Source: Candidatus Hecatella orcuttiae (GTDB lineage Archaea > Thermoproteota > Bathyarchaeia > Hecatellales > Hecatellaceae). From it: a stretch of 64,000 nt of DNA. A model generated the notes under the pieces. That model had not been told where the DNA came from. It searched no databases and saw only the letters and a program-made list of their open reading frames with translations. This document shows positions 1-64,000 of this stretch, piece by piece (the stretch's first letter is position 1; each line of letters starts with the position of its first letter). A program made the position numbers and the translations under genes. The stretch covers positions 384,001 to 448,000 of the forward strand of contig MTLY02000002.1 in the NCBI GenBank assembly GCA_002011035.2, given 5' to 3'.

Positions 1-877
1 AGCTTCCATACACTTGACGGAGCGCTGTGTACAGTTCCTTTTCTTTTCTCTCCATCCTGTCGATTTCAAACCAGAAGGGTGGTGCAAAGACCTTGGAAAC
101 AACTTCAAGAGGCAGACCATGGACACGCCTCAGAAGGTCTAAAGCGTAAACCAGAACCTCGGTATCGGTGTGCATGGTGCAAAGGTAACGGTACATTTCT
201 AGGTAGCGGCGGTTGGTGCCATAGGATGAAATTTCACCATTGTGGACCACAGCCCAGTCGAGGACACTGAAAGGCTGAGCGCCGCCCCACCAGCCGGGCG
301 TGTTGGTGGGGAACCTCCCATGAGCCGTCCACATGTAGCCCTCATACTCTTCCAAGCAGAAGTATTCAGCGGCATCCTCAGGGTAGCCGACGCCTTTGAA
401 GACACCCATATCCCGTCCGCTGGAAAACACGAAAGCACCCTCAATGGCATTGTTGACTGTCATTACCTTTTCCAACACGTAGTCATCCCAGGAAGAACGT
501 CCACAGCCTTTCTTCGGTTGCAGAAAGTACCGCCACAGCAAGGGCGGGTTTGAGAGTTGAATGTTGTTGTTCGTGGGGATTTCCTCGGTGAGATGGAGGT
601 TGAAGTGCTTGGCCAGAAATTCTTCAGTTCGCCTCTTCGCCGTCGTGTTTTCATACATCAGGTGGAAGGCATAGTAATCCCTGTAGTCGGGGTAAAGCCC
701 GTAGACGGCGAAGCCTCCTCCCAAGCCGTTGCCCCGCTCCCGCATGTTGGCCATGGCTCTGATGATGTCTTTTCCGTCGAATCTTCTTCCACCGCGGTCC
801 ATAACCCCGAAGAGAGAGCAGGCCTCCACCACCTTAGAATCTCGGTAGGGGTTGTTTGCGCAGCCTAGGTTCTCCAT
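1..877 (-). CDS. gltB: Glutamate synthase domain 1 (class II glutamine amidotransferase, archaeal GltB1-like), runs off the window start
   Basis: Not in the ORF track because it is open at the edge. Manual translation from ATG at 877: MENLGCANNPYRDSKVVEACSLFGVMD...RERGNGLGGGFAVYG...VVHNGEISSYGTN, typical GATase-II/GltB1 motifs. Confidence 0.85.
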   Translation of the reverse strand, partial: MENLGCANNPYRDSKVVEACSLFGVMDRGGRRFDGKDIIRAMANMRERGNGLGGGFAVYGLYPDYRDYYAFHLMYENTTAKRRTEEFLAKHFNLHLTEEIPTNNNIQLSNPPLLWRYFLQPKKGCGRSSWDDYVLEKVMTVNNAIEGAFVFSSGRDMGVFKGVGYPEDAAEYFCLEEYEGYMWTAHGRFPTNTPGWWGGAQPFSVLDWAVVHNGEISSYGTNRRYLEMYRYLCTMHTDTEVLVYALDLLRRVHGLPLEVVSKVFAPPFWFEIDRMERKEKELYTALRQVYGS

Positions 878-962
878 TCAGTTCACCGGCATCGGGGCTT
901 TTGTTGCCTTTAAAAGGCAGTAGAAAAGTTTATAACCATTTCCTAAATTATATGTCATAAAC

Positions 963-1562
963 ATGTCAGAAAAATACTTAAAACTGAGAAAACTTGACAG
1001 CCAAGAAAGGCAAATAGTACGATGCCTCATCAAAAACCCCCGCCTCTCCGACAACGCCATAGGCAGACTGACAGACATACCCATCCGAACGGTGAACAGA
1101 AAGAGAAAAGAACTGGAGGAAGAAGGCCTACTCAGCTACTACACTTACCTCAACATAGGGCCTGATGGGCTTAAAGAATTCGGCGCAAGACACCTTTACC
1201 TCATCAAATTCAAGCTAGGCATTACTCAAGACCAGATCATCAAAGAAATCAAAGAAGAGCCCAATGTTCGAACCGTCTTCACCGACCTCATCTACGAATC
1301 CCACATAGCTGAAATCGACGGCCACACAGCCCTCATCATGATCATCGAAGGCCAAACAGACGACGACATCAACAACGGCTTCAACGGAAAGATTCTGCCC
1401 TCGTTGGAAAAGAACCATGGGAAAGGATGCGTCGAACAGGTTTCAACCATAAGGCTCAGCAAACCCATCCGAATCTTCCACAACTACCTTCCAATGGTAA
1501 ACATGGAGAAAGGCTTCATCAAAAGAAACTGGGCTGACGACGCCATCTTTGTCATCCCATAA
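963..1562 (+). CDS. Lrp/AsnC-like winged-helix transcriptional regulator
   Basis: N-terminal LDSQERQIVRCLIKNPRLSDNAIGRLTDIPIRTVNRKRKELEEEGLL HTH; divergent from gltB1. Confidence 0.75.
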   Translation: MSEKYLKLRKLDSQERQIVRCLIKNPRLSDNAIGRLTDIPIRTVNRKRKELEEEGLLSYYTYLNIGPDGLKEFGARHLYLIKFKLGITQDQIIKEIKEEPNVRTVFTDLIYESHIAEIDGHTALIMIIEGQTDDDINNGFNGKILPSLEKNHGKGCVEQVSTIRLSKPIRIFHNYLPMVNMEKGFIKRNWADDAIFVIP

Positions 1563-1583
1563 CTCTATCTGAACAATCAGCTA

Positions 1584-2582
1584 CTACTTCAAGCCAAGTT
1601 TGTCTAAGACTTCAGGGTTGACCACAGCTTCCTTTGGAGGTGCTTCGCCTCTGAAAACTTTCAAGACGTTTTCAGCAGAGTATTCGTAAAGTTTCTCCGT
1701 TGACCTTCTCGCACTGTCTCCGATGTGAGGTGTCACCACCACATTTTCCAGCTGGAATAAGGGATTATCTGGTTTCGCCGGCTCCTCCTCGAAAACATCC
1801 AACCCTGCACCGGCGATACGTCCTTCTTTCAACGCCTTGTAGAGAGCTTTTTCATCTATTATAGCCCCTCTGGCCGTGTTGACGATGTAGGCTGTGGGCT
1901 TCATTTTTTTAAATTGGTCTTCGCCGATGAGATGCTTTGTCTCTTGGGTAAGCAAGGCGTGGATGGTGATGACTTCCGCCTCCTTGACCAAGGTTTCAAG
2001 GTCTACCAAGGATGCGCCGACCTCCGCAGCGCTTTCCTTTGAGACATAGGGGTCGTAGGCCAGAATCCTAACATCGAACCCGCGAAGTTTCTTAGCCACA
2101 AGTCTTCCTATGCTTCCCAGCCCGATGATTCCCACGGTGCATTCGGAAAGCTCATCCCCCACCAGCTTACCGCCCCTCCAACCTCCAGCTTTGAGGTGAG
2201 CCATGGCCAGAGGAACCTTTCTCATAACCGAAAACATCAATGCTAAAGCATGTTCAGCCACAGCGTTCGCGTTCACTCCCGGAGCACGGACAACTAAAAC
2301 ATTTCTTTGAGTGGCTGTTTTGACATCGATGTTGTCGATTCCAGCGCCGCACTTAGATACAACCTTGAGATTAGGAGACGATTCGATGATTCTTTTAGTG
2401 ACTCTATCCCGAGCTTTAACGATGATGGCGTCGACGTCCTTAGCTTCCTCTATAAACTCCTCCTCAGTGTAGGGGCGTTCAAGGCCTACCTTGATCTCCG
2501 CATATCCTCCCAGAACCTTTTCTAAAGCTCTGTCCCCAGGCGGGAGGACTTCTGGGACAAGGACTTTAAACTTTCTTTCCAA
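1584..2582 (-). CDS. D-isomer-specific 2-hydroxyacid dehydrogenase (SerA/glyoxylate reductase-like)
   Basis: GIIGLGSIG Rossmann motif, NTARG, GLDVFEEEP, TPHIG. Confidence 0.9.
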   Translation of the reverse strand: MERKFKVLVPEVLPPGDRALEKVLGGYAEIKVGLERPYTEEEFIEEAKDVDAIIVKARDRVTKRIIESSPNLKVVSKCGAGIDNIDVKTATQRNVLVVRAPGVNANAVAEHALALMFSVMRKVPLAMAHLKAGGWRGGKLVGDELSECTVGIIGLGSIGRLVAKKLRGFDVRILAYDPYVSKESAAEVGASLVDLETLVKEAEVITIHALLTQETKHLIGEDQFKKMKPTAYIVNTARGAIIDEKALYKALKEGRIAGAGLDVFEEEPAKPDNPLFQLENVVVTPHIGDSARRSTEKLYEYSAENVLKVFRGEAPPKEAVVNPEVLDKLGLK

Positions 2583-2802
2583 CTAAACCACCCACAGCCC
2601 AGCATAATTCCTATTCTTCGGTGCTCATATAAAATTTAAGCCCCACGTTTCGCATGGATTCATCTGGCCTCTAAACACTTCGATGTATTTTCCTGTTTTC
2701 CATCATGAATAATAAACCGGAATTAATGGCTAACCAGTTCTTGCGGTTGCAAGTTAAAACCTTTAAATTCCCCGCTGTTTTTAAATACACGAAGACAGAG
2801 TT

Positions 2803-4074
2803 ATGGATGTTGTTCTTGTCAATCCTCCTGTTGAAGTTTCTCGAGAGTTAGAGGTTACTTCCGCCAGCTATGGCTTAGCCAATATGCCTCCTCTAGGCCT
2901 CCTCTATCTTGCCTCTTCACTGAAAGCAAGCGGCTTCCAGGTTAAAGTTGTTGACTGTAATGCGCGTTTACATCTCATAAGGAGCGCAGAGGAGGCTGCA
3001 AAGATAGTCACAGCCGAAAAGCCTTCCGTGATCGGGATTTCGGCTACAACTCCTCAGCTGAGAGGTGCGGTTCGACTTGCTAAAGCCTCCAAGCTAACCC
3101 TTGGAAAAGATGTTACCATAGTTTTAGGCGGAAGTCACGTCACCTCCGAGCCCAATTTCATTAAAGCCTTCCCAGAAATAGACACTGGCTTCATAGGGGA
3201 GGGAGAAATATCTTTTCCGCTACTTGTTAAAAAAATCCTCAACGGGGAAAAGATTAAAGGCGAACATCATGGTATTGCACCTCAAAACCTCGACGCGTTG
3301 CCTTTTCCAGCTAGGGAGTTGATAAAAAAATCAGACTACTTTGAACATGGGAAAGAGTTCGCAAACATTTCAACATTGAGAGGCTGCCCCTACAATTGCG
3401 TATTTTGCAATGTTCCCGCCACAATGGGTCGAAAGCTCAGATTCCGATCAGCAGCCAACGTCGTGGATGAAATGGAAAAAGTCGGAAAAGAATATGACTG
3501 GCATTTTTATTTGGTGGACGATATTGCCACCATTTCAAGGAAGCACATGGCTGATCTATGCTCTGAAATCCTCAAAAGGAACCTAGACGTAGTTTGGGCT
3601 CTGCAGACAAGGGTGGACCTTGTCGACAGGCGGCTTTTACTCTCCATGTACGAAGCTGGATGTCGGTACATAAATTTCGGCGTAGAGTCAGGCTCTCAAA
3701 GAATACGTTACGATGTTATCGGTAAAAAGTTTAGCGATGAAGAGATTTTCAGAGTTTTTAGGCTTTGTAGAGAGATCGGCATCCGCACACTCTGCAGTCT
3801 TATGATAGGTCTTCCCACGGAAACCGTTGAAGATGTTGAAAAAACGGTTCAATTGGCAAAAAAGATCCCGGCTGATGCTGTTGAAATTTCGCTCACAGAG
3901 ATTTTTCCGGCCACTCCTTTATTCAGGGAGGCGGTGGAAAATAAAACCATCGAACCTAGTGTGTATGCGAGGATCGCCTCAGGTGATATTTCGCCTCCAA
4001 TTTACTATGTTCCAAAAGGCATGTCTCTCAGTCAGCTTCTAAATTACAAGAAAACCCTGACTGTTAAAAAATAA
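2803..4074 (+). CDS. Cobalamin-binding radical SAM protein (class B)
   Basis: PPLGLLYLA B12-binding N-terminus, GGSH, GEGE, RGCPYNCVFC. Confidence 0.9.
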   Translation: MDVVLVNPPVEVSRELEVTSASYGLANMPPLGLLYLASSLKASGFQVKVVDCNARLHLIRSAEEAAKIVTAEKPSVIGISATTPQLRGAVRLAKASKLTLGKDVTIVLGGSHVTSEPNFIKAFPEIDTGFIGEGEISFPLLVKKILNGEKIKGEHHGIAPQNLDALPFPARELIKKSDYFEHGKEFANISTLRGCPYNCVFCNVPATMGRKLRFRSAANVVDEMEKVGKEYDWHFYLVDDIATISRKHMADLCSEILKRNLDVVWALQTRVDLVDRRLLLSMYEAGCRYINFGVESGSQRIRYDVIGKKFSDEEIFRVFRLCREIGIRTLCSLMIGLPTETVEDVEKTVQLAKKIPADAVEISLTEIFPATPLFREAVENKTIEPSVYARIASGDISPPIYYVPKGMSLSQLLNYKKTLTVKK

Positions 4075-4191
4075 TATTTTCACCTTGCCATATGCCATCA
4101 AATTTATATAAATGAAACAAATTACTATGGCTTACTAGTCTGGCGAAAATCTAAAGCTGTTGACAGCTATAATACATGTACTAGGTGCCTG

Positions 4192-5082
4192 TTGGTGATA
4201 GAGGCAGTCGGTTACACGCTCACAATAGGGATGCGACTTATTGTTGCAGGCATCATCATAGGTTCAGCTTATGCCCTTGGCGCCCTAGGTTTAACCCTGA
4301 TCTGGGGTGGGGCGAGAATAATCAACTACGCCCATGGGGAACTCGTCATGATAGGGGCTTATGTCTCATTCTGGCTTTTCACGGCCTTCAAAGTCCCGCC
4401 GCCCTTAGCAATTCCCTTTGCAGCAGGGGTGGCAGCGGTTATCGGCCTCGGGCTTTATCTCGGAACCATAGGGAGACTCACAAGAGCTCCTGAGGAGATG
4501 GAGAGCTATGGGTTGATTTTAACTTTCGCTTTGATGATACTTCTATCTAACTCCGTTGCTTGGATGTTCACTTCGGACATTCAGGTTTACAGGTGGATGA
4601 TGGTCCCCATAGACTTTTTCGCCGTATCAACACTTCTCAACCGTTTGATGATTCCTATAATATGCCTTCCCGTGGCAGGAATAGTATTGGCATTGATGAA
4701 TAAAACATGGTTTGGCAGAGGCATCTCTCTGGTAATCGACAACGATCAAGTTGCAGGTTTGGTGGGTGTGAACGTAAGAAATGCCTATTTCGGAATTCTA
4801 ACCATAGGAACAATCACTCCAGCCATTGCAGGTCTAGCTTGGAGCTTTAACTATCCCTTCAGTCCCTTCATAGGCATTGAACACGCCATACTAGCTTTTG
4901 TGGTGGTTATCCTAGGAGGCCTCGGAAGCCCCAAAGGAAGCATAGTTGGCGGTCTGCTGATAGGGATAATTGAAACAACTCTCGTTTACCTGATATCTCC
5001 GGGTTTAAGGCTGGCCATAGCCTACTCAATCTTTATACTGGTAATTCTGCTTAGACCTTCAGGATTATTTGGAAGAAAGTGA
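4192..5082 (+). CDS. livH: Branched-chain amino acid-type ABC transporter permease
   Basis: YALGALGLTLIWG...INYAHGE, VILGGLGS motifs; hydrophobic. Confidence 0.88.
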   Translation: MVIEAVGYTLTIGMRLIVAGIIIGSAYALGALGLTLIWGGARIINYAHGELVMIGAYVSFWLFTAFKVPPPLAIPFAAGVAAVIGLGLYLGTIGRLTRAPEEMESYGLILTFALMILLSNSVAWMFTSDIQVYRWMMVPIDFFAVSTLLNRLMIPIICLPVAGIVLALMNKTWFGRGISLVIDNDQVAGLVGVNVRNAYFGILTIGTITPAIAGLAWSFNYPFSPFIGIEHAILAFVVVILGGLGSPKGSIVGGLLIGIIETTLVYLISPGLRLAIAYSIFILVILLRPSGLFGRK

Positions 5083-6035
5083 AAGTTTTGATGGCTCTAT
5101 TAAGCTCAAAACAGATAGCCGCCCTGACCCTGTTTATAGTAGTTACAGCTTCCGTTCCTGTATTCGGAGGAACCTACGCAGCCAGCATACTGATCATAGT
5201 CCTTTCGTTTATTGCGCTGGTTTCAGCATGGCAGATAATTTCAGGATACGCAGGTTACATACTTTTGGGCTCAGCAGCCTTCTACGGATTAGGCATGTAT
5301 ATGAGCGCTTTGTTAACGCCCATCTTAACACTTTATGGAGCCATACCGGCTTCCGCAGCTGTATGTTTCGCCGCTGCTCTTGGCCTAGGAGTACCGTTTC
5401 TAAGGATTAAAGGTCCCTATTTTATCATCGCAACACTTGCCCTCGGAGAACTCATAAGAAACATCGTCACCTTCACGGAGACTAACTACTTCAGAACATT
5501 AGGACGTATAACTATAATGTACGATTTGACAACTATCCTCTACTTGCTGATAATAAATGCAGTCGCAGTAATTTTGGCGGTCTATTTTATCAAAAATTCA
5601 AAGTTCGGTTTAGGGTTGATGAGCATTAAAAATGATGAAATCGCAGCTGAATCCTGCGGAATTCCGACCACGAAATATAAGCTTCTAGCCTTCGGTATAA
5701 CCGCCGTCTTCATGGGCTCCACCGGAGCCATAATGGCTTCCAGAGCCGGCTACATAGACCCCGACATAGCCTTTCCAGCATACATATCGATCTACACGCT
5801 TGTCATGGGCATAATTGGCGGCCTAGGCAATCTAATAGGAGGAATCGTAAGTGCAATAATCTTAACCCTCTTATTCGAAATATTCCTCTCCATGGGTAAT
5901 CCTTACCCCTTCGGCATCTTACTGGGCATCCTCCTGATACTCAGTGTACTCCTTCGAGGCAAGAGGGTTACTTTACTCAGGATTTTCAGAATGCAAAAGA
6001 TCACTGTTCAGAAACCCTTATCACCAGCAAAATAG
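5079..6035 (+). CDS. livM: Branched-chain amino acid-type ABC transporter permease
   Basis: GYAGYILLG, LRIKGPYFIIATLA, SIKNDEIAAESCGI motifs. Confidence 0.88.
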   Translation: MKVLMALLSSKQIAALTLFIVVTASVPVFGGTYAASILIIVLSFIALVSAWQIISGYAGYILLGSAAFYGLGMYMSALLTPILTLYGAIPASAAVCFAAALGLGVPFLRIKGPYFIIATLALGELIRNIVTFTETNYFRTLGRITIMYDLTTILYLLIINAVAVILAVYFIKNSKFGLGLMSIKNDEIAAESCGIPTTKYKLLAFGITAVFMGSTGAIMASRAGYIDPDIAFPAYISIYTLVMGIIGGLGNLIGGIVSAIILTLLFEIFLSMGNPYPFGILLGILLILSVLLRGKRVTLLRIFRMQKITVQKPLSPAK

Positions 6036-6181
6036 AATCCGAGAGAACTCTCTTAGAAGCAGGGAAAAATCATGGTTTTCCCTCGCATGGATGGGAAAGC
6101 GTATATAAGCTGTGGTGTTAACTTTTGTTATTGAAAAATCTCCCGTTAAACGTAAGAATCATTTCAGGGATCGATGGTTAA

Positions 6182-6916
6182 ATGACCATTCTCAGATTGA
6201 ACAAAATAGATAAACGCTTCGGCGGGATTAAAGCGCTGAAAAGTGTAGATTTTGAAGTAGAAGAAGCTAGCATTGCAGGCATCGTAGGGCCGAATGGAGC
6301 TGGGAAGACAACTCTTTTCAACATCGTGACGGGCTACTATAAGCCGGACGGAGGTTACGTCATCTTCGACAACAAGAACATCACTGGGTTAAAGCCTCAC
6401 CAAATCTGCAAGATGGGCATAGCGAGAACCTACCAGATCGTTAGGCCCTTTAAAGATATGCGGGTTTTCGATAACATTATGGTTGGAGCTAAATTCGGTA
6501 GACCTCTGGATAAAAGGAACCCTGAGAAATGGGCGAGAGAAGTGCTGGAGTTCACAGGCCTCATCAACAGGGCGAATGAATTCGCAAGAAATTTAACATT
6601 CACAGAGTTGAGGAGATTTGAAGTAGCAAGAGCCCTTGCATGTAACCCTAAGATTCTACTGCTTGACGAGGTTCTTGCCGGTTTAAACCCAGCCGAGGTT
6701 ACGGTGGCCTGTGAAATGATTAAAAAAATAAACAAAGAGTTCAACATCACCATAGTCATCATCGAGCATGTGCTCAAGGGCGTCTGGGCTTTGGCGGAGA
6801 AGGTCATGGTTTTACATCATGGCGAAAAAATAGGGGAAGGTAAACCTGAAGAAGTATTTAAAATGAAGCAGGTTGAAGAAGCTTACTTGGGCACTAGGTG
6901 GGAAGCTGTTGCTTAG
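6182..6916 (+). CDS. livG: ABC transporter ATP-binding subunit
   Basis: FGGIKAL, GPNGAGKTT, GIARTYQ, LLLDE, IEH. Confidence 0.88.
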   Translation: MTILRLNKIDKRFGGIKALKSVDFEVEEASIAGIVGPNGAGKTTLFNIVTGYYKPDGGYVIFDNKNITGLKPHQICKMGIARTYQIVRPFKDMRVFDNIMVGAKFGRPLDKRNPEKWAREVLEFTGLINRANEFARNLTFTELRRFEVARALACNPKILLLDEVLAGLNPAEVTVACEMIKKINKEFNITIVIIEHVLKGVWALAEKVMVLHHGEKIGEGKPEEVFKMKQVEEAYLGTRWEAVA

Positions 6917-7613
6917 GGTTGAAGACCTTTATGTGGACAGAGGATCCATCAACGTCCTTCATGGGGTCTCAATAAAAGTTGAAAAAGGAAGCATAACGTG
7001 TGTCATTGGCCCCAATGGGGCTGGGAAGACAACTCTGCTTTTATCCATAGTCGGGATTTTGCCTCCTAGGAAAGGAAGGAACATTTTCAAGGGCAAGGAC
7101 ATAACATTCCTGCCTTCCTACAAGAGGGTTGAAATGGGTATGTCTCTTGTTCCAGAAGGCCGAGGGCTCTTCCAAGGTAAGACTGTTGAGGAAAACCTTT
7201 TGAGTGGAGCCTTCCGAAAGGAAGCCCGATTAAAATGCCGAGATAACTTGGATAGAGTGTACTCCCTTTTTCCAATTTTGAAGGAGAGAAGAAAACAACT
7301 TGCCTCATCTTTGAGCGGAGGCGAACAGCAAATGCTTGCGGTGGCCAGAGCTCTTATGTCAAATCTTGATTTTTTAATGTTGGATGAACCGTCCCTCGGT
7401 TTAGCGCCTATTATTGTCTCTAAACTCTATGACACTGTTAAAAGTATAAGGGAAGAAGGCGTCACGGTCCTAGTTGTCGAGCAGAATGTTCACCAGATTT
7501 TAAGAGTTGCTGATTTCGGCTATGTTCTAGAAAATGGAAGAATCGTTCACGCTGATCCTTGTGATAAACTTATCGAAGCCCCTGAAATTAAATCAGCCTA
7601 CCTAGGATTATAA
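6873..7613 (+). CDS. livF: ABC transporter ATP-binding subunit (true start probably near 6906-6909)
   Basis: GPNGAGKTT, VPEGRGLF, LSGGEQQM, DEPSLGLAP, VEQN, AYLG. Confidence 0.88.
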   Translation: MKKLTWALGGKLLLRVEDLYVDRGSINVLHGVSIKVEKGSITCVIGPNGAGKTTLLLSIVGILPPRKGRNIFKGKDITFLPSYKRVEMGMSLVPEGRGLFQGKTVEENLLSGAFRKEARLKCRDNLDRVYSLFPILKERRKQLASSLSGGEQQMLAVARALMSNLDFLMLDEPSLGLAPIIVSKLYDTVKSIREEGVTVLVVEQNVHQILRVADFGYVLENGRIVHADPCDKLIEAPEIKSAYLGL

Positions 7614-7790
7614 GGTGGCTTCTTTTCGAAGTTTTCTTTAAATCTACAACTCTATATGGCTTTTAGTTTTCACAATAGGTCTTGGTAAATATTAAATATA
7701 TTTTTGTTAACGGCGCAAATTGAGAACCATAAGCTTTTTAGGTGGAGTTCTGATAAATAGAAAAATGGAAAGATTATGGGTGCCTAATAA

Positions 7791-10136
7791 ATGGGAGATT
7801 TTCTGTTTGTTGGAAAAAACGTTCCCCGCATAGATGCTGAAGCCAAAGTGAAGGGAGAAGCTGTCTACTGCGACGACATTGAAATGCCCGATATGTTATG
7901 CGGGAAAGTGAAGCGAAGCCCCTATCCCCATGCTAAAATTATAAGCATCGACACGAGTAAAGCCGAAGCTTTGGAAGGCGTAGAGGCTGTGGTGGCAGGC
8001 AGAGACTTGCCGGACTTAAGATATGGCCTAGGAGTTTGGGACTGCCCTGTTTTCGCTAGGGATAGAGTTAGATACATCGGAGAACCCGTGGTTGGGGTTG
8101 CGGCTAAAGACGAAGAAACAGCTCAGCGAGCGATAGACTTGATCGAAGTGAAGTATGAAGAGTTACCTGCTATCTTCGATCCTGAAGAGGCTATGAAACC
8201 TGATTGTCCCGTGGTCATCCATCCAGACTTTTGGAAGTATAAAATAGTATGGCCGGGGGGCTGTTCACCCACTCTGACGAAAGCGCTGGAAATACCCAAT
8301 ATCACGAACTATTTTCGAGTTCGAATAGGAGATGTTGAGAAGGGGTTTAAAGAGTCGGACTTGATTGTTGAAAACGATTACACTTATCAATGGGTTCATC
8401 CTTCTGAGCTAGAACCGCACTGCTCTATAGCAAAAGTAGATCCGGCGACAGGAGATGTAACTGTCTGGACTTCAAGCCAGTGCCCCTACATGGTTAGAAC
8501 TGAGATATGCGACGGCCTCGGGCTTTCACCCTCGAAAATAAGGATAATTGTACCCTACGTAGGCGGCGGCTTTGGAAATAAGCTTGAGATGGTGACAGAG
8601 TCGATGTGTGTTGCGTTGGCTCAGAGAACTGGAGGTAAACCTGTAAAGCTGAGGTGGAGCAGAGAGGAAATGTTCACAATAACAGCTCAGCCGGCGATAA
8701 TCCACATCAAGGATGGTGTAAAGAAGGACGGGACACTTGTTGCTCGAGAAATGAAAGTAATCATGAATATGGGCGCCTATGCGGGTTGGACGCAGCTGAA
8801 AGTTAAAAATGCCATGTATGGCGGTATCGGAAACTATAAGATACCGAATTTTAAGTGGGATTCCTATGGTGTGTACACCAACAGTCCTGTGACTGCATGC
8901 TTAAGAGGCTATGCTGCAAGACAGCCCGTCTTTGCCATCGAGTGCCAGATGGATATCATTGCTAAAGAACTTGGAATGGACCCCATAGAATTAAGGCTGA
9001 AGAATTCGCTTGAAGAAGGAGACAGAAATATCATAGGAGAAAAATTGACGAGTGTTGGTGCTAAAGCATGCCTGAAAGCCATAGCGGAGGAGATGAAGAA
9101 ATGGGGCGCCTTAAAGAGAGTCGACGGCTCGATAAGAAGAGGGAGAGGTGTGGCCATAGGAAACAAATACAGTCTTCTTCCCATAGCAGACAGTGCCATC
9201 GTCAAGGTTCACGAGGATGGAACGGTGGAGGTTAGGACCAGCGGGATTGACATGGGACAAGGATATTACACGTTGGCGGCGATGGTGGCGGCGGAAGAGT
9301 TTAAGCTACCTCTTGAAAAAGTTAAGGTGGTGATGGCTGATACTGCTATTACGCCCTTCGGCTTCGGAGCCAGCTCCAACTCGCAGACTCAGGCGTGCGG
9401 CGTCGCCATCAGGGAAGCATGCCGGGATGCCAAAATGCAAATTTTCAAAAAAGCTGGCGAAAAATTAGATGTGAAGGCTGATGAACTTGATATGGAAAAC
9501 GGCAAGATCTACGTTAAAAACGATCCCTCAAAATCGATGATGATCGGGGATCTATTCGCCTACATGCCTCTGGCAGGTACTTTCTATGAGGAGGGGGAGA
9601 TTCTAGGTAAGGCAACCGCCTACTGGAAACCCGCCCCCATGGATCCTGAAACAGGCAAATGTGAGAGGGCCGCAAATTATTATGGATACTCAGCGCAGGC
9701 TGTAGAAGTGGAAGTGGATGTTGAAACAGGAGAAGTGAAAGTGGTGAAACTTGTTAATGCTTTGGACTGCGGTAGACCCATTCTTCCCTTTGCGGTGGAA
9801 GGGCAAGCGGAAGGCTGTGCAAGCATGAACTTAGGCTTCGGCTTATTCGAAGAGATCTATCTAGATAAAGGGAAAGTTCTTAACCCAAACTTTACAGACT
9901 ACAAGATCCCGACCATTCTAGACCATCCTTCAGTTGAGTATTATAAGGCTATACTTGTGGAAGCACCCCACGAGCCTGAGCGAGTTTGGGGAGCTAAAGG
10001 GGTGGGCGAAGCGGCTAACACCGTAGGAGCACCAGCCGTAGCCAACGCGATAGCTGACGCCCTAGGAATCAGAATCCATGACCTCGCAATAACGCCTCAA
10101 AAAATTCTCCGTGCGTTAAAGGCCGGAGGCAGGTGA
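7791..10136 (+). CDS. Xanthine dehydrogenase family molybdopterin-binding large subunit
   Basis: RSPYPHAKI, VGGGFGNK, LRGY, DMGQG, AKGVGE. Confidence 0.92.
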   Translation: MGDFLFVGKNVPRIDAEAKVKGEAVYCDDIEMPDMLCGKVKRSPYPHAKIISIDTSKAEALEGVEAVVAGRDLPDLRYGLGVWDCPVFARDRVRYIGEPVVGVAAKDEETAQRAIDLIEVKYEELPAIFDPEEAMKPDCPVVIHPDFWKYKIVWPGGCSPTLTKALEIPNITNYFRVRIGDVEKGFKESDLIVENDYTYQWVHPSELEPHCSIAKVDPATGDVTVWTSSQCPYMVRTEICDGLGLSPSKIRIIVPYVGGGFGNKLEMVTESMCVALAQRTGGKPVKLRWSREEMFTITAQPAIIHIKDGVKKDGTLVAREMKVIMNMGAYAGWTQLKVKNAMYGGIGNYKIPNFKWDSYGVYTNSPVTACLRGYAARQPVFAIECQMDIIAKELGMDPIELRLKNSLEEGDRNIIGEKLTSVGAKACLKAIAEEMKKWGALKRVDGSIRRGRGVAIGNKYSLLPIADSAIVKVHEDGTVEVRTSGIDMGQGYYTLAAMVAAEEFKLPLEKVKVVMADTAITPFGFGASSNSQTQACGVAIREACRDAKMQIFKKAGEKLDVKADELDMENGKIYVKNDPSKSMMIGDLFAYMPLAGTFYEEGEILGKATAYWKPAPMDPETGKCERAANYYGYSAQAVEVEVDVETGEVKVVKLVNALDCGRPILPFAVEGQAEGCASMNLGFGLFEEIYLDKGKVLNPNFTDYKIPTILDHPSVEYYKAILVEAPHEPERVWGAKGVGEAANTVGAPAVANAIADALGIRIHDLAITPQKILRALKAGGR

Positions 10137-10143
10137 AAGGACG

Positions 10144-11010
10144 ATGTGGGCTGGGTTTGAGTATTTTAAGCCGGCAACCTTGAAAGAAGCCTGTCTCCTT
10201 CTCGCCAAGTACAAAAGTGAAGCAACGGTCTTCGCAGGCGGAACAGACTTATTGGTGAGTATGAGAACAGGTGGGACTAAGCCAAGATATCTGATAGATA
10301 TAAAAGCGATTCCGGAGCTCAGTCGAATAAAATATGAAAACGAACAGTTAACCATCGGGGCCGCAGTCACAATCAACGCCTTGGCGCAATCGGATGTTAT
10401 CGGAAAAAAATTCGACATTATCACCGAAGCTACAAAGGTTTTCGCCTCCGTTCAGATTAGGAATAGGGCAACAATAGGTGGAAATCTCTGCCGTGCATCT
10501 CCCTCCTCCGATATGGTGCCACCGCTCTTAGTCTTGGATGCTATGCTCACAGCGATAAGCGATAAAGGAGAAAGAGATATTCCAATCAAAGATTTTTTCA
10601 TAGGCCCTGAAAGAACATCTCTGGAGCAAGGTGAAATGCTGAAAGAAATTCGAGTACCAACTCCTCCCCAAAACATGGGCGCAACGTTTTTGAAAGTTAG
10701 GAGAACAGGGGTTGACCTTGCTGTAGTTAATGTTGCTGTAGCTGTGGAGCTCAGCGAAAACAAATTTAAAGATGTTAAAATCTCTCTGGGCGCTGTTGCT
10801 CCAACGCCGATGAGAGCTTTAAAGGCTGAAGCGTTGCTCAAAGGTGAAGCATGCACGGATGAAAACATTGAGAGAGCTGCGGAGATGGCGTCCAGTGAAA
10901 CCAGCCCCATAACCGATGTGCGTTCAACCGCAGAGTACAGGAGGGAAGTAAGCAGAGTGCTGGTTAAGCGGGCTCTAAAAAATGCAATTCAAAAAGTGGG
11001 AGGTCGATAA
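10144..11010 (+). CDS. Xanthine dehydrogenase family FAD-binding medium subunit
   Basis: AGGTDLL, QIRNRATIGGN, DVRSTAEYR. Confidence 0.92.
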   Translation: MWAGFEYFKPATLKEACLLLAKYKSEATVFAGGTDLLVSMRTGGTKPRYLIDIKAIPELSRIKYENEQLTIGAAVTINALAQSDVIGKKFDIITEATKVFASVQIRNRATIGGNLCRASPSSDMVPPLLVLDAMLTAISDKGERDIPIKDFFIGPERTSLEQGEMLKEIRVPTPPQNMGATFLKVRRTGVDLAVVNVAVAVELSENKFKDVKISLGAVAPTPMRALKAEALLKGEACTDENIERAAEMASSETSPITDVRSTAEYRREVSRVLVKRALKNAIQKVGGR

Positions 11011-11012
11011 GC

Positions 11013-11465
11013 ATGGAAATAAAGACAACTGTGAATGGGCGTCTCTATAAGCTTGACATACCTCCCAATTGGAGTTTGGCTTATGTCTTGCGGAAAAAAC
11101 TCGGATTGATTGGAATAAAACTTGGCTGTGAAACAGGTGAATGTGGTTCATGTACGGTTCTTCTCAACGGGGAACCAGTTAACTCTTGTCTTGTGCTGGG
11201 GGTTGAAGCTGATGGTAAAGAAATACTGACGATAGAGGGTCTCTCGAAAAATGGTGAACTTCATCCCTTGCAAAAAGCCTTCATCGAGCATGGAGCCGTT
11301 CAGTGTGGATTCTGTACGCCTGGAATGATCCTATCGGCTAAGGCTTTGTTGGATAAAAATCCAAATCCCACAGAACAGGAGATCAGAGAAGCTTTGGCCG
11401 GAAACCTTTGTCGGTGCACAGGCTACGTTAAACCAGTGAAAGCTATTCTTTCGGTGAGAAAATAG
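11013..11465 (+). CDS. Xanthine dehydrogenase family [2Fe-2S] small subunit
   Basis: GCETGECGSCTV...SCL, QCGFCTPG, GNLCRCTGY. Confidence 0.93.
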   Translation: MEIKTTVNGRLYKLDIPPNWSLAYVLRKKLGLIGIKLGCETGECGSCTVLLNGEPVNSCLVLGVEADGKEILTIEGLSKNGELHPLQKAFIEHGAVQCGFCTPGMILSAKALLDKNPNPTEQEIREALAGNLCRCTGYVKPVKAILSVRK

Positions 11466-11674
11466 GCTCCTATTTTTTTCCTCAGGAGAATACGCCCGAA
11501 ATTTAGAAAAAACCCTCTAGAGCTCAATGATGGATGAGATTGAAAACTGAGCCTGAGCTGCCTTACGCTTAACTAAAAGACGTGAAAATCGAATAAGTCC
11601 CCTTCTCTTAGTTTAGGTAAAACTTAAATTTCTAATGTAGTTATGGAAAGACGAGGACTTGGCGGGGATAACTG

Positions 11675-12067
11675 GTGAAGAGAAGTTTCAGAGTTAACGT
11701 TGAAGGAAAGATATTTACTGTGGAGGTTGAGGAAATAGGCGGAGAAGAGGCCGCGGTTAAGCCTATTTCGGTGGAGAAACCCTCACTGGAGGCTCCAGCA
11801 CCTTCAGCCAGATTGGTGGAGGAAGCTCCTGCCCCTCCTTCCGCGAAGGTTATGGAACGAGTGGTTACAGCTCCTCTAGCTGGAGTTGTCGCCTCCATAA
11901 AGTGTAAGGTTAACGACAATGTGAAAGCCGGAGAGCCTTTACTGAGTTTAGAGGCTATGAAGATGGAAAATGAAATCCTATCCCCAGTGTCAGGGATTGT
12001 TAAGAGAATAGCCGTGGCAGAAAAGCAGGATGTAAACGAAGGCGACGTTCTGGTAGAGATCGGATGA
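11675..12067 (+). CDS. Biotin carrier subunit of a Na+-translocating decarboxylase (MmdC/GcdC-like)
   Basis: EAMKMENEI biotinylation motif after an Ala/Pro linker. Confidence 0.9.
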   Translation: MKRSFRVNVEGKIFTVEVEEIGGEEAAVKPISVEKPSLEAPAPSARLVEEAPAPPSAKVMERVVTAPLAGVVASIKCKVNDNVKAGEPLLSLEAMKMENEILSPVSGIVKRIAVAEKQDVNEGDVLVEIG

Positions 12068-12102
12068 TACTGAAGTAAAATTTTGCCCTATAATCCAGCT
12101 GG

Positions 12103-12369
12103 ATGGAAACCATGGATTGGAATTTTGCCTTACGAATAATGAGTTCAGGGCTTTCTGCTGTTTTTATCACCCTTTTCCTCCTTTACTTGGTGATGAAGGC
12201 AGTGGAGAAGATTTTCAGCAAGCTTGAAGCCCCCGCTGCTCCTCCGGAGCTGGAAGCTGGTGAAGTGGTGGTGGACATGAAAGAAATCGCAGCTATAACC
12301 GGAGCCATCTACGCCTACTTGGAGGGGAAGGAGAAAACACCTTCCAGTTCAGCTCTAGATAGGAGGTAA
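12103..12369 (+). CDS. OadG/MmdD-like membrane anchor subunit
   Basis: One N-terminal TM helix (GLSAVFITLFLLYLV) and EIAAITGAIYAY. Confidence 0.8.
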   Translation: METMDWNFALRIMSSGLSAVFITLFLLYLVMKAVEKIFSKLEAPAAPPELEAGEVVVDMKEIAAITGAIYAYLEGKEKTPSSSALDRR

Positions 12370-12465
12370 GAATCTTGGTTATCTTAGTTTTTTCGGAAGT
12401 AGATACAATCTGGGAGAAGTTTATGATGGAAATAGAGCGGTGCGAAGAGAGGAGGGCGAAGTAGC

Positions 12466-13566
12466 TTGTTTGGGGTTTTTGAGACAGGCTTTGAGGTGTT
12501 AACCCTAGGCCAGATAATAATGCTTCTCATCGGGTTGCTTCTCATCGGGTTGGCGATTAAAAAGGAAATGGAACCCCTTATATTGCTGCCCATAGGGTTC
12601 GGAGTAATCATAGCCAATCTGCCTCTCACCGGCCTCACGGAAGAGGGGGGGCTTCTTCAACTCATATACAATTATGGGCTTGCTTGGAATTTCATACCAC
12701 CCCTCATCTTCTTGGGACTAGGTGCCTTAACTGACTTTTCCCCGTTGCTGGCCAATCCGAAGACAATTCTTCTCGGCGCGGCTGCGCAGGTTGGAATCTA
12801 CGTTGCCTTCTTCGGAGCCTTGCTATTGGGCTTCTCTTTTGGAGAAGCAGCTTCTATAGGGATAATCGGCGGCGCCGACGGGCCGACGACGATCTATGTC
12901 ACGTCAACGCTGTCTCCGCATATTCTGGGTGCTACCGCTGTGGCTGCCTACTCCTATATGTCATTGGTGCCCATAATTCAACCCCCCATCATGAGGGCGC
13001 TTACTACGGAGCGGGAGCGGAAAATTGTAATGAAAAGCTTGCGCCCAGTTAGGAAGACTGAGAGAATAGTCTACCCGCTGGTGGCGACTGTAATAATTAT
13101 ACTGCTGGTTCCCCACTCCGCGCCGCTCATCGGCATGTTGATGTTCGGAAACCTCCTGAGGGAAAGCGGCGTCGTGAAAAGGCTTGCGGAAACAGCGCAA
13201 AATGAGTTGATGAACATACTGACTATTTTCCTCGGAATCGCCGTGGGAGCGTCCATGTCAGCTCAAGTTTTCCTAACGCCTCGAACCATCCTCATCTTTG
13301 CCTGGGGCATCGTTGCCTTCGCTGCCAGCACCGCCGGAGGGGTGCTTTTCGCCAAACTGATGAACCTCGTCTGCAAAGAGAAGGTGAATCCTCTGATAGG
13401 CGCGGCGGGAGTCTCAGCCGTGCCCATGTCAGCTCGAGTTGTGCAGAAGGTGGGCCAGAAAGCAGACCCCGACAACTACCTGCTGATGCACGCCATGGGG
13501 CCCAACGTGGCCGGGGTTGTAGGTTCAGCCATAGCCGCAGGTATCTTTCTGGGAATGATCGGGTAA
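12466..13566 (+). CDS. oadB: Na+-translocating decarboxylase beta subunit
   Basis: [56 protein letters not shown]. Confidence 0.93.
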
Positions 13567-13709
13567 AGTTTTTTCTTATCTTTTCATGCATAATTTTATT
13601 CAATTAAACCAGATTGTCATCGAAGTAGGTGTCGAAAACAAATTTGTAATGAATTGATAACAATATTTAGATACTAAAACCAAGTTAAGTTCTTTTTGGT
13701 GCTTTAAGC

Positions 13710-15113
13710 ATGTCCGAGAAAGTTGATCAGCCACGTAGAAGTGCGTTGAAATATGGTGTTGCGGCTATCGTTGCTGCTGTAGTGGCAGGTGTTGGCGGCT
13801 ATGCCGCTTGGCAGGCTACAAAACCTGCGCCAGCTCCCACTCCTACCCCTACTCCTACTCCTACCCCTACACCTACACCAACCCCTACACCCGCGCCTCC
13901 GGTCGAAGCTCCTGAAACAATAAAGATAGGTTTAAGTCAAGCGTTAACCGGTTGGCTGGCTGACATTACTCGAAGGGTTGAAACTATCAGGTCGATGATG
14001 ATCGAGTACATCAACACGGAGCGGGGAGGGGTTTATGTTGAAGAGTACGGGCAGAGTATACCGTTGGAGCTTATAATGCTCAACGACGAAGGAACAACCG
14101 AAAAGGCCATAAAAAACGTTGAACGCCTCATCACCGTGGAGAAGGTTCATCTCCTTTTCCACTCCTACGGAACCTTCCAGTCTATGGCAGCTTACCCTGT
14201 GGTTCAAGGATATGAGGTACCGATGATTCTAGACGACCACTGCCCCGTTCAGGTAAGCTGGCGGGATATCGTTGAAGAAAAGAAAGTAGTTCCCAAGAGC
14301 ATGTTCTGGACGATGGACCATTCTTATAGGGCTATGGAGGCTTTGATGAACTTCATGAAGGAAGTAGGCGTTTCTGATATAGCCATTCTGGAGATAGAAA
14401 CGCTGTTCGGAGCAGTTAACAGGGAGCCGCTGGAATACCTATGCGAACAGGAAGGCATTGACATAGTTCTCCACAAAACTTACCCCATCGACGTAAAAGA
14501 CTTCACAGGTGTACTTCTGGATATTCAGGCCAAAGACCCAGACGGCCTTGTAGGGTTAACTTATCCAAGAGATGGGTGGTTAATGACGGAGCAGCTCATC
14601 GAGTTAGACGTGAACCCCAGAATGTTTTACAATGCCCTTGGAGTGCAGAATCCTGACTTTGTGAAAAGGTTCGGTGAGCAAGGAGAAGGCATCATCGGAA
14701 TGGGCGGCTGCATGTACGCTCCCTTCGCCCCTTGGAAGAGCCCTACAGGCCTGGGCTGCAAAGATGTTTGGGACATGTACTTGGAGAAGTTCGGCGAAAC
14801 CTTAGAATCCCAAGACGGGGCATGGGTTCTGATGTCTCTTGACGCTGCGGTCTCAGCCATCGAGAAAGCCGGCACACTGGACCCCATAGCGATCTCCGAC
14901 GCTTTGAGAAATTACGATCATGAGACATTGGGAGGCATCTGTCACTGGAAAGATACCGAGTGGTCCAACACGGGCTATAACGTACCTCAGTACATGAGCG
15001 CTGAAGCGGCTGCTCAAGGAATCTTCGAAGTGGTGGCGCAGTCTTGGAGCTACGCGGGAATCGATACCACAACCGCTAAGCCACTGTATCCGAAGCCCAA
15101 GTGGAAGAGGTAG
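13710..15113 (+). CDS. LivK-type substrate-binding protein with Tat-like signal/anchor and Pro-Thr linker
   Basis: PRRSALKYG twin-arginine plus TM, (PT)n linker, IKIGLSQALTG, VERLITVEKV. Confidence 0.85.
   Translation: MSEKVDQPRRSALKYGVAAIVAAVVAGVGGYAAWQATKPAPAPTPTPTPTPTPTPTPTPTPAPPVEAPETIKIGLSQALTGWLADITRRVETIRSMMIEYINTERGGVYVEEYGQSIPLELIMLNDEGTTEKAIKNVERLITVEKVHLLFHSYGTFQSMAAYPVVQGYEVPMILDDHCPVQVSWRDIVEEKKVVPKSMFWTMDHSYRAMEALMNFMKEVGVSDIAILEIETLFGAVNREPLEYLCEQEGIDIVLHKTYPIDVKDFTGVLLDIQAKDPDGLVGLTYPRDGWLMTEQLIELDVNPRMFYNALGVQNPDFVKRFGEQGEGIIGMGGCMYAPFAPWKSPTGLGCKDVWDMYLEKFGETLESQDGAWVLMSLDAAVSAIEKAGTLDPIAISDALRNYDHETLGGICHWKDTEWSNTGYNVPQYMSAEAAAQGIFEVVAQSWSYAGIDTTTAKPLYPKPKWKR
13836..13892 (+). 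repeat. Low-complexity CCNACN repeat encoding a Pro-Thr linker
   Basis: About nine degenerate hexamer units (cctact/cctacc/cctaca). Confidence 0.9.
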
Positions 15114-15202
15114 TCTCAATCTATCTCCCCTTTTCTTTTTTTTAGAAAAATTTTTTAGCTGATGCCAAGATACTGGTTTCCCAGATATAATGGGTGTGAA
15201 TC

Positions 15203-16237
15203 ATGGCTGTCAAGGTAGGTGTTTCCGGTTACGGGACCATTGGGAAACGTTTGGCTGAAGGTGTTGTGGCTCAGAAGGACATGGAGCTGGTGGGGGTAGC
15301 CGATGTAGCTCCCACTCTACCCGTCAAGTCGTTAAAAGCTAGGGGAATGCCCTACAAGCTCTACTGCGCAGACAAAAACAGGCTTCCCGACCTAGAGAAG
15401 GCCGGAATCCCCGTTTCCGGCATGCTGGAAGACCTCCTGTCGCAGGTGGATATCATCTTGGATTCTACACCTGCGGGAGTCGGCGCCAAGATGAAGAAGT
15501 TCTACGTCGAATACGGCGTCCCCGCGATCTTCCAGGGAGGCGAAAAGGGTGAAGTTGCAGATGTTTTCTTCCACGGCTACGCCAACTATGAGAAGGGTCT
15601 GGGGAAGAAATATCTCCTCCTAACCTCCTGCAATACCACAGGCCTCATCAGGGCTGTGGACTGTCTGGATAGAGCCTTCGGCGTCGAGAAAGTAGCCATC
15701 ACCATCATTCGCAGGTGTGCGGATCCAGGGGACCTTCACCGAGGGTATGTGGACTTGGCTAAGGTGGACCCTGTTCCAAGCCACCAAGCCACGGATCTCA
15801 TGGAGATCATGCCGCATGTCAAGGCTACGGGGCTGTTGGTGCATGTTCCCATAACTCACGGTCATATCATAAATGTGGTGGCAACGCCGAAAAGGAAAAT
15901 CACCAAGGAAGAAGCGTTGGCGGAATTCCACAGGCATCCCAGGATCCATGTGGTTAAGATATCTGAAGGTTTCGCCTCTAACACAGCGCTCTTTCAGTTC
16001 TCTAGGTTCACCCACAGGCCTTGCGCAGACATGTATGAGATAGCTGTCTACGAGGAGACCATAGGCTTTTCCGGAGATGACATAACCTTCGCCATCTACA
16101 TACCGCAGGAAGCTGTAACCATACCTGAAACCATCGACGGCATCAGGGCTTCGCTGCAAATGCAGAAAGACCGTCTTGAGGCTGTATCCGCAACTAACAG
16201 GCATCTTGGACTGGAGCCCAAAAAGCCCCTCTATTAA
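15203..16237 (+). CDS. gap: Archaeal type II glyceraldehyde-3-phosphate dehydrogenase
   Basis: GYGTIGKR, FQGGEK, SCNTTG catalytic Cys motif. Confidence 0.92.
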   Translation: MAVKVGVSGYGTIGKRLAEGVVAQKDMELVGVADVAPTLPVKSLKARGMPYKLYCADKNRLPDLEKAGIPVSGMLEDLLSQVDIILDSTPAGVGAKMKKFYVEYGVPAIFQGGEKGEVADVFFHGYANYEKGLGKKYLLLTSCNTTGLIRAVDCLDRAFGVEKVAITIIRRCADPGDLHRGYVDLAKVDPVPSHQATDLMEIMPHVKATGLLVHVPITHGHIINVVATPKRKITKEEALAEFHRHPRIHVVKISEGFASNTALFQFSRFTHRPCADMYEIAVYEETIGFSGDDITFAIYIPQEAVTIPETIDGIRASLQMQKDRLEAVSATNRHLGLEPKKPLY

Positions 16238-16293
16238 CCAGCTCCCTCAGGTAGCCGTTAGGAAGACAGTTTCTCCGCAGGGGGAAACAGCTT

Positions 16294-17556
16294 TTAAGAG
16301 GAGCGGCTCAGATATCTTTTCGCCGCTTTCTTCAGCGCGGTTACCACCGGAAGCTCCTCGCCTGAAAGGTATCTGACTAAGGCCCCTCCGCCTGTGCTTA
16401 CGTAGGAAACCTTATCGCGGAGGCTGTATTTTTCCAGAGCAGTTACGGAGTGCCCGCCTCCCACAACTGAGAATACTCCGGATTCCACTATTACTTTCAA
16501 GAGTCTTTCTGTGCCGGAGGCAAACTCTTCCCTTTCAAACATGCCCGGGGGGCCGCTGAAGAAAACTGTCTTCGCTTTCTTGATCATCTCCGAATATTTT
16601 TCAACAGTCTTCTTGCCTATGTCCATCACAGGACTGTCGGTGGGCAGGGAGGAAGTTTCTATCTCCATCCTGCCGTTCTTGTCGACGGCTAGGTCCGTTG
16701 GGAATTCGATTTTATCCCCGTAGGTGTCCAGCAGGTGCTTGGAGGCTGAAACGTATTTCTCGTAGTGCATTTCCTTGATAAGCGACTCCGTGGGGTCGCC
16801 TAGGCTATATCCTGAAGCCTTCAACATCAGCAAGCCGATGATTCCGGAGGTCAGCAGCTTATCGGCCACGCCTCTCTTAAGGACAGGTTCCATCATGACG
16901 TATCTGTCGGAAATCTTGCTCCCGCCTAGGAAGAAAACACACGGCCTTTCAGGGTTATCCCTGATCTTACTGAGGGCTCTCAGCTCGGCCTCCAATGCTC
17001 TCCCCGCCACCGCGGGAAGAACCTCCGCAAAGCCGACGAGGGAAGGCTGGGATTTGTGAGCCGCAGCGAAGGCGTCGTTGATGAACACATCCGCCAGCGG
17101 GTAGAGCTTCTGAACGAGCAAGGTTTGAGCCTGTTCCTCTGGAGACCGGGTGATGGTGTCTTCGAACAGCCTGGTGTCTTCGCTGAAGTATCTGGTGTTC
17201 TCCAACACCAGAACCTCCCCCTCTCCCAGTTTCCTTATCGCCTCCCGGGCGGCAGGCCCGAAGATGTCGTCGATGTACTTCACCTCTCTGCCCAGTATGC
17301 CGGAGAGAATCCGCGCGTGCTGCTCCAACGGTATGAACTGGTCTAGAAACAGGGGGTCTCCTTGGTGCGCTAAGATTACCACCTTGGCTCCTTTTTCCAG
17401 AAGCTCCTTTATGGTTTTTTCATGCGCCCTGATCCGGAAATCGTCTAGAATTTTTTTAGTTTTAGGATCTAAGGCGGAGTTGAAGTCCACCCTGAGAAGC
17501 ACGGTCTTACCGTGGAAGTCGAAATCGTCCATGGTTAAAATTTCTCCGTCGATCAT
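16294..17556 (-). CDS. pgk: Phosphoglycerate kinase
   Basis: LRVDFN, LAHQG, LENTR, NDAFAAAH, GGGH, STGGGA. Confidence 0.95.
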   Translation of the reverse strand: MIDGEILTMDDFDFHGKTVLLRVDFNSALDPKTKKILDDFRIRAHEKTIKELLEKGAKVVILAHQGDPLFLDQFIPLEQHARILSGILGREVKYIDDIFGPAAREAIRKLGEGEVLVLENTRYFSEDTRLFEDTITRSPEEQAQTLLVQKLYPLADVFINDAFAAAHKSQPSLVGFAEVLPAVAGRALEAELRALSKIRDNPERPCVFFLGGSKISDRYVMMEPVLKRGVADKLLTSGIIGLLMLKASGYSLGDPTESLIKEMHYEKYVSASKHLLDTYGDKIEFPTDLAVDKNGRMEIETSSLPTDSPVMDIGKKTVEKYSEMIKKAKTVFFSGPPGMFEREEFASGTERLLKVIVESGVFSVVGGGHSVTALEKYSLRDKVSYVSTGGGALVRYLSGEELPVVTALKKAAKRYLSRSS

Positions 17557-17740
17557 TCTTCGTTTACCTCCAAGATTTCAAGGCCGCATGTTACATGGTT
17601 TATTGACAGCTTCTCAGATTATAAAAGTTGCCATGGTTTATGGCGCCCACTGTAGCGGTATCCTATTGAAGTGTTTCCTTTCCTAGAACTGTTGAGGGAA
17701 AGGTACATTTACTATCTTTTTTGAGGTTTCTGGGTTTTCT

Positions 17741-18067
17741 CTAACCGCCTTCTATCGGTGCTAAGATTTTCACCCATTCTCCGTCTTTCAGTTTTTTGGT
17801 AGGCTTATCGATTCCCGCTATCAGTTCCCTGCTGATCACAAAAGGGTACATTTCTAGGTATTTTTTGGCTTCAGCTCCATACTTTTCACCGAGATGCTCT
17901 ATCAGAGTCTTCACGGTGGCTCCGGAAGGCAGCGTAATGCTCTCGCATTTAACGCCCCCTACTATAGGTGAAAACCATCCGTACTCTATGAACACTTTAA
18001 TCTGTGTTGGACCGCTGTTTTCACCCAATCTATTTTCCCGGAGGCCGTAACCCGCGAGAATTTTCAT
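17741..18067 (-). CDS. MoaD/ThiS/SAMP ubiquitin-like protein
   Basis: Beta-grasp pattern ending LKDGEWVKILAPIEGG with C-terminal GG; start uncertain. Confidence 0.8.
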   Translation of the reverse strand: MKILAGYGLRENRLGENSGPTQIKVFIEYGWFSPIVGGVKCESITLPSGATVKTLIEHLGEKYGAEAKKYLEMYPFVISRELIAGIDKPTKKLKDGEWVKILAPIEGG

Positions 18068-18146
18068 TCTACCCTCTTATTAAGGTAACGTCCGTTTTCT
18101 CTTGACCTTTCAGCTTGTGGGTGTGCAAGAATTTCCCAGGCTGTGT

Positions 18147-18458
18147 TCAGAGGGCGTAGACGTCTTGGTTTTCGTCGACCTTGAGCTCTATCTTGGTTAA
18201 GCTTTTGTTCAACTCGAAGAGGGAGCTGTGCCTGTACACGGAGCCGTCTTCTACGTTGAACAGGGAGAGATGGCATTCGCAGAGCATTTTGTTGAGCTGT
18301 TCATCCCATTCGATGTTTCCCCCTTCATGGGGGCAAACGGTAAGGTAGGCCACCAGCTTGCCCCCTTTGGTTCGAACGAGAATGGCTTTTTCGCCCTTAT
18401 AGTTGAAGGTTAGAGAGCCTCCGGGTTTAACGTCCTTAAGGTTGGCTATTTTCTCCAA
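18147..18458 (-). CDS. Rieske [2Fe-2S] ferredoxin
   Basis: CPHEG and CECHLS ligand boxes; start moved to TTG at 18458. Confidence 0.85.
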   Translation of the reverse strand: MEKIANLKDVKPGGSLTFNYKGEKAILVRTKGGKLVAYLTVCPHEGGNIEWDEQLNKMLCECHLSLFNVEDGSVYRHSSLFELNKSLTKIELKVDENQDVYAL

Positions 18459-18522
18459 GGATCTCCCTTCTCCCTCAGCGCTTCTTAGCGAATAAAGATA
18501 AGGATGTAACTTAAAAGGTTCC

Positions 18523-19170
18523 CTATAAAACAAAGACTGCTTGGGCTCCGTACTTCAGCAGAAAGTATGCACCGAAAAAGAACAGCGCTCCAGCGCAGCC
18601 TAACGTTAGAGGTTGATGAAGACTCGAGAGCATGCCCCTCCCACGCCAGACAACTTGGGAGAGGCCAGAGTACCAAGCGAGGTCGGCGAGAAAGTGCCCC
18701 GCCACCCAGAAGCTCAGGCCTAGGACAGCGGAGACAGCGTAGGCTTCCATCATCATCGCCAACCCAACGGTGGCCCACCAGAGAGCGACACTGGGATTCA
18801 GCGCGGTGCTGAAAAGGACGCCGCCTACCACTGGGTGGGTTCTCAATCCGAGGCTCTGCGCGGGAACAAGGAGGCTGCGCTGCCTTCCAGCCTTCAACAG
18901 AGTGAAGAGCGCGAAGGTAATGAGGAGAATACCGCCGATGATGCCCACAGCGGTTTGGAAAGCCCAGACGCTGAGGATGAAGCCGAGGCCGGTGAAGATA
19001 AGGGCGATGATTCCCCCTTCTACTAAGATGTGCCCTAGGGCTGTGAGGGGCCCTGCCTTGGCTCCGTAGGAGGGGGTTTTAGTTAGGAGGAAGACGGAGA
19101 GGGGGCCGGGGATGAGGGCGCCTGAAAGAGCCACTACGAACCCTATGCCTAGTTGGTATATTTCTATCAA
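18523..19170 (-). CDS. LysE-family exporter
   Basis: SGALIPGP, GHILVE, NPSVALWW. Confidence 0.85.
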   Translation of the reverse strand: MIEIYQLGIGFVVALSGALIPGPLSVFLLTKTPSYGAKAGPLTALGHILVEGGIIALIFTGLGFILSVWAFQTAVGIIGGILLITFALFTLLKAGRQRSLLVPAQSLGLRTHPVVGGVLFSTALNPSVALWWATVGLAMMMEAYAVSAVLGLSFWVAGHFLADLAWYSGLSQVVWRGRGMLSSLHQPLTLGCAGALFFFGAYFLLKYGAQAVFVL

Positions 19171-19201
19171 CGTAGGGCCCGAGGCGCTTTCGTAGGCCGG
19201 A

Positions 19202-19999
19202 TTATTTTTTTAGAACTTCCCTGAGGGGGACTATTTCTATTCCTTCTTCTTCCAGCCTTTTTCTCACGGTTCTGACGACTTCAGGTGCGTTGGACGGGTC
19301 TCCGTGCATGGTTAAGGTTTCTGCCTCCATCTTGATGATGGTTCCGTCTATGGCGGGGATTTTCCCTTCCTTGACAACCATCAAGGCTCTCTCAGCCACA
19401 ACGTTCGGATCCCAGTTTTTCTTCACCCTTTCGATGATCCAGTCTCCCTGCTGGCTGTAGTGCAAGTCGACCATGGCGTCGCGTGCCACCCTCACGCCTT
19501 TTCTTTTAGCCACCACATGCGCCTTAGATCTTTCCTCGCTTTCCGTGATGAATATGAGCTCCGGGTCGACGTCTCTAACGCCCTCGATTATCGCCTCAGC
19601 TAAGGCTTCATCTCTTTCCACCATGGCGTAGAGGGTGCCATGGGGCTTAATATGCTCAAGCTTAAGCCCCTCCGCTTCTGCGAAAGCCTTCAAAGCACCC
19701 AGCTGGTAAACGATGTAGTTTCTCAGCTCATCGGGTGTTATTTTAATCTCTCTCCTACCAAAACCAGCCAAGTCCGGAAGCCCAGGGTGAGCGCCCACGG
19801 CTACGCCGTATTTTTTTGCAAGCCTGACTGTAGCCCTCATGACCATGGGGTCTCCGGCGTGGAAGCCGCAGGCGATGTTCGTGGAGCTCACATACTTCAT
19901 GACTTCTTCGTCATTTCCGATCTTGTATCTTCCGAAGCTTTCACCCATGTCGACGTTTATGTCAATCCGTTTAGCCACTTCAATCCACCTATCTTTCAC
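19202..19999 (-). CDS. pxpA: 5-oxoprolinase subunit A (LamB/YcsF family)
   Basis: DINVDMGESFG, NIACGFHAGDP, GAHPGLPD, HIKPHG, HGD. Confidence 0.9.
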   Translation of the reverse strand: MKDRWIEVAKRIDINVDMGESFGRYKIGNDEEVMKYVSSTNIACGFHAGDPMVMRATVRLAKKYGVAVGAHPGLPDLAGFGRREIKITPDELRNYIVYQLGALKAFAEAEGLKLEHIKPHGTLYAMVERDEALAEAIIEGVRDVDPELIFITESEERSKAHVVAKRKGVRVARDAMVDLHYSQQGDWIIERVKKNWDPNVVAERALMVVKEGKIPAIDGTIIKMEAETLTMHGDPSNAPEVVRTVRKRLEEEGIEIVPLREVLKK

Positions 20000-20081
20000 T
20001 GGTCTTCAGCGAATTTAAATCTTAGCTCACGGGTGTGCCGCAAAACAGGTTGCGGATGAAGTTAAAGATTTAGAAAAAATA

Positions 20082-21350
20082 TTAACCTAAGAGGTAGGCT
20101 TGGAGGCCCAGTTTTTTCGCAGCCTTTACCAAAAAGTCGCTGTGGTCTCCGTAGCTTAAAACTTGATGGTTGCCTGAGTTCTCCAGAAAATCTCGGGCTT
20201 CACAGTCCAGTTTAACGTCGGCTTGAGTTCGGCAGAGCTTCCAGTGGCCGAGCTGAGACTCGGTCAGCCTTCCAGTGGCAATCACAAGCTTCGGAGGGTT
20301 GAGGGTCAGGTGGGCTAGGGTTACTTTCCCCCTTCTCATAGGGACGTCCAACGCCACACCTGAGCCGGATTCGAAATGGTTTCGGATTCGAACCAAGCCT
20401 GCTGGCTCTGAAAGCTTGAGGGGAGCTGCGCAATGGGTTAGGGCTACAACTCCGTTTATCTGGTCGAGTTTGGCGGCGTTGGCCATCCACAGGGGTTCGG
20501 GGGTTACGTATCTGAGGAGAAGCATGAGGAGGAGGGACGGAAAATCAGCTTCGCAGACTCCGGGGATGCCTTCGTCGCTGAGGAATGCCAGGGGGACGCA
20601 GGGGTTCATGCCGGTATGCCTCAGAAACCTGTAGCAGTCCACGGTTACCGCTTTCAGGTCTTCCTCCAAGGCCACCTGCCTCATGGCTAGGTAGAGTTTA
20701 GCCATTTTCTCTAGGTCTTTCCGAGAAGGCTCCACCACCTCCGCATTCTTCAGTTTACTCTTCAGAACATGTTCAGCAGACTCGGCTGGAATCTTCGAGG
20801 TTGTCGCCTTCAGCACCTCCACGGAAACCGGAACTGTTTCCACTTGAAACCGGTCTCTGAAATACCGGATCACAGCTTGATAGGGGGGAAGTTCTTCTTC
20901 CTCCACGAAAAACCCAACCTTGATGTTTCTGAGGGCCTTCGCCGCGCCGGAGGCGTAGGTTTCTGAAACTATCTCCCGGGGGGCTGCGGACAGGTTGTTG
21001 TAGACGAAGGTGGCCTTCCAAGCCTGTTTCTCCATCAGCTTCTCTCTGGCGTCCAAGGCGGCTGGGAGGCTGTTGTTTTCATGATAGCTCCACATCGTCC
21101 ATTCCTTACCGGCCATGAGCTCCGTGGCTAGGGTGCTGGTGCCGCCGCTGGCGATGAAGATCACCACCGCGTCGAACTCTTCGGTTTTGGCTGAGGGAAA
21201 CTCCCCAGCCTCTCTGATGGGCTTCCGGGGGCCGAAGACTTTTATTCCCGATTCCTCCAGCAGAGACCTAGCTCTGATGATGGGGCCGGGAACCCTCTCC
21301 ACATGTAGTGGGGAGGCTATGGGTATCAGGTAAACAGAAGGCTTTTCCAA
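20082..21350 (-). CDS. L-fucose/L-arabinose isomerase-like protein
   Basis: GVCEAD, THC, HFESG, CRTQ, GNHQ motifs of the FucI C-terminal family. Confidence 0.7.
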   Translation of the reverse strand: MEKPSVYLIPIASPLHVERVPGPIIRARSLLEESGIKVFGPRKPIREAGEFPSAKTEEFDAVVIFIASGGTSTLATELMAGKEWTMWSYHENNSLPAALDAREKLMEKQAWKATFVYNNLSAAPREIVSETYASGAAKALRNIKVGFFVEEEELPPYQAVIRYFRDRFQVETVPVSVEVLKATTSKIPAESAEHVLKSKLKNAEVVEPSRKDLEKMAKLYLAMRQVALEEDLKAVTVDCYRFLRHTGMNPCVPLAFLSDEGIPGVCEADFPSLLLMLLLRYVTPEPLWMANAAKLDQINGVVALTHCAAPLKLSEPAGLVRIRNHFESGSGVALDVPMRRGKVTLAHLTLNPPKLVIATGRLTESQLGHWKLCRTQADVKLDCEARDFLENSGNHQVLSYGDHSDFLVKAAKKLGLQAYLLG

Positions 21351-21508
21351 CCTTGGGCTCCCTCGGTTATCCTTCCCTTTTAGAGGGTTTCAGTTTTAGG
21401 TCTTTCAGCACTGCGAGTAAATAAGGTTTTTCAAGGCTACTTTTTTGTCGATGGTAATTTTTAAATCGTTGAACCACAGCTTAGCTAAGGATTGAAGGCG
21501 GAGACGCT

Positions 21509-22630
21509 TTGAGAAAGATCATCACCATAGCACAGCCCATCATAGGGAAGGAAGAAATAGAAGCCGTGGTCGGGGTTTTGAAAAGCGGCATCCTCACTTC
21601 TTCCCGCGGAGATGGGCCTTATGCTAAAAAATTTGAGGAAAGCTTCGCCAAGTATGTGGGCGTAAAATACGCGGTGGCCATGAGCTCCGGGACGGCGGCC
21701 TTGCATGCTGCCCTCCTGGCCGCGGAGCTGAGCCCTGACAGCGAAGTGATCGTTCCCAGCTTCACCTTCACGGCTACTGCCTCCGCTGTGGTTTTGGCGG
21801 GGGCTAAACCTGTTTTTGTCGACATCGACCCTAAAACTTTCAACATGGACCCTGTCTGCTTCGAGGAGGCCATAACCAGCAAGACTCAGGCTGTCATCCC
21901 CGTGCACATGTACGGGTTGATGGCGAACATGGAGGAGATTGTCAGAATAGCCAAGGAGAACGACCTAGAGGTCATCGAGGACGCAGCCCACAGTGTGGGA
22001 GCTGAGCTGAAGGGTAAAAAGGCGGGGTCCTTCGGAGACTACGGCTGCTTCAGCTTCTATGCCTCCAAAAACCTCACCACAGGGGAGGGAGGCATCGTCA
22101 CCACCAACCGGCGGGAGAACATGGAGGCTCTCTGCTCCATTAGGGCCCACGGCTTCGGAAGACATCAGTCCAGCGAAATCCTCGGCCACAACTACAGGAT
22201 GTCCGAGCTGGCTTGCGCCATCGGCTACTACCAGCTTCTGAAGCTTCCCAAGTTTCTGGAAGCCCGGAGGAGGAACGCTGCCAAGCTGACCTCCCTTCTG
22301 GAAGGGTCCGCTCGGCTGGAGCTTCCCGAGGAGCCGGAGGGCTACAAGCATGCTTGGCACCTCTACACCATCAGGCTTCGGGGAAGCAGGGCTGGGGAGA
22401 GGAACAAGATCGTCAACAAGCTGGTCAACGCGGGCATTCAGGCGGAGGTCTTCTACAGCACGCCCCTCCATTTGGCGCCCTTCTATCGGAGGAAGTTCGG
22501 CTTCCGACCTCGCTCTCTCCCCCGGACGGAAACCGCGGCTAGGCAGGTTTTCTCCTTGCCTGTGCACCCGGAGCTGAGCGATGAGGACCTCCGCTACATG
22601 GCCCAGCGGCTGACCAGAATCGTCAGGTAG
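21509..22630 (+). CDS. DegT/DnrJ/EryC1/StrS PLP-dependent aminotransferase
   Basis: SSGTAALH, IEDAAHSVG, SFYASKNLTTGEGG. Confidence 0.92.
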   Translation: MRKIITIAQPIIGKEEIEAVVGVLKSGILTSSRGDGPYAKKFEESFAKYVGVKYAVAMSSGTAALHAALLAAELSPDSEVIVPSFTFTATASAVVLAGAKPVFVDIDPKTFNMDPVCFEEAITSKTQAVIPVHMYGLMANMEEIVRIAKENDLEVIEDAAHSVGAELKGKKAGSFGDYGCFSFYASKNLTTGEGGIVTTNRRENMEALCSIRAHGFGRHQSSEILGHNYRMSELACAIGYYQLLKLPKFLEARRRNAAKLTSLLEGSARLELPEEPEGYKHAWHLYTIRLRGSRAGERNKIVNKLVNAGIQAEVFYSTPLHLAPFYRRKFGFRPRSLPRTETAARQVFSLPVHPELSDEDLRYMAQRLTRIVR

Positions 22631-23900
22631 CCGGCTGGTTGTTTCGGGTTTTCTTTTTCTTTCCTTCCTTTTTGGCGGTTTCCCGGACCTCGCGGAGGGG
22701 TTGCCTGGTTTCGAGGGAGATCCTTCGCACGTCTTCGAATTCAGGTTTAACCTGCACTGTTTTCCCTTCCCGGTCTTGGGCTATTTTGACGTGGGCGGTA
22801 AACTTTTTCCCCGCCACCTCCACTTCCACTAGGCGGGTTCGACGGGAGAGCGTAAACCTGCGGACGGGCTGAACCCGGATGCCTAGGGTGCCGGTTTCCC
22901 TGAAGACCAAGTCCGCCAGCCGGTCTAGGTTTTCCCTCCCAGCTAGGACGCCTAGGAGGTGGACGGGTCTCCCCTTCTTGCCCGTGCATGGGATGATGTA
23001 AAAGTCTCTGGCGCCCTCCTCCATCAGCCTCTCCCCCAAATAGCCTAGGGTCTCCCCGCTGACGTCGTCCAAGTTAGTTTCGAGGAGGTAGACCTCCTCT
23101 TGGGCGAAAGGGCTCTCCCACCGTCGGCCTAGGTAGACCCTCAGAAGGTTGGGGACGGCTTCAGGGTCCCGGGCTCCAGCTCCGTGGCCCACCTTGTAGG
23201 GCTGAGTCAGAGGGAGCGCCGCCGCCGGCTCAGCAAGGTTCACGAGGAGGGCGACGCCGGTGGGGGTTGACCGCTCCTCTCCTGAGCGGCCTGTTTCGAA
23301 GGGGAAGTTTTTCTCCCTCAAAATCTCGAGGACGATGGGAGGCGGCTGGGTTAGGATGCCGTGGGAGGTCTTCACCTTGCCGCTGCCCACCACCACTGGA
23401 AGGGAGTAGACTTGGGTTTCCAGCAGGCCTAGGTCCTCTAGGGCGGTGGTGACGCCTACGATGTCGGCTAGGGTGTCGGCGGAAGCCATCTCCCCCAGGA
23501 TGAGCTGCTCCTCCGAGGTGGCGTGGAGGTAGGTTTCCCCCTTCAGCAAGGTGGACAGGGTGCGGAGGGCGTAGGCCTTAGCCTCGTCGGAGAGGGTGGA
23601 GGCGGCCAAGTAGCTCTGCAGGGCTTCCTTCAGCTCCCGCCCTGTTCTACTATCGAAGCGCTCCTTGACTTGGATGTCTGCTCTCACACCTCTTATCCCA
23701 TGCCTCAGGACTTGGGAGACCTTCAGCTCTAGGTCTTCGCAGCCGGGGATAACCGCGCTTAGCCTCCGGAAGGCTTCTTGGATCTTTTCAGGGGAGGCTC
23801 CTAGGTCGATGAGGGCTCCTAGGAGCATATCACCGGAGACACCGGCCAGCTGGGGGTCGATGACGGCCACGGTTTTCCTGCTGGGCAAGGGAACCATCAC
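22623..23900 (-). CDS. larC: Nickel pincer cofactor nickel-insertion protein LarC
   Basis: AGVSGDMLLGAL, TPTG, ETNLDD, KKGRP, ETGTLGIR, KPEFED. Confidence 0.88.
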   Translation of the reverse strand: MMVPLPSRKTVAVIDPQLAGVSGDMLLGALIDLGASPEKIQEAFRRLSAVIPGCEDLELKVSQVLRHGIRGVRADIQVKERFDSRTGRELKEALQSYLAASTLSDEAKAYALRTLSTLLKGETYLHATSEEQLILGEMASADTLADIVGVTTALEDLGLLETQVYSLPVVVGSGKVKTSHGILTQPPPIVLEILREKNFPFETGRSGEERSTPTGVALLVNLAEPAAALPLTQPYKVGHGAGARDPEAVPNLLRVYLGRRWESPFAQEEVYLLETNLDDVSGETLGYLGERLMEEGARDFYIIPCTGKKGRPVHLLGVLAGRENLDRLADLVFRETGTLGIRVQPVRRFTLSRRTRLVEVEVAGKKFTAHVKIAQDREGKTVQVKPEFEDVRRISLETRQPLREVRETAKKEGKKKKTRNNQPAT

Positions 23901-23955
23901 CTTAAATTGAAGGTTCCCCGGATTAAAATACGTTTATAACACGGGGAAACGCAGC

Positions 23956-24765
23956 ATGAGCCTAAGGGACCTGCTGAGGAAGGTGAAAAACGGCCGGCTG
24001 TCGTTGGGGGAGGCGGAAGCTCGGCTGAGGCTGGACATGGTCAAGGCTGTGGAAGACTACGCCAAGCTGGACGTGCACCGGCCTCTGCGGAGAAGAGTCC
24101 CAGAGGTCATCTTCGCCGAGAACAAAACCCCTGCGGAGACCGCTAAGATCGCCTCCGAACTCGCCGGCCAGGTGGGCGCAGCCTTGGTAGCCCGACTGTC
24201 CGAGGCCCACTGGAGGGAGCTGAAGAGGCTGGGGAGAAGGGGCTTCAAGGTGGAGCGCTGGGAAAGAGCCCGCATGACTGTGGTGCGGAAGAGAGGCGTA
24301 ACCCCGCCGCCCAGTAGCGGAGGCCGGGTGATGGTTCTCACCGCCGGAACAGCCGACGTGCCCGTGGCCGAGGAGGCTCGGGTAGTGGCGGGGGAGATGG
24401 GCTGCGAAGTCTACACCGCCTACGACGTAGGCGTCGCCGGCTTCCACCGGCTTCTCCAACCCCTGAAGGAAAGCCTCCGGAGGAAGGTGGACGTCATAGT
24501 GGTGGTAGCGGGAATGGAGGGCGCCTTGCCTTCGGTGGTAGCCAGCCTAGCCGACTGCCCGGTGATAGGCGTGCCCACCTCCACCGGCTACGGCCTGGGA
24601 GGCGGAGGCCAAGGAGCCCTGATGTCCATGCTCCAGTCCTGCACCTTGGGGCTGGCGGTGGTGAACATCGACAACGGAGTGGGCGCCGGAGCCCTCGCAG
24701 CCCTCATCGCCAACCGGGCGGCTGAGGCCCGAGCCTCCGCGTCCGGGAGAAAAAAGTGGGGCTGA
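23956..24765 (+). CDS. larB: Nickel pincer cofactor biosynthesis protein LarB
   Basis: PEVIF, AGTADVPVAEEA, DVGVAGFHRL, AGMEGALPSVV, VVNIDNG. Confidence 0.92.
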   Translation: MSLRDLLRKVKNGRLSLGEAEARLRLDMVKAVEDYAKLDVHRPLRRRVPEVIFAENKTPAETAKIASELAGQVGAALVARLSEAHWRELKRLGRRGFKVERWERARMTVVRKRGVTPPPSSGGRVMVLTAGTADVPVAEEARVVAGEMGCEVYTAYDVGVAGFHRLLQPLKESLRRKVDVIVVVAGMEGALPSVVASLADCPVIGVPTSTGYGLGGGGQGALMSMLQSCTLGLAVVNIDNGVGAGALAALIANRAAEARASASGRKKWG

Positions 24766-24800
24766 ATCTCGGTGTCCGGGTCTGGTAGGTCTGCGCTGTT

Positions 24801-25199
24801 CTATTGTTCGCGCATGATTTCGTCGGGGGTTCTGACGGATTCTCTCATCCACTTGAAGTGTTTCTTGTTCTGGGTGACTAGGACTGCTCCCTGCTGGAGG
24901 GCGGTGGCGCCTATGAGGAAGTCTCTTCCGTGGTGTTTGAAGGGTAGCCTAGGATTCTTCACCGCCTCGTCTACGGCTCTTTCACCCGCCGTCCTATCCA
25001 AGGGAGTGACGGAAGCTCGGATGCCGAGTAGAACGGTCTTCAACTCCTTAAACAAGCTCCGTCGAACGCTGCGAAGGTAGACTTCCACGTAGGCGACGAC
25101 GGGCACGCATACGTCGATTTCGCTTCTTTTCCTGAGCCAAGCTAAGAATTTTTTATGGTGGAAGACATTGGAGTCTAAGAGAAGCCTAATCCTATGCAT
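24801..25199 (-). CDS. vapC: PIN-domain toxin (VapC)
   Basis: LLDSNV, DFLIGATA, LVTQNKKHF. Confidence 0.88.
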   Translation of the reverse strand: MHRIRLLLDSNVFHHKKFLAWLRKRSEIDVCVPVVAYVEVYLRSVRRSLFKELKTVLLGIRASVTPLDRTAGERAVDEAVKNPRLPFKHHGRDFLIGATALQQGAVLVTQNKKHFKWMRESVRTPDEIMREQ

Positions 25200-25455
25200 C
25201 TAGGCCACCCAAGGCCTTCCGCAGCTCTGCCGCTTCCTTAACTTCCACGTCCCTCATTCCCGGGCAGAACCTTGCAAGAGCTTCTTCAAACTCCTTATCG
25301 CTCACTCCAGAAGGCTTAGGGGCAAGCTCCGTCAAAAGGCGAATGGCCTCGTTGAGGGAGAGGTCGCGGCCTAGCTTCGACTGGGCTTTAAGCCTGCAGC
25401 TTAACAGCTGAGCGTAGGTTTCGTCATCCACCTTTATCGTCGAATATCCCGCCAA
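25192..25455 (-). CDS. Probable VapB-type antitoxin
   Basis: STIKVDDETYAQL...SLNEAIRLL DNA-binding N-terminus; overlaps the vapC start. Confidence 0.75.
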   Translation of the reverse strand: MAGYSTIKVDDETYAQLLSCRLKAQSKLGRDLSLNEAIRLLTELAPKPSGVSDKEFEEALARFCPGMRDVEVKEAAELRKALGGLDA

Positions 25456-25745
25456 CCTGCTTCACCCTCCGCCAGACCCAGAAGATAGCGTAGCACATCG
25501 CTGTAGCTACATTTCCTCCCCCACTGTAAAGACATTTCCCTTTTAAGCCTCCCCAGCCGCTTTTTAACCTCCAACTCCACCGTTACAGTTTTCACGGCAT
25601 CCACGGATAGTTAATACCATTAATACTTTAAATACTCTACGGAACACGTTTTCAGCAAAAACTTGACAGGATCCGGCATCGATACTTATTTATGCTTGTG
25701 TTGAAGTTTATAGCTGATCCCAGAGCCTTTAGGGGATAGGTTAAA

Positions 25746-27206
25746 ATGAGGGTCCTCCTAGTCCAGCCTCCCACCCCCTTGGAGGTGGAGACCCTCTCCT
25801 CTATCGACATGGTCGCCCCCTCCATGGGCCTCGCCTACCTGGCCGCGGTGCTGGAGCAGCACGGCTATGCGGTGGAGATCCTCGACGCCCCCGCCCTCCA
25901 AGTCACCCACGAGCAGCTTCCCCGGGAGCTGGAGCGACGTAAACCCGACCTGGTGGGGGTCACTGCCACCACAGCTGTCATAGGCAGCGCGCTGAAAACC
26001 GCGGAGACAGCCAAAGCCGTCCTGCCCGAGGCCACGGTGGTGCTGGGCGGAGCCCACCTGACTTTCACCCAGGAGACCACCATGAGTCTCTGCCCCTCCG
26101 TGGATGTGGGGGTGGTGGGGGAAGGCGAGTACACGCTGCTGGAACTGGTTCAAACCCTTGAAAAGGGCGGCAGCCTCAAGGATGTTAAAGGAATCATCTA
26201 CCGGGAGGACGGTAGGTTGGTTAAGACGCCGCCTCGGCCTCTCATCGCCAACTTGGATGAGCTTCCCTTCCCAGCCCGCCACCTGCTTCCCATGGACCAG
26301 TACCGGGCTTTTGGCAAGAAGCGAATCCTAGGCACTATCTTCACCAGCCGGGGCTGTCCTTTCAGCTGCATCTTCTGCTCCTCCTCCCTCCTCTTCGGCA
26401 AGAAGTTCAGAGCCCGAAGCCCCAAGAACGTGGTGGACGAGATCGAACAGTTCCAACGGGAGTACAACAGCAAGTTCGTGGAGATCATCGACGACATCTT
26501 CATCCTCGACAGGAAGAGGGCAGAGGCCATCTGCCGCGAGCTGATGGAGCGGAACCTAGGCACCGTCTGGGTCTGCTCCGCCCGCATAGACCTGATGACC
26601 AAGGAGCTGATGCAGATGCTGAGGAAAGCCGGCTGCGTCATGATCTACTACGGCGTGGAATCCGGCGTCCAGAGGGTGGTGGACCTGATGAAGAAAGGCA
26701 TCAAGGTGGACCACGCTTTCAAAGTCATCCAGTGGGCTAGGGAGCTGGGCATGGAGTCCGTGGCCTCCTTCGTCGTGGGAATCCCCGGGGAAACCTGGGA
26801 GGAAGCCGTGCAGACCATCAAGTTCGCCAAGAAGCTCAACGCTGAGTACGCCCAGTTCGCCATCGCCACCCCGTTCCCTGGAACCGAGCTCTATGAAATG
26901 GCGAAGAGGGAAGGCCTCCTCCTCACCGAAGACTGGTCCCAGTACACGGTGTTGAAGCCTGTGATGAGAACCCGGGAGCTCTCCGCGGAGCAGCTTAAGA
27001 AGCTCATCCGGAAATGCTACCTGGAGTACTATCTCAGGCCCCGGATCATGTGGAACTACATCCGCCGAGGTCACGCCAGGGAGCTGCTGGTGAACGTCAT
27101 CGGCCACTACCTTTGGCAGGCGGTGAAGGCTGGGGTGAAGGGCCTCTTCAAACCCGCGGCTTCCACCCCGCCTCCGGTGGACTCCGAGCTGAGGGTGAAA
27201 ACCTAG
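25746..27206 (+). CDS. Cobalamin-binding radical SAM protein (class B)
   Basis: PSMGLAYLAA, GGAH, GEGE, SRGCPFSCIFC, GVESG. Confidence 0.9.
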   Translation: MRVLLVQPPTPLEVETLSSIDMVAPSMGLAYLAAVLEQHGYAVEILDAPALQVTHEQLPRELERRKPDLVGVTATTAVIGSALKTAETAKAVLPEATVVLGGAHLTFTQETTMSLCPSVDVGVVGEGEYTLLELVQTLEKGGSLKDVKGIIYREDGRLVKTPPRPLIANLDELPFPARHLLPMDQYRAFGKKRILGTIFTSRGCPFSCIFCSSSLLFGKKFRARSPKNVVDEIEQFQREYNSKFVEIIDDIFILDRKRAEAICRELMERNLGTVWVCSARIDLMTKELMQMLRKAGCVMIYYGVESGVQRVVDLMKKGIKVDHAFKVIQWARELGMESVASFVVGIPGETWEEAVQTIKFAKKLNAEYAQFAIATPFPGTELYEMAKREGLLLTEDWSQYTVLKPVMRTRELSAEQLKKLIRKCYLEYYLRPRIMWNYIRRGHARELLVNVIGHYLWQAVKAGVKGLFKPAASTPPPVDSELRVKT

Positions 27207-27264
27207 CCGGCTGCCAAACCTAATTATCCCCTGCGAGAAACCTTAGAGAAGGGCGTGGTGAGGT

Positions 27265-27855
27265 TTGTTTGACCTTGAAGGCTACGGGATCCTCAGCCTT
27301 TTCCTAGTGGCCTTCGCCGTCAACCTGCTTCCCTTCACCAGCCCCTCCAACCTTTTCATCGCCTTCAACTTCGCCCTCCTCACTCCTGTTCAGCCTCTGG
27401 CCGTCGGCTTCCTCGTGGCCTCCGCGGCCTCCGCAGCCAAGCTTCTCCATTATTATGTGGTCTTCTTTCTGAGAAGCGCCATGGGAGCCTCCCGGAGAGC
27501 CTCCTTGGAGAGGCTGGGCTCCGCCCTCGGGCGTTGGAGTCTCCTAGCCGTGGTCGTGGCAGCTGTGACGCCCATCCCCGACGACCCCGTCATCCTACCC
27601 TTGGGCCTGCTCAAGTACAGCCCTCTGAAGCTGGCCCTAGGCTACTTCGCCGGAAAAATGGCTGTGGCCAGTGTAGGCGGCTACTTGGGGAAGGTGGGTG
27701 TAGCGGTCTTCCAGCCGCTGGTGGGAGGAACCGCCCTGATGGCCGTCTCCCTTGCCTTAACGGTGGCGGCTGCCGTGGTTTTGGTGAAGGTGAACCCGGA
27801 GGAGCTGCTGAGAAGGCTGAAGAGGCCTCCTGCAGGGAGGGGGGAAAAAGCCTGA
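27265..27855 (+). CDS. DedA/VTT-like membrane protein
   Basis: Multi-TM; AVTPIPDDPVILPLGLLKY...GK. Confidence 0.75.
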   Translation: MFDLEGYGILSLFLVAFAVNLLPFTSPSNLFIAFNFALLTPVQPLAVGFLVASAASAAKLLHYYVVFFLRSAMGASRRASLERLGSALGRWSLLAVVVAAVTPIPDDPVILPLGLLKYSPLKLALGYFAGKMAVASVGGYLGKVGVAVFQPLVGGTALMAVSLALTVAAAVVLVKVNPEELLRRLKRPPAGRGEKA

Positions 27856-29432
27856 GGCTAGGCAGCCCCAAGATAGTTCTAACCGCCCCTGCCACGGAGA
27901 TGAGCACCCACCACCGGAAGGTCTTCCTAGGCTTCGGAGCCTGCCTTTCCAACCCCCCCTTTCCCCCCTGGTTTGTGAAGCGGCTTTTCTATCCGCCCGT
28001 CTCCCACAGCCGGGGGAAAGCGGACTTCGCCCCCTACAACCTGAGGAAGGTGGAGGCCTGTCTCTTGGAGAAAGGAGGCTTCCGGGAGTCCGAGGTGGCG
28101 ACGGTGCACCCCCAGAGGCTAAGCCGGGTGGTGGGGTCTGAAACCCGGGTGGTAGGTGTCACGGTCATGGACCCTCTAGGCCTAGGGCCCACCAGCCTCA
28201 CCTTCGCCTCCCTCTTCCGAGGGGAAACCGCCACCTGCCGGGAGTTTCGGAGGCTGATGGCTCAGGAGCCCCTTGCCTCCCGTCGGCTGCCCGTGGTGGT
28301 GGGCGGTATGGGCGCTTGGCAGCTCTATTACACGCCTGGGGCTCGAGAAAAGTACGGTATCTCCACGCTGGTCTTGGGGGAGGGAGAAAAGGTGGTGCCG
28401 GAGCTCTTCGCCAAGGCCGTGGAAGGAGCGCCTCTGCCCCCGGTAATCTTCGGAGAAGACGCGGAGGTAGAGGCTATTCCCACCATCCGGAAGCCGGCGG
28501 TAGGGGGCTTGGTGGAGGTGGCTCGGGGATGCGGGAGAAACTGCCAGTTCTGCTCCCCCACCCTCCGGGGGAGGAGGGACATGGCCCTCGGCCAGATAGT
28601 GGCGGAGGCCAGGCTCAACGTGGAGGGCGGCTGCCCCCGGCTCTGCCTCCATGCGGAGGACGTTCTGGGCTACGGCTCCGACGGCTGGAGCCGGTTTAAG
28701 CCCAACCGGGAGAAGGTGCTGGGGCTTTTCCGGAGGCTGGCGGCTGAGGTCGGCGCCCACCGGCTGGGGGTCAGCCATGTGACCCTTTCCTCCATAGCCG
28801 CGGACCCGGGGTTGGTGGAGGAGGTTTCCCAGCTTCTCCAAGTGGGCCCGGGGGCGCCTCTCTTCGGCTATCAGACAGGCATTGAAACCGGCAGTGTGAG
28901 GCTTATCAGGAGGCTGATGGCTGGGAAGCCTCTGCCCTTCAAGCCTGAGGAATGGCCTGAGGTGGTGGTTCAAGGGTTCGGAGTGTCCAAGGACTGCAGC
29001 TGGGTTCCCGCGGCCACCCTCATCATGGGCCTCCCGGGGGAGAGGGAGGAAGACGTCAACGCCAGCCTCGACCTGCTGGACGGGCTGAGGGACTGTCCAT
29101 CCTTCGTCATCCCCCAGTTTTTCATGCCCATCACCGAAACCCTGCTGGAGAAGGCGCCGCGGTTCGATGTGGAGGCCATGGGGGAAGCCCACGGCCTGCT
29201 ACTCCTCCGCTGCTTGGAGCATTCCGTCCGCTGGGCTGACCACCTGAGGCAGCGGCTCTTCCAGAGGGACGCCCCCTGGCTCAGGCTGGGCTACTGGCTG
29301 GGCTACAGGCTGCTCTACTTCTTCGCTTGGCTGGGGGGAAAGAAAATAGCGGGGAGGCTGGGGCTGAACTGGCGCCGCCTCCAAGCCGCCGGCCTCCCAC
29401 GGGAAAGCGGAATCCAGCCTTCCGGAGATTAG
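27852..29432 (+). CDS. Radical SAM protein (archaeal B12-binding-like family), probable CTG start
   Basis: KIVLTAPATEMS, APYNLRKVEA, MDPLGLGP, RGCGRNCQFC, GIETGS. CTG at 27852 overlaps the upstream TGA. Confidence 0.8.
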   Translation: MRLGSPKIVLTAPATEMSTHHRKVFLGFGACLSNPPFPPWFVKRLFYPPVSHSRGKADFAPYNLRKVEACLLEKGGFRESEVATVHPQRLSRVVGSETRVVGVTVMDPLGLGPTSLTFASLFRGETATCREFRRLMAQEPLASRRLPVVVGGMGAWQLYYTPGAREKYGISTLVLGEGEKVVPELFAKAVEGAPLPPVIFGEDAEVEAIPTIRKPAVGGLVEVARGCGRNCQFCSPTLRGRRDMALGQIVAEARLNVEGGCPRLCLHAEDVLGYGSDGWSRFKPNREKVLGLFRRLAAEVGAHRLGVSHVTLSSIAADPGLVEEVSQLLQVGPGAPLFGYQTGIETGSVRLIRRLMAGKPLPFKPEEWPEVVVQGFGVSKDCSWVPAATLIMGLPGEREEDVNASLDLLDGLRDCPSFVIPQFFMPITETLLEKAPRFDVEAMGEAHGLLLLRCLEHSVRWADHLRQRLFQRDAPWLRLGYWLGYRLLYFFAWLGGKKIAGRLGLNWRRLQAAGLPRESGIQPSGD

Positions 29433-29974
29433 AGCTTCTCCCCGCTTGGAAACTCCTCGGCCAATTCCCGAGCTAGGCGGCTGCGGTTGTCCGTGGTGAC
29501 CTCCAAGAGGCGGGCTGCAGGGTGGGCTCTGAGCCTCTGGATGAGGGAGTCTCGAGCTCGGTGGTGGACGGTGACCACCAGCGGCTTCCCGCTTTCCACC
29601 GCCTCCTCCACGGCCTGCTTGAAGCTGGGAGAAAACAGCTCCATGGGGCCGACTTCGTCGACGAAGACCACGTCCGCCTCCGCCACCGCCCTCCGCACAG
29701 CCTCCACGCCCACCGCCTCCAAGTCGGCTAGGTTGACCCGGTATTTTCCCAGCCGCGGCCCCTGAGCTTGGTGGACGTGGGCTAGGACGCCCCGGCGGCC
29801 GGTGGCCAGGTCGGTGACCTCGAAGCCTAGGCGGGTGGAGCCTTGTCGGATTTCGCCGGTGGCCATGCCGCCTACCCGGTAGCCTCTCTCGGCTAGGAGC
29901 TCGGCCAGTTTCCTGAAGACGGTGCTTTTCCCCACGCCGGGTAGGCCTGTGAGGAGGAGGATGCGCGGCCGCAT
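29429..29974 (-). CDS. NTPase (THEP1/NTPase_1 family)
   Basis: LTGLPGVGKST, VDEVGPMEL. Confidence 0.88.
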   Translation of the reverse strand: MRPRILLLTGLPGVGKSTVFRKLAELLAERGYRVGGMATGEIRQGSTRLGFEVTDLATGRRGVLAHVHQAQGPRLGKYRVNLADLEAVGVEAVRRAVAEADVVFVDEVGPMELFSPSFKQAVEEAVESGKPLVVTVHHRARDSLIQRLRAHPAARLLEVTTDNRSRLARELAEEFPSGEKL

Positions 29975-30093
29975 GGCTTGGGACCGAGAATGTTTAGTCT
30001 GAGAAAACATAAAAACCAACCTTCCGAGGATGTTTTTGTCGCCGCAAATAATTTCAGGAGTTTGACCGTGAATTCAGGGGTCTGGTTGGCGGT

Positions 30094-30351
30094 TTATGGC
30101 TTGTAGATTTTCTTCCTATGCCCGACGGCTATGAGGGTTATGGTTTTGGTCTCTTCGTCGACGGCGTATATGACGTTGTAGTTTCCGATTGTCAAGCTGT
30201 ATCTCCCTTTTAGGTCTCCGTGGAGGGGTTTGCCTAGGTGTGGGTTTTCTTGCAGCTGGCGGATTTTCCGGTCAGTTCTCCGCTTGGATTCTAGGCTTAG
30301 TTTTCGGAAGTCTCTTTCAAAACTCTTCGTGGAGAGCAGCCTATATTTCGT
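30094..30351 (-). pseudogene. relE: RelE/StbE-family toxin lacking a canonical start codon and catalytic arginines
   Basis: Manual translation (ACG)KYRLLSTKSFERDFRKL...ENPHLGKPLHGDLKGRYSLTIGNYNVIY...VGHRKKIYKP; absent from the ORF track. Confidence 0.75.
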
Positions 30352-30559
30352 CGGACTTTCTGAGCTCCTCGACGAATTCTTCGTAGCTTCTCGTCCGCCC
30401 GGCTTTAAGGTCGGCCTCCCCCCTCCGAATGGCCTTCACCATCTCACGGTTGGCTAGGATGTCCAGTGTCTCGATAAGTTCCTCGAGCAGGTTTTTTGTC
30501 CGAACCAGAAGCTCCGTCTGCTCGCGGTTTAAGACCACAGAATCCATCTCGATCAGCAT
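30341..30559 (-). CDS. Antitoxin (RelB/Phd-like C-terminus)
   Basis: LIETLDILANREMVKAIRRGEADLKAGRTRSYEE; overlaps the RelE-like frame. Confidence 0.75.
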   Translation of the reverse strand: MLIEMDSVVLNREQTELLVRTKNLLEELIETLDILANREMVKAIRRGEADLKAGRTRSYEEFVEELRKSDEI

Positions 30560-30584
30560 TCAAAGCGTTAATCTTGTTCATATG

Positions 30585-30839
30585 TTATTGTTCTGTTTTC
30601 TCCGGTGATGTCTGCAAGCGATTCAGGAGGCTGTTAGCGGCTGCGGCTTTTATTTCTCTGGCTATTTCTTGGGCCAAGGCTTTGGCTAGGTTTCTTCGGG
30701 TGTTTATGATTTCGATTCCCGCAACCTCGCCGTCCCTGCCGTATTCCAGTCGGATGTCTTCGTCGTTCTCCTTGCTGTCGAAGACTCGGCTGTCTCTGGC
30801 CACGATGTACAGGCTGTCTTCTTCCGGGTTGTAGTTCAC
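30585..30839 (-). CDS. DUF2283-like protein
   Basis: YNPEEDSLYI...DIRLEYGRDGEVAGIEII pattern. Confidence 0.75.
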   Translation of the reverse strand: MNYNPEEDSLYIVARDSRVFDSKENDEDIRLEYGRDGEVAGIEIINTRRNLAKALAQEIAREIKAAAANSLLNRLQTSPEKTEQ

Positions 30840-30942
30840 CTTTAAAGCCGCGTTCCCTTTTATTGGGAGGCTGCCTCTTCGATTTTAACGTTTATGAAAG
30901 GTTTAAGCTGGTGTTGAAGCAAACCTACTTGGAGTGTTCTGG

Positions 30943-31077
30943 GTGGGCGAATCTGTCACGTTGGAGATGGTCTACAGGGAGGTTAGAAGCATCAGGGGGA
31001 TGCTTGAGAAGGTTCGGAAGGGAGAGTACGTGGCGCTCGAAGAGGCTGAGAAGAAGCTGGGTTTTACTCGGATTTGA
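30943..31077 (+). pseudogene. Short antitoxin-like ORF, probably internally deleted
   Basis: MGESVTLEMVYREVRSIRGMLEKVRKGEYVALEEAEKKLGFTRI (44 aa); no partner toxin follows. Confidence 0.4.
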
Positions 31078-32044
31078 CTAGGCCGGTTTTGGGGCCTAGG
31101 ATGATGGCGGTGGAGTGGGCTTTGAGGAGGGCTGGAAGCAGCTTGGGTTTCCCTTCTCTGGCCACTACCTCCGAGTCGTAGGCGCAGATGGCCGTCAGGG
31201 GGATTTCCAAGGTCCGATGGAGGGCGCGCTCGTAGGCTACCAGCTCTTTGACCATTCCGTGGTTGAAGAAGCAGGCCATCTCCCCGGCGACCCGGAGGCC
31301 TTGGAAGCCCCGGGCTTTCGCCTCCTCCAGCAGCTTCTTCCACAGCCTCAGGGTTTTGGCCATGTCGAACTTTCCGTCGATGATGTACCATTCTTGGTAG
31401 GGGATGACCTTCAATGCGCCTTTTCTCTTGTGTCTCTCCACGTCGATTCCGAACTTCTCCATAGCCCGCCTGACCTGGTCGCAGGCCTCTTGGCCGGCCA
31501 CGTAGGCGGCGGCTTCCTCCTCCTCCAGCCCGGCTTTCAGGTAGGTGAAGAGGACGCGGTGCTTGTCTTCGGGGTCTGTGTAGAAGAGGGCCACGTGGTC
31601 GGTGGGCTTCATCTTCTTGACAAACTCTAGGATTCCCGCCTTCTCCATCTTCGCCTCCCGGTCCCTCGGAGGGGCTGGAAATGGGAGGTAGGCGGTTTGA
31701 GTCCAGAGGCCCCGGGCTTGCTGTACGTAGTCGGCGAAGGCATAGCCTTCTTTTTCCTCGAAGTTCAGCCCCATCCTCCGGTAGAGCTTTCTGAGGATGG
31801 CTCTCAGGAGGACTGGAGCTCCGAGGCCGAACAGCCTTTCCAGCCCTTGGGCGAAGGCTTCGGGCTTTCGGGGAATATCCCTTCTTCTGAGGTGGAGGTC
31901 TCTCTCCAGATGGTAGTAGATGGCTTGGGCGGGGGGCTTTCCCACCACGGCGACTAGGCCTTCGTCCACGACCTCCAGCAGAAGCCGTCGGAATTCAGTT
32001 TCCCTCCTCCTTTCCACTGGTCTGTGCTCAGACAAACCCTTCAT
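31064..32044 (-). CDS. MEDS sensory-domain protein with an N-terminal helical domain (NitrOD5/DUF3227-like)
   Basis: HVALFY...GLRVAGEM...YE...AICAYD MEDS motif; N-terminal AIYYHLE...FAQGLERLFG. Confidence 0.8.
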   Translation of the reverse strand: MKGLSEHRPVERRRETEFRRLLLEVVDEGLVAVVGKPPAQAIYYHLERDLHLRRRDIPRKPEAFAQGLERLFGLGAPVLLRAILRKLYRRMGLNFEEKEGYAFADYVQQARGLWTQTAYLPFPAPPRDREAKMEKAGILEFVKKMKPTDHVALFYTDPEDKHRVLFTYLKAGLEEEEAAAYVAGQEACDQVRRAMEKFGIDVERHKRKGALKVIPYQEWYIIDGKFDMAKTLRLWKKLLEEAKARGFQGLRVAGEMACFFNHGMVKELVAYERALHRTLEIPLTAICAYDSEVVAREGKPKLLPALLKAHSTAIILGPKTGLVKSE

Positions 32045-32052
32045 CTCCCAGA

Positions 32053-33468
32053 CTATATCATGGGTGTCAGCTTCACCCCGGAGATGCCTTCCCGGGTGAC
32101 CACTTGGAAGTAGTAGAGAGGCGTCTTTGGCTTGACCCCGTACATGAAGAGGGCTCCGTCGATCTCGTCGACTTTGAAGTAAAGGTCGGATACGGCTCTC
32201 AGCTGCTCCGCTAGGGCGATGGTGGGTCTGATGACGTTCACCCTCACGTCTTCAAGGTTTCTGACTAGCGTGATGTCTTGGCCGAGAATCTTCAGTCCCT
32301 CCTCCCGGCCGTAGATGTACTCGAGAGAGTCGAAACCCACCACCGACAACACCGGCTTCCCGGTTTGCTCCCTGAGCTGGGAGGCTCCGTTCCAGAAGGT
32401 TTCTATATCCTCCTCGATGGACTCGCCCTTCAACTTCAGGATGTAGGGGTCTTCGACATCGTCGCCGAAGTCCGCCACCCTCACCAGCTGCTGGAAGGTT
32501 TCCTCCTCCAAGGGAGGCACCAGCCGGGTTTTTATTCGGGGGGCGCTCAGCCCTCGGGGTGGGAGGATGAGGACTCCGTGGCCTTGGTTGGTGAAGTTGC
32601 AGACGGTAGGCCGCACGAGGCGGATGAGCGGAAAGGCCACATCCCGCCCGACTTCGACGAGGTTGTAGGTGCCTTTCCTTATCCCTCCGCCCAGCGCCTT
32701 GTCCATGTCTGGGATGCCTGTGGACAGGTGGGTTTGGGTGGAGGGTATAACCTCAAACTTCACCGGTTCCTCCACAGGCCGGAGGGTCAGTGGGGGGAAC
32801 ACTTGAAAGCCTTCCTTCAGGGTGAAGGGAATCCGGTGCTGGGTTATTTCCGCTCCCCTGAACTTCAGCACTTCTATCTCCCTCACCAGCCGGTCGTTGT
32901 GTTCGCGTCTGTTCAGCTTCAAGGTTGCGTCAGCTACAAACTCCTCCACCCCCAAGCCCAGTCTTTCCTCGCCTAGGGGGATCTCCACCACCATGAGGGT
33001 GGTACATCCGATTTGGCGGACGATCTTCCCCAGCACGGTGTGAAGGATTATTCGAGCGTCGATGCGGTTCTTGAAGGCCTGAACCAAAGCCGTGAAGGAG
33101 TCCATCACCAGCCTTCGAGCCTTCAGCGAATACACCTGGTCCAGTATCTCCTCCAGCAGCGTGGAGACCCCTTCCTCCCTGACGGTGAGCGCGTCGAGAA
33201 ACTTGAACTTCCCCTCCGCCTCCAGCTTCTGGAAGTCGAAGCCGAAACTTCGCATGTGCGCGTAGAAGCTCTCCCGGCTCTCGGCGAAGCTGACGTAGAG
33301 GCCGTTCTCCCCGTGGTCCGCGGCGCCGGAGTGGAGGAAGCGGGCTGAGAAGATGGTCTTTCCCGTCCCCGGGTTTCCCGCCAGGAGGATGAGGCTGCCT
33401 CGGGGGAAGCCGCCTCCGATGAGGAGGTCGAGGCCGGGGATACCTGTCCCCACGCGTTTTAGGCTCAA
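32053..33468 (-). CDS. KaiC/RAD55/GvpD-like ATPase with a degenerate second RecA-like domain
   Basis: TGIPGLD, GNPGTGKT, VMDSFT, EFVAD, LKFRG; the second domain starts STGIPDMD but has no Walker A. Confidence 0.88.
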   Translation of the reverse strand: MSLKRVGTGIPGLDLLIGGGFPRGSLILLAGNPGTGKTIFSARFLHSGAADHGENGLYVSFAESRESFYAHMRSFGFDFQKLEAEGKFKFLDALTVREEGVSTLLEEILDQVYSLKARRLVMDSFTALVQAFKNRIDARIILHTVLGKIVRQIGCTTLMVVEIPLGEERLGLGVEEFVADATLKLNRREHNDRLVREIEVLKFRGAEITQHRIPFTLKEGFQVFPPLTLRPVEEPVKFEVIPSTQTHLSTGIPDMDKALGGGIRKGTYNLVEVGRDVAFPLIRLVRPTVCNFTNQGHGVLILPPRGLSAPRIKTRLVPPLEEETFQQLVRVADFGDDVEDPYILKLKGESIEEDIETFWNGASQLREQTGKPVLSVVGFDSLEYIYGREEGLKILGQDITLVRNLEDVRVNVIRPTIALAEQLRAVSDLYFKVDEIDGALFMYGVKPKTPLYYFQVVTREGISGVKLTPMI

Positions 33469-33601
33469 AAACTGGCACCCTCAGCAGTCTATTCTCACCA
33501 GCCTCTTATTATCTTTTATTTCAGCCTCCGCGCGGCTTAGTTTCACCTTCCTCTCAAGGCTATCTAGCGGAAGGACGCTAGAACTCTGAGGGGTCCCTTC
33601 C

Positions 33602-33811
33602 ATGCCTGTCCCCAAGGGCTACCCTGTGAGGATCACCCGGTGGAGCAGCACCAGCCGGGTGAAGAGAGGCCGGAAGAAATACTGGAAGCTCGTCTTGAAC
33701 TTCCCTCAGAAGATGGCCCCGGAGCTGGAGGACCTCTTGGGCAGGCCGGCTGTGGCTTGGAGGGAAGGCAGCAGGGTCATCATCCAATTTCAGCTAGCTG
33801 GGAACCCCTGA
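33602..33811 (+). CDS. Small basic protein, possible AbrB-like DNA-binding protein
   Basis: 69 aa; KRGRKKYWKLVLNFPQKMA pattern; first gene of the cluster. Confidence 0.45.
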   Translation: MPVPKGYPVRITRWSSTSRVKRGRKKYWKLVLNFPQKMAPELEDLLGRPAVAWREGSRVIIQFQLAGNP

Positions 33812-33958
33812 GGGAGAACACCCCGCCTCCACGCCTCCTTCCACACGTCCATGTAAATCCCCCTCATATCCTCACACCCCTCCCGTTTTCCCAAGGGGGC
33901 TTCTCGCTAGCGGAGGCAAATTCCCCCAGCCCCCGACTTCCCCACCCTTCACAGGGCT

Positions 33959-34332
33959 GTGTCGAAAACCCTAAAAGCCCACCCATGCCCTAGGGAGGTT
34001 GCTGAAAAGGGTCGGGTGCACCGGAAACCCAGCCGCTGGAACCCGCAGGCCTTGGGGCCGGCGGGGCATGGGGCGGCCTTCCGCCTAAGCCAGCTTCCTT
34101 TCTCACCCGGCCTTCAGGGTTTTCTCCGAGGTGACGGCTTCTGGGAAGTCATCGGAACCTCTACCTCCGCCACCTCCGCCGGGAGGCGGAGAGGCTGTTC
34201 AAGGAAGCCTACCACGACCGGGAGAAGGCGGAGCTGGTGGCCCTAGCCGACTACCCGCTGCTGGACATCCGGAGGGGGGAGGTGCTGCGAAACCCCCACT
34301 ACGTCAACCCCAGCCTGGAGCGCCTCCTCTGA
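33959..34332 (+). pseudogene. Probable frameshifted hypothetical gene
   Basis: ...GFLRGDGFWEVIG joins, by a one-base shift near 34155, a start-less protein-like frame NLYLRHLRREAERLFKEAYHD...NPSLERLL ending TGA at 34332. Confidence 0.45.
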
Positions 34333-35141
34333 CAGCCCGGCCCAAAGGCCGGTGGGGTCTCCCCCACAGGCTTTTCCAAGGCCCCGCCTACCAGGGCGCC
34401 GCCGGGCCCGTGGCTGTGGAGGCGGACGAGGAGAAGATAGCCCTCCGTCTTCAAGCCTACCGGCTCTGGCCCCAGCGGACGGTGGTGGACCTCTACGCGG
34501 GGAAGGGCTTCCTCAGCTGGCTCTACGCCCGGGAAGGCTGTGAGCGGCTCATCTGCGTGGAGAAGAACCCTGAATATTTTGCGGTGTTGAAGCGGAACTT
34601 GGCGGAGTTCGGTGAGAGGGTGAAGCTGGTCCGGGCGGACAACCTCCGATGGCTGGAGCGAGGTGGGCTGTCCCCCGAGGAGCCGGTGACCTTCGTGGAC
34701 TTCGACGCCTTCGGCATCCCCGCCCGGCTGCTGCAGCGGTTCTTCACCGTCCACCCCATTCGGAGGGCTTTGGTGATGGCGGTCACCGACGGGCTGCTGT
34801 TCAACTTCCGGCGGATGAGCAACGCTGACCTCCGTAGGCTTTACCTGCAGGATTTTTATTTGGGCGGCGAAGCCGGGCGGCCGCTGAGCATCCAAGACCT
34901 GGGGGAGTACGCTTTCCAGATCCAGCGGACGCTGCTGGACATCTTGGCCATGCGCCACGGAGCCCAAGCCTACCCTCTCTATTTCAAGGTGAACCGCCGC
35001 TGCACCGTCGCCTACTCCGCCTATTTGGTCCTGCCCAAATTCGTGGGCGCTGTGGACTTTAAGCGCTATGTAGGTTTGAGGAGGGTGAAGACGGGGAGTG
35101 CCGCAGTATCCTTCGAGGGAAGTCTTGGACAGGCTGGCTAG
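34329..35141 (+). CDS. Class I SAM-dependent methyltransferase
   Basis: VVDLYAGKG motif I, CVEKN, VDFDAFGIP. Start uncertain (CTG 34329 or GTG near 34410); the track N-terminus from 34131 looks spurious. Confidence 0.75.
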   Translation: MTARPKGRWGLPHRLFQGPAYQGAAGPVAVEADEEKIALRLQAYRLWPQRTVVDLYAGKGFLSWLYAREGCERLICVEKNPEYFAVLKRNLAEFGERVKLVRADNLRWLERGGLSPEEPVTFVDFDAFGIPARLLQRFFTVHPIRRALVMAVTDGLLFNFRRMSNADLRRLYLQDFYLGGEAGRPLSIQDLGEYAFQIQRTLLDILAMRHGAQAYPLYFKVNRRCTVAYSAYLVLPKFVGAVDFKRYVGLRRVKTGSAAVSFEGSLGQAG

Positions 35142-35496
35142 GCTTCAGCCGGACCACTACGTGGAGGTCACGTGGAGCGACGCCTGCGAGATGCGGGACG
35201 CGACTCCGGAGGACATCGAACGCGACTACCACACCACCATCCTGTGCTCAGGCCGGGTGTACGGGGTCCGAGGCGACTACCTCATCCTCGTCAGCGAGGA
35301 AACCTTCTACGGCTACCGGTTCCTCAGCATCCCCATCGGCGTCATCCAGAAGCTGCGCATCCTCACCCGGAAGCCGCGGAAGAGGCCCCTCCGCATCCTC
35401 AAGGCCGGAGTCGCCTACAAGGTGGTCTACGTCTATGTCAAGCCCGGGGAAAAGTCTCAGGTTGACGTTAAAGGACTTCGCCTTGTACGAGCATGA
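35098..35496 (+). CDS. Small beta-barrel (Sm-like) virus-type protein
   Basis: VEVTWSDA...CSGRV...YLIL...IPIGVIQKL pattern common in phage hypothetical proteins. Confidence 0.5.
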   Translation: MPQYPSREVLDRLARLQPDHYVEVTWSDACEMRDATPEDIERDYHTTILCSGRVYGVRGDYLILVSEETFYGYRFLSIPIGVIQKLRILTRKPRKRPLRILKAGVAYKVVYVYVKPGEKSQVDVKGLRLVRA

Positions 35497-36034
35497 CTGG
35501 AGGGGCATCATCGCCCTCACCCTCGTCGCAGGGTACATCCTCCTCCTCTGGGCTCAGGTTCCCGGCATCGAAGTCCTCTCCGTGGCCGTCGGCCTGGTGG
35601 TAGGCTGGTACTTCGGCCTCCAGCAGCACCCCCAGCCCCGGCCGTGGGCGGAGCCGTCGGTTCCCCTCAAGCTCCGGCGGGCGACGGTGAAACATCCGGC
35701 GTTCAAATCCATCAAAACCCGACTGGTCGAAGCCCTCCGGCAGACGGGCTGCTACGACCCTGCCTTCGACGATATGGTGGTCGACGAGGTTGTTAAGTCC
35801 ATCATCGACATCCGCACTGTTGACCGCTATGTGGAAGGCGCCAAAGACCTCCGGGAGCTCGCTGAGGCCTTCAACGCCAAGGCGACTATAACCCGAATAC
35901 TCTACCAAGCTGTGGAGCAACTGGCCGTAACTCGGCGAGGCCGGCTGAAGAGAAAAGACATGGAAGGCTTCAAGGACACTCTCTTCACCCGTCTCAGGGA
36001 GCTGACATCCGCATCCGAGAACAATGCGCGATAG
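35435..36034 (+). CDS. Two-TM holin-like domain fused to a terminase-small-subunit-like domain
   Basis: TM pair ending GWYFG; C-terminus LRQTGCYDPAFDDMVVD...EQLAVTRRGR resembles P27-type TerS; lies upstream of TerL. Confidence 0.55.
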   Translation: MSSPGKSLRLTLKDFALYEHDWRGIIALTLVAGYILLLWAQVPGIEVLSVAVGLVVGWYFGLQQHPQPRPWAEPSVPLKLRRATVKHPAFKSIKTRLVEALRQTGCYDPAFDDMVVDEVVKSIIDIRTVDRYVEGAKDLRELAEAFNAKATITRILYQAVEQLAVTRRGRLKRKDMEGFKDTLFTRLRELTSASENNAR

Positions 36035-36261
36035 TGGCATATGGTGGCATGGTTTTGGGCGGAAAGACGAGGGTTAATTTAACGCTCGACAGCCTTCTGG
36101 TCAAAGCCATCGACCAGGTTCGCGGCCCCATCAGCCGGAGCAGCTTTATTCAAGCGCTGATCGAGGAGGCTCTGAAGAGTGTTCCCCGTGAGCGTCGAAG
36201 AGGCTTGGCTAAGGGCGAGGAGAGATCCAAGCTTCTTCGCGGGGTGGCTGCTCAGGCTTAG
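36034..36261 (+). CDS. Ribbon-helix-helix (CopG-like) regulator
   Basis: KTRVNLTLDSLLVKAIDQVRGPISRSSFIQALIEEAL. Confidence 0.75.
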   Translation: MAYGGMVLGGKTRVNLTLDSLLVKAIDQVRGPISRSSFIQALIEEALKSVPRERRRGLAKGEERSKLLRGVAAQA

Positions 36262-37501
36262 GCCCACAGCCTACCAGGCCAGGTTCCTCACCGACATGAG
36301 CAAGCGGCAGGTGTTGAAGTGGAGCCGGCAGAGCGGAAAGTCCACCTGCCTCGCCGTCAAAGCCTTGTGGTTCGCCATCTTCCACCCTCAAACCACCACC
36401 CTTATCATCTCTCCGTCTCTCAGGCAGTCGATAAACTTGAGGGATATTGTCGCCGGCCTCGTCGAAAGGCTGCCCCAAGATGCCAGGAAGAACTTGGTGG
36501 AGAAAACCTTGAGAACGACCCTCTACCTCTGGCGGGGCAGCCGCATCCTCGCACTGCCCGCAAACCCAAACACGCTCCGCGGCTTCACGGCTCACATGGT
36601 CCTCGTCGATGAGGCGGATTTCTTCCAAAACCCTGAGGCCATCTTCTACGGCACCGTTTACCCCATGCTGACCACCACCGACGGCTGGCTGATAGTCAGC
36701 TCCACCCCATGGACCACCAAGGGCTTCTTCCACCGCATCTGCCAGCCCGGCAGCGGCTACACGCACCACTTCATCAACTGGCGCGACGCGGTGCAGGCGG
36801 GAGTGGCCCGGGAGGCGGTTATCCGCGAGGCCATGGAACGCAACCCGCCGGAGGTCTTCCGCAGGGAGTACGAGTGCGAGTTCGTGGAGGACGTCGACGT
36901 CTTCCTGCCCTCGGACCTCATCGCCCGCTGCATCGACTCGCAGCTGGAGTACACGCCCTTCGAGGCTGAAGCCCGGGGTGAGTTCTACGTGGGATGCGAC
37001 TTCGGCAAGCACCAGGACTACTCGGTGGTGGCCGTGGTGGAGAAAAAGGACGACGTGATTTCCCTAGTCCACCTTCACAGGTTTCCACTGGAGACCCCCT
37101 ACGCCTCGGTCATCGGCTACGTGAAAGCCCTGTGCGACCGGTGGCGCAGCGTCGCCGCGGTGCGCCCTGACATGACCGGGGTGGGCGACTTCATCGTGGA
37201 AGAAATGCAGCGGGCTGGAATCCCCAGCGTGGAAGGCGTCAAGTTCACCCGCGAAAGCAAAGAGGCCATAGCCGTGCCGGTGAAGCAGGCTATGATTTCA
37301 GGGCGTGTTCGCATCCCCTACGACCGGGACCTCATCGCTGAGCTCAACGTGGAACGCTATGAGATGTCGAAAGACGGCCACTATGTTTTCAGCCACCCCG
37401 AGCGAAGCCACGACGACCGCTTCTGGGCCTTCTGCCTCGCCGCCCACGCCGCCCTCGGCAGGGGCGAAGGAGGAGCCATCATAGGGGGTGTCCGTCGATG
37501 A
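36179..37501 (+). CDS. terL: Terminase large subunit
   Basis: Walker A SRQSGKST, Walker B VLVDEA, SSTP, nuclease GCDFGKHQDYS and HDDRFWA. Confidence 0.95.
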   Translation: MFPVSVEEAWLRARRDPSFFAGWLLRLRPTAYQARFLTDMSKRQVLKWSRQSGKSTCLAVKALWFAIFHPQTTTLIISPSLRQSINLRDIVAGLVERLPQDARKNLVEKTLRTTLYLWRGSRILALPANPNTLRGFTAHMVLVDEADFFQNPEAIFYGTVYPMLTTTDGWLIVSSTPWTTKGFFHRICQPGSGYTHHFINWRDAVQAGVAREAVIREAMERNPPEVFRREYECEFVEDVDVFLPSDLIARCIDSQLEYTPFEAEARGEFYVGCDFGKHQDYSVVAVVEKKDDVISLVHLHRFPLETPYASVIGYVKALCDRWRSVAAVRPDMTGVGDFIVEEMQRAGIPSVEGVKFTRESKEAIAVPVKQAMISGRVRIPYDRDLIAELNVERYEMSKDGHYVFSHPERSHDDRFWAFCLAAHAALGRGEGGAIIGGVRR

Positions 37502-38709
37502 CCCTGTGGGGAAAAATCAAAAACTGGTTCACCGCCAGCGAAGCCCAAGGCTTGGAGGAGAAAGCCCGAGGCCTCGTCGCCGGGGTCCCTTCCGTCTGGG
37601 GCCGAGGGCAGAAGGCACCCTTCAGCTTCCAAACCTGCTTCGAACGCTACGAGAACGTAGGCTTGGTCACCGCGGCTGTGGACGCTACAGCGGAGATGAT
37701 CGCAGGCCCAGGCTACCACACCGAGGGCGTCGGTGAAGCCAAGCGTGTGGTGGACGACTTCGCGGAGGAGGTCAACCTCGACGGCCTGCTCATGGACGCG
37801 GTGCTGGACTGCGCCATCTGCGGCAACTCGTGGGTGGAGAAGGTGGTGGAGGACGGCCTCATCGTCGGCCTCAACTACCTCGACCCACTGAGCATGGAGC
37901 AGAGCATCATCCTCAAGAAGGCCCCCGGAGGCTTCGACCTCTACCACAACCAGGTGGAAGGCTACGTGCAGACCGTCCGAGGCAGGAAGACAGCCCAGTG
38001 GCCTGCGGACCGCATCATCCACTTCACCTGGAACCGGCCCCGCGGCAGCCTCTACGGCACAGGCATGGTGAAGCCTGTGGAAGCCTACCTGCAGACCATC
38101 CTCGAAGCCGAGCAGGACATGGGCAAGATCATCAAACGCTACGCCGCCCCCAAGGTGGCTTGGATGCTGCAGGACGCGGGGAAGACGGTTTTCGACGAGG
38201 TGAAGCGGCAGCTCCGCACCGTGCAGCCGGACGAGGACTACGTCATCGCCACCACCGGGAAGACGAGAATCGACGCCCAAGTCATCCAGATTGACCCCCG
38301 CAGCCGCTTCGAGTACTTCTTCAACCACATCACCAACGCCATCATGGCCGGGTTGGAGTGCCCCATCACCTTCCTCTTCCGCGGCGACGTGAGGGTCTCA
38401 GACGCCTCCGCCACGGCCATGCTTCAAGCCTTCGACCGGAAAATCCGCATGAAGCAGCGCCGGTTCAAACGCATCATCGAAGCCCAGCTTTTCCGCCCGC
38501 TGGTCCGGCAGCACGGCCACAGCGAAGTCCCCCGCCTGGTCTGGGGACCTGTGGAGGTGGAGACCTTGGAGGACAAGCTCAAGAAGTGGACGGAGCTGCT
38601 TTCCAGCCGCCTCAGCCTCAGGGATGAAACCCGCCGCGCCCTCGAGGATGAAATGATGAAAGACCTAGGCCTTCAGTCTACCGCAGAAGAGAGGAGTGAA
38701 GATGCCTAA
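37498..38709 (+). CDS. Portal protein
   Basis: Position after TerL, 403 aa, ICGNSWVE, IIHFTWN...YGTG, IEAQLFRPL. Confidence 0.88.
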   Translation: MTLWGKIKNWFTASEAQGLEEKARGLVAGVPSVWGRGQKAPFSFQTCFERYENVGLVTAAVDATAEMIAGPGYHTEGVGEAKRVVDDFAEEVNLDGLLMDAVLDCAICGNSWVEKVVEDGLIVGLNYLDPLSMEQSIILKKAPGGFDLYHNQVEGYVQTVRGRKTAQWPADRIIHFTWNRPRGSLYGTGMVKPVEAYLQTILEAEQDMGKIIKRYAAPKVAWMLQDAGKTVFDEVKRQLRTVQPDEDYVIATTGKTRIDAQVIQIDPRSRFEYFFNHITNAIMAGLECPITFLFRGDVRVSDASATAMLQAFDRKIRMKQRRFKRIIEAQLFRPLVRQHGHSEVPRLVWGPVEVETLEDKLKKWTELLSSRLSLRDETRRALEDEMMKDLGLQSTAEERSEDA

Positions 38710-39448
38710 GCATCCTGACTTCGAAAAAATCCACCGCGACTTCCTAAGCCGCTACGGAGCCGAGGAGGGGGAAAGACGCTACTACGCCTGGCTCCGCAGC
38801 CGCAGCCTCGACGACACCCAGCCCTTGGGCTCCCAGCGCGCTAAGCTGGAGGAAGGCACCGCCTTCCAGTGGGCTAACACCCTCGACTGGGTGGGGCAGC
38901 CCAACCGCATCCGAGGCCTCGCCCTCACCCCCGGCTCCAGCCTCAACCGCAACCTCTACCCGGAGGAGGAGCTGGCCAAGGCAGCCAGAACGCTGGCGGG
39001 GAAACCCATCTACGTCAACCACCTCCACACCGGGACAGCTGTCCCCGGGCAGGCTCAGCCGCAGGTAGGCCGGGTGCTGGACGCGGAGTACATCCCCGGC
39101 CGAGGCATCGAATACGTGGGCGCCGTCGAAGACCCCGCTGTTTGGAGGCTCATCCGAAGCGGCCTGATCACAAAGGTGAGCGTGGCGGGAAGATGCCGCT
39201 CCGCCCTCCCCGTCGACGGGGTGAAGCCGGAGGGGCTCATGTTCGAGGAGCTGAGCCTCCTCTGGGGGGAGGAACAGCCCGGTGTCCCCGGCGCCTACGT
39301 CCAAGTTTGGGAAAAGCTCAGCCCCAGGGGAAGGGCGAAGCCGCTGGGCCTAGGCCTCCGGGAAGGCCCTGAACCCGCGCAGCCGCCCACTCCAGACCTT
39401 TGGGGGGCTAGGCTGAGGGACGTGCTGCCTTCCAAGGCAAGGCGGTGA
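38696..39448 (+). CDS. Prohead maturation protease
   Basis: SLNRNLYPEEEL...GKPIYVNH...VGRV...VSVAG...FEELSL...PG, assemblin/HK97-like protease pattern. Confidence 0.8.
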   Translation: MKMPKHPDFEKIHRDFLSRYGAEEGERRYYAWLRSRSLDDTQPLGSQRAKLEEGTAFQWANTLDWVGQPNRIRGLALTPGSSLNRNLYPEEELAKAARTLAGKPIYVNHLHTGTAVPGQAQPQVGRVLDAEYIPGRGIEYVGAVEDPAVWRLIRSGLITKVSVAGRCRSALPVDGVKPEGLMFEELSLLWGEEQPGVPGAYVQVWEKLSPRGRAKPLGLGLREGPEPAQPPTPDLWGARLRDVLPSKARR

Positions 39449-39467
39449 AGCTGATTTTTCACGGTCA

Positions 39468-39540
39468 CAGCCATGACGGCAGCCCAGCCGCGTCGGTTGG
39501 GCCTACGCCGGAGCTTGACGGCTGAGGGGGATACTCCCCT
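39468..39540 (+). ncRNA. Candidate structured intergenic RNA element
   Basis: Nested pairings CAGCC/GGCTG, CGGC/GCCG, GCCCAGCCG/CGGTTGGGC, plus hairpin AGGGGG-ATAC-TCCCCT. Confidence 0.4.
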
Positions 39541-39579
39541 GCCTTAGTGTGGGAGAGCAAAAGTTTGGGAGAAAGAAAC

Positions 39580-39987
39580 ATGACCAGTCAAGGCGACGTG
39601 TACACCCTAGGCATCGTGCTAGACCTCAGAGCCGGAGGAGCCATCGCCAAAGGAGAACCTGTCAAAACCGGCGCCGCCGACGGCAAGGTTGTCGCAGCCT
39701 CCGACGGAGACGACCCCGTAGGCGTGGCCCTGAAGGCCGCCAGCGCCGACGGAGACCCCGTGCCCGTCATGGTTTCCGGAGCCGTCTACCTGACGGCCGC
39801 CGCGGCCATCAGCCGGGGGGAAGCCGTTCAGCCGGCGGGGTCCCAGAAGGTGAAAGCCCTCGCCGACCAGCCGGTGGACGAAGGAGGCACCGCCACCTAC
39901 ACTGTCTACTACCAGAAGAAGCTGGGCATCGCCTTGGAAGCCGCTTCCGCGGACGGAGACGTCATCCTCGTCCAGCTGGCCCTCTAA
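39580..39987 (+). CDS. Capsid decoration/cement protein (DUF2190-like)
   Basis: Gly/Ala-rich AGGAIAKGEPV...VGVALKAASADGDPVPV...GIALEAASADGDVILV with internal repeat; directly before MCP. Confidence 0.75.
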   Translation: MTSQGDVYTLGIVLDLRAGGAIAKGEPVKTGAADGKVVAASDGDDPVGVALKAASADGDPVPVMVSGAVYLTAAAAISRGEAVQPAGSQKVKALADQPVDEGGTATYTVYYQKKLGIALEAASADGDVILVQLAL

Positions 39988-40001
39988 GGCGGTGAAGCGC
40001 C

Positions 40002-40991
40002 GTGCAGAAGATTCTAGAAACAGGAGTTAAGGTGGCTAAGGAAGACATGGCTGTTCGAAGGCTGGAGGAAAAACTTCAGACTCCCCTGCTTTCAGGGCGG
40101 ACCCTCCACGAAGCCCAGCGGGTCCTCCACCAGCGCACCGAAGCCATGCTTAAAGACCGACATCTCCGCGAGGTCCTCCTAAGCGACCAGTCGCAGGCCA
40201 CGGCCAAGGTTCTGGACATCGTCTGGGAGGCGGCCAAGCCCCGGCTCATCGGCCGGGAGCTCTGCGCGGTCTTCGTCAAGGAAGACCCGTCCCTGAAGGT
40301 GCCCCGGCATAAGACCTTGGTCTCAGCCCGCTACCCGGTGGCGGAGGGCGCTGACATCCCTGTGAACGTGGGAGCTTTCGACTCGGTGACCCTGACCCCT
40401 GAAAAGTCCGGGGTAGCCGTGCCCATCAGCCGGGAGATGATCGAAGACGCCGCGTGGGATGTCGTGGAGTTCCAGCTCCGCGAAGCCGGCCGAGCCATGG
40501 CCGAGGTGGAAACAGAGCGGATCATCGCCCAGATGATCGCTGACGCAGGGAACTCCGCGGCTGCAGCCACAGCTGGGACGCTGGCCTACGACGACATCGT
40601 GGGCATGATCAACCTCATCCAAGCCGACAACTTCCTCCAAGACTACATCCAAACCGGCCGAGGCTACTTGGTGGTGCACCCCGACCAGTACGCCGACCTC
40701 CTCAAGGACTCCAGCGTGAAGCAGGCTCACTCTTGGGGCGGCATCGCCGTGGCGCCCACAGGCCGCTTGGAGACCATCTTAGGCCTCAACCTCCGGGTGA
40801 CCACCAAGATCACCAGCGGCACCGCCCTGGTCGTCGACGCGGAGCACGCGGGAGCTCTGTTTATCCGAAGGGACATCACCGTGGAAAACTACGAAGACCC
40901 GATTAAGGACCTGGCCGGAGCCGTGCTGACAGCCCGGTGGAAGTACGCGACGATGCAGGCGAACGCCATAGGCAAGATCACAGGAGCCTAA
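40002..40991 (+). CDS. Major capsid protein, HK97 fold
   Basis: VAEGADIP, KSGVAVPISREMIEDAAWDVV, LVVHP, ILGLNLRVT; 329 aa. Confidence 0.92.
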   Translation: MQKILETGVKVAKEDMAVRRLEEKLQTPLLSGRTLHEAQRVLHQRTEAMLKDRHLREVLLSDQSQATAKVLDIVWEAAKPRLIGRELCAVFVKEDPSLKVPRHKTLVSARYPVAEGADIPVNVGAFDSVTLTPEKSGVAVPISREMIEDAAWDVVEFQLREAGRAMAEVETERIIAQMIADAGNSAAAATAGTLAYDDIVGMINLIQADNFLQDYIQTGRGYLVVHPDQYADLLKDSSVKQAHSWGGIAVAPTGRLETILGLNLRVTTKITSGTALVVDAEHAGALFIRRDITVENYEDPIKDLAGAVLTARWKYATMQANAIGKITGA

Positions 40992-41044
40992 GCCTAAACC
41001 ACCCGTTTTCTTCCGGCGGTTCTTTTCCCGTGAAAAAGCAACCG

Positions 41045-41056
41045 CCCCTTTTTTTA
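41045..41056 (+). terminator. Oligo-T terminator after the capsid gene
   Basis: CCCCTTTTTTT about 55 nt after the MCP stop. Confidence 0.5.
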
Positions 41057-41083
41057 TCGCTTCCAAAAATCACGTGAGTTAGG

Positions 41084-41356
41084 TTGAAGGTTAAAACCGG
41101 CGTCTGCCCCCGGTGTGGAACCCGCTACTACCAGCGAGGCGACCGCCTTTACATCTGCGACTGCATGCTCACCAAGCCCGACGGGTCCCTCATGGCCGCC
41201 TACGACCCCGCCGTCGACAGCCTCAGCTACGGCTCTAGGGCTATGCAGAAAATCCGAAACCCTGAGGACCGGAGTCGGAGAAGTTGGAGGGTTCACTTCT
41301 GGGACGGCGGCGAGAAGAACGAAGAAAACCGCCCGGTGGAGGTGAAGATGAAATGA
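41084..41356 (+). CDS. Small Cys-rich (CxxC...CxC) protein
   Basis: CPRCG...CDC; 90 aa. Confidence 0.5.
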   Translation: MKVKTGVCPRCGTRYYQRGDRLYICDCMLTKPDGSLMAAYDPAVDSLSYGSRAMQKIRNPEDRSRRSWRVHFWDGGEKNEENRPVEVKMK

Positions 41357-41421
41357 CCTCCCCGAGGGAAAAAATCTTTAAGCACAACCCGCGGATATAT
41401 TACCCAGCCGGGTGAAAAATT

Positions 41422-41490
41422 CTGGCTAAGAAAAAAGCTAAGAAAACCAAGGCTAAAGGCTCCGCTAAATCCAAAGGCAGAAAGTGCTAG
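41422..41490 (+). CDS. 22-aa lysine-rich micropeptide with CTG start
   Basis: TATA-like GAAAAAATCTTTAAG, SD GGTGA, CTG, MAKKKAKKTKAKGSAKSKGRKC, T-tract at 41519-41530. Confidence 0.6.
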   Translation: MAKKKAKKTKAKGSAKSKGRKC

Positions 41491-41553
41491 CCGGACCGCC
41501 TTCAACCTCCCTCCCCTATTTTTTTTCTTTCCCCGTCCACTCGAGGTGAACTC

Positions 41554-41871
41554 ATGGGCTATTCAACTCTGAACGCTGTCAAAGAGCGCTTGGGCATCGA
41601 CCCAGCGGACACCACCCAGGACACGGTGCTGACCAACAAGATCGCCGCGGCGGACGCCATCATCGACAACGTCCTCCAAGCCTACACGGACGTACCTCTG
41701 GCTTCGCCGCCTCAGCTCATCCAAGACATCAGCGCCGACCTAGCCGCAGCGCTCTACCGCGAAGACCGAGGCCCCCCGGAGGCCGGCGGCGCATTCCGCC
41801 AGCGGGCTGAGAAGGCTTTGGAAGCCTACATCACCCAAACCTACCGCCAAGTAGGATTCGAAAAAACTTAG
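41554..41871 (+). CDS. Head-tail adaptor (gp6/gp15-like)
   Basis: YSTLNAVKERLGI...DTVLTNKIAAADAIID...PQLI; SD GAGGTGA. Confidence 0.8.
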   Translation: MGYSTLNAVKERLGIDPADTTQDTVLTNKIAAADAIIDNVLQAYTDVPLASPPQLIQDISADLAAALYREDRGPPEAGGAFRQRAEKALEAYITQTYRQVGFEKT

Positions 41872-41888
41872 ACGGCTGAAGGCTGAAG

Positions 41889-42317
41889 ATGGCCACCGTC
41901 AAGGTTGATGCCTCCGCAGCCCGCCGCCTGCTGGAGGCCTTGAAAGAACACTCCGACAGGGTTCAGGCTGAGTTTCTCCGGCAAGGCGCCCGGCTGACGG
42001 TGGAGGAGATGAAGCGGAAGGCTCCCGTGCGAACAGGCGCCCTGAGGCGGTCGATAGGCGTCAGGGCGGTGGAGGGAGGTAGGGTTGCCGTCAGCCCCGC
42101 GGTGCCCTACTGGCACGCGGTGGAACGAGGAGCCAAGCCGCGGGTAATTCTCCCCAAGCGGGGGAAGGTTCTTGCCTTTGAAGTCGACGGCCGGCCGGTG
42201 TTCGCCCGCCGGGCCCGGTGGCCAGGGTTTCCGGGGCGTTTCTTCGTCAGGGCGACGGAGCAGGCTGTGAGACCCAAGCTCCGGCAGCTGCTACTCCAGT
42301 TGATGAAGAAGCGTTGA
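41889..42317 (+). CDS. HK97 gp10-like neck/tail-completion protein
   Basis: APVRTGALRRSI...YWHAVERG...PG..GRFFVR. Confidence 0.85.
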   Translation: MATVKVDASAARRLLEALKEHSDRVQAEFLRQGARLTVEEMKRKAPVRTGALRRSIGVRAVEGGRVAVSPAVPYWHAVERGAKPRVILPKRGKVLAFEVDGRPVFARRARWPGFPGRFFVRATEQAVRPKLRQLLLQLMKKR

Positions 42318-42392
42318 CATCTTCCGCATGGTCGGATGAAAATTTCCTTTCGAACATACTAAACAGTTCTTTTCCAGTGGACGGGAGACATC

Positions 42393-42813
42393 ATGTACAA
42401 GGAGATTGTGCAGAAAATCATCGACCTGCTGAAGGCGGACGCCGCCCTCTCGGAGCCGGCTAAGGTGAAAAAGTATTACTTCGGCATCCCCCCCGGAGGC
42501 GAAGGCCGGCTACCCGTGGGTCAGCGTCCGCTGGGCGGGGGGTCCCGTCGAAACCGAGACAGCCCGGAAGGAGCGGTACCAGATGGATTTTGAGATCAGG
42601 GTGGTGGACCAGTCCTACCGGGAGGACACGGCGGAGAAGTCGGTGATGGACCTGGTGGAGGACATCGACCGGGTGCTGGACGCTAACCCCACGCTGGACG
42701 GGCTGGTGGACGACTGCCGCATCGTCAACATCGCCTCAGAGACCATGGCCTCAGGCTCCTACGCCCTAGTGGGCGCCCTCATCACCCTCACGGCTAGGAA
42801 AACACAGCTCTAA
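42393..42813 (+). pseudogene. Tail terminator-like gene split by a one-base frameshift in a C7 run
   Basis: MYKEIVQKIIDLLKAD...YYFGIPP continues as EAKAGYPWVSVRW...MDFEIRVVD...NPTLDGLV if the C-run at 42488-42494 is 6 rather than 7. Confidence 0.7.
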
Positions 42814-42832
42814 AAGGAGGTGAAACAGGCAA

Positions 42833-43759
42833 ATGGCTGAAAGATACATAGTAGTAGGCGAAGAAACCACCTTCGGCTCGCCGGTGACCCCTGACAAGTA
42901 CATCGACATCCGCCGGGAGGCTGTGGTTTTCGACGTCGGCGTCATCCCCGTCGAAACCGTGTACAGCCGGGACACCCGCAAATACGTGTTCGGCAAGGCC
43001 CTAGCCCGAGGGCCCATCGACTTTGCCGTGGAGCCGGAGAACGTGGCCCACCTGTTCAAGTGGGCGCTGGGCAGTGTGACTACCAGCGGGGCAGGACCCT
43101 ACACCCACGACTTCACCCCGGCGGACACCGTGAAAAGCTTCACCGCCATCATCAACCCGGAGCAGGAGACCTACGGCTTCTTCCGAAAACTCAGCGGCTG
43201 CCTGGTGGAGCGGCTGACCCTCGAATCCGCCCTCGACGTGCTCACCGGCTCCGTGGAAATCGTGGCAGCAAAGGAAGAAAAAGACACAGCCTTCACTCCG
43301 TCGGTTTCCCTCTCCCCGCTGGCGCCCTTCGTCTTCCACGAAGCCACCCTGACACTGGGCGGTGCCGACAAGTCCAGCGTCCTCAAAGCCTTCAGGCTGA
43401 CGGTAGGCAACAACCTGCCCGTCGACGACATGTACGCCCACGGCGACAAGCATCTACGCCGCATCCTCGTGGGCCGGCGGGAGGTGGAGGTGCAGATGGA
43501 GCTGGCCTTCGAGGACTCCGCGGACTACGACCGCCTGCTGGCGGGGACGGAGGTGGCGGCTTCCCTCAGCTTCGTCAAGACCGCGGGCAGCGCTGAGCTG
43601 CTCATCGACCTCCCCCGCATGGTCTACCACAGCGACGTGGCGCCGCACATCGCGGGAAGGGACCCCTTCACCGTCGTGGCCCCCTGCCAAGTGCTCTACG
43701 ACTCCGCCGCCGGCTATGAGGTGAAGATTCAGGTCAAAAACAACGTGGCCGGCTACTGA
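42833..43759 (+). CDS. Major tail tube protein
   Basis: GEETTFGS, YTHDFTP, KSFTA, GCLVERLTL; position between neck and chaperone; no sheath gene. Confidence 0.82.
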   Translation: MAERYIVVGEETTFGSPVTPDKYIDIRREAVVFDVGVIPVETVYSRDTRKYVFGKALARGPIDFAVEPENVAHLFKWALGSVTTSGAGPYTHDFTPADTVKSFTAIINPEQETYGFFRKLSGCLVERLTLESALDVLTGSVEIVAAKEEKDTAFTPSVSLSPLAPFVFHEATLTLGGADKSSVLKAFRLTVGNNLPVDDMYAHGDKHLRRILVGRREVEVQMELAFEDSADYDRLLAGTEVAASLSFVKTAGSAELLIDLPRMVYHSDVAPHIAGRDPFTVVAPCQVLYDSAAGYEVKIQVKNNVAGY

Positions 43760-43786
43760 CCGCCAAGAGTTTTCAGGTGAACGGAC

Positions 43787-44381
43787 ATGTCTGCGGAGAC
43801 GCCTGCAAGAAGGCTCAGTGTGAAGGAATGGCGGGAAAGCCTAGTCCGCACGGTGGAGGCGCCCAGCGGGCTGACCTACCAAGTCCGCCTGCTGACCTCG
43901 CCCCTCCCCTTCCTGAGGCTTCTCCGAAAGCACGGCTTAGAAGGCGTGGGGGAAGCTCAGGCGGAAAGCTTGGATGTGGCTGAGAAGTCCGACGCCCTGC
44001 TGAGGGACCTCTTCGCCGAATACGTCCTAAACCCCAAGGTGGCGGAGGGCGGGGGAGCTGAAGGCGAAGAACGCTTGGCTTTCTCGGAGATGCTGGAGGA
44101 GGACAAGGCAGTCCTCTTCAACGCCATAGCCGAGAAGTTCCGTTTTCTTCGCAGCGAAGACAGCCAGCCCCCTCACCCCAGCCCTGCTGGGGGAAGCTCT
44201 CCTCCTCCTAGGCGGGCTGCTGGGGGAAGCCTACCACCGCCTCCCCAGCCGGGTTCTCGCCCTCCCAGCCGAGGAGCTGGCTCTCAACTGGACCTGCCTC
44301 CAAGAGGCTAAGAGGGCCTTGGCCCAAGCCTCCAGCCTCAGCGCTGAGATCCGTCGACGCCGGGGGGAGCTGGGCCTCTAG
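43787..44381 (+). CDS. Tail assembly chaperone G (43787-44311) with a probable +1 frameshift GT product ending 44381
   Basis: TTT-C at 44144-44147; the +1 frame is open to TAG 44381 and is protein-like (GEAYHRLPSRVLALPAEELALNW). Confidence 0.7.
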
Positions 44382-44391
44382 CAGGTGGACG

Positions 44392-44637
44392 GTGGAGGAT
44401 GTGAAGCTTCGAACCGGCTTGGGAGCCGTCTTATGGGCGGTGGGCGTGGGGCTCATGGCGGAGAAGCTGCTTCGCTACGGGGCTCTCTACACCTATCCTC
44501 CCCACCTCTTGGACCACGGCCTCTACGGCCTCATTTTGGTCGCCTTATCCCTGCTCCTGCTGTCCAAGCAGGAGAAGCCGGTCCGGGGTGGGGCTCTCCG
44601 AAGGCCGGAGGACGGAGTAACCGCGGCCGGAGGCTAG
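44392..44637 (+). CDS. Small two-TM membrane protein (holin-like or accessory)
   Basis: Two hydrophobic segments around PPHLLDHGLYG. Confidence 0.55.
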   Translation: MEDVKLRTGLGAVLWAVGVGLMAEKLLRYGALYTYPPHLLDHGLYGLILVALSLLLLSKQEKPVRGGALRRPEDGVTAAGG

Positions 44638-44786
44638 GTTTTCAAGTCTGGAAACCAGATGGCGTAGCTTCCGCACTTCCAGCAGCGGCTGCCGGTGACG
44701 ACGAACAGGCGGCCGCCTTTGATTTCAACCTTGGTGTCTCCTGGTATTTCCCTGACCTCCCCGCAGGAGGCGCATTTGACCTTCAT
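44634..44786 (-). CDS. 50-aa zinc-ribbon protein, antisense within the tail region
   Basis: SD GGAGG, ATG; MKVKCASCGEV...SRCWKCGSYAIWFPDLKT; below the ORF track cutoff. Confidence 0.7.
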   Translation of the reverse strand: MKVKCASCGEVREIPGDTKVEIKGGRLFVVTGSRCWKCGSYAIWFPDLKT

Positions 44787-44850
44787 GGCCTCCCCTAAAA
44801 TGATTCGCGAAACTCAGCCCTTTAACTCTTTCAGCAACCCCGGTCCTTGG

Positions 44851-44997
44851 GTGGTGAAGACGGCCGCGGAGCAGATAGGTGACATTCTGAAAAACGCCAG
44901 GGACCTAGGCTACAGGCTGCTGGTCATCCAAACCCGCAGCCGGCTGTTCGCTGTCCCCCTCAAATCCATCCGAGAGGTTAGGCTGGTGAAAAAATGA
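44851..44997 (+). CDS. Small hypothetical protein coupled to the tape measure gene
   Basis: GTG start; MVKTAAEQIGDILKNARDLGYRLLVIQ...; ATGA overlap with TMP. Confidence 0.5.
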   Translation: MVKTAAEQIGDILKNARDLGYRLLVIQTRSRLFAVPLKSIREVRLVKK

Positions 44998-46340
44998 GCG
45001 CAGAGCAAGCCCGCGTCGCCATCATCCTCGAAGCCCAGAACAAGGCCAAAGCCGTCCTAGCCGAAGCCCAACGGGACGTGCGCAGCTTCAGCCAGCAGGC
45101 ACAGGCCTCAGCTCGAGGCGCCGGCCAAGCAGCCGACCGCATGGGCCAACGCATGGCCGCGGCCGCCCGCACCAGCCAAGTCAGCTTCAGCCAAGTCTCC
45201 ATGGGCATGACCACGCTGGCCGCCAGCGCCATGAACCTCTACAACGCCTACGACCGCATCGGCACCGTGCAAGCCCGGGTGGCCGCCCTCCAAGCCAGCT
45301 ACAAGGCGGCTCAGGACGCTGTGGCCGCCGCCCAGCTGAGGCTGAACAAGCTGGCTGAGGCGGGAAAAGAAGGCAGCGAGGAATACCGCATCGCCCAGGA
45401 GAAACTGGCCACCGCCCAGCAGCGCCTCGCCGCCTACGAGGTGAACAAAGCCTACATTCAGATGGCCATGTCGGTGCTGCCGGCGGTGATGGGCAGCATG
45501 CAGGCGCTGCAGGGCATGAAGGGCATGGGCGGCCTGGTCTCCGTCGCCCCCAAGGTGGTGGCGGCCATGCACAGCATCCGCACCGCCTCCTACGGAATGC
45601 TCGGCCCCTTAGGGCTGCTGATCGCCGCTGCTGCGACCCTCTACCTGGCGTGGACCCAGAACTGGGGTGGGATCCGCGAAAAGGTCGGCGCGGTGGTGGA
45701 GTGGTTCAGCAGCGTCTACACCCACTACATTCAGCCGACGTTGGAGGCGATTGTGGGTGGTTTCCAGTGGCTGGCGGACAGGGTGACGTGGCTTTGGGAC
45801 CGCACCCTCGGCCCCATCGTGGAAGGCGCCAAGAGGCTCTACGACGCCTTGGTTGGACGGTCCGTCTTCCCTGAGCTCATGCACCGTCTCGAAGCCGTCA
45901 CCGCCAAGGGGCTGGGGGAAACCGTGGCCCTCTGGCATTTCGCCTCCCACCGCATCGCCGCCTACACCCAGGCCATCTTGGCCAAGATGACCGTGTCCCA
46001 GAAGGCAGCTAGGTTCTTCGCTGAAACCGCTGTGGCTCCGGCCTTGGCTCGGGGAGGCTTCGCCGGGGTCACATCCCGCGGCCAAATCCTAGCCGCCAGC
46101 ATCCCTCGGGCTGAGTATCTCCGGGGCTTGGAGGAAAGCCTCCGCGTCAGCCGGGAGGTCTACGGCTACGGCCCTGAGCATCCTGCGGTGCGGCGCTATG
46201 AGGCCGCCATCGCCGAGGTCAGAGGCATCACCATCATCATGAACAACCAAATTCAAAGCCCCGCCGACGAGGTCCGCCTTGCCAAGCGGGTGGGCGTGGC
46301 GGTGGTGGACGCTGCAACCCTCAGGAAGGGACCCCTCTAA
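44994..46340 (+). CDS. Short tape measure protein
   Basis: Ala/Gln-rich helical N-terminus, LYLAWTQNWGGIRE and Trp-spaced repeats; position after the chaperone. Confidence 0.85.
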   Translation: MSAEQARVAIILEAQNKAKAVLAEAQRDVRSFSQQAQASARGAGQAADRMGQRMAAAARTSQVSFSQVSMGMTTLAASAMNLYNAYDRIGTVQARVAALQASYKAAQDAVAAAQLRLNKLAEAGKEGSEEYRIAQEKLATAQQRLAAYEVNKAYIQMAMSVLPAVMGSMQALQGMKGMGGLVSVAPKVVAAMHSIRTASYGMLGPLGLLIAAAATLYLAWTQNWGGIREKVGAVVEWFSSVYTHYIQPTLEAIVGGFQWLADRVTWLWDRTLGPIVEGAKRLYDALVGRSVFPELMHRLEAVTAKGLGETVALWHFASHRIAAYTQAILAKMTVSQKAARFFAETAVAPALARGGFAGVTSRGQILAASIPRAEYLRGLEESLRVSREVYGYGPEHPAVRRYEAAIAEVRGITIIMNNQIQSPADEVRLAKRVGVAVVDAATLRKGPL

Positions 46341-48173
46341 ATGGCCCGATTCACCGTCAAGATAGCCGGCGTGGACTACCCGTTCACAGCCCTGACCCTC
46401 CGCCAGTCGGTTGACCCCCCTGACGAGTTCACCGTGGAGCTGCCCAAGGTGGAGGCAGCGCCGGCCTTCGAAGACCCCGTGGACATCTACAGGGACGGGG
46501 TGAAAATCTTCAGCGGCCTCCTGGAACGCCGGCAGGCGGTGTTCGGGGAGGAAGGCGAGAGGCTGGTCCTAGGGTCTAGGGACCTCAGCCAGAAGCTGTT
46601 CCGCCACCTCACCGGCGCGCAGACGTGGACTGAGACCAAAGTCCGCACCATCCTCCAAGACCTCATCGCCGGCACAGGCCTGACCGAGGGGGCGATCGCC
46701 GACCCCTTCCAAGTGTGGCACCGGTGGCTTCAGACCACGGACGCAGACTTCGGCGGCGACGTCCTGACGGATGTGGAGGTTGCTGGGACGGGGACGGCGG
46801 CTAAAGTCGTGCTAACCTACGCGGGTGCAACCAAGACAGGAAACATCAAGTCGACGTTGATAGCGCCTGTAAACTGGCAAAGTTGGATTGAATTTAATGC
46901 TGCTGTGGATGAAAAAAACCAAACCATCACCTTCGACATCTTGGATTCGGCGGACAACACGCTTGTAGGCGGCATCACACCAGCTCAGCTGCCCTACGAC
47001 CTATCCGCCCTAGCAGAGTCATCCCTAAAGGTCAGATGCAACCTGACGGCAGCCCCTTGGGTTGATGGAACCGCCCTAGAAAGCAGCACGGGTGTCATTT
47101 ACGCATCATATCCTCGGCGAGGCCAGAAGATTACTGTGCCCAACAAAACCCTCCACACAATAATTTTCGCCATCCACAAGGAAGGCAGCCCCACCGGTAC
47201 GGCGTATCTGAGGATAAGAAGAACCTCAGACGATTCGATTATCTACGAGGAAAGCTTCGACGTTGCCTCTCTTCCTACCGATTCTGGGAATTGGCAGGTT
47301 TTCAAACTCACTAATCCTCCTACCGTCAACGAAGAAGTTAGAATTATGGTTGAATATTATGGCGGCTCCACTGACAACTGGATCAGGATGAGACGTTACA
47401 GAAACTCCTACGGGGAAAACTGGGAAGGCGTCGAAACAAGCTACGATGGAACAGCCTACACGGACGACAGCACCGCCGACAGCAACATCGTCATCCACGA
47501 CAAACCCAGCCCCGAACTCCTAGAATGGTCCGTCACCCACCACAGCGACTACACCGACTTCACCGTGGACTACGAATACCGGTTTGAAGCCGTCAACCGG
47601 CTGGCCGCCATGCTGGGAGCCGAATGGTGGGTGGACTCCGCGGGAGCCCTCCACTTCCAACCCCAAAGGGGCTCCGACCTTTCTGGGACGGTGCGCTACC
47701 AAGCGGAGCGGGATGTAACCGTCTCCCGGGTTACGGAAACCTTCCAGCTGGCCAACCGTATCACCGTCATCGGAGCCGGGGAAGCTGCCAGCCGGGTGGA
47801 GGAGACGGAGGAAGACCCGGCTAGCCAGGCAGCCTATGGGCTGCATGAAGCCGTCTACGTGGACAAGGAAATCGACACCGCGGACGCAGCTAGGACCACG
47901 GCTCAGAACCTCCTAGCCAAGTACAAGGACCCCGTGGAGAAGATCGTCCTCCAAGTCCTCCCCGTCTACGACTTCCAAGTAGGCGACATCATCACCGTCA
48001 CCGACCCCCACACCGGGCTGGAGGGCAGCTACCGGGTGAAGGTCAAGACCATCAGGTTCACAGCCGAAGAAGGGGAGCAGTGGGAGCTGGAGCTGGCCAC
48101 CCGCCTCACCGACCTCCCCGACGAACTGCTCAAGACAGGCCAGCTGCAACGCTGGCTCAAGGGGTTAGCCTGA
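46341..48173 (+). CDS. Tail-tip hub (Tal/gp27-like) protein with inserted beta-sandwich domains
   Basis: IYRDGVKIFSG...GSRDL; EWWVDSAGALHF; NRITVIGAG...SQAAYGLHE; FQVGDIITV. Confidence 0.78.
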   Translation: MARFTVKIAGVDYPFTALTLRQSVDPPDEFTVELPKVEAAPAFEDPVDIYRDGVKIFSGLLERRQAVFGEEGERLVLGSRDLSQKLFRHLTGAQTWTETKVRTILQDLIAGTGLTEGAIADPFQVWHRWLQTTDADFGGDVLTDVEVAGTGTAAKVVLTYAGATKTGNIKSTLIAPVNWQSWIEFNAAVDEKNQTITFDILDSADNTLVGGITPAQLPYDLSALAESSLKVRCNLTAAPWVDGTALESSTGVIYASYPRRGQKITVPNKTLHTIIFAIHKEGSPTGTAYLRIRRTSDDSIIYEESFDVASLPTDSGNWQVFKLTNPPTVNEEVRIMVEYYGGSTDNWIRMRRYRNSYGENWEGVETSYDGTAYTDDSTADSNIVIHDKPSPELLEWSVTHHSDYTDFTVDYEYRFEAVNRLAAMLGAEWWVDSAGALHFQPQRGSDLSGTVRYQAERDVTVSRVTETFQLANRITVIGAGEAASRVEETEEDPASQAAYGLHEAVYVDKEIDTADAARTTAQNLLAKYKDPVEKIVLQVLPVYDFQVGDIITVTDPHTGLEGSYRVKVKTIRFTAEEGEQWELELATRLTDLPDELLKTGQLQRWLKGLA

Positions 48174-48174
48174 G

Positions 48175-48390
48175 TTGAAGCTCCGCAATCCCCGCAGCCG
48201 CCCCTACCAAGTCACCGTCCGAGGCCGAAGGTGGGTGATCCCGGCTAAGGCGGTGGTGGAGGTCCCCGACAGGCTGGCGGAGGCCATCCTCGCCACCCGG
48301 GCCTCCCGCTTTCTCCAGCAGGAGAACCCCCCTGTCTCCGACCTCCAAGAGGAGGTAAGGAGGATCAAGGCCTACCTGAGGTTGAGGTAG
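48175..48390 (+). CDS. Small hypothetical tail-region protein
   Basis: 71 aa, tightly packed between tail genes; C-terminal short coiled coil. Confidence 0.55.
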   Translation: MKLRNPRSRPYQVTVRGRRWVIPAKAVVEVPDRLAEAILATRASRFLQQENPPVSDLQEEVRRIKAYLRLR

Positions 48391-48391
48391 C

Positions 48392-49846
48392 ATGACGGCT
48401 CCCAAGGTCAAAATCGGCATGGACAGCAACACCCTCGACCTGCTGGCCGCGGGCAACGTCCACCGCCTAACCCGCCATCCGCTGAAGACCTTCAGCCGCC
48501 GGAAGGTGGCCGGAGGCGAAGTGCACCTGCCCAGCCTAGGCCCCGCTGAAACCCTTCACATCCTCGAAGGCTGGCTGGACGGGTCGGAGGCGCAGGCCAA
48601 CCTCCAGAAGCTGCTAAACCTCTACCACAGCCAAGAGCTCACCGCCTTGGAGACGGCGAAATACGAGGCCTTCGGCAAGCTTACGGACTTGGAGATTCCC
48701 TACCAAGGCGGAGAGACCGCCGTCCGCTACCGCCTCGAACTCACCGAGCTGCCGGCTTGGGGCCGCACAGCGGTCAACCAGGGCACCGACGCCTACTTGG
48801 CTGACTTAGACTACGCGGCTCTGCGCAGCCAGCTGTTCAGCCCCCTCTGGGCCCGGCATGGATGGAGCTGGGACCGCGGCGGGAAGAAGTTCGCCTACGA
48901 ATTCATCCTCGTCAACGCCCTCGAGGAAACCTCACCTGCGGTTCTCTACGACGACGATGAGGCGTTTTGGTCGACGACGGGATGGGGCTCAGGCTCCAGC
49001 GCTGCCTCCCTGACCGAGGAGTCAACCGTTGTGAAGAAGGGAACTTCGTCAGCCAAAGTCTCCCAGACATCCGGCTCCTACGATGTGTTCGGAATCTACC
49101 ACAGCTGGGCCGCAGGGCAGGACTGGTCTGGCTACGAGTTCGTCGCCCTCTGGCTTTACGGCTCCAACAGCGGCGGAAAGATGGCCCTAGACATTAGGGC
49201 GCCTGATGCCTCCAACAAATACTTCGCTTACATCGACGACACTTGGACGGGGTGGAAGCGGCTGGTTTACCCGTTGAGAGCTATGCCGAAAGTCGGGTCG
49301 CCGGATTTGACAAACGTCAAAGCCGTCTATCTCACCACCGACGAGGGCAACCCATGGGCTCCCTTCTACCTCGACCGCATGGTGCTGGACGTGGGCCAGT
49401 GGGTTGCGGTGGAGGTCTTCGTCCCTGACACGCTAAACACGGCCGATATTAATGTGCGCCTGTATTCATGGGATGGGTCCGGCTGGGTCGTCGGCCCCGG
49501 GGTGGAAGCCACAGACCTGAGCCCTTGGTCTGCCGGCGTAGACCTGTACTTCCTCGACGGCACAAAGGCGAGCGAAGCCTACGGAGGCAACTGGTACAAC
49601 GACCAATTCGCCTACTACTCTCTAGGGGAGAGAGGCCAAACCCCCGGCAAATGGTCTTCACCGCCGCCAGACATCACCTACTCCCTCAACTACGGCTGCC
49701 TGAAACGCCTAGGCTTCGCCGTCAAAATGCCCCCCAGCACGCTGGCCCGCGACACCAGCGGCAGCCAAGCCGTCAACAAAACCCAGCTCAAGCTGGAAAT
49801 CACCTACAACTCAGAGCACACCACCTACGTCGACGGAAGCCTCTAG
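48392..49846 (+). CDS. Distal-tail-like N-terminal domain plus carbohydrate-binding-like domain (candidate adhesin)
   Basis: N-terminal ~120 aa Dit-like pattern (LEGWL...LQKLLNL...RYRLELTE); DWSGYEFVALWLYG...WTGWKRLVYP CBM-like jelly roll. Confidence 0.6.
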   Translation: MTAPKVKIGMDSNTLDLLAAGNVHRLTRHPLKTFSRRKVAGGEVHLPSLGPAETLHILEGWLDGSEAQANLQKLLNLYHSQELTALETAKYEAFGKLTDLEIPYQGGETAVRYRLELTELPAWGRTAVNQGTDAYLADLDYAALRSQLFSPLWARHGWSWDRGGKKFAYEFILVNALEETSPAVLYDDDEAFWSTTGWGSGSSAASLTEESTVVKKGTSSAKVSQTSGSYDVFGIYHSWAAGQDWSGYEFVALWLYGSNSGGKMALDIRAPDASNKYFAYIDDTWTGWKRLVYPLRAMPKVGSPDLTNVKAVYLTTDEGNPWAPFYLDRMVLDVGQWVAVEVFVPDTLNTADINVRLYSWDGSGWVVGPGVEATDLSPWSAGVDLYFLDGTKASEAYGGNWYNDQFAYYSLGERGQTPGKWSSPPPDITYSLNYGCLKRLGFAVKMPPSTLARDTSGSQAVNKTQLKLEITYNSEHTTYVDGSL

Positions 49847-49863
49847 CCCCTCCGGGGACAGCG

Positions 49864-49876
49864 GAAAGGTTAAATT
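49864..49876 (+). promoter_or_regulatory. BRE/TATA promoter of tRNA-Ala
   Basis: GAAAGGTTAAAT about 30 nt upstream of the tRNA 5' end. Confidence 0.65.
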
Positions 49877-49900
49877 TTCCACCTTTTCACCCTTAAGTTG

Positions 49901-49997
<97 letters not shown>

Positions 49998-50004
49998 CTA
50001 ACTC

Positions 50005-51504
50005 TTAGCACATGATTAAAAACAGCCACAGTGGAATGCGGACTGTGTTTCCTGAAAGTTCGAGTTTTTCCCGTGTGACAACTAGGCTGAAGGGTGGTCT
50101 GTGTTTTTGAGCGAAGTCCCTTAAACCTCTCAAGTCCTTTTCGCTTATTCTGTCCTTGTATTTCACTTCTATGGGGATTGGTCTTTGAAGTAGCTCTATT
50201 ATGATGTCGGTTTCGTATCCTTGGCTTTTCCAGTAAAAAAGTTGCAGCTCTGAGGCAGGCTCAAGGTTGAACTTAAGCCGTTTACAATGGTCTGCCACCA
50301 CACTTTCAACTACTTTTCCCAGTTCCGCGCTGTCTTTCAGAAGGTATTCACTAAAGGCTGCAACAGTAACATTTCGTATACCAGGGTCGTTGACGTAGAC
50401 TTTCTTTTCCCTTCGTATTCTCTTCATTCGGCTGCGAGAGTAGTACTCGGATTCGGATATTAAAAAAGCAGTTTTGAGATAATAGAGATAGGCTTTCAAG
50501 GTTTGCCTCTTAAGCCCTAGGGTGTTGGCCAGTTCAGAATAGTTCATCCGGTGGGAGCTCTCCTTTGCTAAGACCGTGATAAGTTCTTCGAAGGCTACTG
50601 GGTCTCTGATATTGAACGTCCGAACTATATCTCTGTATATTGTCAGGTGGAGATAATTCCTGAGGTTCTCCGCGGATTGGTACAAGTCCTCGGCTGCTAC
50701 AACTTCAGGATATCCTCCTTTTACTAAATAATCCTGTAAAGAGAGGATGAAGCGATCTATGTCTCTTGCTAAAATGTTAGCATTATCTTGAAGCGCGGAG
50801 TAAAAGATGTACGGGTTCTCTCTGCGAATTCCGTCTTGAAGTGATTTTCTGACCTGCCAGTTGACATTATCGAGGCGCTTTTCAAAGCTCTTCTCTTTCA
50901 CGCGAAACCTAACTGTCTCTAAGAATTTCATGGGGAAAACTATTTGAGGAGCAATTCTTCCGACAAGCGATTCTGCGGTCCCCGTCAAAATGTTAACGCT
51001 TGAGGAGCCTGATATGAAAAATTTTACATTATATCCTAGGTCAAACCAGCGTTTCAGGACGCTTTCCCAGTTTTGGAGGAACTGTATTTCATCCAAGAAA
51101 AAATAGACCGGTTTTTCTAAGCGGAAAAGGGATTCCTTAAGGATGTATTTTGAATACAGGTCAAAAATAGCTTTCAAGGATTCGATCGTGATCTTGAGAT
51201 ACAGGTCGTCCAAGGAAACATACATAACTCTTGACGGTCCAACCTTTGAAATAACGTGCTCGATTAACTGATACATTAAAGTGGTTTTTCCGATCCTTCT
51301 TGCTCCCACAATGGCTGTTATCTTTTGATTTTCAACCGTTTTGAGAAGTTTATAATAGTCCCGCCTTTTAAATTCTGGAGCTTTGGTGGAAGGAACTTTC
51401 CCTGAATCCCACCAAGGATTATATATGTACAGGACCCTTAACAATTCAATTTCATCGAGCTTACATGCCTCGCTGTTTCCGCTTCTAACCAAATCCCTCA
51501 CCAA
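50005..51504 (-). CDS. AAA+ ATPase (AAA_14 + wHTH + DUF4143 PD-(D/E)xK-like)
   Basis: YNPWW, GARRIGKTT, FLDEIQ, ISGSS, GGYPE, KVYVNDPG, ETD...PIEVK; AT-rich. Confidence 0.88.
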   Translation of the reverse strand: MVRDLVRSGNSEACKLDEIELLRVLYIYNPWWDSGKVPSTKAPEFKRRDYYKLLKTVENQKITAIVGARRIGKTTLMYQLIEHVISKVGPSRVMYVSLDDLYLKITIESLKAIFDLYSKYILKESLFRLEKPVYFFLDEIQFLQNWESVLKRWFDLGYNVKFFISGSSSVNILTGTAESLVGRIAPQIVFPMKFLETVRFRVKEKSFEKRLDNVNWQVRKSLQDGIRRENPYIFYSALQDNANILARDIDRFILSLQDYLVKGGYPEVVAAEDLYQSAENLRNYLHLTIYRDIVRTFNIRDPVAFEELITVLAKESSHRMNYSELANTLGLKRQTLKAYLYYLKTAFLISESEYYSRSRMKRIRREKKVYVNDPGIRNVTVAAFSEYLLKDSAELGKVVESVVADHCKRLKFNLEPASELQLFYWKSQGYETDIIIELLQRPIPIEVKYKDRISEKDLRGLRDFAQKHRPPFSLVVTREKLELSGNTVRIPLWLFLIMC

Positions 51505-51532
51505 TAAATTGTACAGTATAATGGTCGAGACT

Positions 51533-51570
51533 TATTGTAATTTGACCATTATAATGGTCAAATTACAATA
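51533..51570. repeat. Perfect 38-bp palindrome upstream of the ATPase
   Basis: TATTGTAATTTGACCATTATAATGGTCAAATTACAATA equals its own reverse complement. Confidence 0.95.
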
Positions 51571-51689
51571 TAAACATGATCTGTGTAATGGCCAAAACGA
51601 AATCATCCAGATTGCAATGATTCTCAGTACTGTCTAGAAGGCTTGATAATTTAAATGGATGCCTGGGGAATCTATGTTTCTCCGGCAAG

Positions 51690-52529
51690 TTATAGGGGCA
51701 TGTGGTCTTTTCGGTAGACCCAGACCACCAAGGGGATTGCCACCGCCAGGTAGGCGAGGTGGACGATTATTCTAGCCCATTCCGCGTTGGTGGTGTAGCC
51801 GAACATCACCGCCAGCACCGAGCCTAGGATGCCCTTGTGGTGCAGCAGGCTGCCTTTCGCTATGTTCAGGGTGTAAGCGTGTTCCCCCAGCCAGCCTGCT
51901 TCGACGCCGGTTTGCTCGTAGAACTCCAGCAGTTCGTGAACCCCATAGCCAGCGAGGCCTCCGGCTAGGAGGATCAGGAGGATGCTGGTGAAGTAGAAGA
52001 ACCTGTGCAGGTTGATCCTCATCCCGGCCACGAAGATGCCGTAGGATAGGATGAGCGCTGTGGCTGTTCCGGCGGCGATCCCGGCGAAGGTGCCTAGGGC
52101 GTCCTTCAGCAAGAAAGGCGTCAGGAAGAGCACGGTTTCCAGGCCTTCCCTGAACACGACGATGAAGGCTATGGACACCAGGCCGAGGATGGCGCCTTTG
52201 GTGACAACAGCCTCGATACGCCTCTCCATATCCCTTTTGATGTACTTCCCTTTGGCGGCCATCCAGTAGACCATGGAGGACAGCACCACCACGGCGACGA
52301 AGGCGGCGGTGGCCTCGAAAAGCACCTGAACGGTCTTGGGCAGCACCCCGTAGGCAAGCCAGATGGATGCCCCTAAGCCTAGGCTCAGGGCCACTGCCAA
52401 GTAGGCTCCGTACCAGATGTAGCGGGACAGCGGCCGCCTGCCAGTTCTGACCAAGTAGGACAGTATTATGGCTGTGATGAGCGCTGCCTCAAGGACCTCT
52501 CGAAAGGTTATCAAATACTGTCCAAGCAT
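51690..52529 (-). CDS. FTR1-family iron permease
   Basis: Two RExxE motifs (REVLE, REGLE); multi-TM. Confidence 0.9.
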   Translation of the reverse strand: MLGQYLITFREVLEAALITAIILSYLVRTGRRPLSRYIWYGAYLAVALSLGLGASIWLAYGVLPKTVQVLFEATAAFVAVVVLSSMVYWMAAKGKYIKRDMERRIEAVVTKGAILGLVSIAFIVVFREGLETVLFLTPFLLKDALGTFAGIAAGTATALILSYGIFVAGMRINLHRFFYFTSILLILLAGGLAGYGVHELLEFYEQTGVEAGWLGEHAYTLNIAKGSLLHHKGILGSVLAVMFGYTTNAEWARIIVHLAYLAVAIPLVVWVYRKDHMPL

Positions 52530-52595
52530 AGGCGTTCTCCCTTCGACGGTGTAGCCGGACCTGTGAACCCGCTGGCTGTTTTTGGTTAGGAATAG

Positions 52596-52634
52596 TTAGG
52601 CTCGCCTAATATATAAATATTTAGGTTAACCTAA
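52596..52634. promoter_or_regulatory. Two DtxR/IdeR-type palindromic operators flanking the FTR1 TATA box
   Basis: TTAGG-CTCG-CCTAA (52596-52609) and TTAGG-TTAA-CCTAA (52621-52634) on either side of ATATAAATAT. Confidence 0.75.
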
Positions 52635-52650
52635 CTTCTCGGCAGGAAAA

Positions 52651-53430
52651 CTAACGGAAGAAACCCTGCCTACGTCTAAGCCTTTGCACGTCAGCCAAGT
52701 AGGGCCAACGTTTCCGAACTCTGTTCACGGAGGCTAGGTCTAGTTTCACCTTCAAGCATTCCTCCCCCCCGCCGGCTTGGGCTACGACCTGCCCTTGGGG
52801 GGAAACGATAAAGCTCCCCCCCTCCACCCTCCTCCCGTCGGAGTAGGCTGTGGCGGTGTTGTTGACGAAGGCGTAGAAGACGGTGTTCTCCGCCGCCCGA
52901 GCCGCAGCCACATGCCTCCAGAGTGCTAGCCTGTCCTCGGGGATGTTGGAAGGGTTGAGGAGCACCCTCGCCCCCCGAAGAGCTAGGCTTCTGGAAACCT
53001 CCGGGTACAAAGCGTCCACGCAGACCACAGCCCCCACACCGGTTCCCTTCACTTGAAAAACCGGAAGCCTCCGCCCCGGGGAGCAGAAGGCCCTCTCCCC
53101 CACCGCCTGGGAGGGAAAAAGCTTGTCCGAGAAGCCTAAAACCTCCCCCTCCCTACCTAGGAAAGGCGCTGTGGAATACACCTGGCCTCCCCGTCGGAGG
53201 AAGAAGGCTCCGGCTAGAAGGTGAAATCCGCCTGCCTTAGCAGCCTTTCCCAGCTGGGAAAGAAGGGAGGCAGCGTCCCGCGGGGAGAGGATGTCTCCTC
53301 CCAGCCAGACCTCCGGAAGGCAGACGAGGTCTACGCCTCTGATTCCTCGGAGAGTCCGCAGCATCTTCTCGAGGTTCTCCCGTTTCTCAGGAAGTCTGGC
53401 AAACTGGACGAGAGCTATCTTCAGTTTCAC
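52651..53430 (-). CDS. Carbon-nitrogen hydrolase (nitrilase family)
   Basis: CLPE, K, VCVD..YPE catalytic triad pattern, ARAAEN; start moved to GTG 53430. Confidence 0.85.
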   Translation of the reverse strand: MKLKIALVQFARLPEKRENLEKMLRTLRGIRGVDLVCLPEVWLGGDILSPRDAASLLSQLGKAAKAGGFHLLAGAFFLRRGGQVYSTAPFLGREGEVLGFSDKLFPSQAVGERAFCSPGRRLPVFQVKGTGVGAVVCVDALYPEVSRSLALRGARVLLNPSNIPEDRLALWRHVAAARAAENTVFYAFVNNTATAYSDGRRVEGGSFIVSPQGQVVAQAGGGEECLKVKLDLASVNRVRKRWPYLADVQRLRRRQGFFR

Positions 53431-53505
53431 CGCTTCCTTCCCCTGGTTGCCGGTAGTTTTAAGGCGGGGCTCCGCTAATCCTTTTACGTTTAAGGGGTTT
53501 AAACC

Positions 53506-53796
53506 TTGGAGCTCTCCCAGTTTCAGAGGATGATGCACCGTATCTACTTTCACAGGGACCGTCGGAGGGGCCTCATGCCCACCTACATGTGGCTGCTGGA
53601 GGAAGTCTCAGAGCTGGGAAAAGCCTTGGTGGAGGGGGACAGAGAAGCGGTGGAGGCCGAGTTCGCCGACGTCGCCGCCTGGCTGAGCTCCCTGGCCAAC
53701 GTGGCTCAGGTGGACTTGGAGAAGGCAGCCCTGAGCAAGTACAACGGCCGGTGTCCCCGGTGCGGGGCTGAGGTCTGCCGGTGTCCCTTCCGCTAA
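53506..53796 (+). CDS. MazG-like nucleotide pyrophosphohydrolase
   Basis: WLLEEVSEL...EFADV; C-terminal CPRC...C.C. Confidence 0.88.
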   Translation: MELSQFQRMMHRIYFHRDRRRGLMPTYMWLLEEVSELGKALVEGDREAVEAEFADVAAWLSSLANVAQVDLEKAALSKYNGRCPRCGAEVCRCPFR

Positions 53797-53833
53797 GGGA
53801 AGCGCCGCGTTTCAGGGTGAAGGCGGAGGGGGT

Positions 53834-55399
53834 CTAAGTTTTTCTGTAGAGGATGAGGTCTCCTTGGCAGGTTTCTTGGACGGTGTACTCGGTTTTGACG
53901 GATTCTTTAAGCTTCACCCAGTACTCCCGGTTGAGGATGCAGCCGGGGTCAGGGGCTAGGACGTCCTTATAATAATTGTAGGCTCGAGCCCTGCAGCCTC
54001 CGCAGGTGTAGCGGAACCGGCATGAGCCGCAGTAGTCAGCCAGCCGGTCCTTGTCCCTCACCTTCCAGAGGAACTCGGAGTTTCTCCAAAGCTCTTCGAA
54101 ATCATCCTCCAGAAGGTTCCCCACCTTCACCTGCTCTTCGTGGGGGAAGAAGACGCAGGGATAGAGGTCTCCGTTGGGCTCCACGGAGAGGTAGAACCTC
54201 CCGCAGCCGCATCCCCCGATGAAGTCGGCGAGTCTCCTCAGCTGGCCTGAGAGCTTGGGGTTGTAGAAATGGGTGGGCACCACGTCGCTGTCTCCCCCTC
54301 CTCCCCCAGCCTGCTGGGCCATGCGGGCGAGGAGTTCGTCTTGGCTGAGGTCCCCCAGCTCCGTCTGCTGGGCTATGCGGGCGAAGTAGGGAGCCGTGGA
54401 TAGAACGTCGATCCTCATGGTCTTCATCTTATTCCAGCAGAGGGTTAGGATTTCCTCCCGCTCCTCAGGGCTGAGGTCCGCCTCCACCATCTCCGCACCC
54501 CGCCCAGTGGGGACGAAGTTGTAGAGCATGAACCAGTCGGCTCCCAGCTTGTCGGAAAACTCGATGAGAGCCGGGATCTCCTTGTAGTTCTGCCGGGTCA
54601 GGGTGGTGGCGATCTCCACGAAAAGCCCCTCCGCGACGCAGTTTTTTATGCCCTCCACGGTTTTCTCAAAAGCCCCGGGAACTCCCCGAAACTCGTCGTG
54701 GGTTTTGGGGTTGACTCCGTCGAGGCTTATCTGGGCGAACTGGAGGCCGGCTTGCTTGTACTCCTTCAGCCTCTCCCGGGAGGAGAAGACCAAGCCGTTG
54801 GTGGCCATGGCCACGTACATGCCTCTCTCCGAAGCGCGTTTCACAAACTTGAGGATGTCGGGGTGAACGGTGGGCTCCCCCCCGGAAAAGGCTAGGATGA
54901 GCACTCCCGCGTCGCCTAGGATGTCTATTCCCCGGAGGATCTCCTCAGTGGAAAGTTCATCCTCTCCAGGGGCCCCTGCGTTTTCATAGCAGTGAACACA
55001 GCGCATGTTGCAGGCTCGGGTGATGTTCCAGACTATCTGGAAGGGGGCTCCCGGCACGTAGGGGTGGGTGACCCCGAACCAGCCGATGCCCTTGATGACG
55101 TTGACGAGGCCCCGCCGCCAGTAGGGGTCCTTAAACTTCTCCTTCAACCTCTCCTCGGTGACTCCGAAGGCCTTGGTGGCGGCCTTGAGGACGGGCATGA
55201 GGAGCTTCTTGGCCACCCGGCATCGGAAGCAGGCTTCGGAGCGCACTCCGGTGTAGAGCTCCAAGGCTATTTCCAGCCTGTTTCCCTCATCTCGGCTGCA
55301 ACGCTTGGAGAGGGCTGAGAGAGTCCGTCTCATGATGGGGTTGTCGGCCACCAGCTTGAAGACTTGAACAGCGTCGGTGGTGGTAGCTGATTCTCCCAT
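53834..55399 (-). CDS. Radical SAM/SPASM domain protein
   Basis: CNMRCVHC, FSGGEP, GCGCGRFY..VEPNGDLYPC, CGSC..RYTCGGCRARA...DPGC. Confidence 0.9.
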   Translation of the reverse strand: MGESATTTDAVQVFKLVADNPIMRRTLSALSKRCSRDEGNRLEIALELYTGVRSEACFRCRVAKKLLMPVLKAATKAFGVTEERLKEKFKDPYWRRGLVNVIKGIGWFGVTHPYVPGAPFQIVWNITRACNMRCVHCYENAGAPGEDELSTEEILRGIDILGDAGVLILAFSGGEPTVHPDILKFVKRASERGMYVAMATNGLVFSSRERLKEYKQAGLQFAQISLDGVNPKTHDEFRGVPGAFEKTVEGIKNCVAEGLFVEIATTLTRQNYKEIPALIEFSDKLGADWFMLYNFVPTGRGAEMVEADLSPEEREEILTLCWNKMKTMRIDVLSTAPYFARIAQQTELGDLSQDELLARMAQQAGGGGGDSDVVPTHFYNPKLSGQLRRLADFIGGCGCGRFYLSVEPNGDLYPCVFFPHEEQVKVGNLLEDDFEELWRNSEFLWKVRDKDRLADYCGSCRFRYTCGGCRARAYNYYKDVLAPDPGCILNREYWVKLKESVKTEYTVQETCQGDLILYRKT

Positions 55400-55498
55400 T
55401 TTCCTATCCTCCTACTCCGGAAAGAAAAAAATGTCTGAGGGTAATTCGGTATAATATTTTTTAAAGAAAAGCTTGTATTTAACGTTAACCTTCAACCG

Positions 55499-55771
55499 TT
55501 AACTCACGATGGACTGCTGACCTAGCCCTGTGGCAGTCCACACCGTCTTCCCCCTACCCGCCGGCACCCTCCGAACCAGCCTGTGCTCCTCCAAAAGTTT
55601 CAGGTGGTAGTTGAGGGCTGAGGAAGTGAGCTGGGTTTCCGAGCGGAGGTCCCTCAGGGGAAGCTGTCTTCTGTCCAAGGCGTAGAGGATGAGGGTTCGG
55701 GCTCTAACCCCCGCCTTTTTATTCCTCCACCGGGGGAGGTACGCGTTGGGGTGGAAATGCTCCTCCGACAT
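55499..55771 (-). CDS. Small winged-helix (ArsR-like) protein
   Basis: ARTLILYAL...SALNYHLKLLEEHRLV. Confidence 0.7.
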   Translation of the reverse strand: MSEEHFHPNAYLPRWRNKKAGVRARTLILYALDRRQLPLRDLRSETQLTSSALNYHLKLLEEHRLVRRVPAGRGKTVWTATGLGQQSIVS

Positions 55772-55798
55772 GCTTCCACCGGCTTTCCCCGACGGCGG

Positions 55799-58700
55799 CT
55801 ACATGAACTCCGTCAGCTCCAGGGTCTTTTTCCCCGCTTCACCTTCTCCCTCCGAGAAGACCGCTGCGATCTCCTCGGAAACCACTTCTATCCGCTGCCG
55901 GTAGTAGTCTTTGATCCCGTAGGTTTCAGCCAGCCACTCTGCTACTTTGAGGTATTTTTCCACGGAGCCCTTGTAGACGGTTAGGGATATTTCGCCTCCG
56001 CACTTGGAGCATCTACCCCTCAAAGGGATGCGCCTGTGTTTTGCGTTGCATTTTTTACACCGGAAGGCTTGGGAGGCGAAGACCTTGAGGTTGCCGACGA
56101 TGTCCCTCATGAAGTGAACGGCCAAAACTCTTTTGGCCACATCCTTCACGTCCACTCCCTCGATTTTCTCCATCAAGGCCATCTGCTGCCGTAGCTTCTC
56201 CTCCATGGTCCCCAGCTTCTTGTAGACGTTCTCCCCAACCCCCGAGTTGATGTCGGAGACCTCGTGGGAGAAGCCGTAGCCCTCATACTGGGCTGGGTTT
56301 CCCAGCCTGAACTGAACCATGTCTAGGAGGTTCATGACAAACCTGGGCGGCAGCTTCTCCCAGGTCCTCTGGAAGAATTCCAAGGGGTAAACATGGGAGA
56401 GGTCTAAGCTCCAAACCTGGTCGTCCACCTCCAAAGGGTTGACCAGAGGCGTCAGGAGGAGCGGCGCGTCCATGATGCCCCCTATCTGCGCGGGCAAGTA
56501 GTCTCGGGAAAAGTTGAGGAAGGCGTCCAACGCCAGCATCACGCAGTCTTCGTCGCCGTCGCAGTCCCTCCGCTTGGCGGAAATCCAAAGGGGATGAGCG
56601 TAGCAAACGTTCAGCTTGGAGAAGCCGACAATTCTGCCTAAGACCCCGGCTGAAGTGTGAGGTGAAAGCCCCACCACCAAGTGGCCTAGAAGGTCCCGTC
56701 TCTCTTGGGCGTTGTAAAACCTCGGAAGCCCGTAGAAGCGTTGGAGAAGCTCGTCCACAAACCCAGCTACCCGAACAAGGTAGTCGCCGCATTTCTCAGA
56801 GATTACAATGTCCTGAACCTTAAGCTCGCAAAGCTGGTCTGGGCCGGTGAGAGGGCGGCCTTCCCTGTCCACGGTGTAGCCCAGCCTCCGGAGGTCCTCC
56901 GCGGAAACCCCCACCTCCGAAGGGCGGAAGTGGGTGAGGGGAGCGTTGGTGAGATCATATCGGACGGTTCCATCCTTGAAGACGGTGAGGCCGTATTTCG
57001 CCCTCAGAAGCCCCTTCTCCAAGGGTTCAGGAATCCTAGTCTCGTTCATCAGCCCCTTAACTCCCTTCACCAGCTGGGGGAGAGACATCCCCAAGCGGGA
57101 GGACGCCTCCTTCAGCCAGCCCTCCAAGTCGATGTTCTGCCTCTCGTAGAAACGCCCCTCCACCCCGCAGGCTGCACACCTGTCGCCGGAGAGGGGCCTC
57201 CGGCATCGGGGGCAGAACCGGTGGAGGCTAGTCTTGGAGCCGCAGCTGGGGCAGAAGGGCAGGGGTGTGAGGCCGCCGCAGCCTCCGCATTTCCGCTTAA
57301 CCAGCTCCACGTTCACCGCCTTCCCAGCTCCCTCCACGAGGTTCCGCTGAGCTCCCCCGCTGAGGCCTACGGGGAAGAGCACGTGCACAGGAGGCTTCAT
57401 CTTTCTCTCCGCAGCCTTTTCAGGCCGCCCCATTCTGGCCCCTACGAAGCAGGAGTATTTGTCCCGAACCTCAAAACCCGCGGTGACGCTGACAGCTTGG
57501 AGAACCGTCAAGCCCTGTTCCAGCCGGGGGATTTCCCTGTTTAAGCCCAGGCACCAGGCTAGGGCGGCAGCGTCCCCGTCGGCCGCGATCAGCTTACCCT
57601 CCTCAACCCGGTGGGGTAGAAGCAGCCTCTCGAAGATCGTCTTAACCTGAGCGTCTAGGTCTAGGGTGATGGTCTCAGCCAGCTCTCCCCTCGTTTCGAT
57701 TTCACCCTCAGCCAGGCGGCTTCTCAGCCGTAGGAACTCCTCCAAGCATATGTTCCGCCAGAAGTAGGTGTAGCGGGGGTGAAGGGGCACCCCCAGCTTG
57801 GAGGAAATTTTTATGGCCTCCGCCGCGCTGGGCTTGACAGCTAGGGGGCTGTCTGCTAAAGACTGGAGGCGGAGGTAGGGGATCCCTAGGTTTCCAGCGG
57901 TCTCCTCTCCCCTTTCTCCAAGGGCTTTTTTCAGCTCCCAAGCCCACCATTCCTCCACGAACCCTGAGGGTGCGAGAGGTTTTCCGTTCTCCAGAAACTC
58001 GGAAAAAGAAATAAGAAGGTCGCCTAGGAAGAGGATTTTGTCCACCTCCCCCTTCAAGGCTTGAGCCTTCTCCACGGTTTCCACCCTCACCACCGAGCCT
58101 GACTTCAGCCGGACCACAGGCGGCTCAACGGTGTCCACAGCGCTTACAATCCCCCCTTTCTCAGGGAACTCCAAGCGCAGCTGGGTTCCCACAGCCATGA
58201 AGCCTCCCAGCACCGTCATAGTAGCCGGATGCACCCCCACGCTGGTCAGGCCGGTGTTTCGGGCGCGGCCGTAGCGGAGCCTAAACCTGCTGCCGTACTT
58301 GGAGGTGGAGGGGAAGGAGAACACCGGCCGCCCGGCGATGATGTCGTGGAGGTAGGGGGACTCTGCTTCCTCCTCGCTTCGGCTGGCCGTGATCTTCCTC
58401 AGCCAGTCCCACCCTGTGAGGTTCAGCTCCCTGACCACCTTCCAAACCTTGGAAGCCCTGCCGACGATGCCGTCGTTGACCACCCGGAGGGCGCCTCCCC
58501 GCACCGCGTTGGTCTCTATCCCGGGGATGTTCCTGAAGTCCGCTACCTCCACCGGGTCTGTTCGGATGCCGGTGACCTCCACGGGAAGATGGTGGAGGAC
58601 GTAGGTGAGGGTTTCGTCGTCCACGTGAAACTGAAACCGGGAGACCTCCCGCTCGTAAAGCCGGAGCTCCTCGATGAACCGGGAGACCTCCTCGTCCCTA

Positions 58701-59242
58701 GCCCTGTAGGCTTCCAGCCCCAGCAGCCTCCGAACATAATCCCCCAGCACAGCCACCAGCCCCAGCTCCGTCCCCCCCGCCGACCTCATAGGGCCTGCGA
58801 AGTAGATGGCCAAATGCCTCAGCGCCCGGCCTGGGCCTCCGCTCCGCTGCTTCACGGCCACCCTGTCTATGCCTTGGATGGGCGCGGCGGTGACTCCCTC
58901 GGTGAGGATGGCGGTTCCCGTCTTAACCGCCTGCTCAGCCGCCTGCTCAGGGGGGAGGACGCCGAAGGCGCCGTAGACGATTTCCTCCGCGACCTTGAAG
59001 GCCATGGGCGCTCTGTCCAAGCGTCCCAGCTCCCTGATCTTCCTGCCAACCCCCGGGGGGCCTACCATGTATTCAACCCGGTCGGCTAGGTCTCGGGATA
59101 CGCGGATTTCCTCCTCCACCGAGCCTTTAGGGTCGAAGCCCTTGGCCTTGGCGGCGTCGGCTGTTTCGAACAGGCCCTTGAGCTGAGCCTCCAGTCGGCT
59201 GAAGTACTCAGCGTAGGCTGGGCTTCGGTCTTGCGTGGGCAT
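55799..59242 (-). CDS. polC: DNA polymerase D large subunit DP2
   Basis: TEGVTAAP, FAGPMRSAGGT, RLRYGRARNTG, ARMGRPEKA, RRDCDGDED, Zn fingers. Confidence 0.97.
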   Translation of the reverse strand: MPTQDRSPAYAEYFSRLEAQLKGLFETADAAKAKGFDPKGSVEEEIRVSRDLADRVEYMVGPPGVGRKIRELGRLDRAPMAFKVAEEIVYGAFGVLPPEQAAEQAVKTGTAILTEGVTAAPIQGIDRVAVKQRSGGPGRALRHLAIYFAGPMRSAGGTELGLVAVLGDYVRRLLGLEAYRARDEEVSRFIEELRLYEREVSRFQFHVDDETLTYVLHHLPVEVTGIRTDPVEVADFRNIPGIETNAVRGGALRVVNDGIVGRASKVWKVVRELNLTGWDWLRKITASRSEEEAESPYLHDIIAGRPVFSFPSTSKYGSRFRLRYGRARNTGLTSVGVHPATMTVLGGFMAVGTQLRLEFPEKGGIVSAVDTVEPPVVRLKSGSVVRVETVEKAQALKGEVDKILFLGDLLISFSEFLENGKPLAPSGFVEEWWAWELKKALGERGEETAGNLGIPYLRLQSLADSPLAVKPSAAEAIKISSKLGVPLHPRYTYFWRNICLEEFLRLRSRLAEGEIETRGELAETITLDLDAQVKTIFERLLLPHRVEEGKLIAADGDAAALAWCLGLNREIPRLEQGLTVLQAVSVTAGFEVRDKYSCFVGARMGRPEKAAERKMKPPVHVLFPVGLSGGAQRNLVEGAGKAVNVELVKRKCGGCGGLTPLPFCPSCGSKTSLHRFCPRCRRPLSGDRCAACGVEGRFYERQNIDLEGWLKEASSRLGMSLPQLVKGVKGLMNETRIPEPLEKGLLRAKYGLTVFKDGTVRYDLTNAPLTHFRPSEVGVSAEDLRRLGYTVDREGRPLTGPDQLCELKVQDIVISEKCGDYLVRVAGFVDELLQRFYGLPRFYNAQERRDLLGHLVVGLSPHTSAGVLGRIVGFSKLNVCYAHPLWISAKRRDCDGDEDCVMLALDAFLNFSRDYLPAQIGGIMDAPLLLTPLVNPLEVDDQVWSLDLSHVYPLEFFQRTWEKLPPRFVMNLLDMVQFRLGNPAQYEGYGFSHEVSDINSGVGENVYKKLGTMEEKLRQQMALMEKIEGVDVKDVAKRVLAVHFMRDIVGNLKVFASQAFRCKKCNAKHRRIPLRGRCSKCGGEISLTVYKGSVEKYLKVAEWLAETYGIKDYYRQRIEVVSEEIAAVFSEGEGEAGKKTLELTEFM

Positions 59243-59252
59243 GGAGGTCCCT

Positions 59253-59495
59253 TCAGGCGATTTTTCTCGCGTAGAACATGTCGCTGAACTTGCAGTAAAC
59301 GTCCACAGGCTGGCTTCCGGGAGGCGCGGGGACTTCCCCCGTCAAACCGCAGAGGCTGCAGCGGACTGAGGCGTTTCCTTCCCCTGGGCTTATGGTTACG
59401 TGGATGGAGCGTCCTCCGCACCGGGGGCAGATGAAAAACTTGGGAAGGGTTCGCTTGATTATCTTTACTACTTTCTTCCTCCGCCTTCTACCCAA
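59253..59495 (-). CDS. elf1: Transcription elongation factor Elf1
   Basis: MGRRRRK...LPKFFICPRCG...CSLCG...VDVYCKFSD; start moved to TTG 59495. Confidence 0.88.
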   Translation of the reverse strand: MGRRRRKKVVKIIKRTLPKFFICPRCGGRSIHVTISPGEGNASVRCSLCGLTGEVPAPPGSQPVDVYCKFSDMFYARKIA

Positions 59496-59634
59496 AACGA
59501 TGCACCTAACCTTGCCATGTAGAATGTGGAGGTTATCTGAATTAAGCTTTAACCGGAGGCTTCCCCTGTTCACGGATCAGAACAGGCTGTTCTAAGGTGT
59601 AGGATTAAGGGCAAGCGGGCCGCTGTTATTTTCC

Positions 59635-60465
59635 GTGAGAAAGGGAGAAGGAGGTGAAGTCTTGAGCCAGAAAACCAACCGGTTTACCCTCACCACCGTG
59701 GCGGTAGCAGCCCTCATTCTCTTGGCTGCCAACATATCCCTGATGATTCCCCTCTACGCTGAAAGAGCAGCAGCCCCCAAGGGGGAGTTCCCCGCAGCGC
59801 CTTGGCAGCCGACCCAACTGGCGGAGCAGCGGGAAAATATCATATCCCTAACAGGAACCGGAACCGTCAAGGCGGAGCCTGATTTGGCCGTGATCCAGCT
59901 GGGCGTCGAGACGCGGGCATCGTCGGCGGGGGAAGCCCAAAGGCTGAACGCAGAGCGGATGGCCGGGGTGATCGCCGCCCTCCAAGAGGTGGGAATAGGA
60001 GAGGAGGACATGTGGACTGCGGGTTTCACCCTCACCCCTCTGACCAAGTATCCCGCGGGGGGAGGTGTTGCTGAAATCTTAGGCTACCTCTGTCGAAACA
60101 GTCTCACCGTCCAGTTAGACGACATGGAAGCTGTGGGGCGAATCCTCGACCTAGCCGTGGCCGCTGGAGCCAACCAGATCTCCTCGGTGTATTTCACCCT
60201 CTCCCAAGACCTGAGGAAAACACTCCAAGACCAAGCGACCACCATGGCGGTAGAGGACGCGGAGGCTAAGGCGCAGCTCCTAGCCGAAGCCGCTGGAGTC
60301 CAGCTCATCAGCCCTACCAGTCTCTCCCTCAGCGTAGGCTACCAGCCTGAATACAGGGTTTTCATGGAAGCCGCGGTGCCGATGCCTACTCCGGCTCCCA
60401 CGCCCATCCTGCCGGGGGAAGTGGAGGTTACCGTAACCGTCTATGTGACCTACGCTTTCCAGTAG
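59635..60465 (+). CDS. SIMPL (DUF541) domain protein with N-terminal TM
   Basis: ISLTGTGTVKAEPDLAVIQLGVET, AGANQI, AVEDAEAKA, PGEVEV. Confidence 0.85.
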   Translation: MRKGEGGEVLSQKTNRFTLTTVAVAALILLAANISLMIPLYAERAAAPKGEFPAAPWQPTQLAEQRENIISLTGTGTVKAEPDLAVIQLGVETRASSAGEAQRLNAERMAGVIAALQEVGIGEEDMWTAGFTLTPLTKYPAGGGVAEILGYLCRNSLTVQLDDMEAVGRILDLAVAAGANQISSVYFTLSQDLRKTLQDQATTMAVEDAEAKAQLLAEAAGVQLISPTSLSLSVGYQPEYRVFMEAAVPMPTPAPTPILPGEVEVTVTVYVTYAFQ

Positions 60466-60553
60466 CCGTTTAAGGCTTCGCGTGGGAAGCCTACCCCAAA
60501 CTTTTTACATCCGCTCCGTCCAGAGTTAGGAAGAAGGCGGACTCAGAGGGTTT

Positions 60554-61003
60554 TTGATGTCCAAAGACGAGGAGGCTTTCTTGGAGGCGGTGCTTCGCGG
60601 CAAAACCCTGCGGGTTTACTGGTATCTCCTCAAACGCGGCGGAGACCATCCCATCGGAGTTCGGGAAGTTCAGAGGGCCTTGGGCTTCAGCAGCCCCAGC
60701 GTGGCCTTACACCACCTGGAGAAGCTGAGGGACCTGAAGCTGTTGGACAAGACCGGAGGCGAATATCTTGTGGCCCGGGAGGTCAAAGTAGGCTTCCTCA
60801 GGCTTTTCCTCAAACTGGGCCGGCTGGTCTTACCCCGGTACCTGTTCTACGCCGTCTTCCTCACCACCATGCTAGCCGCCTACGTGGCCCTCTACCCTCA
60901 AAGCCTCTCCGCCCACAACCTCGTGGCTCTGATCTTCGGCGCCGCCGCCTCCCTCATTCTCTGGTATGAAACCTACCGCGTCTTGAAGGAGGCACCGTGG
61001 TGA
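60554..61003 (+). CDS. Membrane-anchored winged-helix regulator
   Basis: GKTLRVYWYLL...GVREVQRALGFSSPSVALHHLEKL followed by two TM helices. Confidence 0.75.
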   Translation: MMSKDEEAFLEAVLRGKTLRVYWYLLKRGGDHPIGVREVQRALGFSSPSVALHHLEKLRDLKLLDKTGGEYLVAREVKVGFLRLFLKLGRLVLPRYLFYAVFLTTMLAAYVALYPQSLSAHNLVALIFGAAASLILWYETYRVLKEAPW

Positions 61004-61320
61004 AGGAGGCTGCCGGTTTGAAGCTCAACCTCAAGCTTTTATCCTCTGTTCTCCTAGCGGTAGCCCTAGGCTTTGGAGCCGTCGCAGTCCCCTGGGCGCT
61101 CCAACCCGGGGAAATAGTCTACAAAGAACCCTTGAGGGAAGCCTTCGAAACCGTGCCCGAACCTGTGCCTGCCCCTCTCCCCGCCCCCGCAGCCCCAGCT
61201 CAGCCTCCTTCACCCACCCTGCCGCTTCCCACCGTCCTCCTCCTGCCGCTTCTAGGCTGCCTAACAGGCTTCGTCGCCGCGTTCGTGGCGAGGAAACGTC
61301 TGAAGCCTCACCCATCCTAG
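60997..61320 (+). CDS. Small two-TM protein with a Pro-rich loop
   Basis: Hydrophobic termini, PAPLPAPAAPAQPP linker. Confidence 0.55.
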   Translation: MVKEAAGLKLNLKLLSSVLLAVALGFGAVAVPWALQPGEIVYKEPLREAFETVPEPVPAPLPAPAAPAQPPSPTLPLPTVLLLPLLGCLTGFVAAFVARKRLKPHPS

Positions 61321-61342
61321 CCGGGAAACACCAGCCCCCGTC

Positions 61343-62149
61343 CTAGACCATGAGGATGGGAATGTGGCTTCTCTTATGCTCGCTGGAGGCTTTGAGGCTG
61401 CAGACCCTCAGGACGGTTTTGAGGGGAAGCCCAAGCCTGCGAGCCACCAGCCGGGGGGACAGGCCTCGCTCCAGCCCGTAGAGAACCAGGTCCAGCGTCT
61501 GGTAGCGGATTCCCAGCTCCCCTTCATCCGTCTGCCCGGGCCAAAGCCCGGGGCTGGGGGTTTTCCGAAGGATCTGCGGGGGAATATCCAAGTACGCGGC
61601 CAGCTGGTAGACTTGGGTCTTGTAGAGGCCTCCGAGGGGGAGGACGTCGGAGGCTCCGTCTCCGTGCTTGGTGAAGTAGCCGGTTAAGATTTCGCTCCGG
61701 TTCCCGGTGCCCAACACCACGCCCTGAAGCCTGTTGGCGAAATAGTAGAGAACCAGCATCCGCATCCTAGCCTTCAAGTTGCCCTTGGCCAAGAGGCTGG
61801 AGGGATTGAAAACCGGCACCGTCTCGGAAACAGCCTTCAGAGGGTCGGAGATGTCCACGAGGAAGTATCTTATCCCCAGTCTGCCGGCGAAGCGCCCCGC
61901 ATCCTCCACATCCCTCAGGTTGACGGTTTCCTTCTCCGGCATGGAGACCCCCACCACCCGGTCTTTTCCCAAGGCTTCCACAGCCAGCTTGGCCACCACC
62001 GACGAGTCGACTCCGCCGCTCAGCCCTACGACGGCGCAGGAGGCTTGAGCCTGCTCCACGAAACGCTTGAGGAGGGCGGTTAGCCTTTCCGCCGCGGCTT
62101 CAGGGTTTATCCTCAGAAGCTTCTCCGAAAGCTCGAATCCGTGAGCCAA
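61343..62149 (-). CDS. nadE: NH3-dependent NAD+ synthetase
   Basis: GLSGGVDS, NLKARMRM, GTGNRSE, GYFTKHGDG, QTDEGELG. Confidence 0.95.
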   Translation of the reverse strand: MAHGFELSEKLLRINPEAAAERLTALLKRFVEQAQASCAVVGLSGGVDSSVVAKLAVEALGKDRVVGVSMPEKETVNLRDVEDAGRFAGRLGIRYFLVDISDPLKAVSETVPVFNPSSLLAKGNLKARMRMLVLYYFANRLQGVVLGTGNRSEILTGYFTKHGDGASDVLPLGGLYKTQVYQLAAYLDIPPQILRKTPSPGLWPGQTDEGELGIRYQTLDLVLYGLERGLSPRLVARRLGLPLKTVLRVCSLKASSEHKRSHIPILMV

Positions 62150-62286
62150 AAGTATCCCTCCGGCTGCGGTGTATTTTCAACCTCTCAGGTTTTCTCGAAC
62201 AAGATATTTAACCTCCTCTCACCGTAAAGGTTTACTGACCGGCTCGAGGGTCGGTTCCCGTTTCTCGGAAAGCGGGAGGCAGCGCT

Positions 62287-62898
62287 GTGAAAAAGAAAGG
62301 CGTGTTCATCGCTGTGGAGGGCATAGACGGGGCGGGCAAGACCACCCAGGCCTGCATGTTGGTGAAAAAGCTGAGGCAGATGGGCTATGAGGCAGCGTAC
62401 ACCACCGAACCCACCTACGGGCGGGTAGGCGACCTGCTTAGGCTTCACGTTTCCAAGCAGAAACCCCGCGCTCCCCTCTACGAGGCTTTGCTCTTCGCCG
62501 CGGACAGGTTTGAGCATGTGAAAAGGGAAATCCAGCCTAAACTCCGAAGGGGGCTGGTGGTGGTTTCCGACAGGTACCTCTACTCCAGCCTAGCCTACCA
62601 GGGAGCCGCGGGAGTCAGCCTCCCCTGGCTTCGGGAGGTTAACTTCTTCGCCCCCAAGCCGGACCTAACTTTTTACATCGACATATCCCCTGCCAAAAGT
62701 TTAAAGCGGAAGGCGGGGAAGGTGGGCGCCTACGAGAGCCTGAGCTACCAGAAGAAGGTTCGAAAAATCTACTTGGACATGGCTGAGGAAGAAGGCTTCA
62801 CCGTCTTGGAGGGGGAAAAGGGGGCGGAGGAGCTTCACAGGGACATGCTTTCCAAGGTCTTGAAGCTTCTGCCCAAACCCAGGAAGGGCGGAGGCTAG
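62287..62898 (+). CDS. tmk: Thymidylate kinase
   Basis: EGIDGAGKTT, LFAADR, SDRYLYSSLAYQG. Confidence 0.95.
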   Translation: MKKKGVFIAVEGIDGAGKTTQACMLVKKLRQMGYEAAYTTEPTYGRVGDLLRLHVSKQKPRAPLYEALLFAADRFEHVKREIQPKLRRGLVVVSDRYLYSSLAYQGAAGVSLPWLREVNFFAPKPDLTFYIDISPAKSLKRKAGKVGAYESLSYQKKVRKIYLDMAEEEGFTVLEGEKGAEELHRDMLSKVLKLLPKPRKGGG

Positions 62899-63419
62899 AG
62901 GCTCTTCAGTTCGATGAGCTTCAGGGGCTTCAGTCTCCTTTTTTCAGCCTCCTCGTTTATCTTGGCAACCAGCCGCTCTATCAGCTCGTCTAAGGGCAGC
63001 CTCCGGGTTCCCTTAAAATGGCTGACTTGGATTTCCAAGGAACCCCTCTCTTGGAAAAGGAAGCGGACGAAGTTGAAGTCTCCCCAGAGAGGCGCGCTCT
63101 TCCCCCCGCTTTTGTTATGCCGGTAGACGATGTGGACGAAGAAATCCAAAACATCATTCTTTCCCTTACTGAGGTGGCGTTTGATCCTTTCAACTTCCTC
63201 CTCCCTGAGGAAGATGAAGCTGTTGCTCTCGGCAACTCCCACCTCGTAGGCGGTGGTCAAGCCTAGGGCGCTGCCCTCCGGGGGGAGGTTTTCCTTCTGG
63301 GAGTTAAGCCGCCCCATGGCTTCCACCACCAAAACCTGAAGCTTCGCAGGGGAGAAGCCGTAGGAAAACTGGGCGTAGGCTTGGATCACGGAGGGAAAAT
63401 TTTCAAAAACACCCAGCAT
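62895..63419 (-). CDS. Hypothetical protein
   Basis: 174-aa ORF with protein-like composition and an upstream SD/TATA-like region; no family recognised. Confidence 0.6.
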   Translation of the reverse strand: MLGVFENFPSVIQAYAQFSYGFSPAKLQVLVVEAMGRLNSQKENLPPEGSALGLTTAYEVGVAESNSFIFLREEEVERIKRHLSKGKNDVLDFFVHIVYRHNKSGGKSAPLWGDFNFVRFLFQERGSLEIQVSHFKGTRRLPLDELIERLVAKINEEAEKRRLKPLKLIELKSL

Positions 63420-63507
63420 GGCTTCTCCCGAAGGAGATTTCTCTGGGCTGAAGTATATAAGCGAATTTGCACCCTTCTTTCAAAATGGCGGAACCCTGCG
63501 GTAGAGC

Positions 63508-64000
63508 ATGTTGCTTGAACATGTAACACATCCCCTCCTCCGGCCGAGGACGGTGGAGAGGAGATCCTACCAAGAAGCCATAGCAGCCACCTGTCTCCGA
63601 GGAAACACCCTCGTCATCCTCCCCACCGGCCTCGGCAAGACCACCATCGCAGCCTTAACCGCGGCGGAGAGGCTGCGGCTTCACCCCGAAGGCCGATGCC
63701 TCATCCTAGCTCCGACGAAGCCTCTGGCCCTCCAGCACTACCAAACCTTCAGGCGGGTTTTCAACCTAGAGGACTCTGCCTTCTGCCTGCTGACCGGGGA
63801 AAACCCTCCCCAGGAGAGAAGCACCACCAGCGGCCGCCTCATCTTCATGACCCCTCAGGTTTTGGAGAACGACCTCGTCGCGGGAAGAACCACCCTGCGG
63901 GATGTGGTTCTTTTGGTTTTGGATGAAGCCCACCGGGCGGTGGGCAACTACGCCTACGTGTTCATAGCCAAAAACTACGCTGAGGCAGCCCGGCATCCGC
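63508..64000 (+). CDS. hef: Hef/ERCC4-like SF2 helicase, N-terminal part (runs off the window end)
   Basis: Manual translation HPLLRPRTVERRSYQ...NTLVILPTGLGKT...APTKPL...TPQ...DEAHRAVGNYAY. Confidence 0.9.
   Translation, partial: MLLEHVTHPLLRPRTVERRSYQEAIAATCLRGNTLVILPTGLGKTTIAALTAAERLRLHPEGRCLILAPTKPLALQHYQTFRRVFNLEDSAFCLLTGENPPQERSTTSGRLIFMTPQVLENDLVAGRTTLRDVVLLVLDEAHRAVGNYAYVFIAKNYAEAARHP

Follow-up and report, generated by a model that had tools for sequence, protein, structure and literature searches.

The window, the whole 64,000-nucleotide stretch of Candidatus Hecatella orcuttiae DNA that was analysed, carries a co-oriented siphovirus-type head-tail gene set at approximately 34.2-49.85 kb (Table 1). 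The cluster consists of a methyltransferase-like gene, small genes, and complete head and tail genes. The identities derive from Pfam and PHROGs matches, which confirm the co-oriented morphogenesis set described in the initial annotation.

Table 1. Features of the head-tail cluster and its borders (window coordinates)
Feature	Coordinates	Strand	Basis or remark
Basic small ORF, 69 aa	33602..33811	+	Uncertain gene, within the 850-nt gap that follows KaiC
SAM-dependent methyltransferase-like protein	34131..35141	+	PF03602 2e-5, phrog_3820 2.6e-5
Remnant of conserved left-end small gene	34168..34332	+	tblastn of G001 and G002 proteins
Conserved protein, 132 aa	35098..35496	+	76% identical in G001
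Helical protein, 199 aa	35435..36034	+	14 homologues of 171-213 aa, none named
45-nt motif	36025..36069	+	Two GTGGCAT words 10 nt apart
Ribbon-helix-helix-like ORF, 69 aa	36052..36261	+	Read by eye from translation
TerL, large terminase	36179..37501	+	PF03237, PF17289; phrog_2 3.9e-48
Portal protein	37498..38709	+	phrog_9232 6.3e-19; PF04860 30.4 bits, below cut-off
Probable HK97-type (S78) prohead protease	38696..39448	+	Atlas feature score 0.93, structure rows naming Peptidase_S78
Cement/decoration protein	39547..39987	+	PF09956 4.1e-13; phrog_673
HK97-fold major capsid protein	40002..40991	+	PF25209 1.6e-12, PF05065 1e-11; phrog_544
Conserved protein, 90 aa	41084..41356	+	62% identical in G001
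Head-tail adaptor (gp6-like / Mu gp36-like)	41554..41871	+	PF07030, PF05135; phrog_195
HK97 gp10-like tail completion protein	41889..42317	+	PF04883 2.9e-10; phrog_5 8.4e-22
Tail terminator, split	42393..42813	+	phrog_20428
Tail tube protein	42833..43759	+	PF18906 6.9e-28; phrog_290
Conserved protein, 174 aa; tail chaperone by position only	43787..44311	+	35-41% identical in G002, G005, G009
ORF, 81 aa	44392..44637	+	Read by eye as having two hydrophobic stretches
Tape measure protein, 448 aa	44994..46340	+	phrog_1272 2.1e-6, PHROG only
Tail hub / Tal-like protein	46341..48173	+	PF06605 5.3e-11; phrog_1887
Putative tail fibre or receptor-binding protein	48392..49846	+	CBM_11 25 bits, 2.3e-5, below cut-off
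tRNA-Ala(UGC), host gene, boundary marker	49901..49997	+	Rfam 56 bits, model 1-71

The left-end small gene is eroded to its C-terminal 45-51 residues, with no start codon ahead of the conserved stretch. By tblastn the remnant is 62% identical to a 139-aa protein of the relative G001 and 49% identical to a 104-aa protein of G002; only a 31-aa ORF survives in the region. The methyltransferase-like protein, in which conservation begins at about position 34320, shows weak matches to methylases in the PDB and 52-64% identity with its counterparts in G001, G002, G009, and L130. It is the first conserved gene of the cluster, and no TerS-like gene, as annotated initially, was identified. Farther left, the uncertain 69-aa ORF has no Pfam match and is not conserved in relatives. 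A GC-rich stretch of approximately 500 nt at 33.8-34.2 kb holds no credible ORF; the reading frames at 33640-33993 and 33959-34246 were rejected as genes, their translations being proline/glycine/arginine-rich junk.

No family was found for the 132-aa protein, for which Atlas returned unnamed viral clusters only. The 199-aa protein has two hydrophobic N-terminal helices and overlaps the preceding ORF by 62 nt, as it does in G001; its AlphaFold model (pLDDT 74) gave no fold match at E<=0.001. The ribbon-helix-helix-like ORF has no significant Pfam match and is absent from G001. A second copy of the 45-nt motif lies at C3:494255-494300 (96% over 45 nt), and the motif core, allowing up to four mismatches, occurs in just these two copies. 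This remote locus on C3 encodes surface proteins. Neither the 90-aa nor the 174-aa protein belongs to a Pfam or PHROGs family. The tail chaperone of the initial annotation corresponds to the 174-aa protein by position only; no G/GT frameshift was found.

All three caudoviral hallmarks are present: the HK97 capsid protein, the portal, and the large terminase. The putative protease has no Pfam or PDB sequence match, and its assignment follows the Atlas lead. The tape measure protein shows 36-39% identity with those of G002, G005, and G009. The putative fibre has a carbohydrate-binding-like middle domain and is 38% identical in G002; over residues 207-322 it shares 32% identity with a host ORF at C1:430.7-431.0 kb. 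A tailocin, which has tail genes only, was rejected given the capsid protein, portal, and TerL. Capsid-forming PICIs, by definition, carry an integrase along with capsid and packaging genes but have no tail genes; this class was likewise rejected, as a full tail set is present and an integrase is not.

A C7 run at 42488-42494 with one C too many splits the tail terminator into ORFs of 66 and 76 aa; G009, G005, and G002 each carry the gene unbroken, as one ORF of 136-144 aa. The C7-run sequence recurs without gaps in the Logan contigs of runs X4 and X1, so that one of the two frameshifts suspected initially is real; the second was not borne out. With the terminator disrupted, the essential structural genes are not all intact in G000, the genome under study, though slippage could rescue the product. 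The remaining cluster genes are full length compared with their homologues. The G000 copy may be crippled by the terminator frameshift and the eroded left-end gene. In G009 the protease is frameshifted at a run of A.

The cluster is followed after 55 nt by an intact host tRNA-Ala; the tRNA placed just past the last tail gene is real. It is full length with a 28-nt insert in the D-loop and the anticodon UGC, and was not detected by ARAGORN. The GC-rich codon style ascribed to both cluster and core genes holds locally, with a GC3 of 0.79 against 0.765 for neighbours including polD, yet the cluster is the GC-richest of 426 16-kb genome windows (0.623 versus 0.519 for the genome). Its GC content agrees with that of its GC-rich surroundings and not with the genome-wide average, and across relatives it tracks that of each host, ranging from 0.37 to 0.62.

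Searches of the cluster for tyrosine and serine recombinases, DDE transposases, and replication genes found none. PF00589 matched four tyrosine recombinase genes elsewhere in G000 and nothing on the 481-kb contig holding the window; PF16795 gave a single weak match, on C3, and PF00665 and PF00239 gave no matches in the genome. Between 29.4 and 49.85 kb no ORF falls in a replication or lysogeny-control family, and there is only the ribbon-helix-helix-like ORF, recognized by eye. The longest word common to both cluster ends is 10 nt, with no att repeat, and no tRNA fragment was found. The integrase, replication genes, and flanking direct repeats reported missing in the initial annotation are thus absent within these searches. 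Read evidence came from assembled Logan contigs of four public runs, and such contigs drop rare forms. Contigs of X1, X4, and X5 cross the left junction or match the flank in depth (cluster versus flank: 310.9 vs 329.5 in X1, 75-93.5 vs 79-90 in X4, and 13.6-16.8 vs 13.6-18.4 in X5). Across the contigs of the four runs the cluster is contiguous with its flank and lies at chromosomal depth. No excision joint or cluster-skipping contig occurs among the contigs of the four runs, within that limit on rare forms. None of the 80 CRISPR spacers of G000 matches the cluster, nor were spacer-like matches seen in 401 genomes of the class, in a screen of uncalibrated sensitivity. The IMG/VR contigs found encode TerL proteins only 41-53% identical to that of the cluster; those examined whole have no terminal repeats, and no free viral genome of the cluster's type was seen among them.

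Five genera of the family share the compact integrase-less layout and its left end, but in none of them are the host neighbours those of another. The order is small gene, methyltransferase-like gene, proteins of about 130 and 200 aa, and TerL, and this end adjoins host genes in 5/5 genera with an informative contig (G000, G001, G002, G009/G005, and L130). In G001 a 16.3-kb cluster has the UDP-glucose dehydrogenase gene on one side and the ribosomal protein S6e gene on the other, and its 47-kb contig carries no integrase. The syntenic integrase-less clusters anticipated in relatives therefore exist in G001, G002, G009/G005, and L130, but at host loci that differ by genus. Close relatives of TerL occur in only 7 of the 13 family genomes, and the even presence expected of a domesticated locus was not found. 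The modules are mosaic. Compared with G001, the head genes are 67-77% identical and the genes from adaptor to tape measure are undetectable; compared with G009/G005, TerL and portal are 65-73% identical, the capsid protein just 31-33%; the capsid protein of G002 belongs to a different Pfam family, PF19821. Median protein identity between G000 and G001 is 67% for the cluster versus 55% for 36 host pairs. Host-like genes (DUF362-Fer4 and an N6_N4 methylase) are inserted in the G009/G005 clusters. In the distantly related G022, a weak integrase match lies beside a tRNA at the tail end. In other Bathyarchaeia there are one to five TerL loci per genome, and among 13 such loci in five near-complete genomes two have an integrase nearby.

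In genus g6 two species, G005 and G009, carry the cluster at one locus, where cluster and host flank form one DNA block at 81% identity. Purifying selection was confirmed within this genus only, with a median omega of 0.15 over 12 cluster genes and a host value of 0.12. For the same pair, a simple Nei-Gojobori count gave a median dS of 0.58 for the 12 cluster genes versus 0.88-0.89 for the two left-flank host genes (SPL-like rSAM and aminotransferase) and 0.87-2.27 for ten genes of the polD region, the host sample being 12 genes from three short regions. The lineage of G000 itself lacks a close relative: the DNA of G000 and G001 is 67-69% identical, too diverged for dS. An AU test on the TerL data rejects the host clade g6+g3, which polD supports (p 8.5e-5); this group was chosen for the test after both trees were inspected, and here the TerL and host trees conflict.

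The cluster is tentatively read as a quiescent member of a natively compact family of virus-like elements, at somewhat less than even likelihood, with quiescence read from the flank-like depth and the lack of cluster-skipping contigs. The element would be single-copy and chromosomally resident, and its family lineage-specific and siphovirus-type (HK97-fold). At about 16-20 kb, the native form would consist of the small gene, the methyltransferase-like gene, the genes of two or three small proteins, and the head-tail set, with no recognisable integrase or replication gene. Judged from the gene set, the S78-like protease would mature a portal-bearing HK97 procapsid, TerL would pump DNA into it, and the cement protein would stabilise the head. 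The adaptor, gp10-like protein, and terminator would join the head to a non-contractile tail, presumably built of tube, tape measure, hub, and carbohydrate-binding fibre. By the rule of thumb of approximately 0.15 nm of tail per tape measure residue, the 448-aa protein suggests a tail of about 65-70 nm. Different flanks in each genus, mosaic modules, the TerL conflict, the lower cluster dS, the higher G000-G001 identity of cluster than of host proteins, patchiness, the host-like insertions in G009/G005, the weak integrase of G022, and the one to five TerL loci of other Bathyarchaeia are signs of mobility; because the family behaves as mobile over evolutionary time, it is read as a minimal temperate virus lineage. 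With no integrase, transposase, replication gene, or att repeat, this is a proposed life cycle without its key enzymes, and replication and insertion would have to come from the host, from other elements, or from a gene missed by the tools. The shared g6 locus and the host-like omega fit vertical inheritance under host-level selection equally well. The GC content that tracks each host, the lack of CRISPR spacer matches, and the lack of a free viral genome of this type among the IMG/VR contigs also weigh against the virus-like reading.

The domesticated locus proposed initially, a GTA-like or PBSX-like cluster that the host keeps for particles packaging host DNA, perhaps with regulation, lysis, and other parts encoded elsewhere, is possible but rather unlikely. 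Part of that proposal stood: the unit is structure-only and 16 kb long with no recombinase or replication gene in it and none on its 481-kb contig, lacks att repeats, is compositionally at home in its local host context by GC and GC3, lies at chromosomal depth with no excision joint in the contigs of four runs, recurs in five genera, and in G005 and G009 is held at one locus under selection like that on host genes. The size resembles the 15-kb RcGTA region given in the available text of PMC13669383, and the 45-nt motif is common to the cluster and the surface-protein locus. Against domestication speak a locus that differs in every genus, the mosaic modules, the rejected host clade, a cluster dS below that of the flank genes, presence in 7/13 genomes, the insertions in G009/G005, the frameshifted terminator of G000 and protease of G009, and a TerL family that is multi-copy in other genomes. 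It is likewise possible but rather unlikely that Hecatellaceae-like Bathyarchaeia carry domesticated GTA-like loci, which would be the first in Thermoproteota, host-selected across speciation while swapping modules with viruses; in that reading the ribbon-helix-helix-like protein and the shared motif may link the cluster to the surface-protein locus. The alternative given initially, a larger provirus now truncated, decaying, and stripped of its integrase and replication module, was weakened and is improbable. One frameshift, one eroded small gene, the GC-rich stretch without a credible ORF, and the integrases near distant relatives (G022 and 2/13 TerL loci) agree with it. An identical left boundary in 5/5 genera would however require five identical truncations, and independent truncation is unlikely given the same left end and layout; also, all other genes are full length, and in g6 the omega of 0.15 at a dS near 0.6, with only one frameshift, is not that of neutral decay. 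Least probable is a satellite-like element with its own virion that depends, for both insertion and replication, on a helper provirus or on the Xer recombinase of the host. Mobility without a recombinase of its own and the four tyrosine recombinase genes elsewhere in G000 are compatible with it, but no helper was identified, no shared att site found, and no precedent seen in the literature surveyed.

Bathyarchaeia are abundant in anoxic sediments, and since few have been cultured their gene exchange is largely unknown. As a minimal resident virus, the element of the preferred reading would, at about 16 kb, rank among the smallest tailed-virus genomes and, without integrase and replication genes of its own, need a new way of inserting; as a tamed particle-maker, it would be the GTA-like system of a second archaeal lineage. 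Either reading puts a defined gene set in hand for expression, imaging, and sequencing of particle DNA.

PBSX-type defective prophages and Brachyspira VSH-1 are chromosomal phage-like particle loci, which the cluster resembles, by description, in having no working integration or replication module. Vertical inheritance is described for RcGTA-type clusters, whereas the Bathyarchaeia clusters have mosaic modules, occupy different loci from genus to genus, and yield a TerL tree at odds with that of the host. The Bathyarchaeia cluster also adds a methyltransferase-like gene and a cement protein. With RcGTA it shares a head-tail set of about 15 kb that lacks integrase and replication genes and runs in the order terminase, portal, protease, capsid, connectors, tube, tape measure, and hub. 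The available text of PMC13669383 describes the RcGTA of Rhodobacter capsulatus as a region of about 15 kb. Head-tailed Bathyarchaeia viruses of the 'Fuxiviridae' and 'Kunpengviridae' and BATPV proviruses, as far as the available texts of PMC10848311 and PMC11705971 describe them, share with the cluster the host class and the Caudoviricetes hallmark genes; Kunpengvirus, however, has an integrase, an MCM-like helicase, and a family B polymerase, of which the cluster has none. The Methanococcus voltae VTA is the reported archaeal GTA, in the available text of PMC11409702, and the cluster resembles it, by description, in having a host among the archaea and in the notion of a particle derived from a virus.

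The window spans G000:C2:384001-448000 in a genome of 1.75 Mb (three contigs, 97% complete). The siphovirus-type gene set of the cluster, all on the + strand, is borne out by Pfam and PHROGs (see the table). The gene after the portal is putatively S78-protease-like, on an Atlas lead only. The initial annotation had opened the interval with a TerS-like gene; none was recognised, and the two ORFs at that place are proline/glycine/arginine-rich junk translations. The true left end is a truncated small gene with counterparts of 139 aa and 104 aa in the relatives G001 and G002, respectively. The 132-aa protein yielded neither a family nor a named cluster, and the 199-aa protein gave no fold match at E<=0.001; a small-terminase chain at rank 22 (E 2.4) is without meaning. 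The 62-nt overlap of these two ORFs is also present in G001 and does not represent decay. The G/GT chaperone frameshift was discarded, since no frame supports it. At the right end, a full-length tRNA-Ala(UGC) follows the last gene; it was found by Rfam, while ARAGORN reported zero tRNAs in the whole window, and its G001 orthologue carries the insert after the anticodon instead of in the D-loop. KaiC was considered as a part of the element and rejected, its 62% orthologue in G001 being on a contig other than the cluster's. A tRNA directly adjoins KaiC in G001 and in the distant relative G022.

Coordinates of the cluster, its surroundings and related loci; bare numbers refer to the window, C1 to C3 to contigs of the Hecatella genome (G000), and L-numbers to loci in relatives
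Feature	Position	Strand	Remarks
KaiC, MEDS, NTPase, radical-SAM genes	before cluster		upstream host genes
KaiC-MEDS pair	31064-33468; L027 11006-12427; L029 15520-17279; L041 16183-18230		<=7 kb from cluster in G000, G002, G022
Methyltransferase-like gene	cluster	+	Pfam/PHROGs
TerL, portal, cement protein, HK97 capsid protein	cluster	+	Pfam/PHROGs
Adaptor, gp10-like protein, tail terminator, tube	cluster	+	Pfam/PHROGs
Tape measure, hub	cluster	+	Pfam/PHROGs
Last gene	cluster 3' end, to 49846	+	weak carbohydrate-binding match
45-nt motif, copy 1	36025-36069		start of RHH-like ORF before TerL
45-nt motif, copy 2	G000:C3:494255-494300		~175-220 nt upstream of 1141-aa secreted-looking protein, then collagen-repeat protein
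Terminator stretch shared with foreign contigs	42398-42431, ~42505		~33 nt in common, then divergence
Seven-C run	42488-42494		frameshifts tail terminator
Discarded chaperone ORF	44385-44798		junk translation
tRNA-Ala(UGC)	49901-49997		28-nt D-loop insert; Rfam 56 bits
AAA_14/DUF4143 ATPase gene	50005-51504	opposite to tRNA	directly after tRNA; low-GC patch (0.44)
FTR1, CN-hydrolase, radical-SAM gene, polD	after tRNA		downstream host genes, as is the ATPase
GC-rich stretch	C2:404-464 kb		~60 kb, GC 0.56-0.63; contains cluster and polD
Low-GC island	C1:408-432 kb		GC 0.35-0.43; contains homologue of tail fibre's middle domain
CRISPR array	C3:237818-239325		37-nt repeats, 21 copies
CRISPR array	C3:699569-704026		37-nt repeats, 61 copies
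Split TerL of G022	L028 11651-13041; G022:C1:536651-538041		adjacent ORFs, 283 + 180 aa
Extra genes of G009 and G005	L023 9338-10294 and 11908-12963; L025 8335-9411
Mini-cluster	L227/L228 (G367:C1), L231/L232 (G325:C9), L229/L230 (G323:C3)		5.5 kb

TerL matches were found in 35 of the 61 genomes searched (G000 included) and, within the family, in 9 of 13 genomes, 7 of them at >=50% identity. A DNA-level search gave matches in 96 of 401 genomes of the class (G000 included); outside the family the matches listed were mostly to TerL. Five genera have a common left end, composed of a small gene, a methyltransferase-like gene, genes for ~130 aa and ~200 aa proteins, and TerL, which abuts host genes that differ in each genus: KaiC in G000, UDP-glucose dehydrogenase in G001 (with S6e on the right), tRNA-Leu in G002, an SPL-like radical-SAM gene in G009 and G005, and three host genes at L130. 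An integrase within the unit is absent in all five. Five identical independent truncations are implausible, so that the compact form is the native form of the family. The truncated provirus that had been offered as the alternative is weakened: simple decay is rejected by the common left end and the full-length genes. The integrase on the G009 contig lies 6 kb off, with a tRNA, an aminotransferase and two radical-SAM genes between. G022 has a weak integrase (24 bits) adjoining tRNA-Arg at the tail end, plus a PLD-DEAD helicase. Among 13 TerL loci of five near-complete genomes from other families, 2 have a PF00589 match within 30 kb.

Several relatives show gene arrangements of their own. TerL is split in G022, and similarly in G346. 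G009 has a reverse-strand N6_N4 DNA methylase before TerL that is absent from G005, and both have a DUF362-4Fe-4S gene between TerL and portal. The 301-aa fusion in G009 was set aside as an ORF-calling effect or read-through, most homologues being separate proteins of ~189 aa. The mini-cluster, which lacks tail genes, is made up of TerL, three small genes and two ORFs of ~484 aa. Two species share it in synteny at 81-95% identity (one small gene at 38%), a level similar to that of its flanks, and a third species has it at a different place.

In the G000 genome PF00589 gave four matches, zero of them on contig C2, PF16795 a single weak match on C3, and PF00665 and PF00239 zero matches. Replication families had zero matches among the ORFs of 29.4-49.85 kb. 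Direct-repeat scans and end-to-end word matching for att sites at the cluster ends, and BLAST of the tRNA plus the tRNA-Ala genes of G001 and G032 for a tRNA fragment at the left end, gave only chance matches of 10-13 nt; an Rfam scan of 33.3-34.4 kb at permissive settings showed no tRNA trace. The initial observation of no integrase, replication family or direct repeats at the cluster therefore holds. No empty site was found, inter-genus synteny being too broken, and a KaiC search of one metagenome for such a site returned a single 1.8-kb contig at 56% identity. Terminal repeats were found in none of 80 IMG/VR loci, many of them partial sequences. The 45-nt motif, with two GTGGCAT words 10 nt apart, has only two copies in the genome. 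A second, decayed cluster copy near C3:494 kb was rejected, as no cluster-protein remnant is present there.

In eight public sequencing runs, half or more of the words sampled from 33001-43000 are present, and four of these runs were examined, all as Logan contigs. Run X1, which may be the source sample, holds 31001-49996 in a single contig with zero differences; in X4 and X5 the cluster is covered in pieces at the depth of the flanks. No contig in the four runs joins across the cluster, contigs being blind to rare forms. RNA runs are not listed among those containing cluster words. The tail terminator with six C would have a frame fitting its homologues in G009, G005 and G002, each a single ORF; the seven-C sequence recurs in X4 and X1 contigs. 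In the same runs, contigs from a different organism have part of the terminator gene in common, and one of them has double the depth of the G000 contigs. They may represent a related cluster in an archaeon that occurs alongside. The G009 protease is frameshifted at a run of A; the other cluster genes are full length. A TGA in TerL of G007 was dropped as a sign of decay, as it lies in an upstream extension, outside the gene. The 80 spacers of the two CRISPR arrays match neither the cluster nor the loci of relatives or IMG/VR, and a class-wide DNA search with the cluster gave no spacer-like match.

The GC content of the cluster is 0.623, the richest among 426 16-kb windows, compared with 0.59-0.60 in the flanks and 0.519 for the genome, which is strongly heterogeneous. 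GC3 values are 0.79 for the cluster, 0.765 for its neighbours and 0.62 genome-wide. In relatives the GC of the cluster tracks that of its own host, from 0.37 to 0.52. The element is long resident in, or with, each host lineage.

The clusters of G005 and G009, which form genus g6, occupy one locus, and a single 81% DNA block extends over the host radical-SAM gene and the first cluster genes. Compared between these genomes, 12 cluster genes have a median omega of 0.15, and 10 host genes one of 0.12; cluster dS, with a median of 0.58, falls below the values for the polD region (0.87-2.27), the SPL-like radical-SAM gene (0.89) and the aminotransferase (0.88). From genus to genus the module composition is mosaic. 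G001 and G000 are 67-77% identical in the head genes and do not share adaptor to tape measure; G009 and G005 reach 65-73% to G000 in TerL and portal but only 31-33% in the capsid protein; and the capsid protein of G002 belongs to a different Pfam family from that of G000. Median identity of G000 and G001 is 67% for cluster proteins vs 55% for 36 host pairs. In the TerL tree G000 groups with G001 (support 89/89); with groups chosen after inspection of the trees, AU tests on TerL reject the polD-supported clade of g6 and a further genus, g3 (p 8.5e-5), and do not reject G000 with genus g5 (p 0.18) or family monophyly (p 0.077). G001 has its tRNA-Ala(UGC) in the same orientation, 10.8 kb downstream of the cluster, which may be a trace of common ancestry or of a common target.

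Literature on Bathyarchaeia proviruses and on archaeal gene transfer agents (GTAs), including the VTA of Methanococcus voltae, yielded no report of a GTA in Bathyarchaeia, and the parts available of PMC10848311, PMC11705971, PMC13573593 and PMC13669383 contain no such link. The domesticated, GTA-like locus initially proposed would be retained at the level of the host, which agrees with the native compact form, host-like composition, purifying selection and a stable locus within genus g6. The evidence does not amount to proof of domestication. The mosaic modules, the loci differing between genera and the conflict of TerL and host trees fit a mobile virus-like lineage, as do a dS lower in the cluster than in its flank, a patchy distribution and host-like inserted genes. 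The main hole in the virus-like reading is the missing insertion and replication functions. Weighing retention against mobility, we therefore tentatively rank first, at somewhat under an even chance, a quiescent representative of a family of minimal virus-like elements, and second, as a rather unlikely reading, a GTA-like locus.

Follow-up and report, generated by a model that had tools for sequence, protein, structure and literature searches.

Can a small terminase (TerS), the packaging partner of the large subunit TerL, be anchored in a membrane? The question is raised by a gene in the window (the whole stretch of 64,000 nucleotides that was analysed), whose host is a Bathyarchaeia archaeon, as its homologues are named; PolD- and KaiC-like genes lie in the same window. 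The initial annotation read the gene as a holin-like membrane domain fused to a TerS-like domain. Characterised small terminases are soluble, and in the available part of a review of small-terminase families the word 'membrane' is absent (PMC9611059). No report of a fusion of TerS to a membrane domain or holin was found in the literature searched, mostly titles and abstracts, with subscription papers thinly covered. Each part of this protein belongs to a known kind, and what is new is their combination.

Architecture and inheritance of the fusion gene

The gene, its subdivisions and its neighbours are listed in Table 1. Its 199-aa product comprises two predicted membrane helices, a linker and a four-helix domain. 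AlphaFold, supplied with an alignment of 35 sequences, placed helices at residues 22–40, 46–62, 90–103, 109–135, 139–168 and 173–197, with coil between the second and third, at a mean pLDDT of 83. The pair of transmembrane (TM) helices ending in GWYFG (residues 57–61), as first described, is supported by this model and by Kyte-Doolittle hydropathy over 17 residues, which peaks at 2.3 for helix 1 and at 1.8 for the Gly-rich helix 2; G53, G57 and Y59 are invariant in all 12 hairpin sequences. The other two motifs singled out at the outset are LRQTGCYDPAFDD (residues 101–113) and EQLAVTRRGR (161–170). The hairpin has basic residues on either side of it and a short, near-neutral loop between its helices, so that the positive-inside rule predicts both of its ends to be cytoplasmic. 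The linker is Pro-rich, as had been reported, in this genome only; in the other five fused genomes it is rich in Lys and Arg and variable in length. Similarly, the gene does lie upstream of terL, but not directly, a ribbon-helix-helix (RHH)-like ORF being interposed.

The start codon, ATG 35435, falls 62 bp inside the upstream gene. It is plausible because an ATG is found at the equivalent place in four of the five fused relatives; in the fifth (G053) the frame continues from the upstream gene. TTG 35483 was discarded in favour of this conserved ATG. No internal start codon or slippery site is common to the six fused linkers, and the production of two proteins through an internal start or a frameshift was rejected on these grounds.

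Table 1. Features of the fusion gene and of the cluster around it (positions in the window)
Feature	Position	Strand	Basis
Small conserved ORF, first of the cluster; identity to its G047 homologue 60%	34141..34332	+	comparison
SAM-dependent methyltransferase-like gene, conserved part from about 34340	34131..35141	+	family searches
132-aa conserved ORF with W.DA motif, no family match; usual upstream neighbour of the 2-TM gene	35098..35496	+	comparison
Fusion gene, membrane hairpin and probable small terminase, 199 aa	35435..36034	+	ORF, homologues, AlphaFold
Basic N-terminal tail, residues 1–21, which overlaps the upstream gene at its 3' end; cytoplasmic by prediction	35435..35497	+	conserved ATG (4/5); low pLDDT
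Predicted transmembrane helix 1, residues 22–40, beginning at a DWRG motif	35498..35554	+	hydropathy, AlphaFold
Predicted transmembrane helix 2, residues 46–62, small-xxx-small S49/G53/G57/G61, ending in GWYFG	35570..35620	+	conservation, AlphaFold
Flexible linker, rich in Pro here and in Lys/Arg in relatives	35621..35683	+	comparison of six linkers
Four-helix TerS-like domain	35684..36031	+	AlphaFold, structural scan, conserved residues
RHH/Arc-like 75-aa ORF between fusion gene and terL	36034..36261	+	phrog_4738, E 1e-4; also before terL in G053
Terminase large subunit	36179..37501	+	PF03237 and PF17289, phrog_2
Rest of head-tail genes: portal, protease (scaffold part shortened), cement, HK97-type capsid, connectors	37498..49846	+	family searches
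Rest of head-tail genes, continued: tail terminator (frameshifted), tube, chaperone, 448-aa tape measure, two tail genes	37498..49846	+	

Several observations bear on whether the join is genuine. Logan contigs from runs X1 and X4, both possibly the source of this DNA, contain positions 34000–38000 in one piece with 0 differences, and a contig from another study (X6) crosses the hairpin–linker–domain junction (34898–35741), again with 0 differences. This support for the junction comes from assembled contigs and not from the raw reads that the initial annotation had named. Among 401 genomes of the class, 21 match the fusion query; one of these matches, with four stops (G279), was left out of the counts that follow. 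Five others (G011, G029, G047, G053 and G074), all of the same family, match over residues 3–178 at 45–48% identity, and 14 match the C-terminal half only. A profile search of the family's 14 genomes, incomplete ones included, found the C-terminal domain in eight, fused in six (four genera) and unfused in two, which answers the further point of whether the fusion is conserved. The fused C-terminal domains form one clade (support 0.97), with 45–51% identity between genera. Three pairs give a dN/dS of 0.15, 0.28 and 0.29 for the hairpin; for the TerS half two pairs give 0.08 and 0.11 (the third is saturated), values similar to TerL (0.11) and capsid (0.09). Both halves are under purifying selection, and no fused genome holds a close soluble second copy of the domain. 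An assembly error or a recent stop loss is rejected by the spanning contigs, the fused relatives and the dN/dS values.

The gene is therefore one open frame in six genomes of a single Bathyarchaeia family, and its halves are separate in related cassettes. Since relatives carry the hairpin as a gene of its own in the same cassette, the fusion joined neighbouring genes; it need not be adaptive, because adjacent, overlapping genes readily fuse. In G053 the W.DA ORF also runs in frame into the fusion gene, giving a 301-aa triple fusion (L004:1093-1998), and an insertion separates the fused gene from terL. Given this run-together gene and insertion, together with a frameshift and a shortened gene in the present cluster, some copies may be decaying.

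The C-terminal half and its choice of DNA

The C-terminal half has no TerS match in Pfam or NCBIfam, nothing relevant in a PDB sequence search and no usable match in the ESM Atlas. A search restricted to proteins of 62–244 aa gave 152 relatives; among the 120 listed, nearly all are stand-alone proteins of about 134 aa. Unfused homologues are encoded just before terL at 10 of 14 loci, two of the others being at contig ends and two having no terL within the flank. Three of the six fused genes directly precede terL, two are separated from it by an RHH gene or an insertion, and one locus is split across contigs. Of 108 members, 23 have the TerS family phrog_361 as their top PHROG, at a best E of 3e-4, and the next family accounts for 5. 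When the AlphaFold model of this half (pLDDT 86) was used in a structural scan, HK97 TerS (8pop_A) ranked third of 48,161 chains, with a Z of 8.1 that alone is within noise (values below about 13 are common for helical bundles, and ranks 1 and 2 are unrelated proteins) and an rmsd of 2.8 over 85 aligned residues; the full model placed it at rank 6 (Z 7.5, rmsd 2.7, 84 aligned). Foldseek returned nothing at E ≤ 0.001 from PDB or BFVD, a TerS fragment appearing only at BFVD rank 32, and a second structure search (VIA) had no TerS among the matches listed. The hhalign probability with HK97 gp1 is a weak 1.3, and this alignment, which pairs YDPAFD with WTPAD, runs in about the same register as the structural match.

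HK97 gp1 (PDB 8POP), which we take to be a P27-type TerS, resembles the fusion protein in the short helix and long helical hairpin that superpose in the prediction, in having no helix-turn-helix (HTH) at the N-terminus, in basic segments before and after the core, and in gene position before terL. It differs in lacking the two predicted N-terminal membrane helices, in host domain (archaeal here) and in the TerL partner, which is of Terminase_6 type here; structural identity is 7%. Within the family, none of 108 sequences departs from D112, L163 or R167 and one departs from R170, and K79, K86, R167, R168 and R170 are conserved around the core. All six fused sequences retain L163, R167, R168 and R170. 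Every one of the 102 unfused sequences has Lys at position 151, against none of the six fused ones, which also show changes at D87 and D147; from the alignment, the loss of K151 possibly marks a change or loss of function. The six sequences without K151 form a single clade, and the net charge of the fused domain is more basic, not less. The idea that this clade had lost a basic channel was not upheld, net charge at the assumed lumen positions being similar. Elsewhere in the same genome, a 198-aa ORF (G000:C1:410559-411155) encodes a distant soluble paralogue, which matches the TerS-like family at E 3e-6, has a Cys-rich N-terminus and is without a neighbouring terL. In three other genomes (G090, G098 and G010; loci L043, L060 and L174), TerL itself is apparently split into ATPase and nuclease ORFs.

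Because position before terL, size, helical-hairpin fold, phrog_361 enrichment and the HK97 TerS match agree, the C-terminal half is probably an HK97/P27-like TerS, and the original TerS-like assignment is supported. The alternative, another helical protein that happens to precede terL, could appeal to the absent curated match, to the weak fold scores and to an unrelated family that occupies the same position in other loci (see below); the concurrence of those five lines makes it highly improbable.

The initial annotation also proposed that the missing HTH removes sequence specificity. This does not follow. The unfused relatives of about 134 aa likewise have no HTH, so the fusion removed no domain and the absence is family-wide; the basic segments appear to be kept in the present protein. 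In the accessible portion of a preprint, HK97 TerS is described as having no defined DNA-binding domain and yet binding cos specifically, through a basic N-terminal arm and a C-terminal helix (bioRxiv 10.1101/2023.07.17.549218), whereas TerS of the gene transfer agent (GTA) RcGTA, also without HTH, binds DNA non-specifically according to the excerpted text of another report (PMC6854486). By analogy with these two proteins, specific and random DNA choice would both be compatible with an HTH-less TerS, and the fusion does not settle between them. Some family members from genus g80 have tandem RHH domains, either fused or encoded just upstream; here the RHH gene follows the fusion.

The hairpin and its stand-alone relatives

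With two TM helices and a basic C-terminal flank, the hairpin is within the form of holins (1–4 TM helices and a basic cytoplasmic C-terminus). It shares a small size, a Gly-rich second helix and the basic flank with two-TM holins and pinholins, among which S21 has a Gly zipper. Its stand-alone homologues are 65–80 aa long. One of them, on a bacterial phage contig (L061), directly follows an M23 peptidase gene (E 1e-4 among candidates), and in five Bathyarchaeia cassettes (G130, G022, G114, G010 and G264) C1, transglutaminase-like or aspartyl proteases are encoded near the hairpin gene. The fused protein differs from known holins in that no Pfam or NCBIfam holin family matches the hairpin, in its union with a predicted ring protein, and in that no protease gene was seen in the module of any of the six fused cassettes. 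The hairpin has no match in annotated phages; its best PHROG is phrog_13256, of unknown function (6 of 15 members), and a single member of the 15 reaches the holin family phrog_4237, at E 0.047. The holin-like label is suggested weakly, by gene context beside peptidases in homologues. That the TerS is membrane-tethered, as also proposed, follows from the predicted hairpin and its basic flanks, at the level of a model. To our knowledge the host has no murein. At loci L165, L171, L173, L167, L174 and L261, papain-like, transglutaminase-like or aspartyl proteases are encoded beside small 2-TM genes upstream of the terminase; these are candidate exit cassettes of a holin and an S-layer protease in archaea without murein.

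Small 2-TM genes are recurrent neighbours of terL. Of 16 hand-picked TerL loci, 13 were informative. In eight of these a small 2-TM ORF lies no more than three ORFs upstream of terL, and in seven of the eight it comes right after the W.DA ORF, which we take to be 'Sm-like'; seven further loci outside the 13 also have a small 2-TM ORF upstream of terL. The common stand-alone 2-TM family aligns with the fused hairpin at an hhalign probability of 92.5 over 26 columns, and six of its 11 members outscore all 220 shuffles, while one reversed sequence scores 13.8. Homology between them is probable on these scores, not certain. In G313, G356, G050 and G081 the 2-TM cassette follows tail genes, and it therefore moves as a unit with TerS-TerL. 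At five loci (L267:4620-6089, L270:8028-9503, L272, L273 and L262), a fusion of about 490 aa between an ABC-ATPase and a GNAT domain is encoded between the 2-TM gene and TerS/TerL, in the place of the methyltransferase-like gene of the present clade; it is possibly a DNA-modification module.

In a single sequence, P0005, the hairpin recurs (55% identity), joined there to an unrelated domain. Unfused matches to that domain number 16, and in all 14 loci fetched they precede terL. This family shows no link to the first TerS-like family and no TerS PHROG, so that it counts as TerS by position only. P0005 is apparently a second, separate hairpin fusion; its own contig is 1,196 bp, and searches of metagenome and genome contigs did not recover its locus.

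The cluster, rival readings and the proposed role

The fusion gene belongs to a structure-only head-tail cluster of about 16 kb (about 34.1–49.8 kb; 33600–49850). Two of its genes look damaged: a +1 frameshift near 42490, inside a poly-C run, splits the tail terminator (42393–42813), and similarity is lost near 39330 in the protease-scaffold gene (38696–39448). Decay, phase variation or assembly error may account for this. Related clusters occur at different sites in G005, G011, G029 and G053; some are interrupted by host-like genes (DUF362, radical SAM, DNA methylase) with core genes intact. The best TerL relatives in IMG/VR are only 22–27% identical, in an exact-peptide search that is a weak one, and P0013 has no IMG/VR relative. 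Compared by description only, the 'Fuxiviridae' and 'Kunpengviridae', tailed viruses of Bathyarchaeia, share an HK97-type capsid, portal, TerL, tail tube and stand-alone methyltransferase; they differ in genome size, which is larger (32 kb for Fuxivirus), and in carrying CRISPR, Cas4 or genes for replication and an integrase, and the portion of the report available names no small terminase or holin (PMC10848311). KaiC-like ATPase genes with a small partner or MEDS gene lie near the cluster in G000 (the present genome; 31064–33468), G005 and G010 (loci L024 and L175), a proximity that may be due to chance because KaiC is multi-copy in these genomes. ARAGORN reports a tRNA-Pyl-like gene with a CTA anticodon (G000:C1:349861-349931), which may be spurious.

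A provirus-derived and possibly partly domesticated cluster fits these features best. It could be argued instead that it is a GTA kept by the host, in which the tethered TerS would load particles, at the membrane, with random chromosomal DNA while its hairpins act as a pinholin-like release pore. The cluster of G000 holds structural genes only, with no replication gene found; there is no PF00589 integrase on this contig (four are on other contigs), no tRNA within the window and no exact repeat of at least 14 nt in the flanks. Inspection of the G011 flanks by eye agrees with this picture. GC3 is similar to that of the nearby host genes PolD and KaiC, the tape measure is 448 aa long, and element genes group congeneric hosts in three of three pairs, as PolD does. 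RcGTA gp1 and the predicted GTA small terminases, including Mvol_0412 of Methanococcus voltae, are likewise short, all-helical and HTH-less products of structure-only clusters, although theirs directly precede terL and no membrane domain is mentioned for them in the available part of the report (PMC6854486); the likeness is one of description. GTA nature is thus possible. A fixed chromosomal site with vertical inheritance was not found, however, despite the congeneric grouping: flanking genes differ among G000, G005, G011, G047 and G053, and the capsid, tube and portal modules have been swapped (the capsid is 78% identical between G000 and G011 and 35–38% to genus g5), which makes the cluster a mosaic. 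Only eight of the family's genomes have the domain, this copy is frameshifted, a related cluster in G010 ends near an integrase-like gene, and an integrase lies about 6 kb upstream in G053. TerL homologues occur in 173 of the 401 class genomes, often in several copies, as expected of ordinary proviruses. We therefore regard the GTA reading as doubtful, and give the same low credence to its fullest form, in which TerS is a membrane ring that loads host DNA, the same ring pre-assembles a pinholin-like pore, and such coupling of packaging to release arose at least twice in Bathyarchaeia.

Somewhat less doubtful, though still unlikely, is a tolerated polyprotein: a holin-like gene and terS joined by stop loss, with the halves acting independently or the linker being cut, and a tether without any role in packaging. 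The abutting or overlapping genes of relatives, the variability of the linker, and the hairpin standing alone after a peptidase gene or near protease genes would all suit such an origin. It is harder to reconcile with a fusion that has persisted across four genera without reverting, with linkers that share no internal start or slippery site, with fused cassettes in which no protease gene is seen, and with the apparently separate fusion in P0005, itself one sequence whose genomic setting was not found. Much less likely than either is a disarmed or defensive relic, whose anchor sequesters TerS/TerL and so keeps related viruses from being packaged, or else no more than a provirus gene in decay. 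The loss of the otherwise invariant K151, the changes at D87 and D147 in the fused clade, and the frameshifts and insertions in the clusters of G000, G053 and G029 are what such a relic might show. Persistence outside complete clusters has a parallel in genus g80 (L025, L028, L029, L032, L033 and L039), where cassettes of RHH-RHH, TerS and TerL, several copies per genome, have no portal or capsid match within the 20–40 kb or so fetched and are possibly an orphan terminase module. Against decay, the genes next to the fusion that encode TerL, portal, capsid and tube are undamaged and experience the same purifying selection, and the four conserved residues from L163 to R170 persist in every fused copy.

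The reading that we favour, with moderate confidence, is that the fusion is genuine and inherited, that it joined two adjacent genes of a packaging cassette of viral origin, and that its product is likely a TerS, predicted to be anchored in the membrane and to face the cytoplasm. The helical-hairpin core and the basic C-terminal RRxR segment would form a ring that binds DNA through its basic arm and tail and recruits TerL. The membrane hairpin would hold this ring at the membrane, where packaging would start. The ring would also gather the Gly-zipper helices (S49/G53/G57/G61) into a cluster, which may later aid release.

How assembly is coupled to exit in head-tailed archaeal viruses is unresolved, and no archaeal holin has been tested in vivo, according to the available part of a review (PMC4456609). 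With the fused TerS, this coupling could be examined in one protein. The probable TerS family and the recurring 2-TM cassette gene have both been overlooked by annotation in Bathyarchaeia, and the cluster adds a candidate GTA-like element from a lineage abundant in sediments. If the proposed reading is true, a conserved membrane-anchored TerS would put genome packaging at the archaeal membrane.
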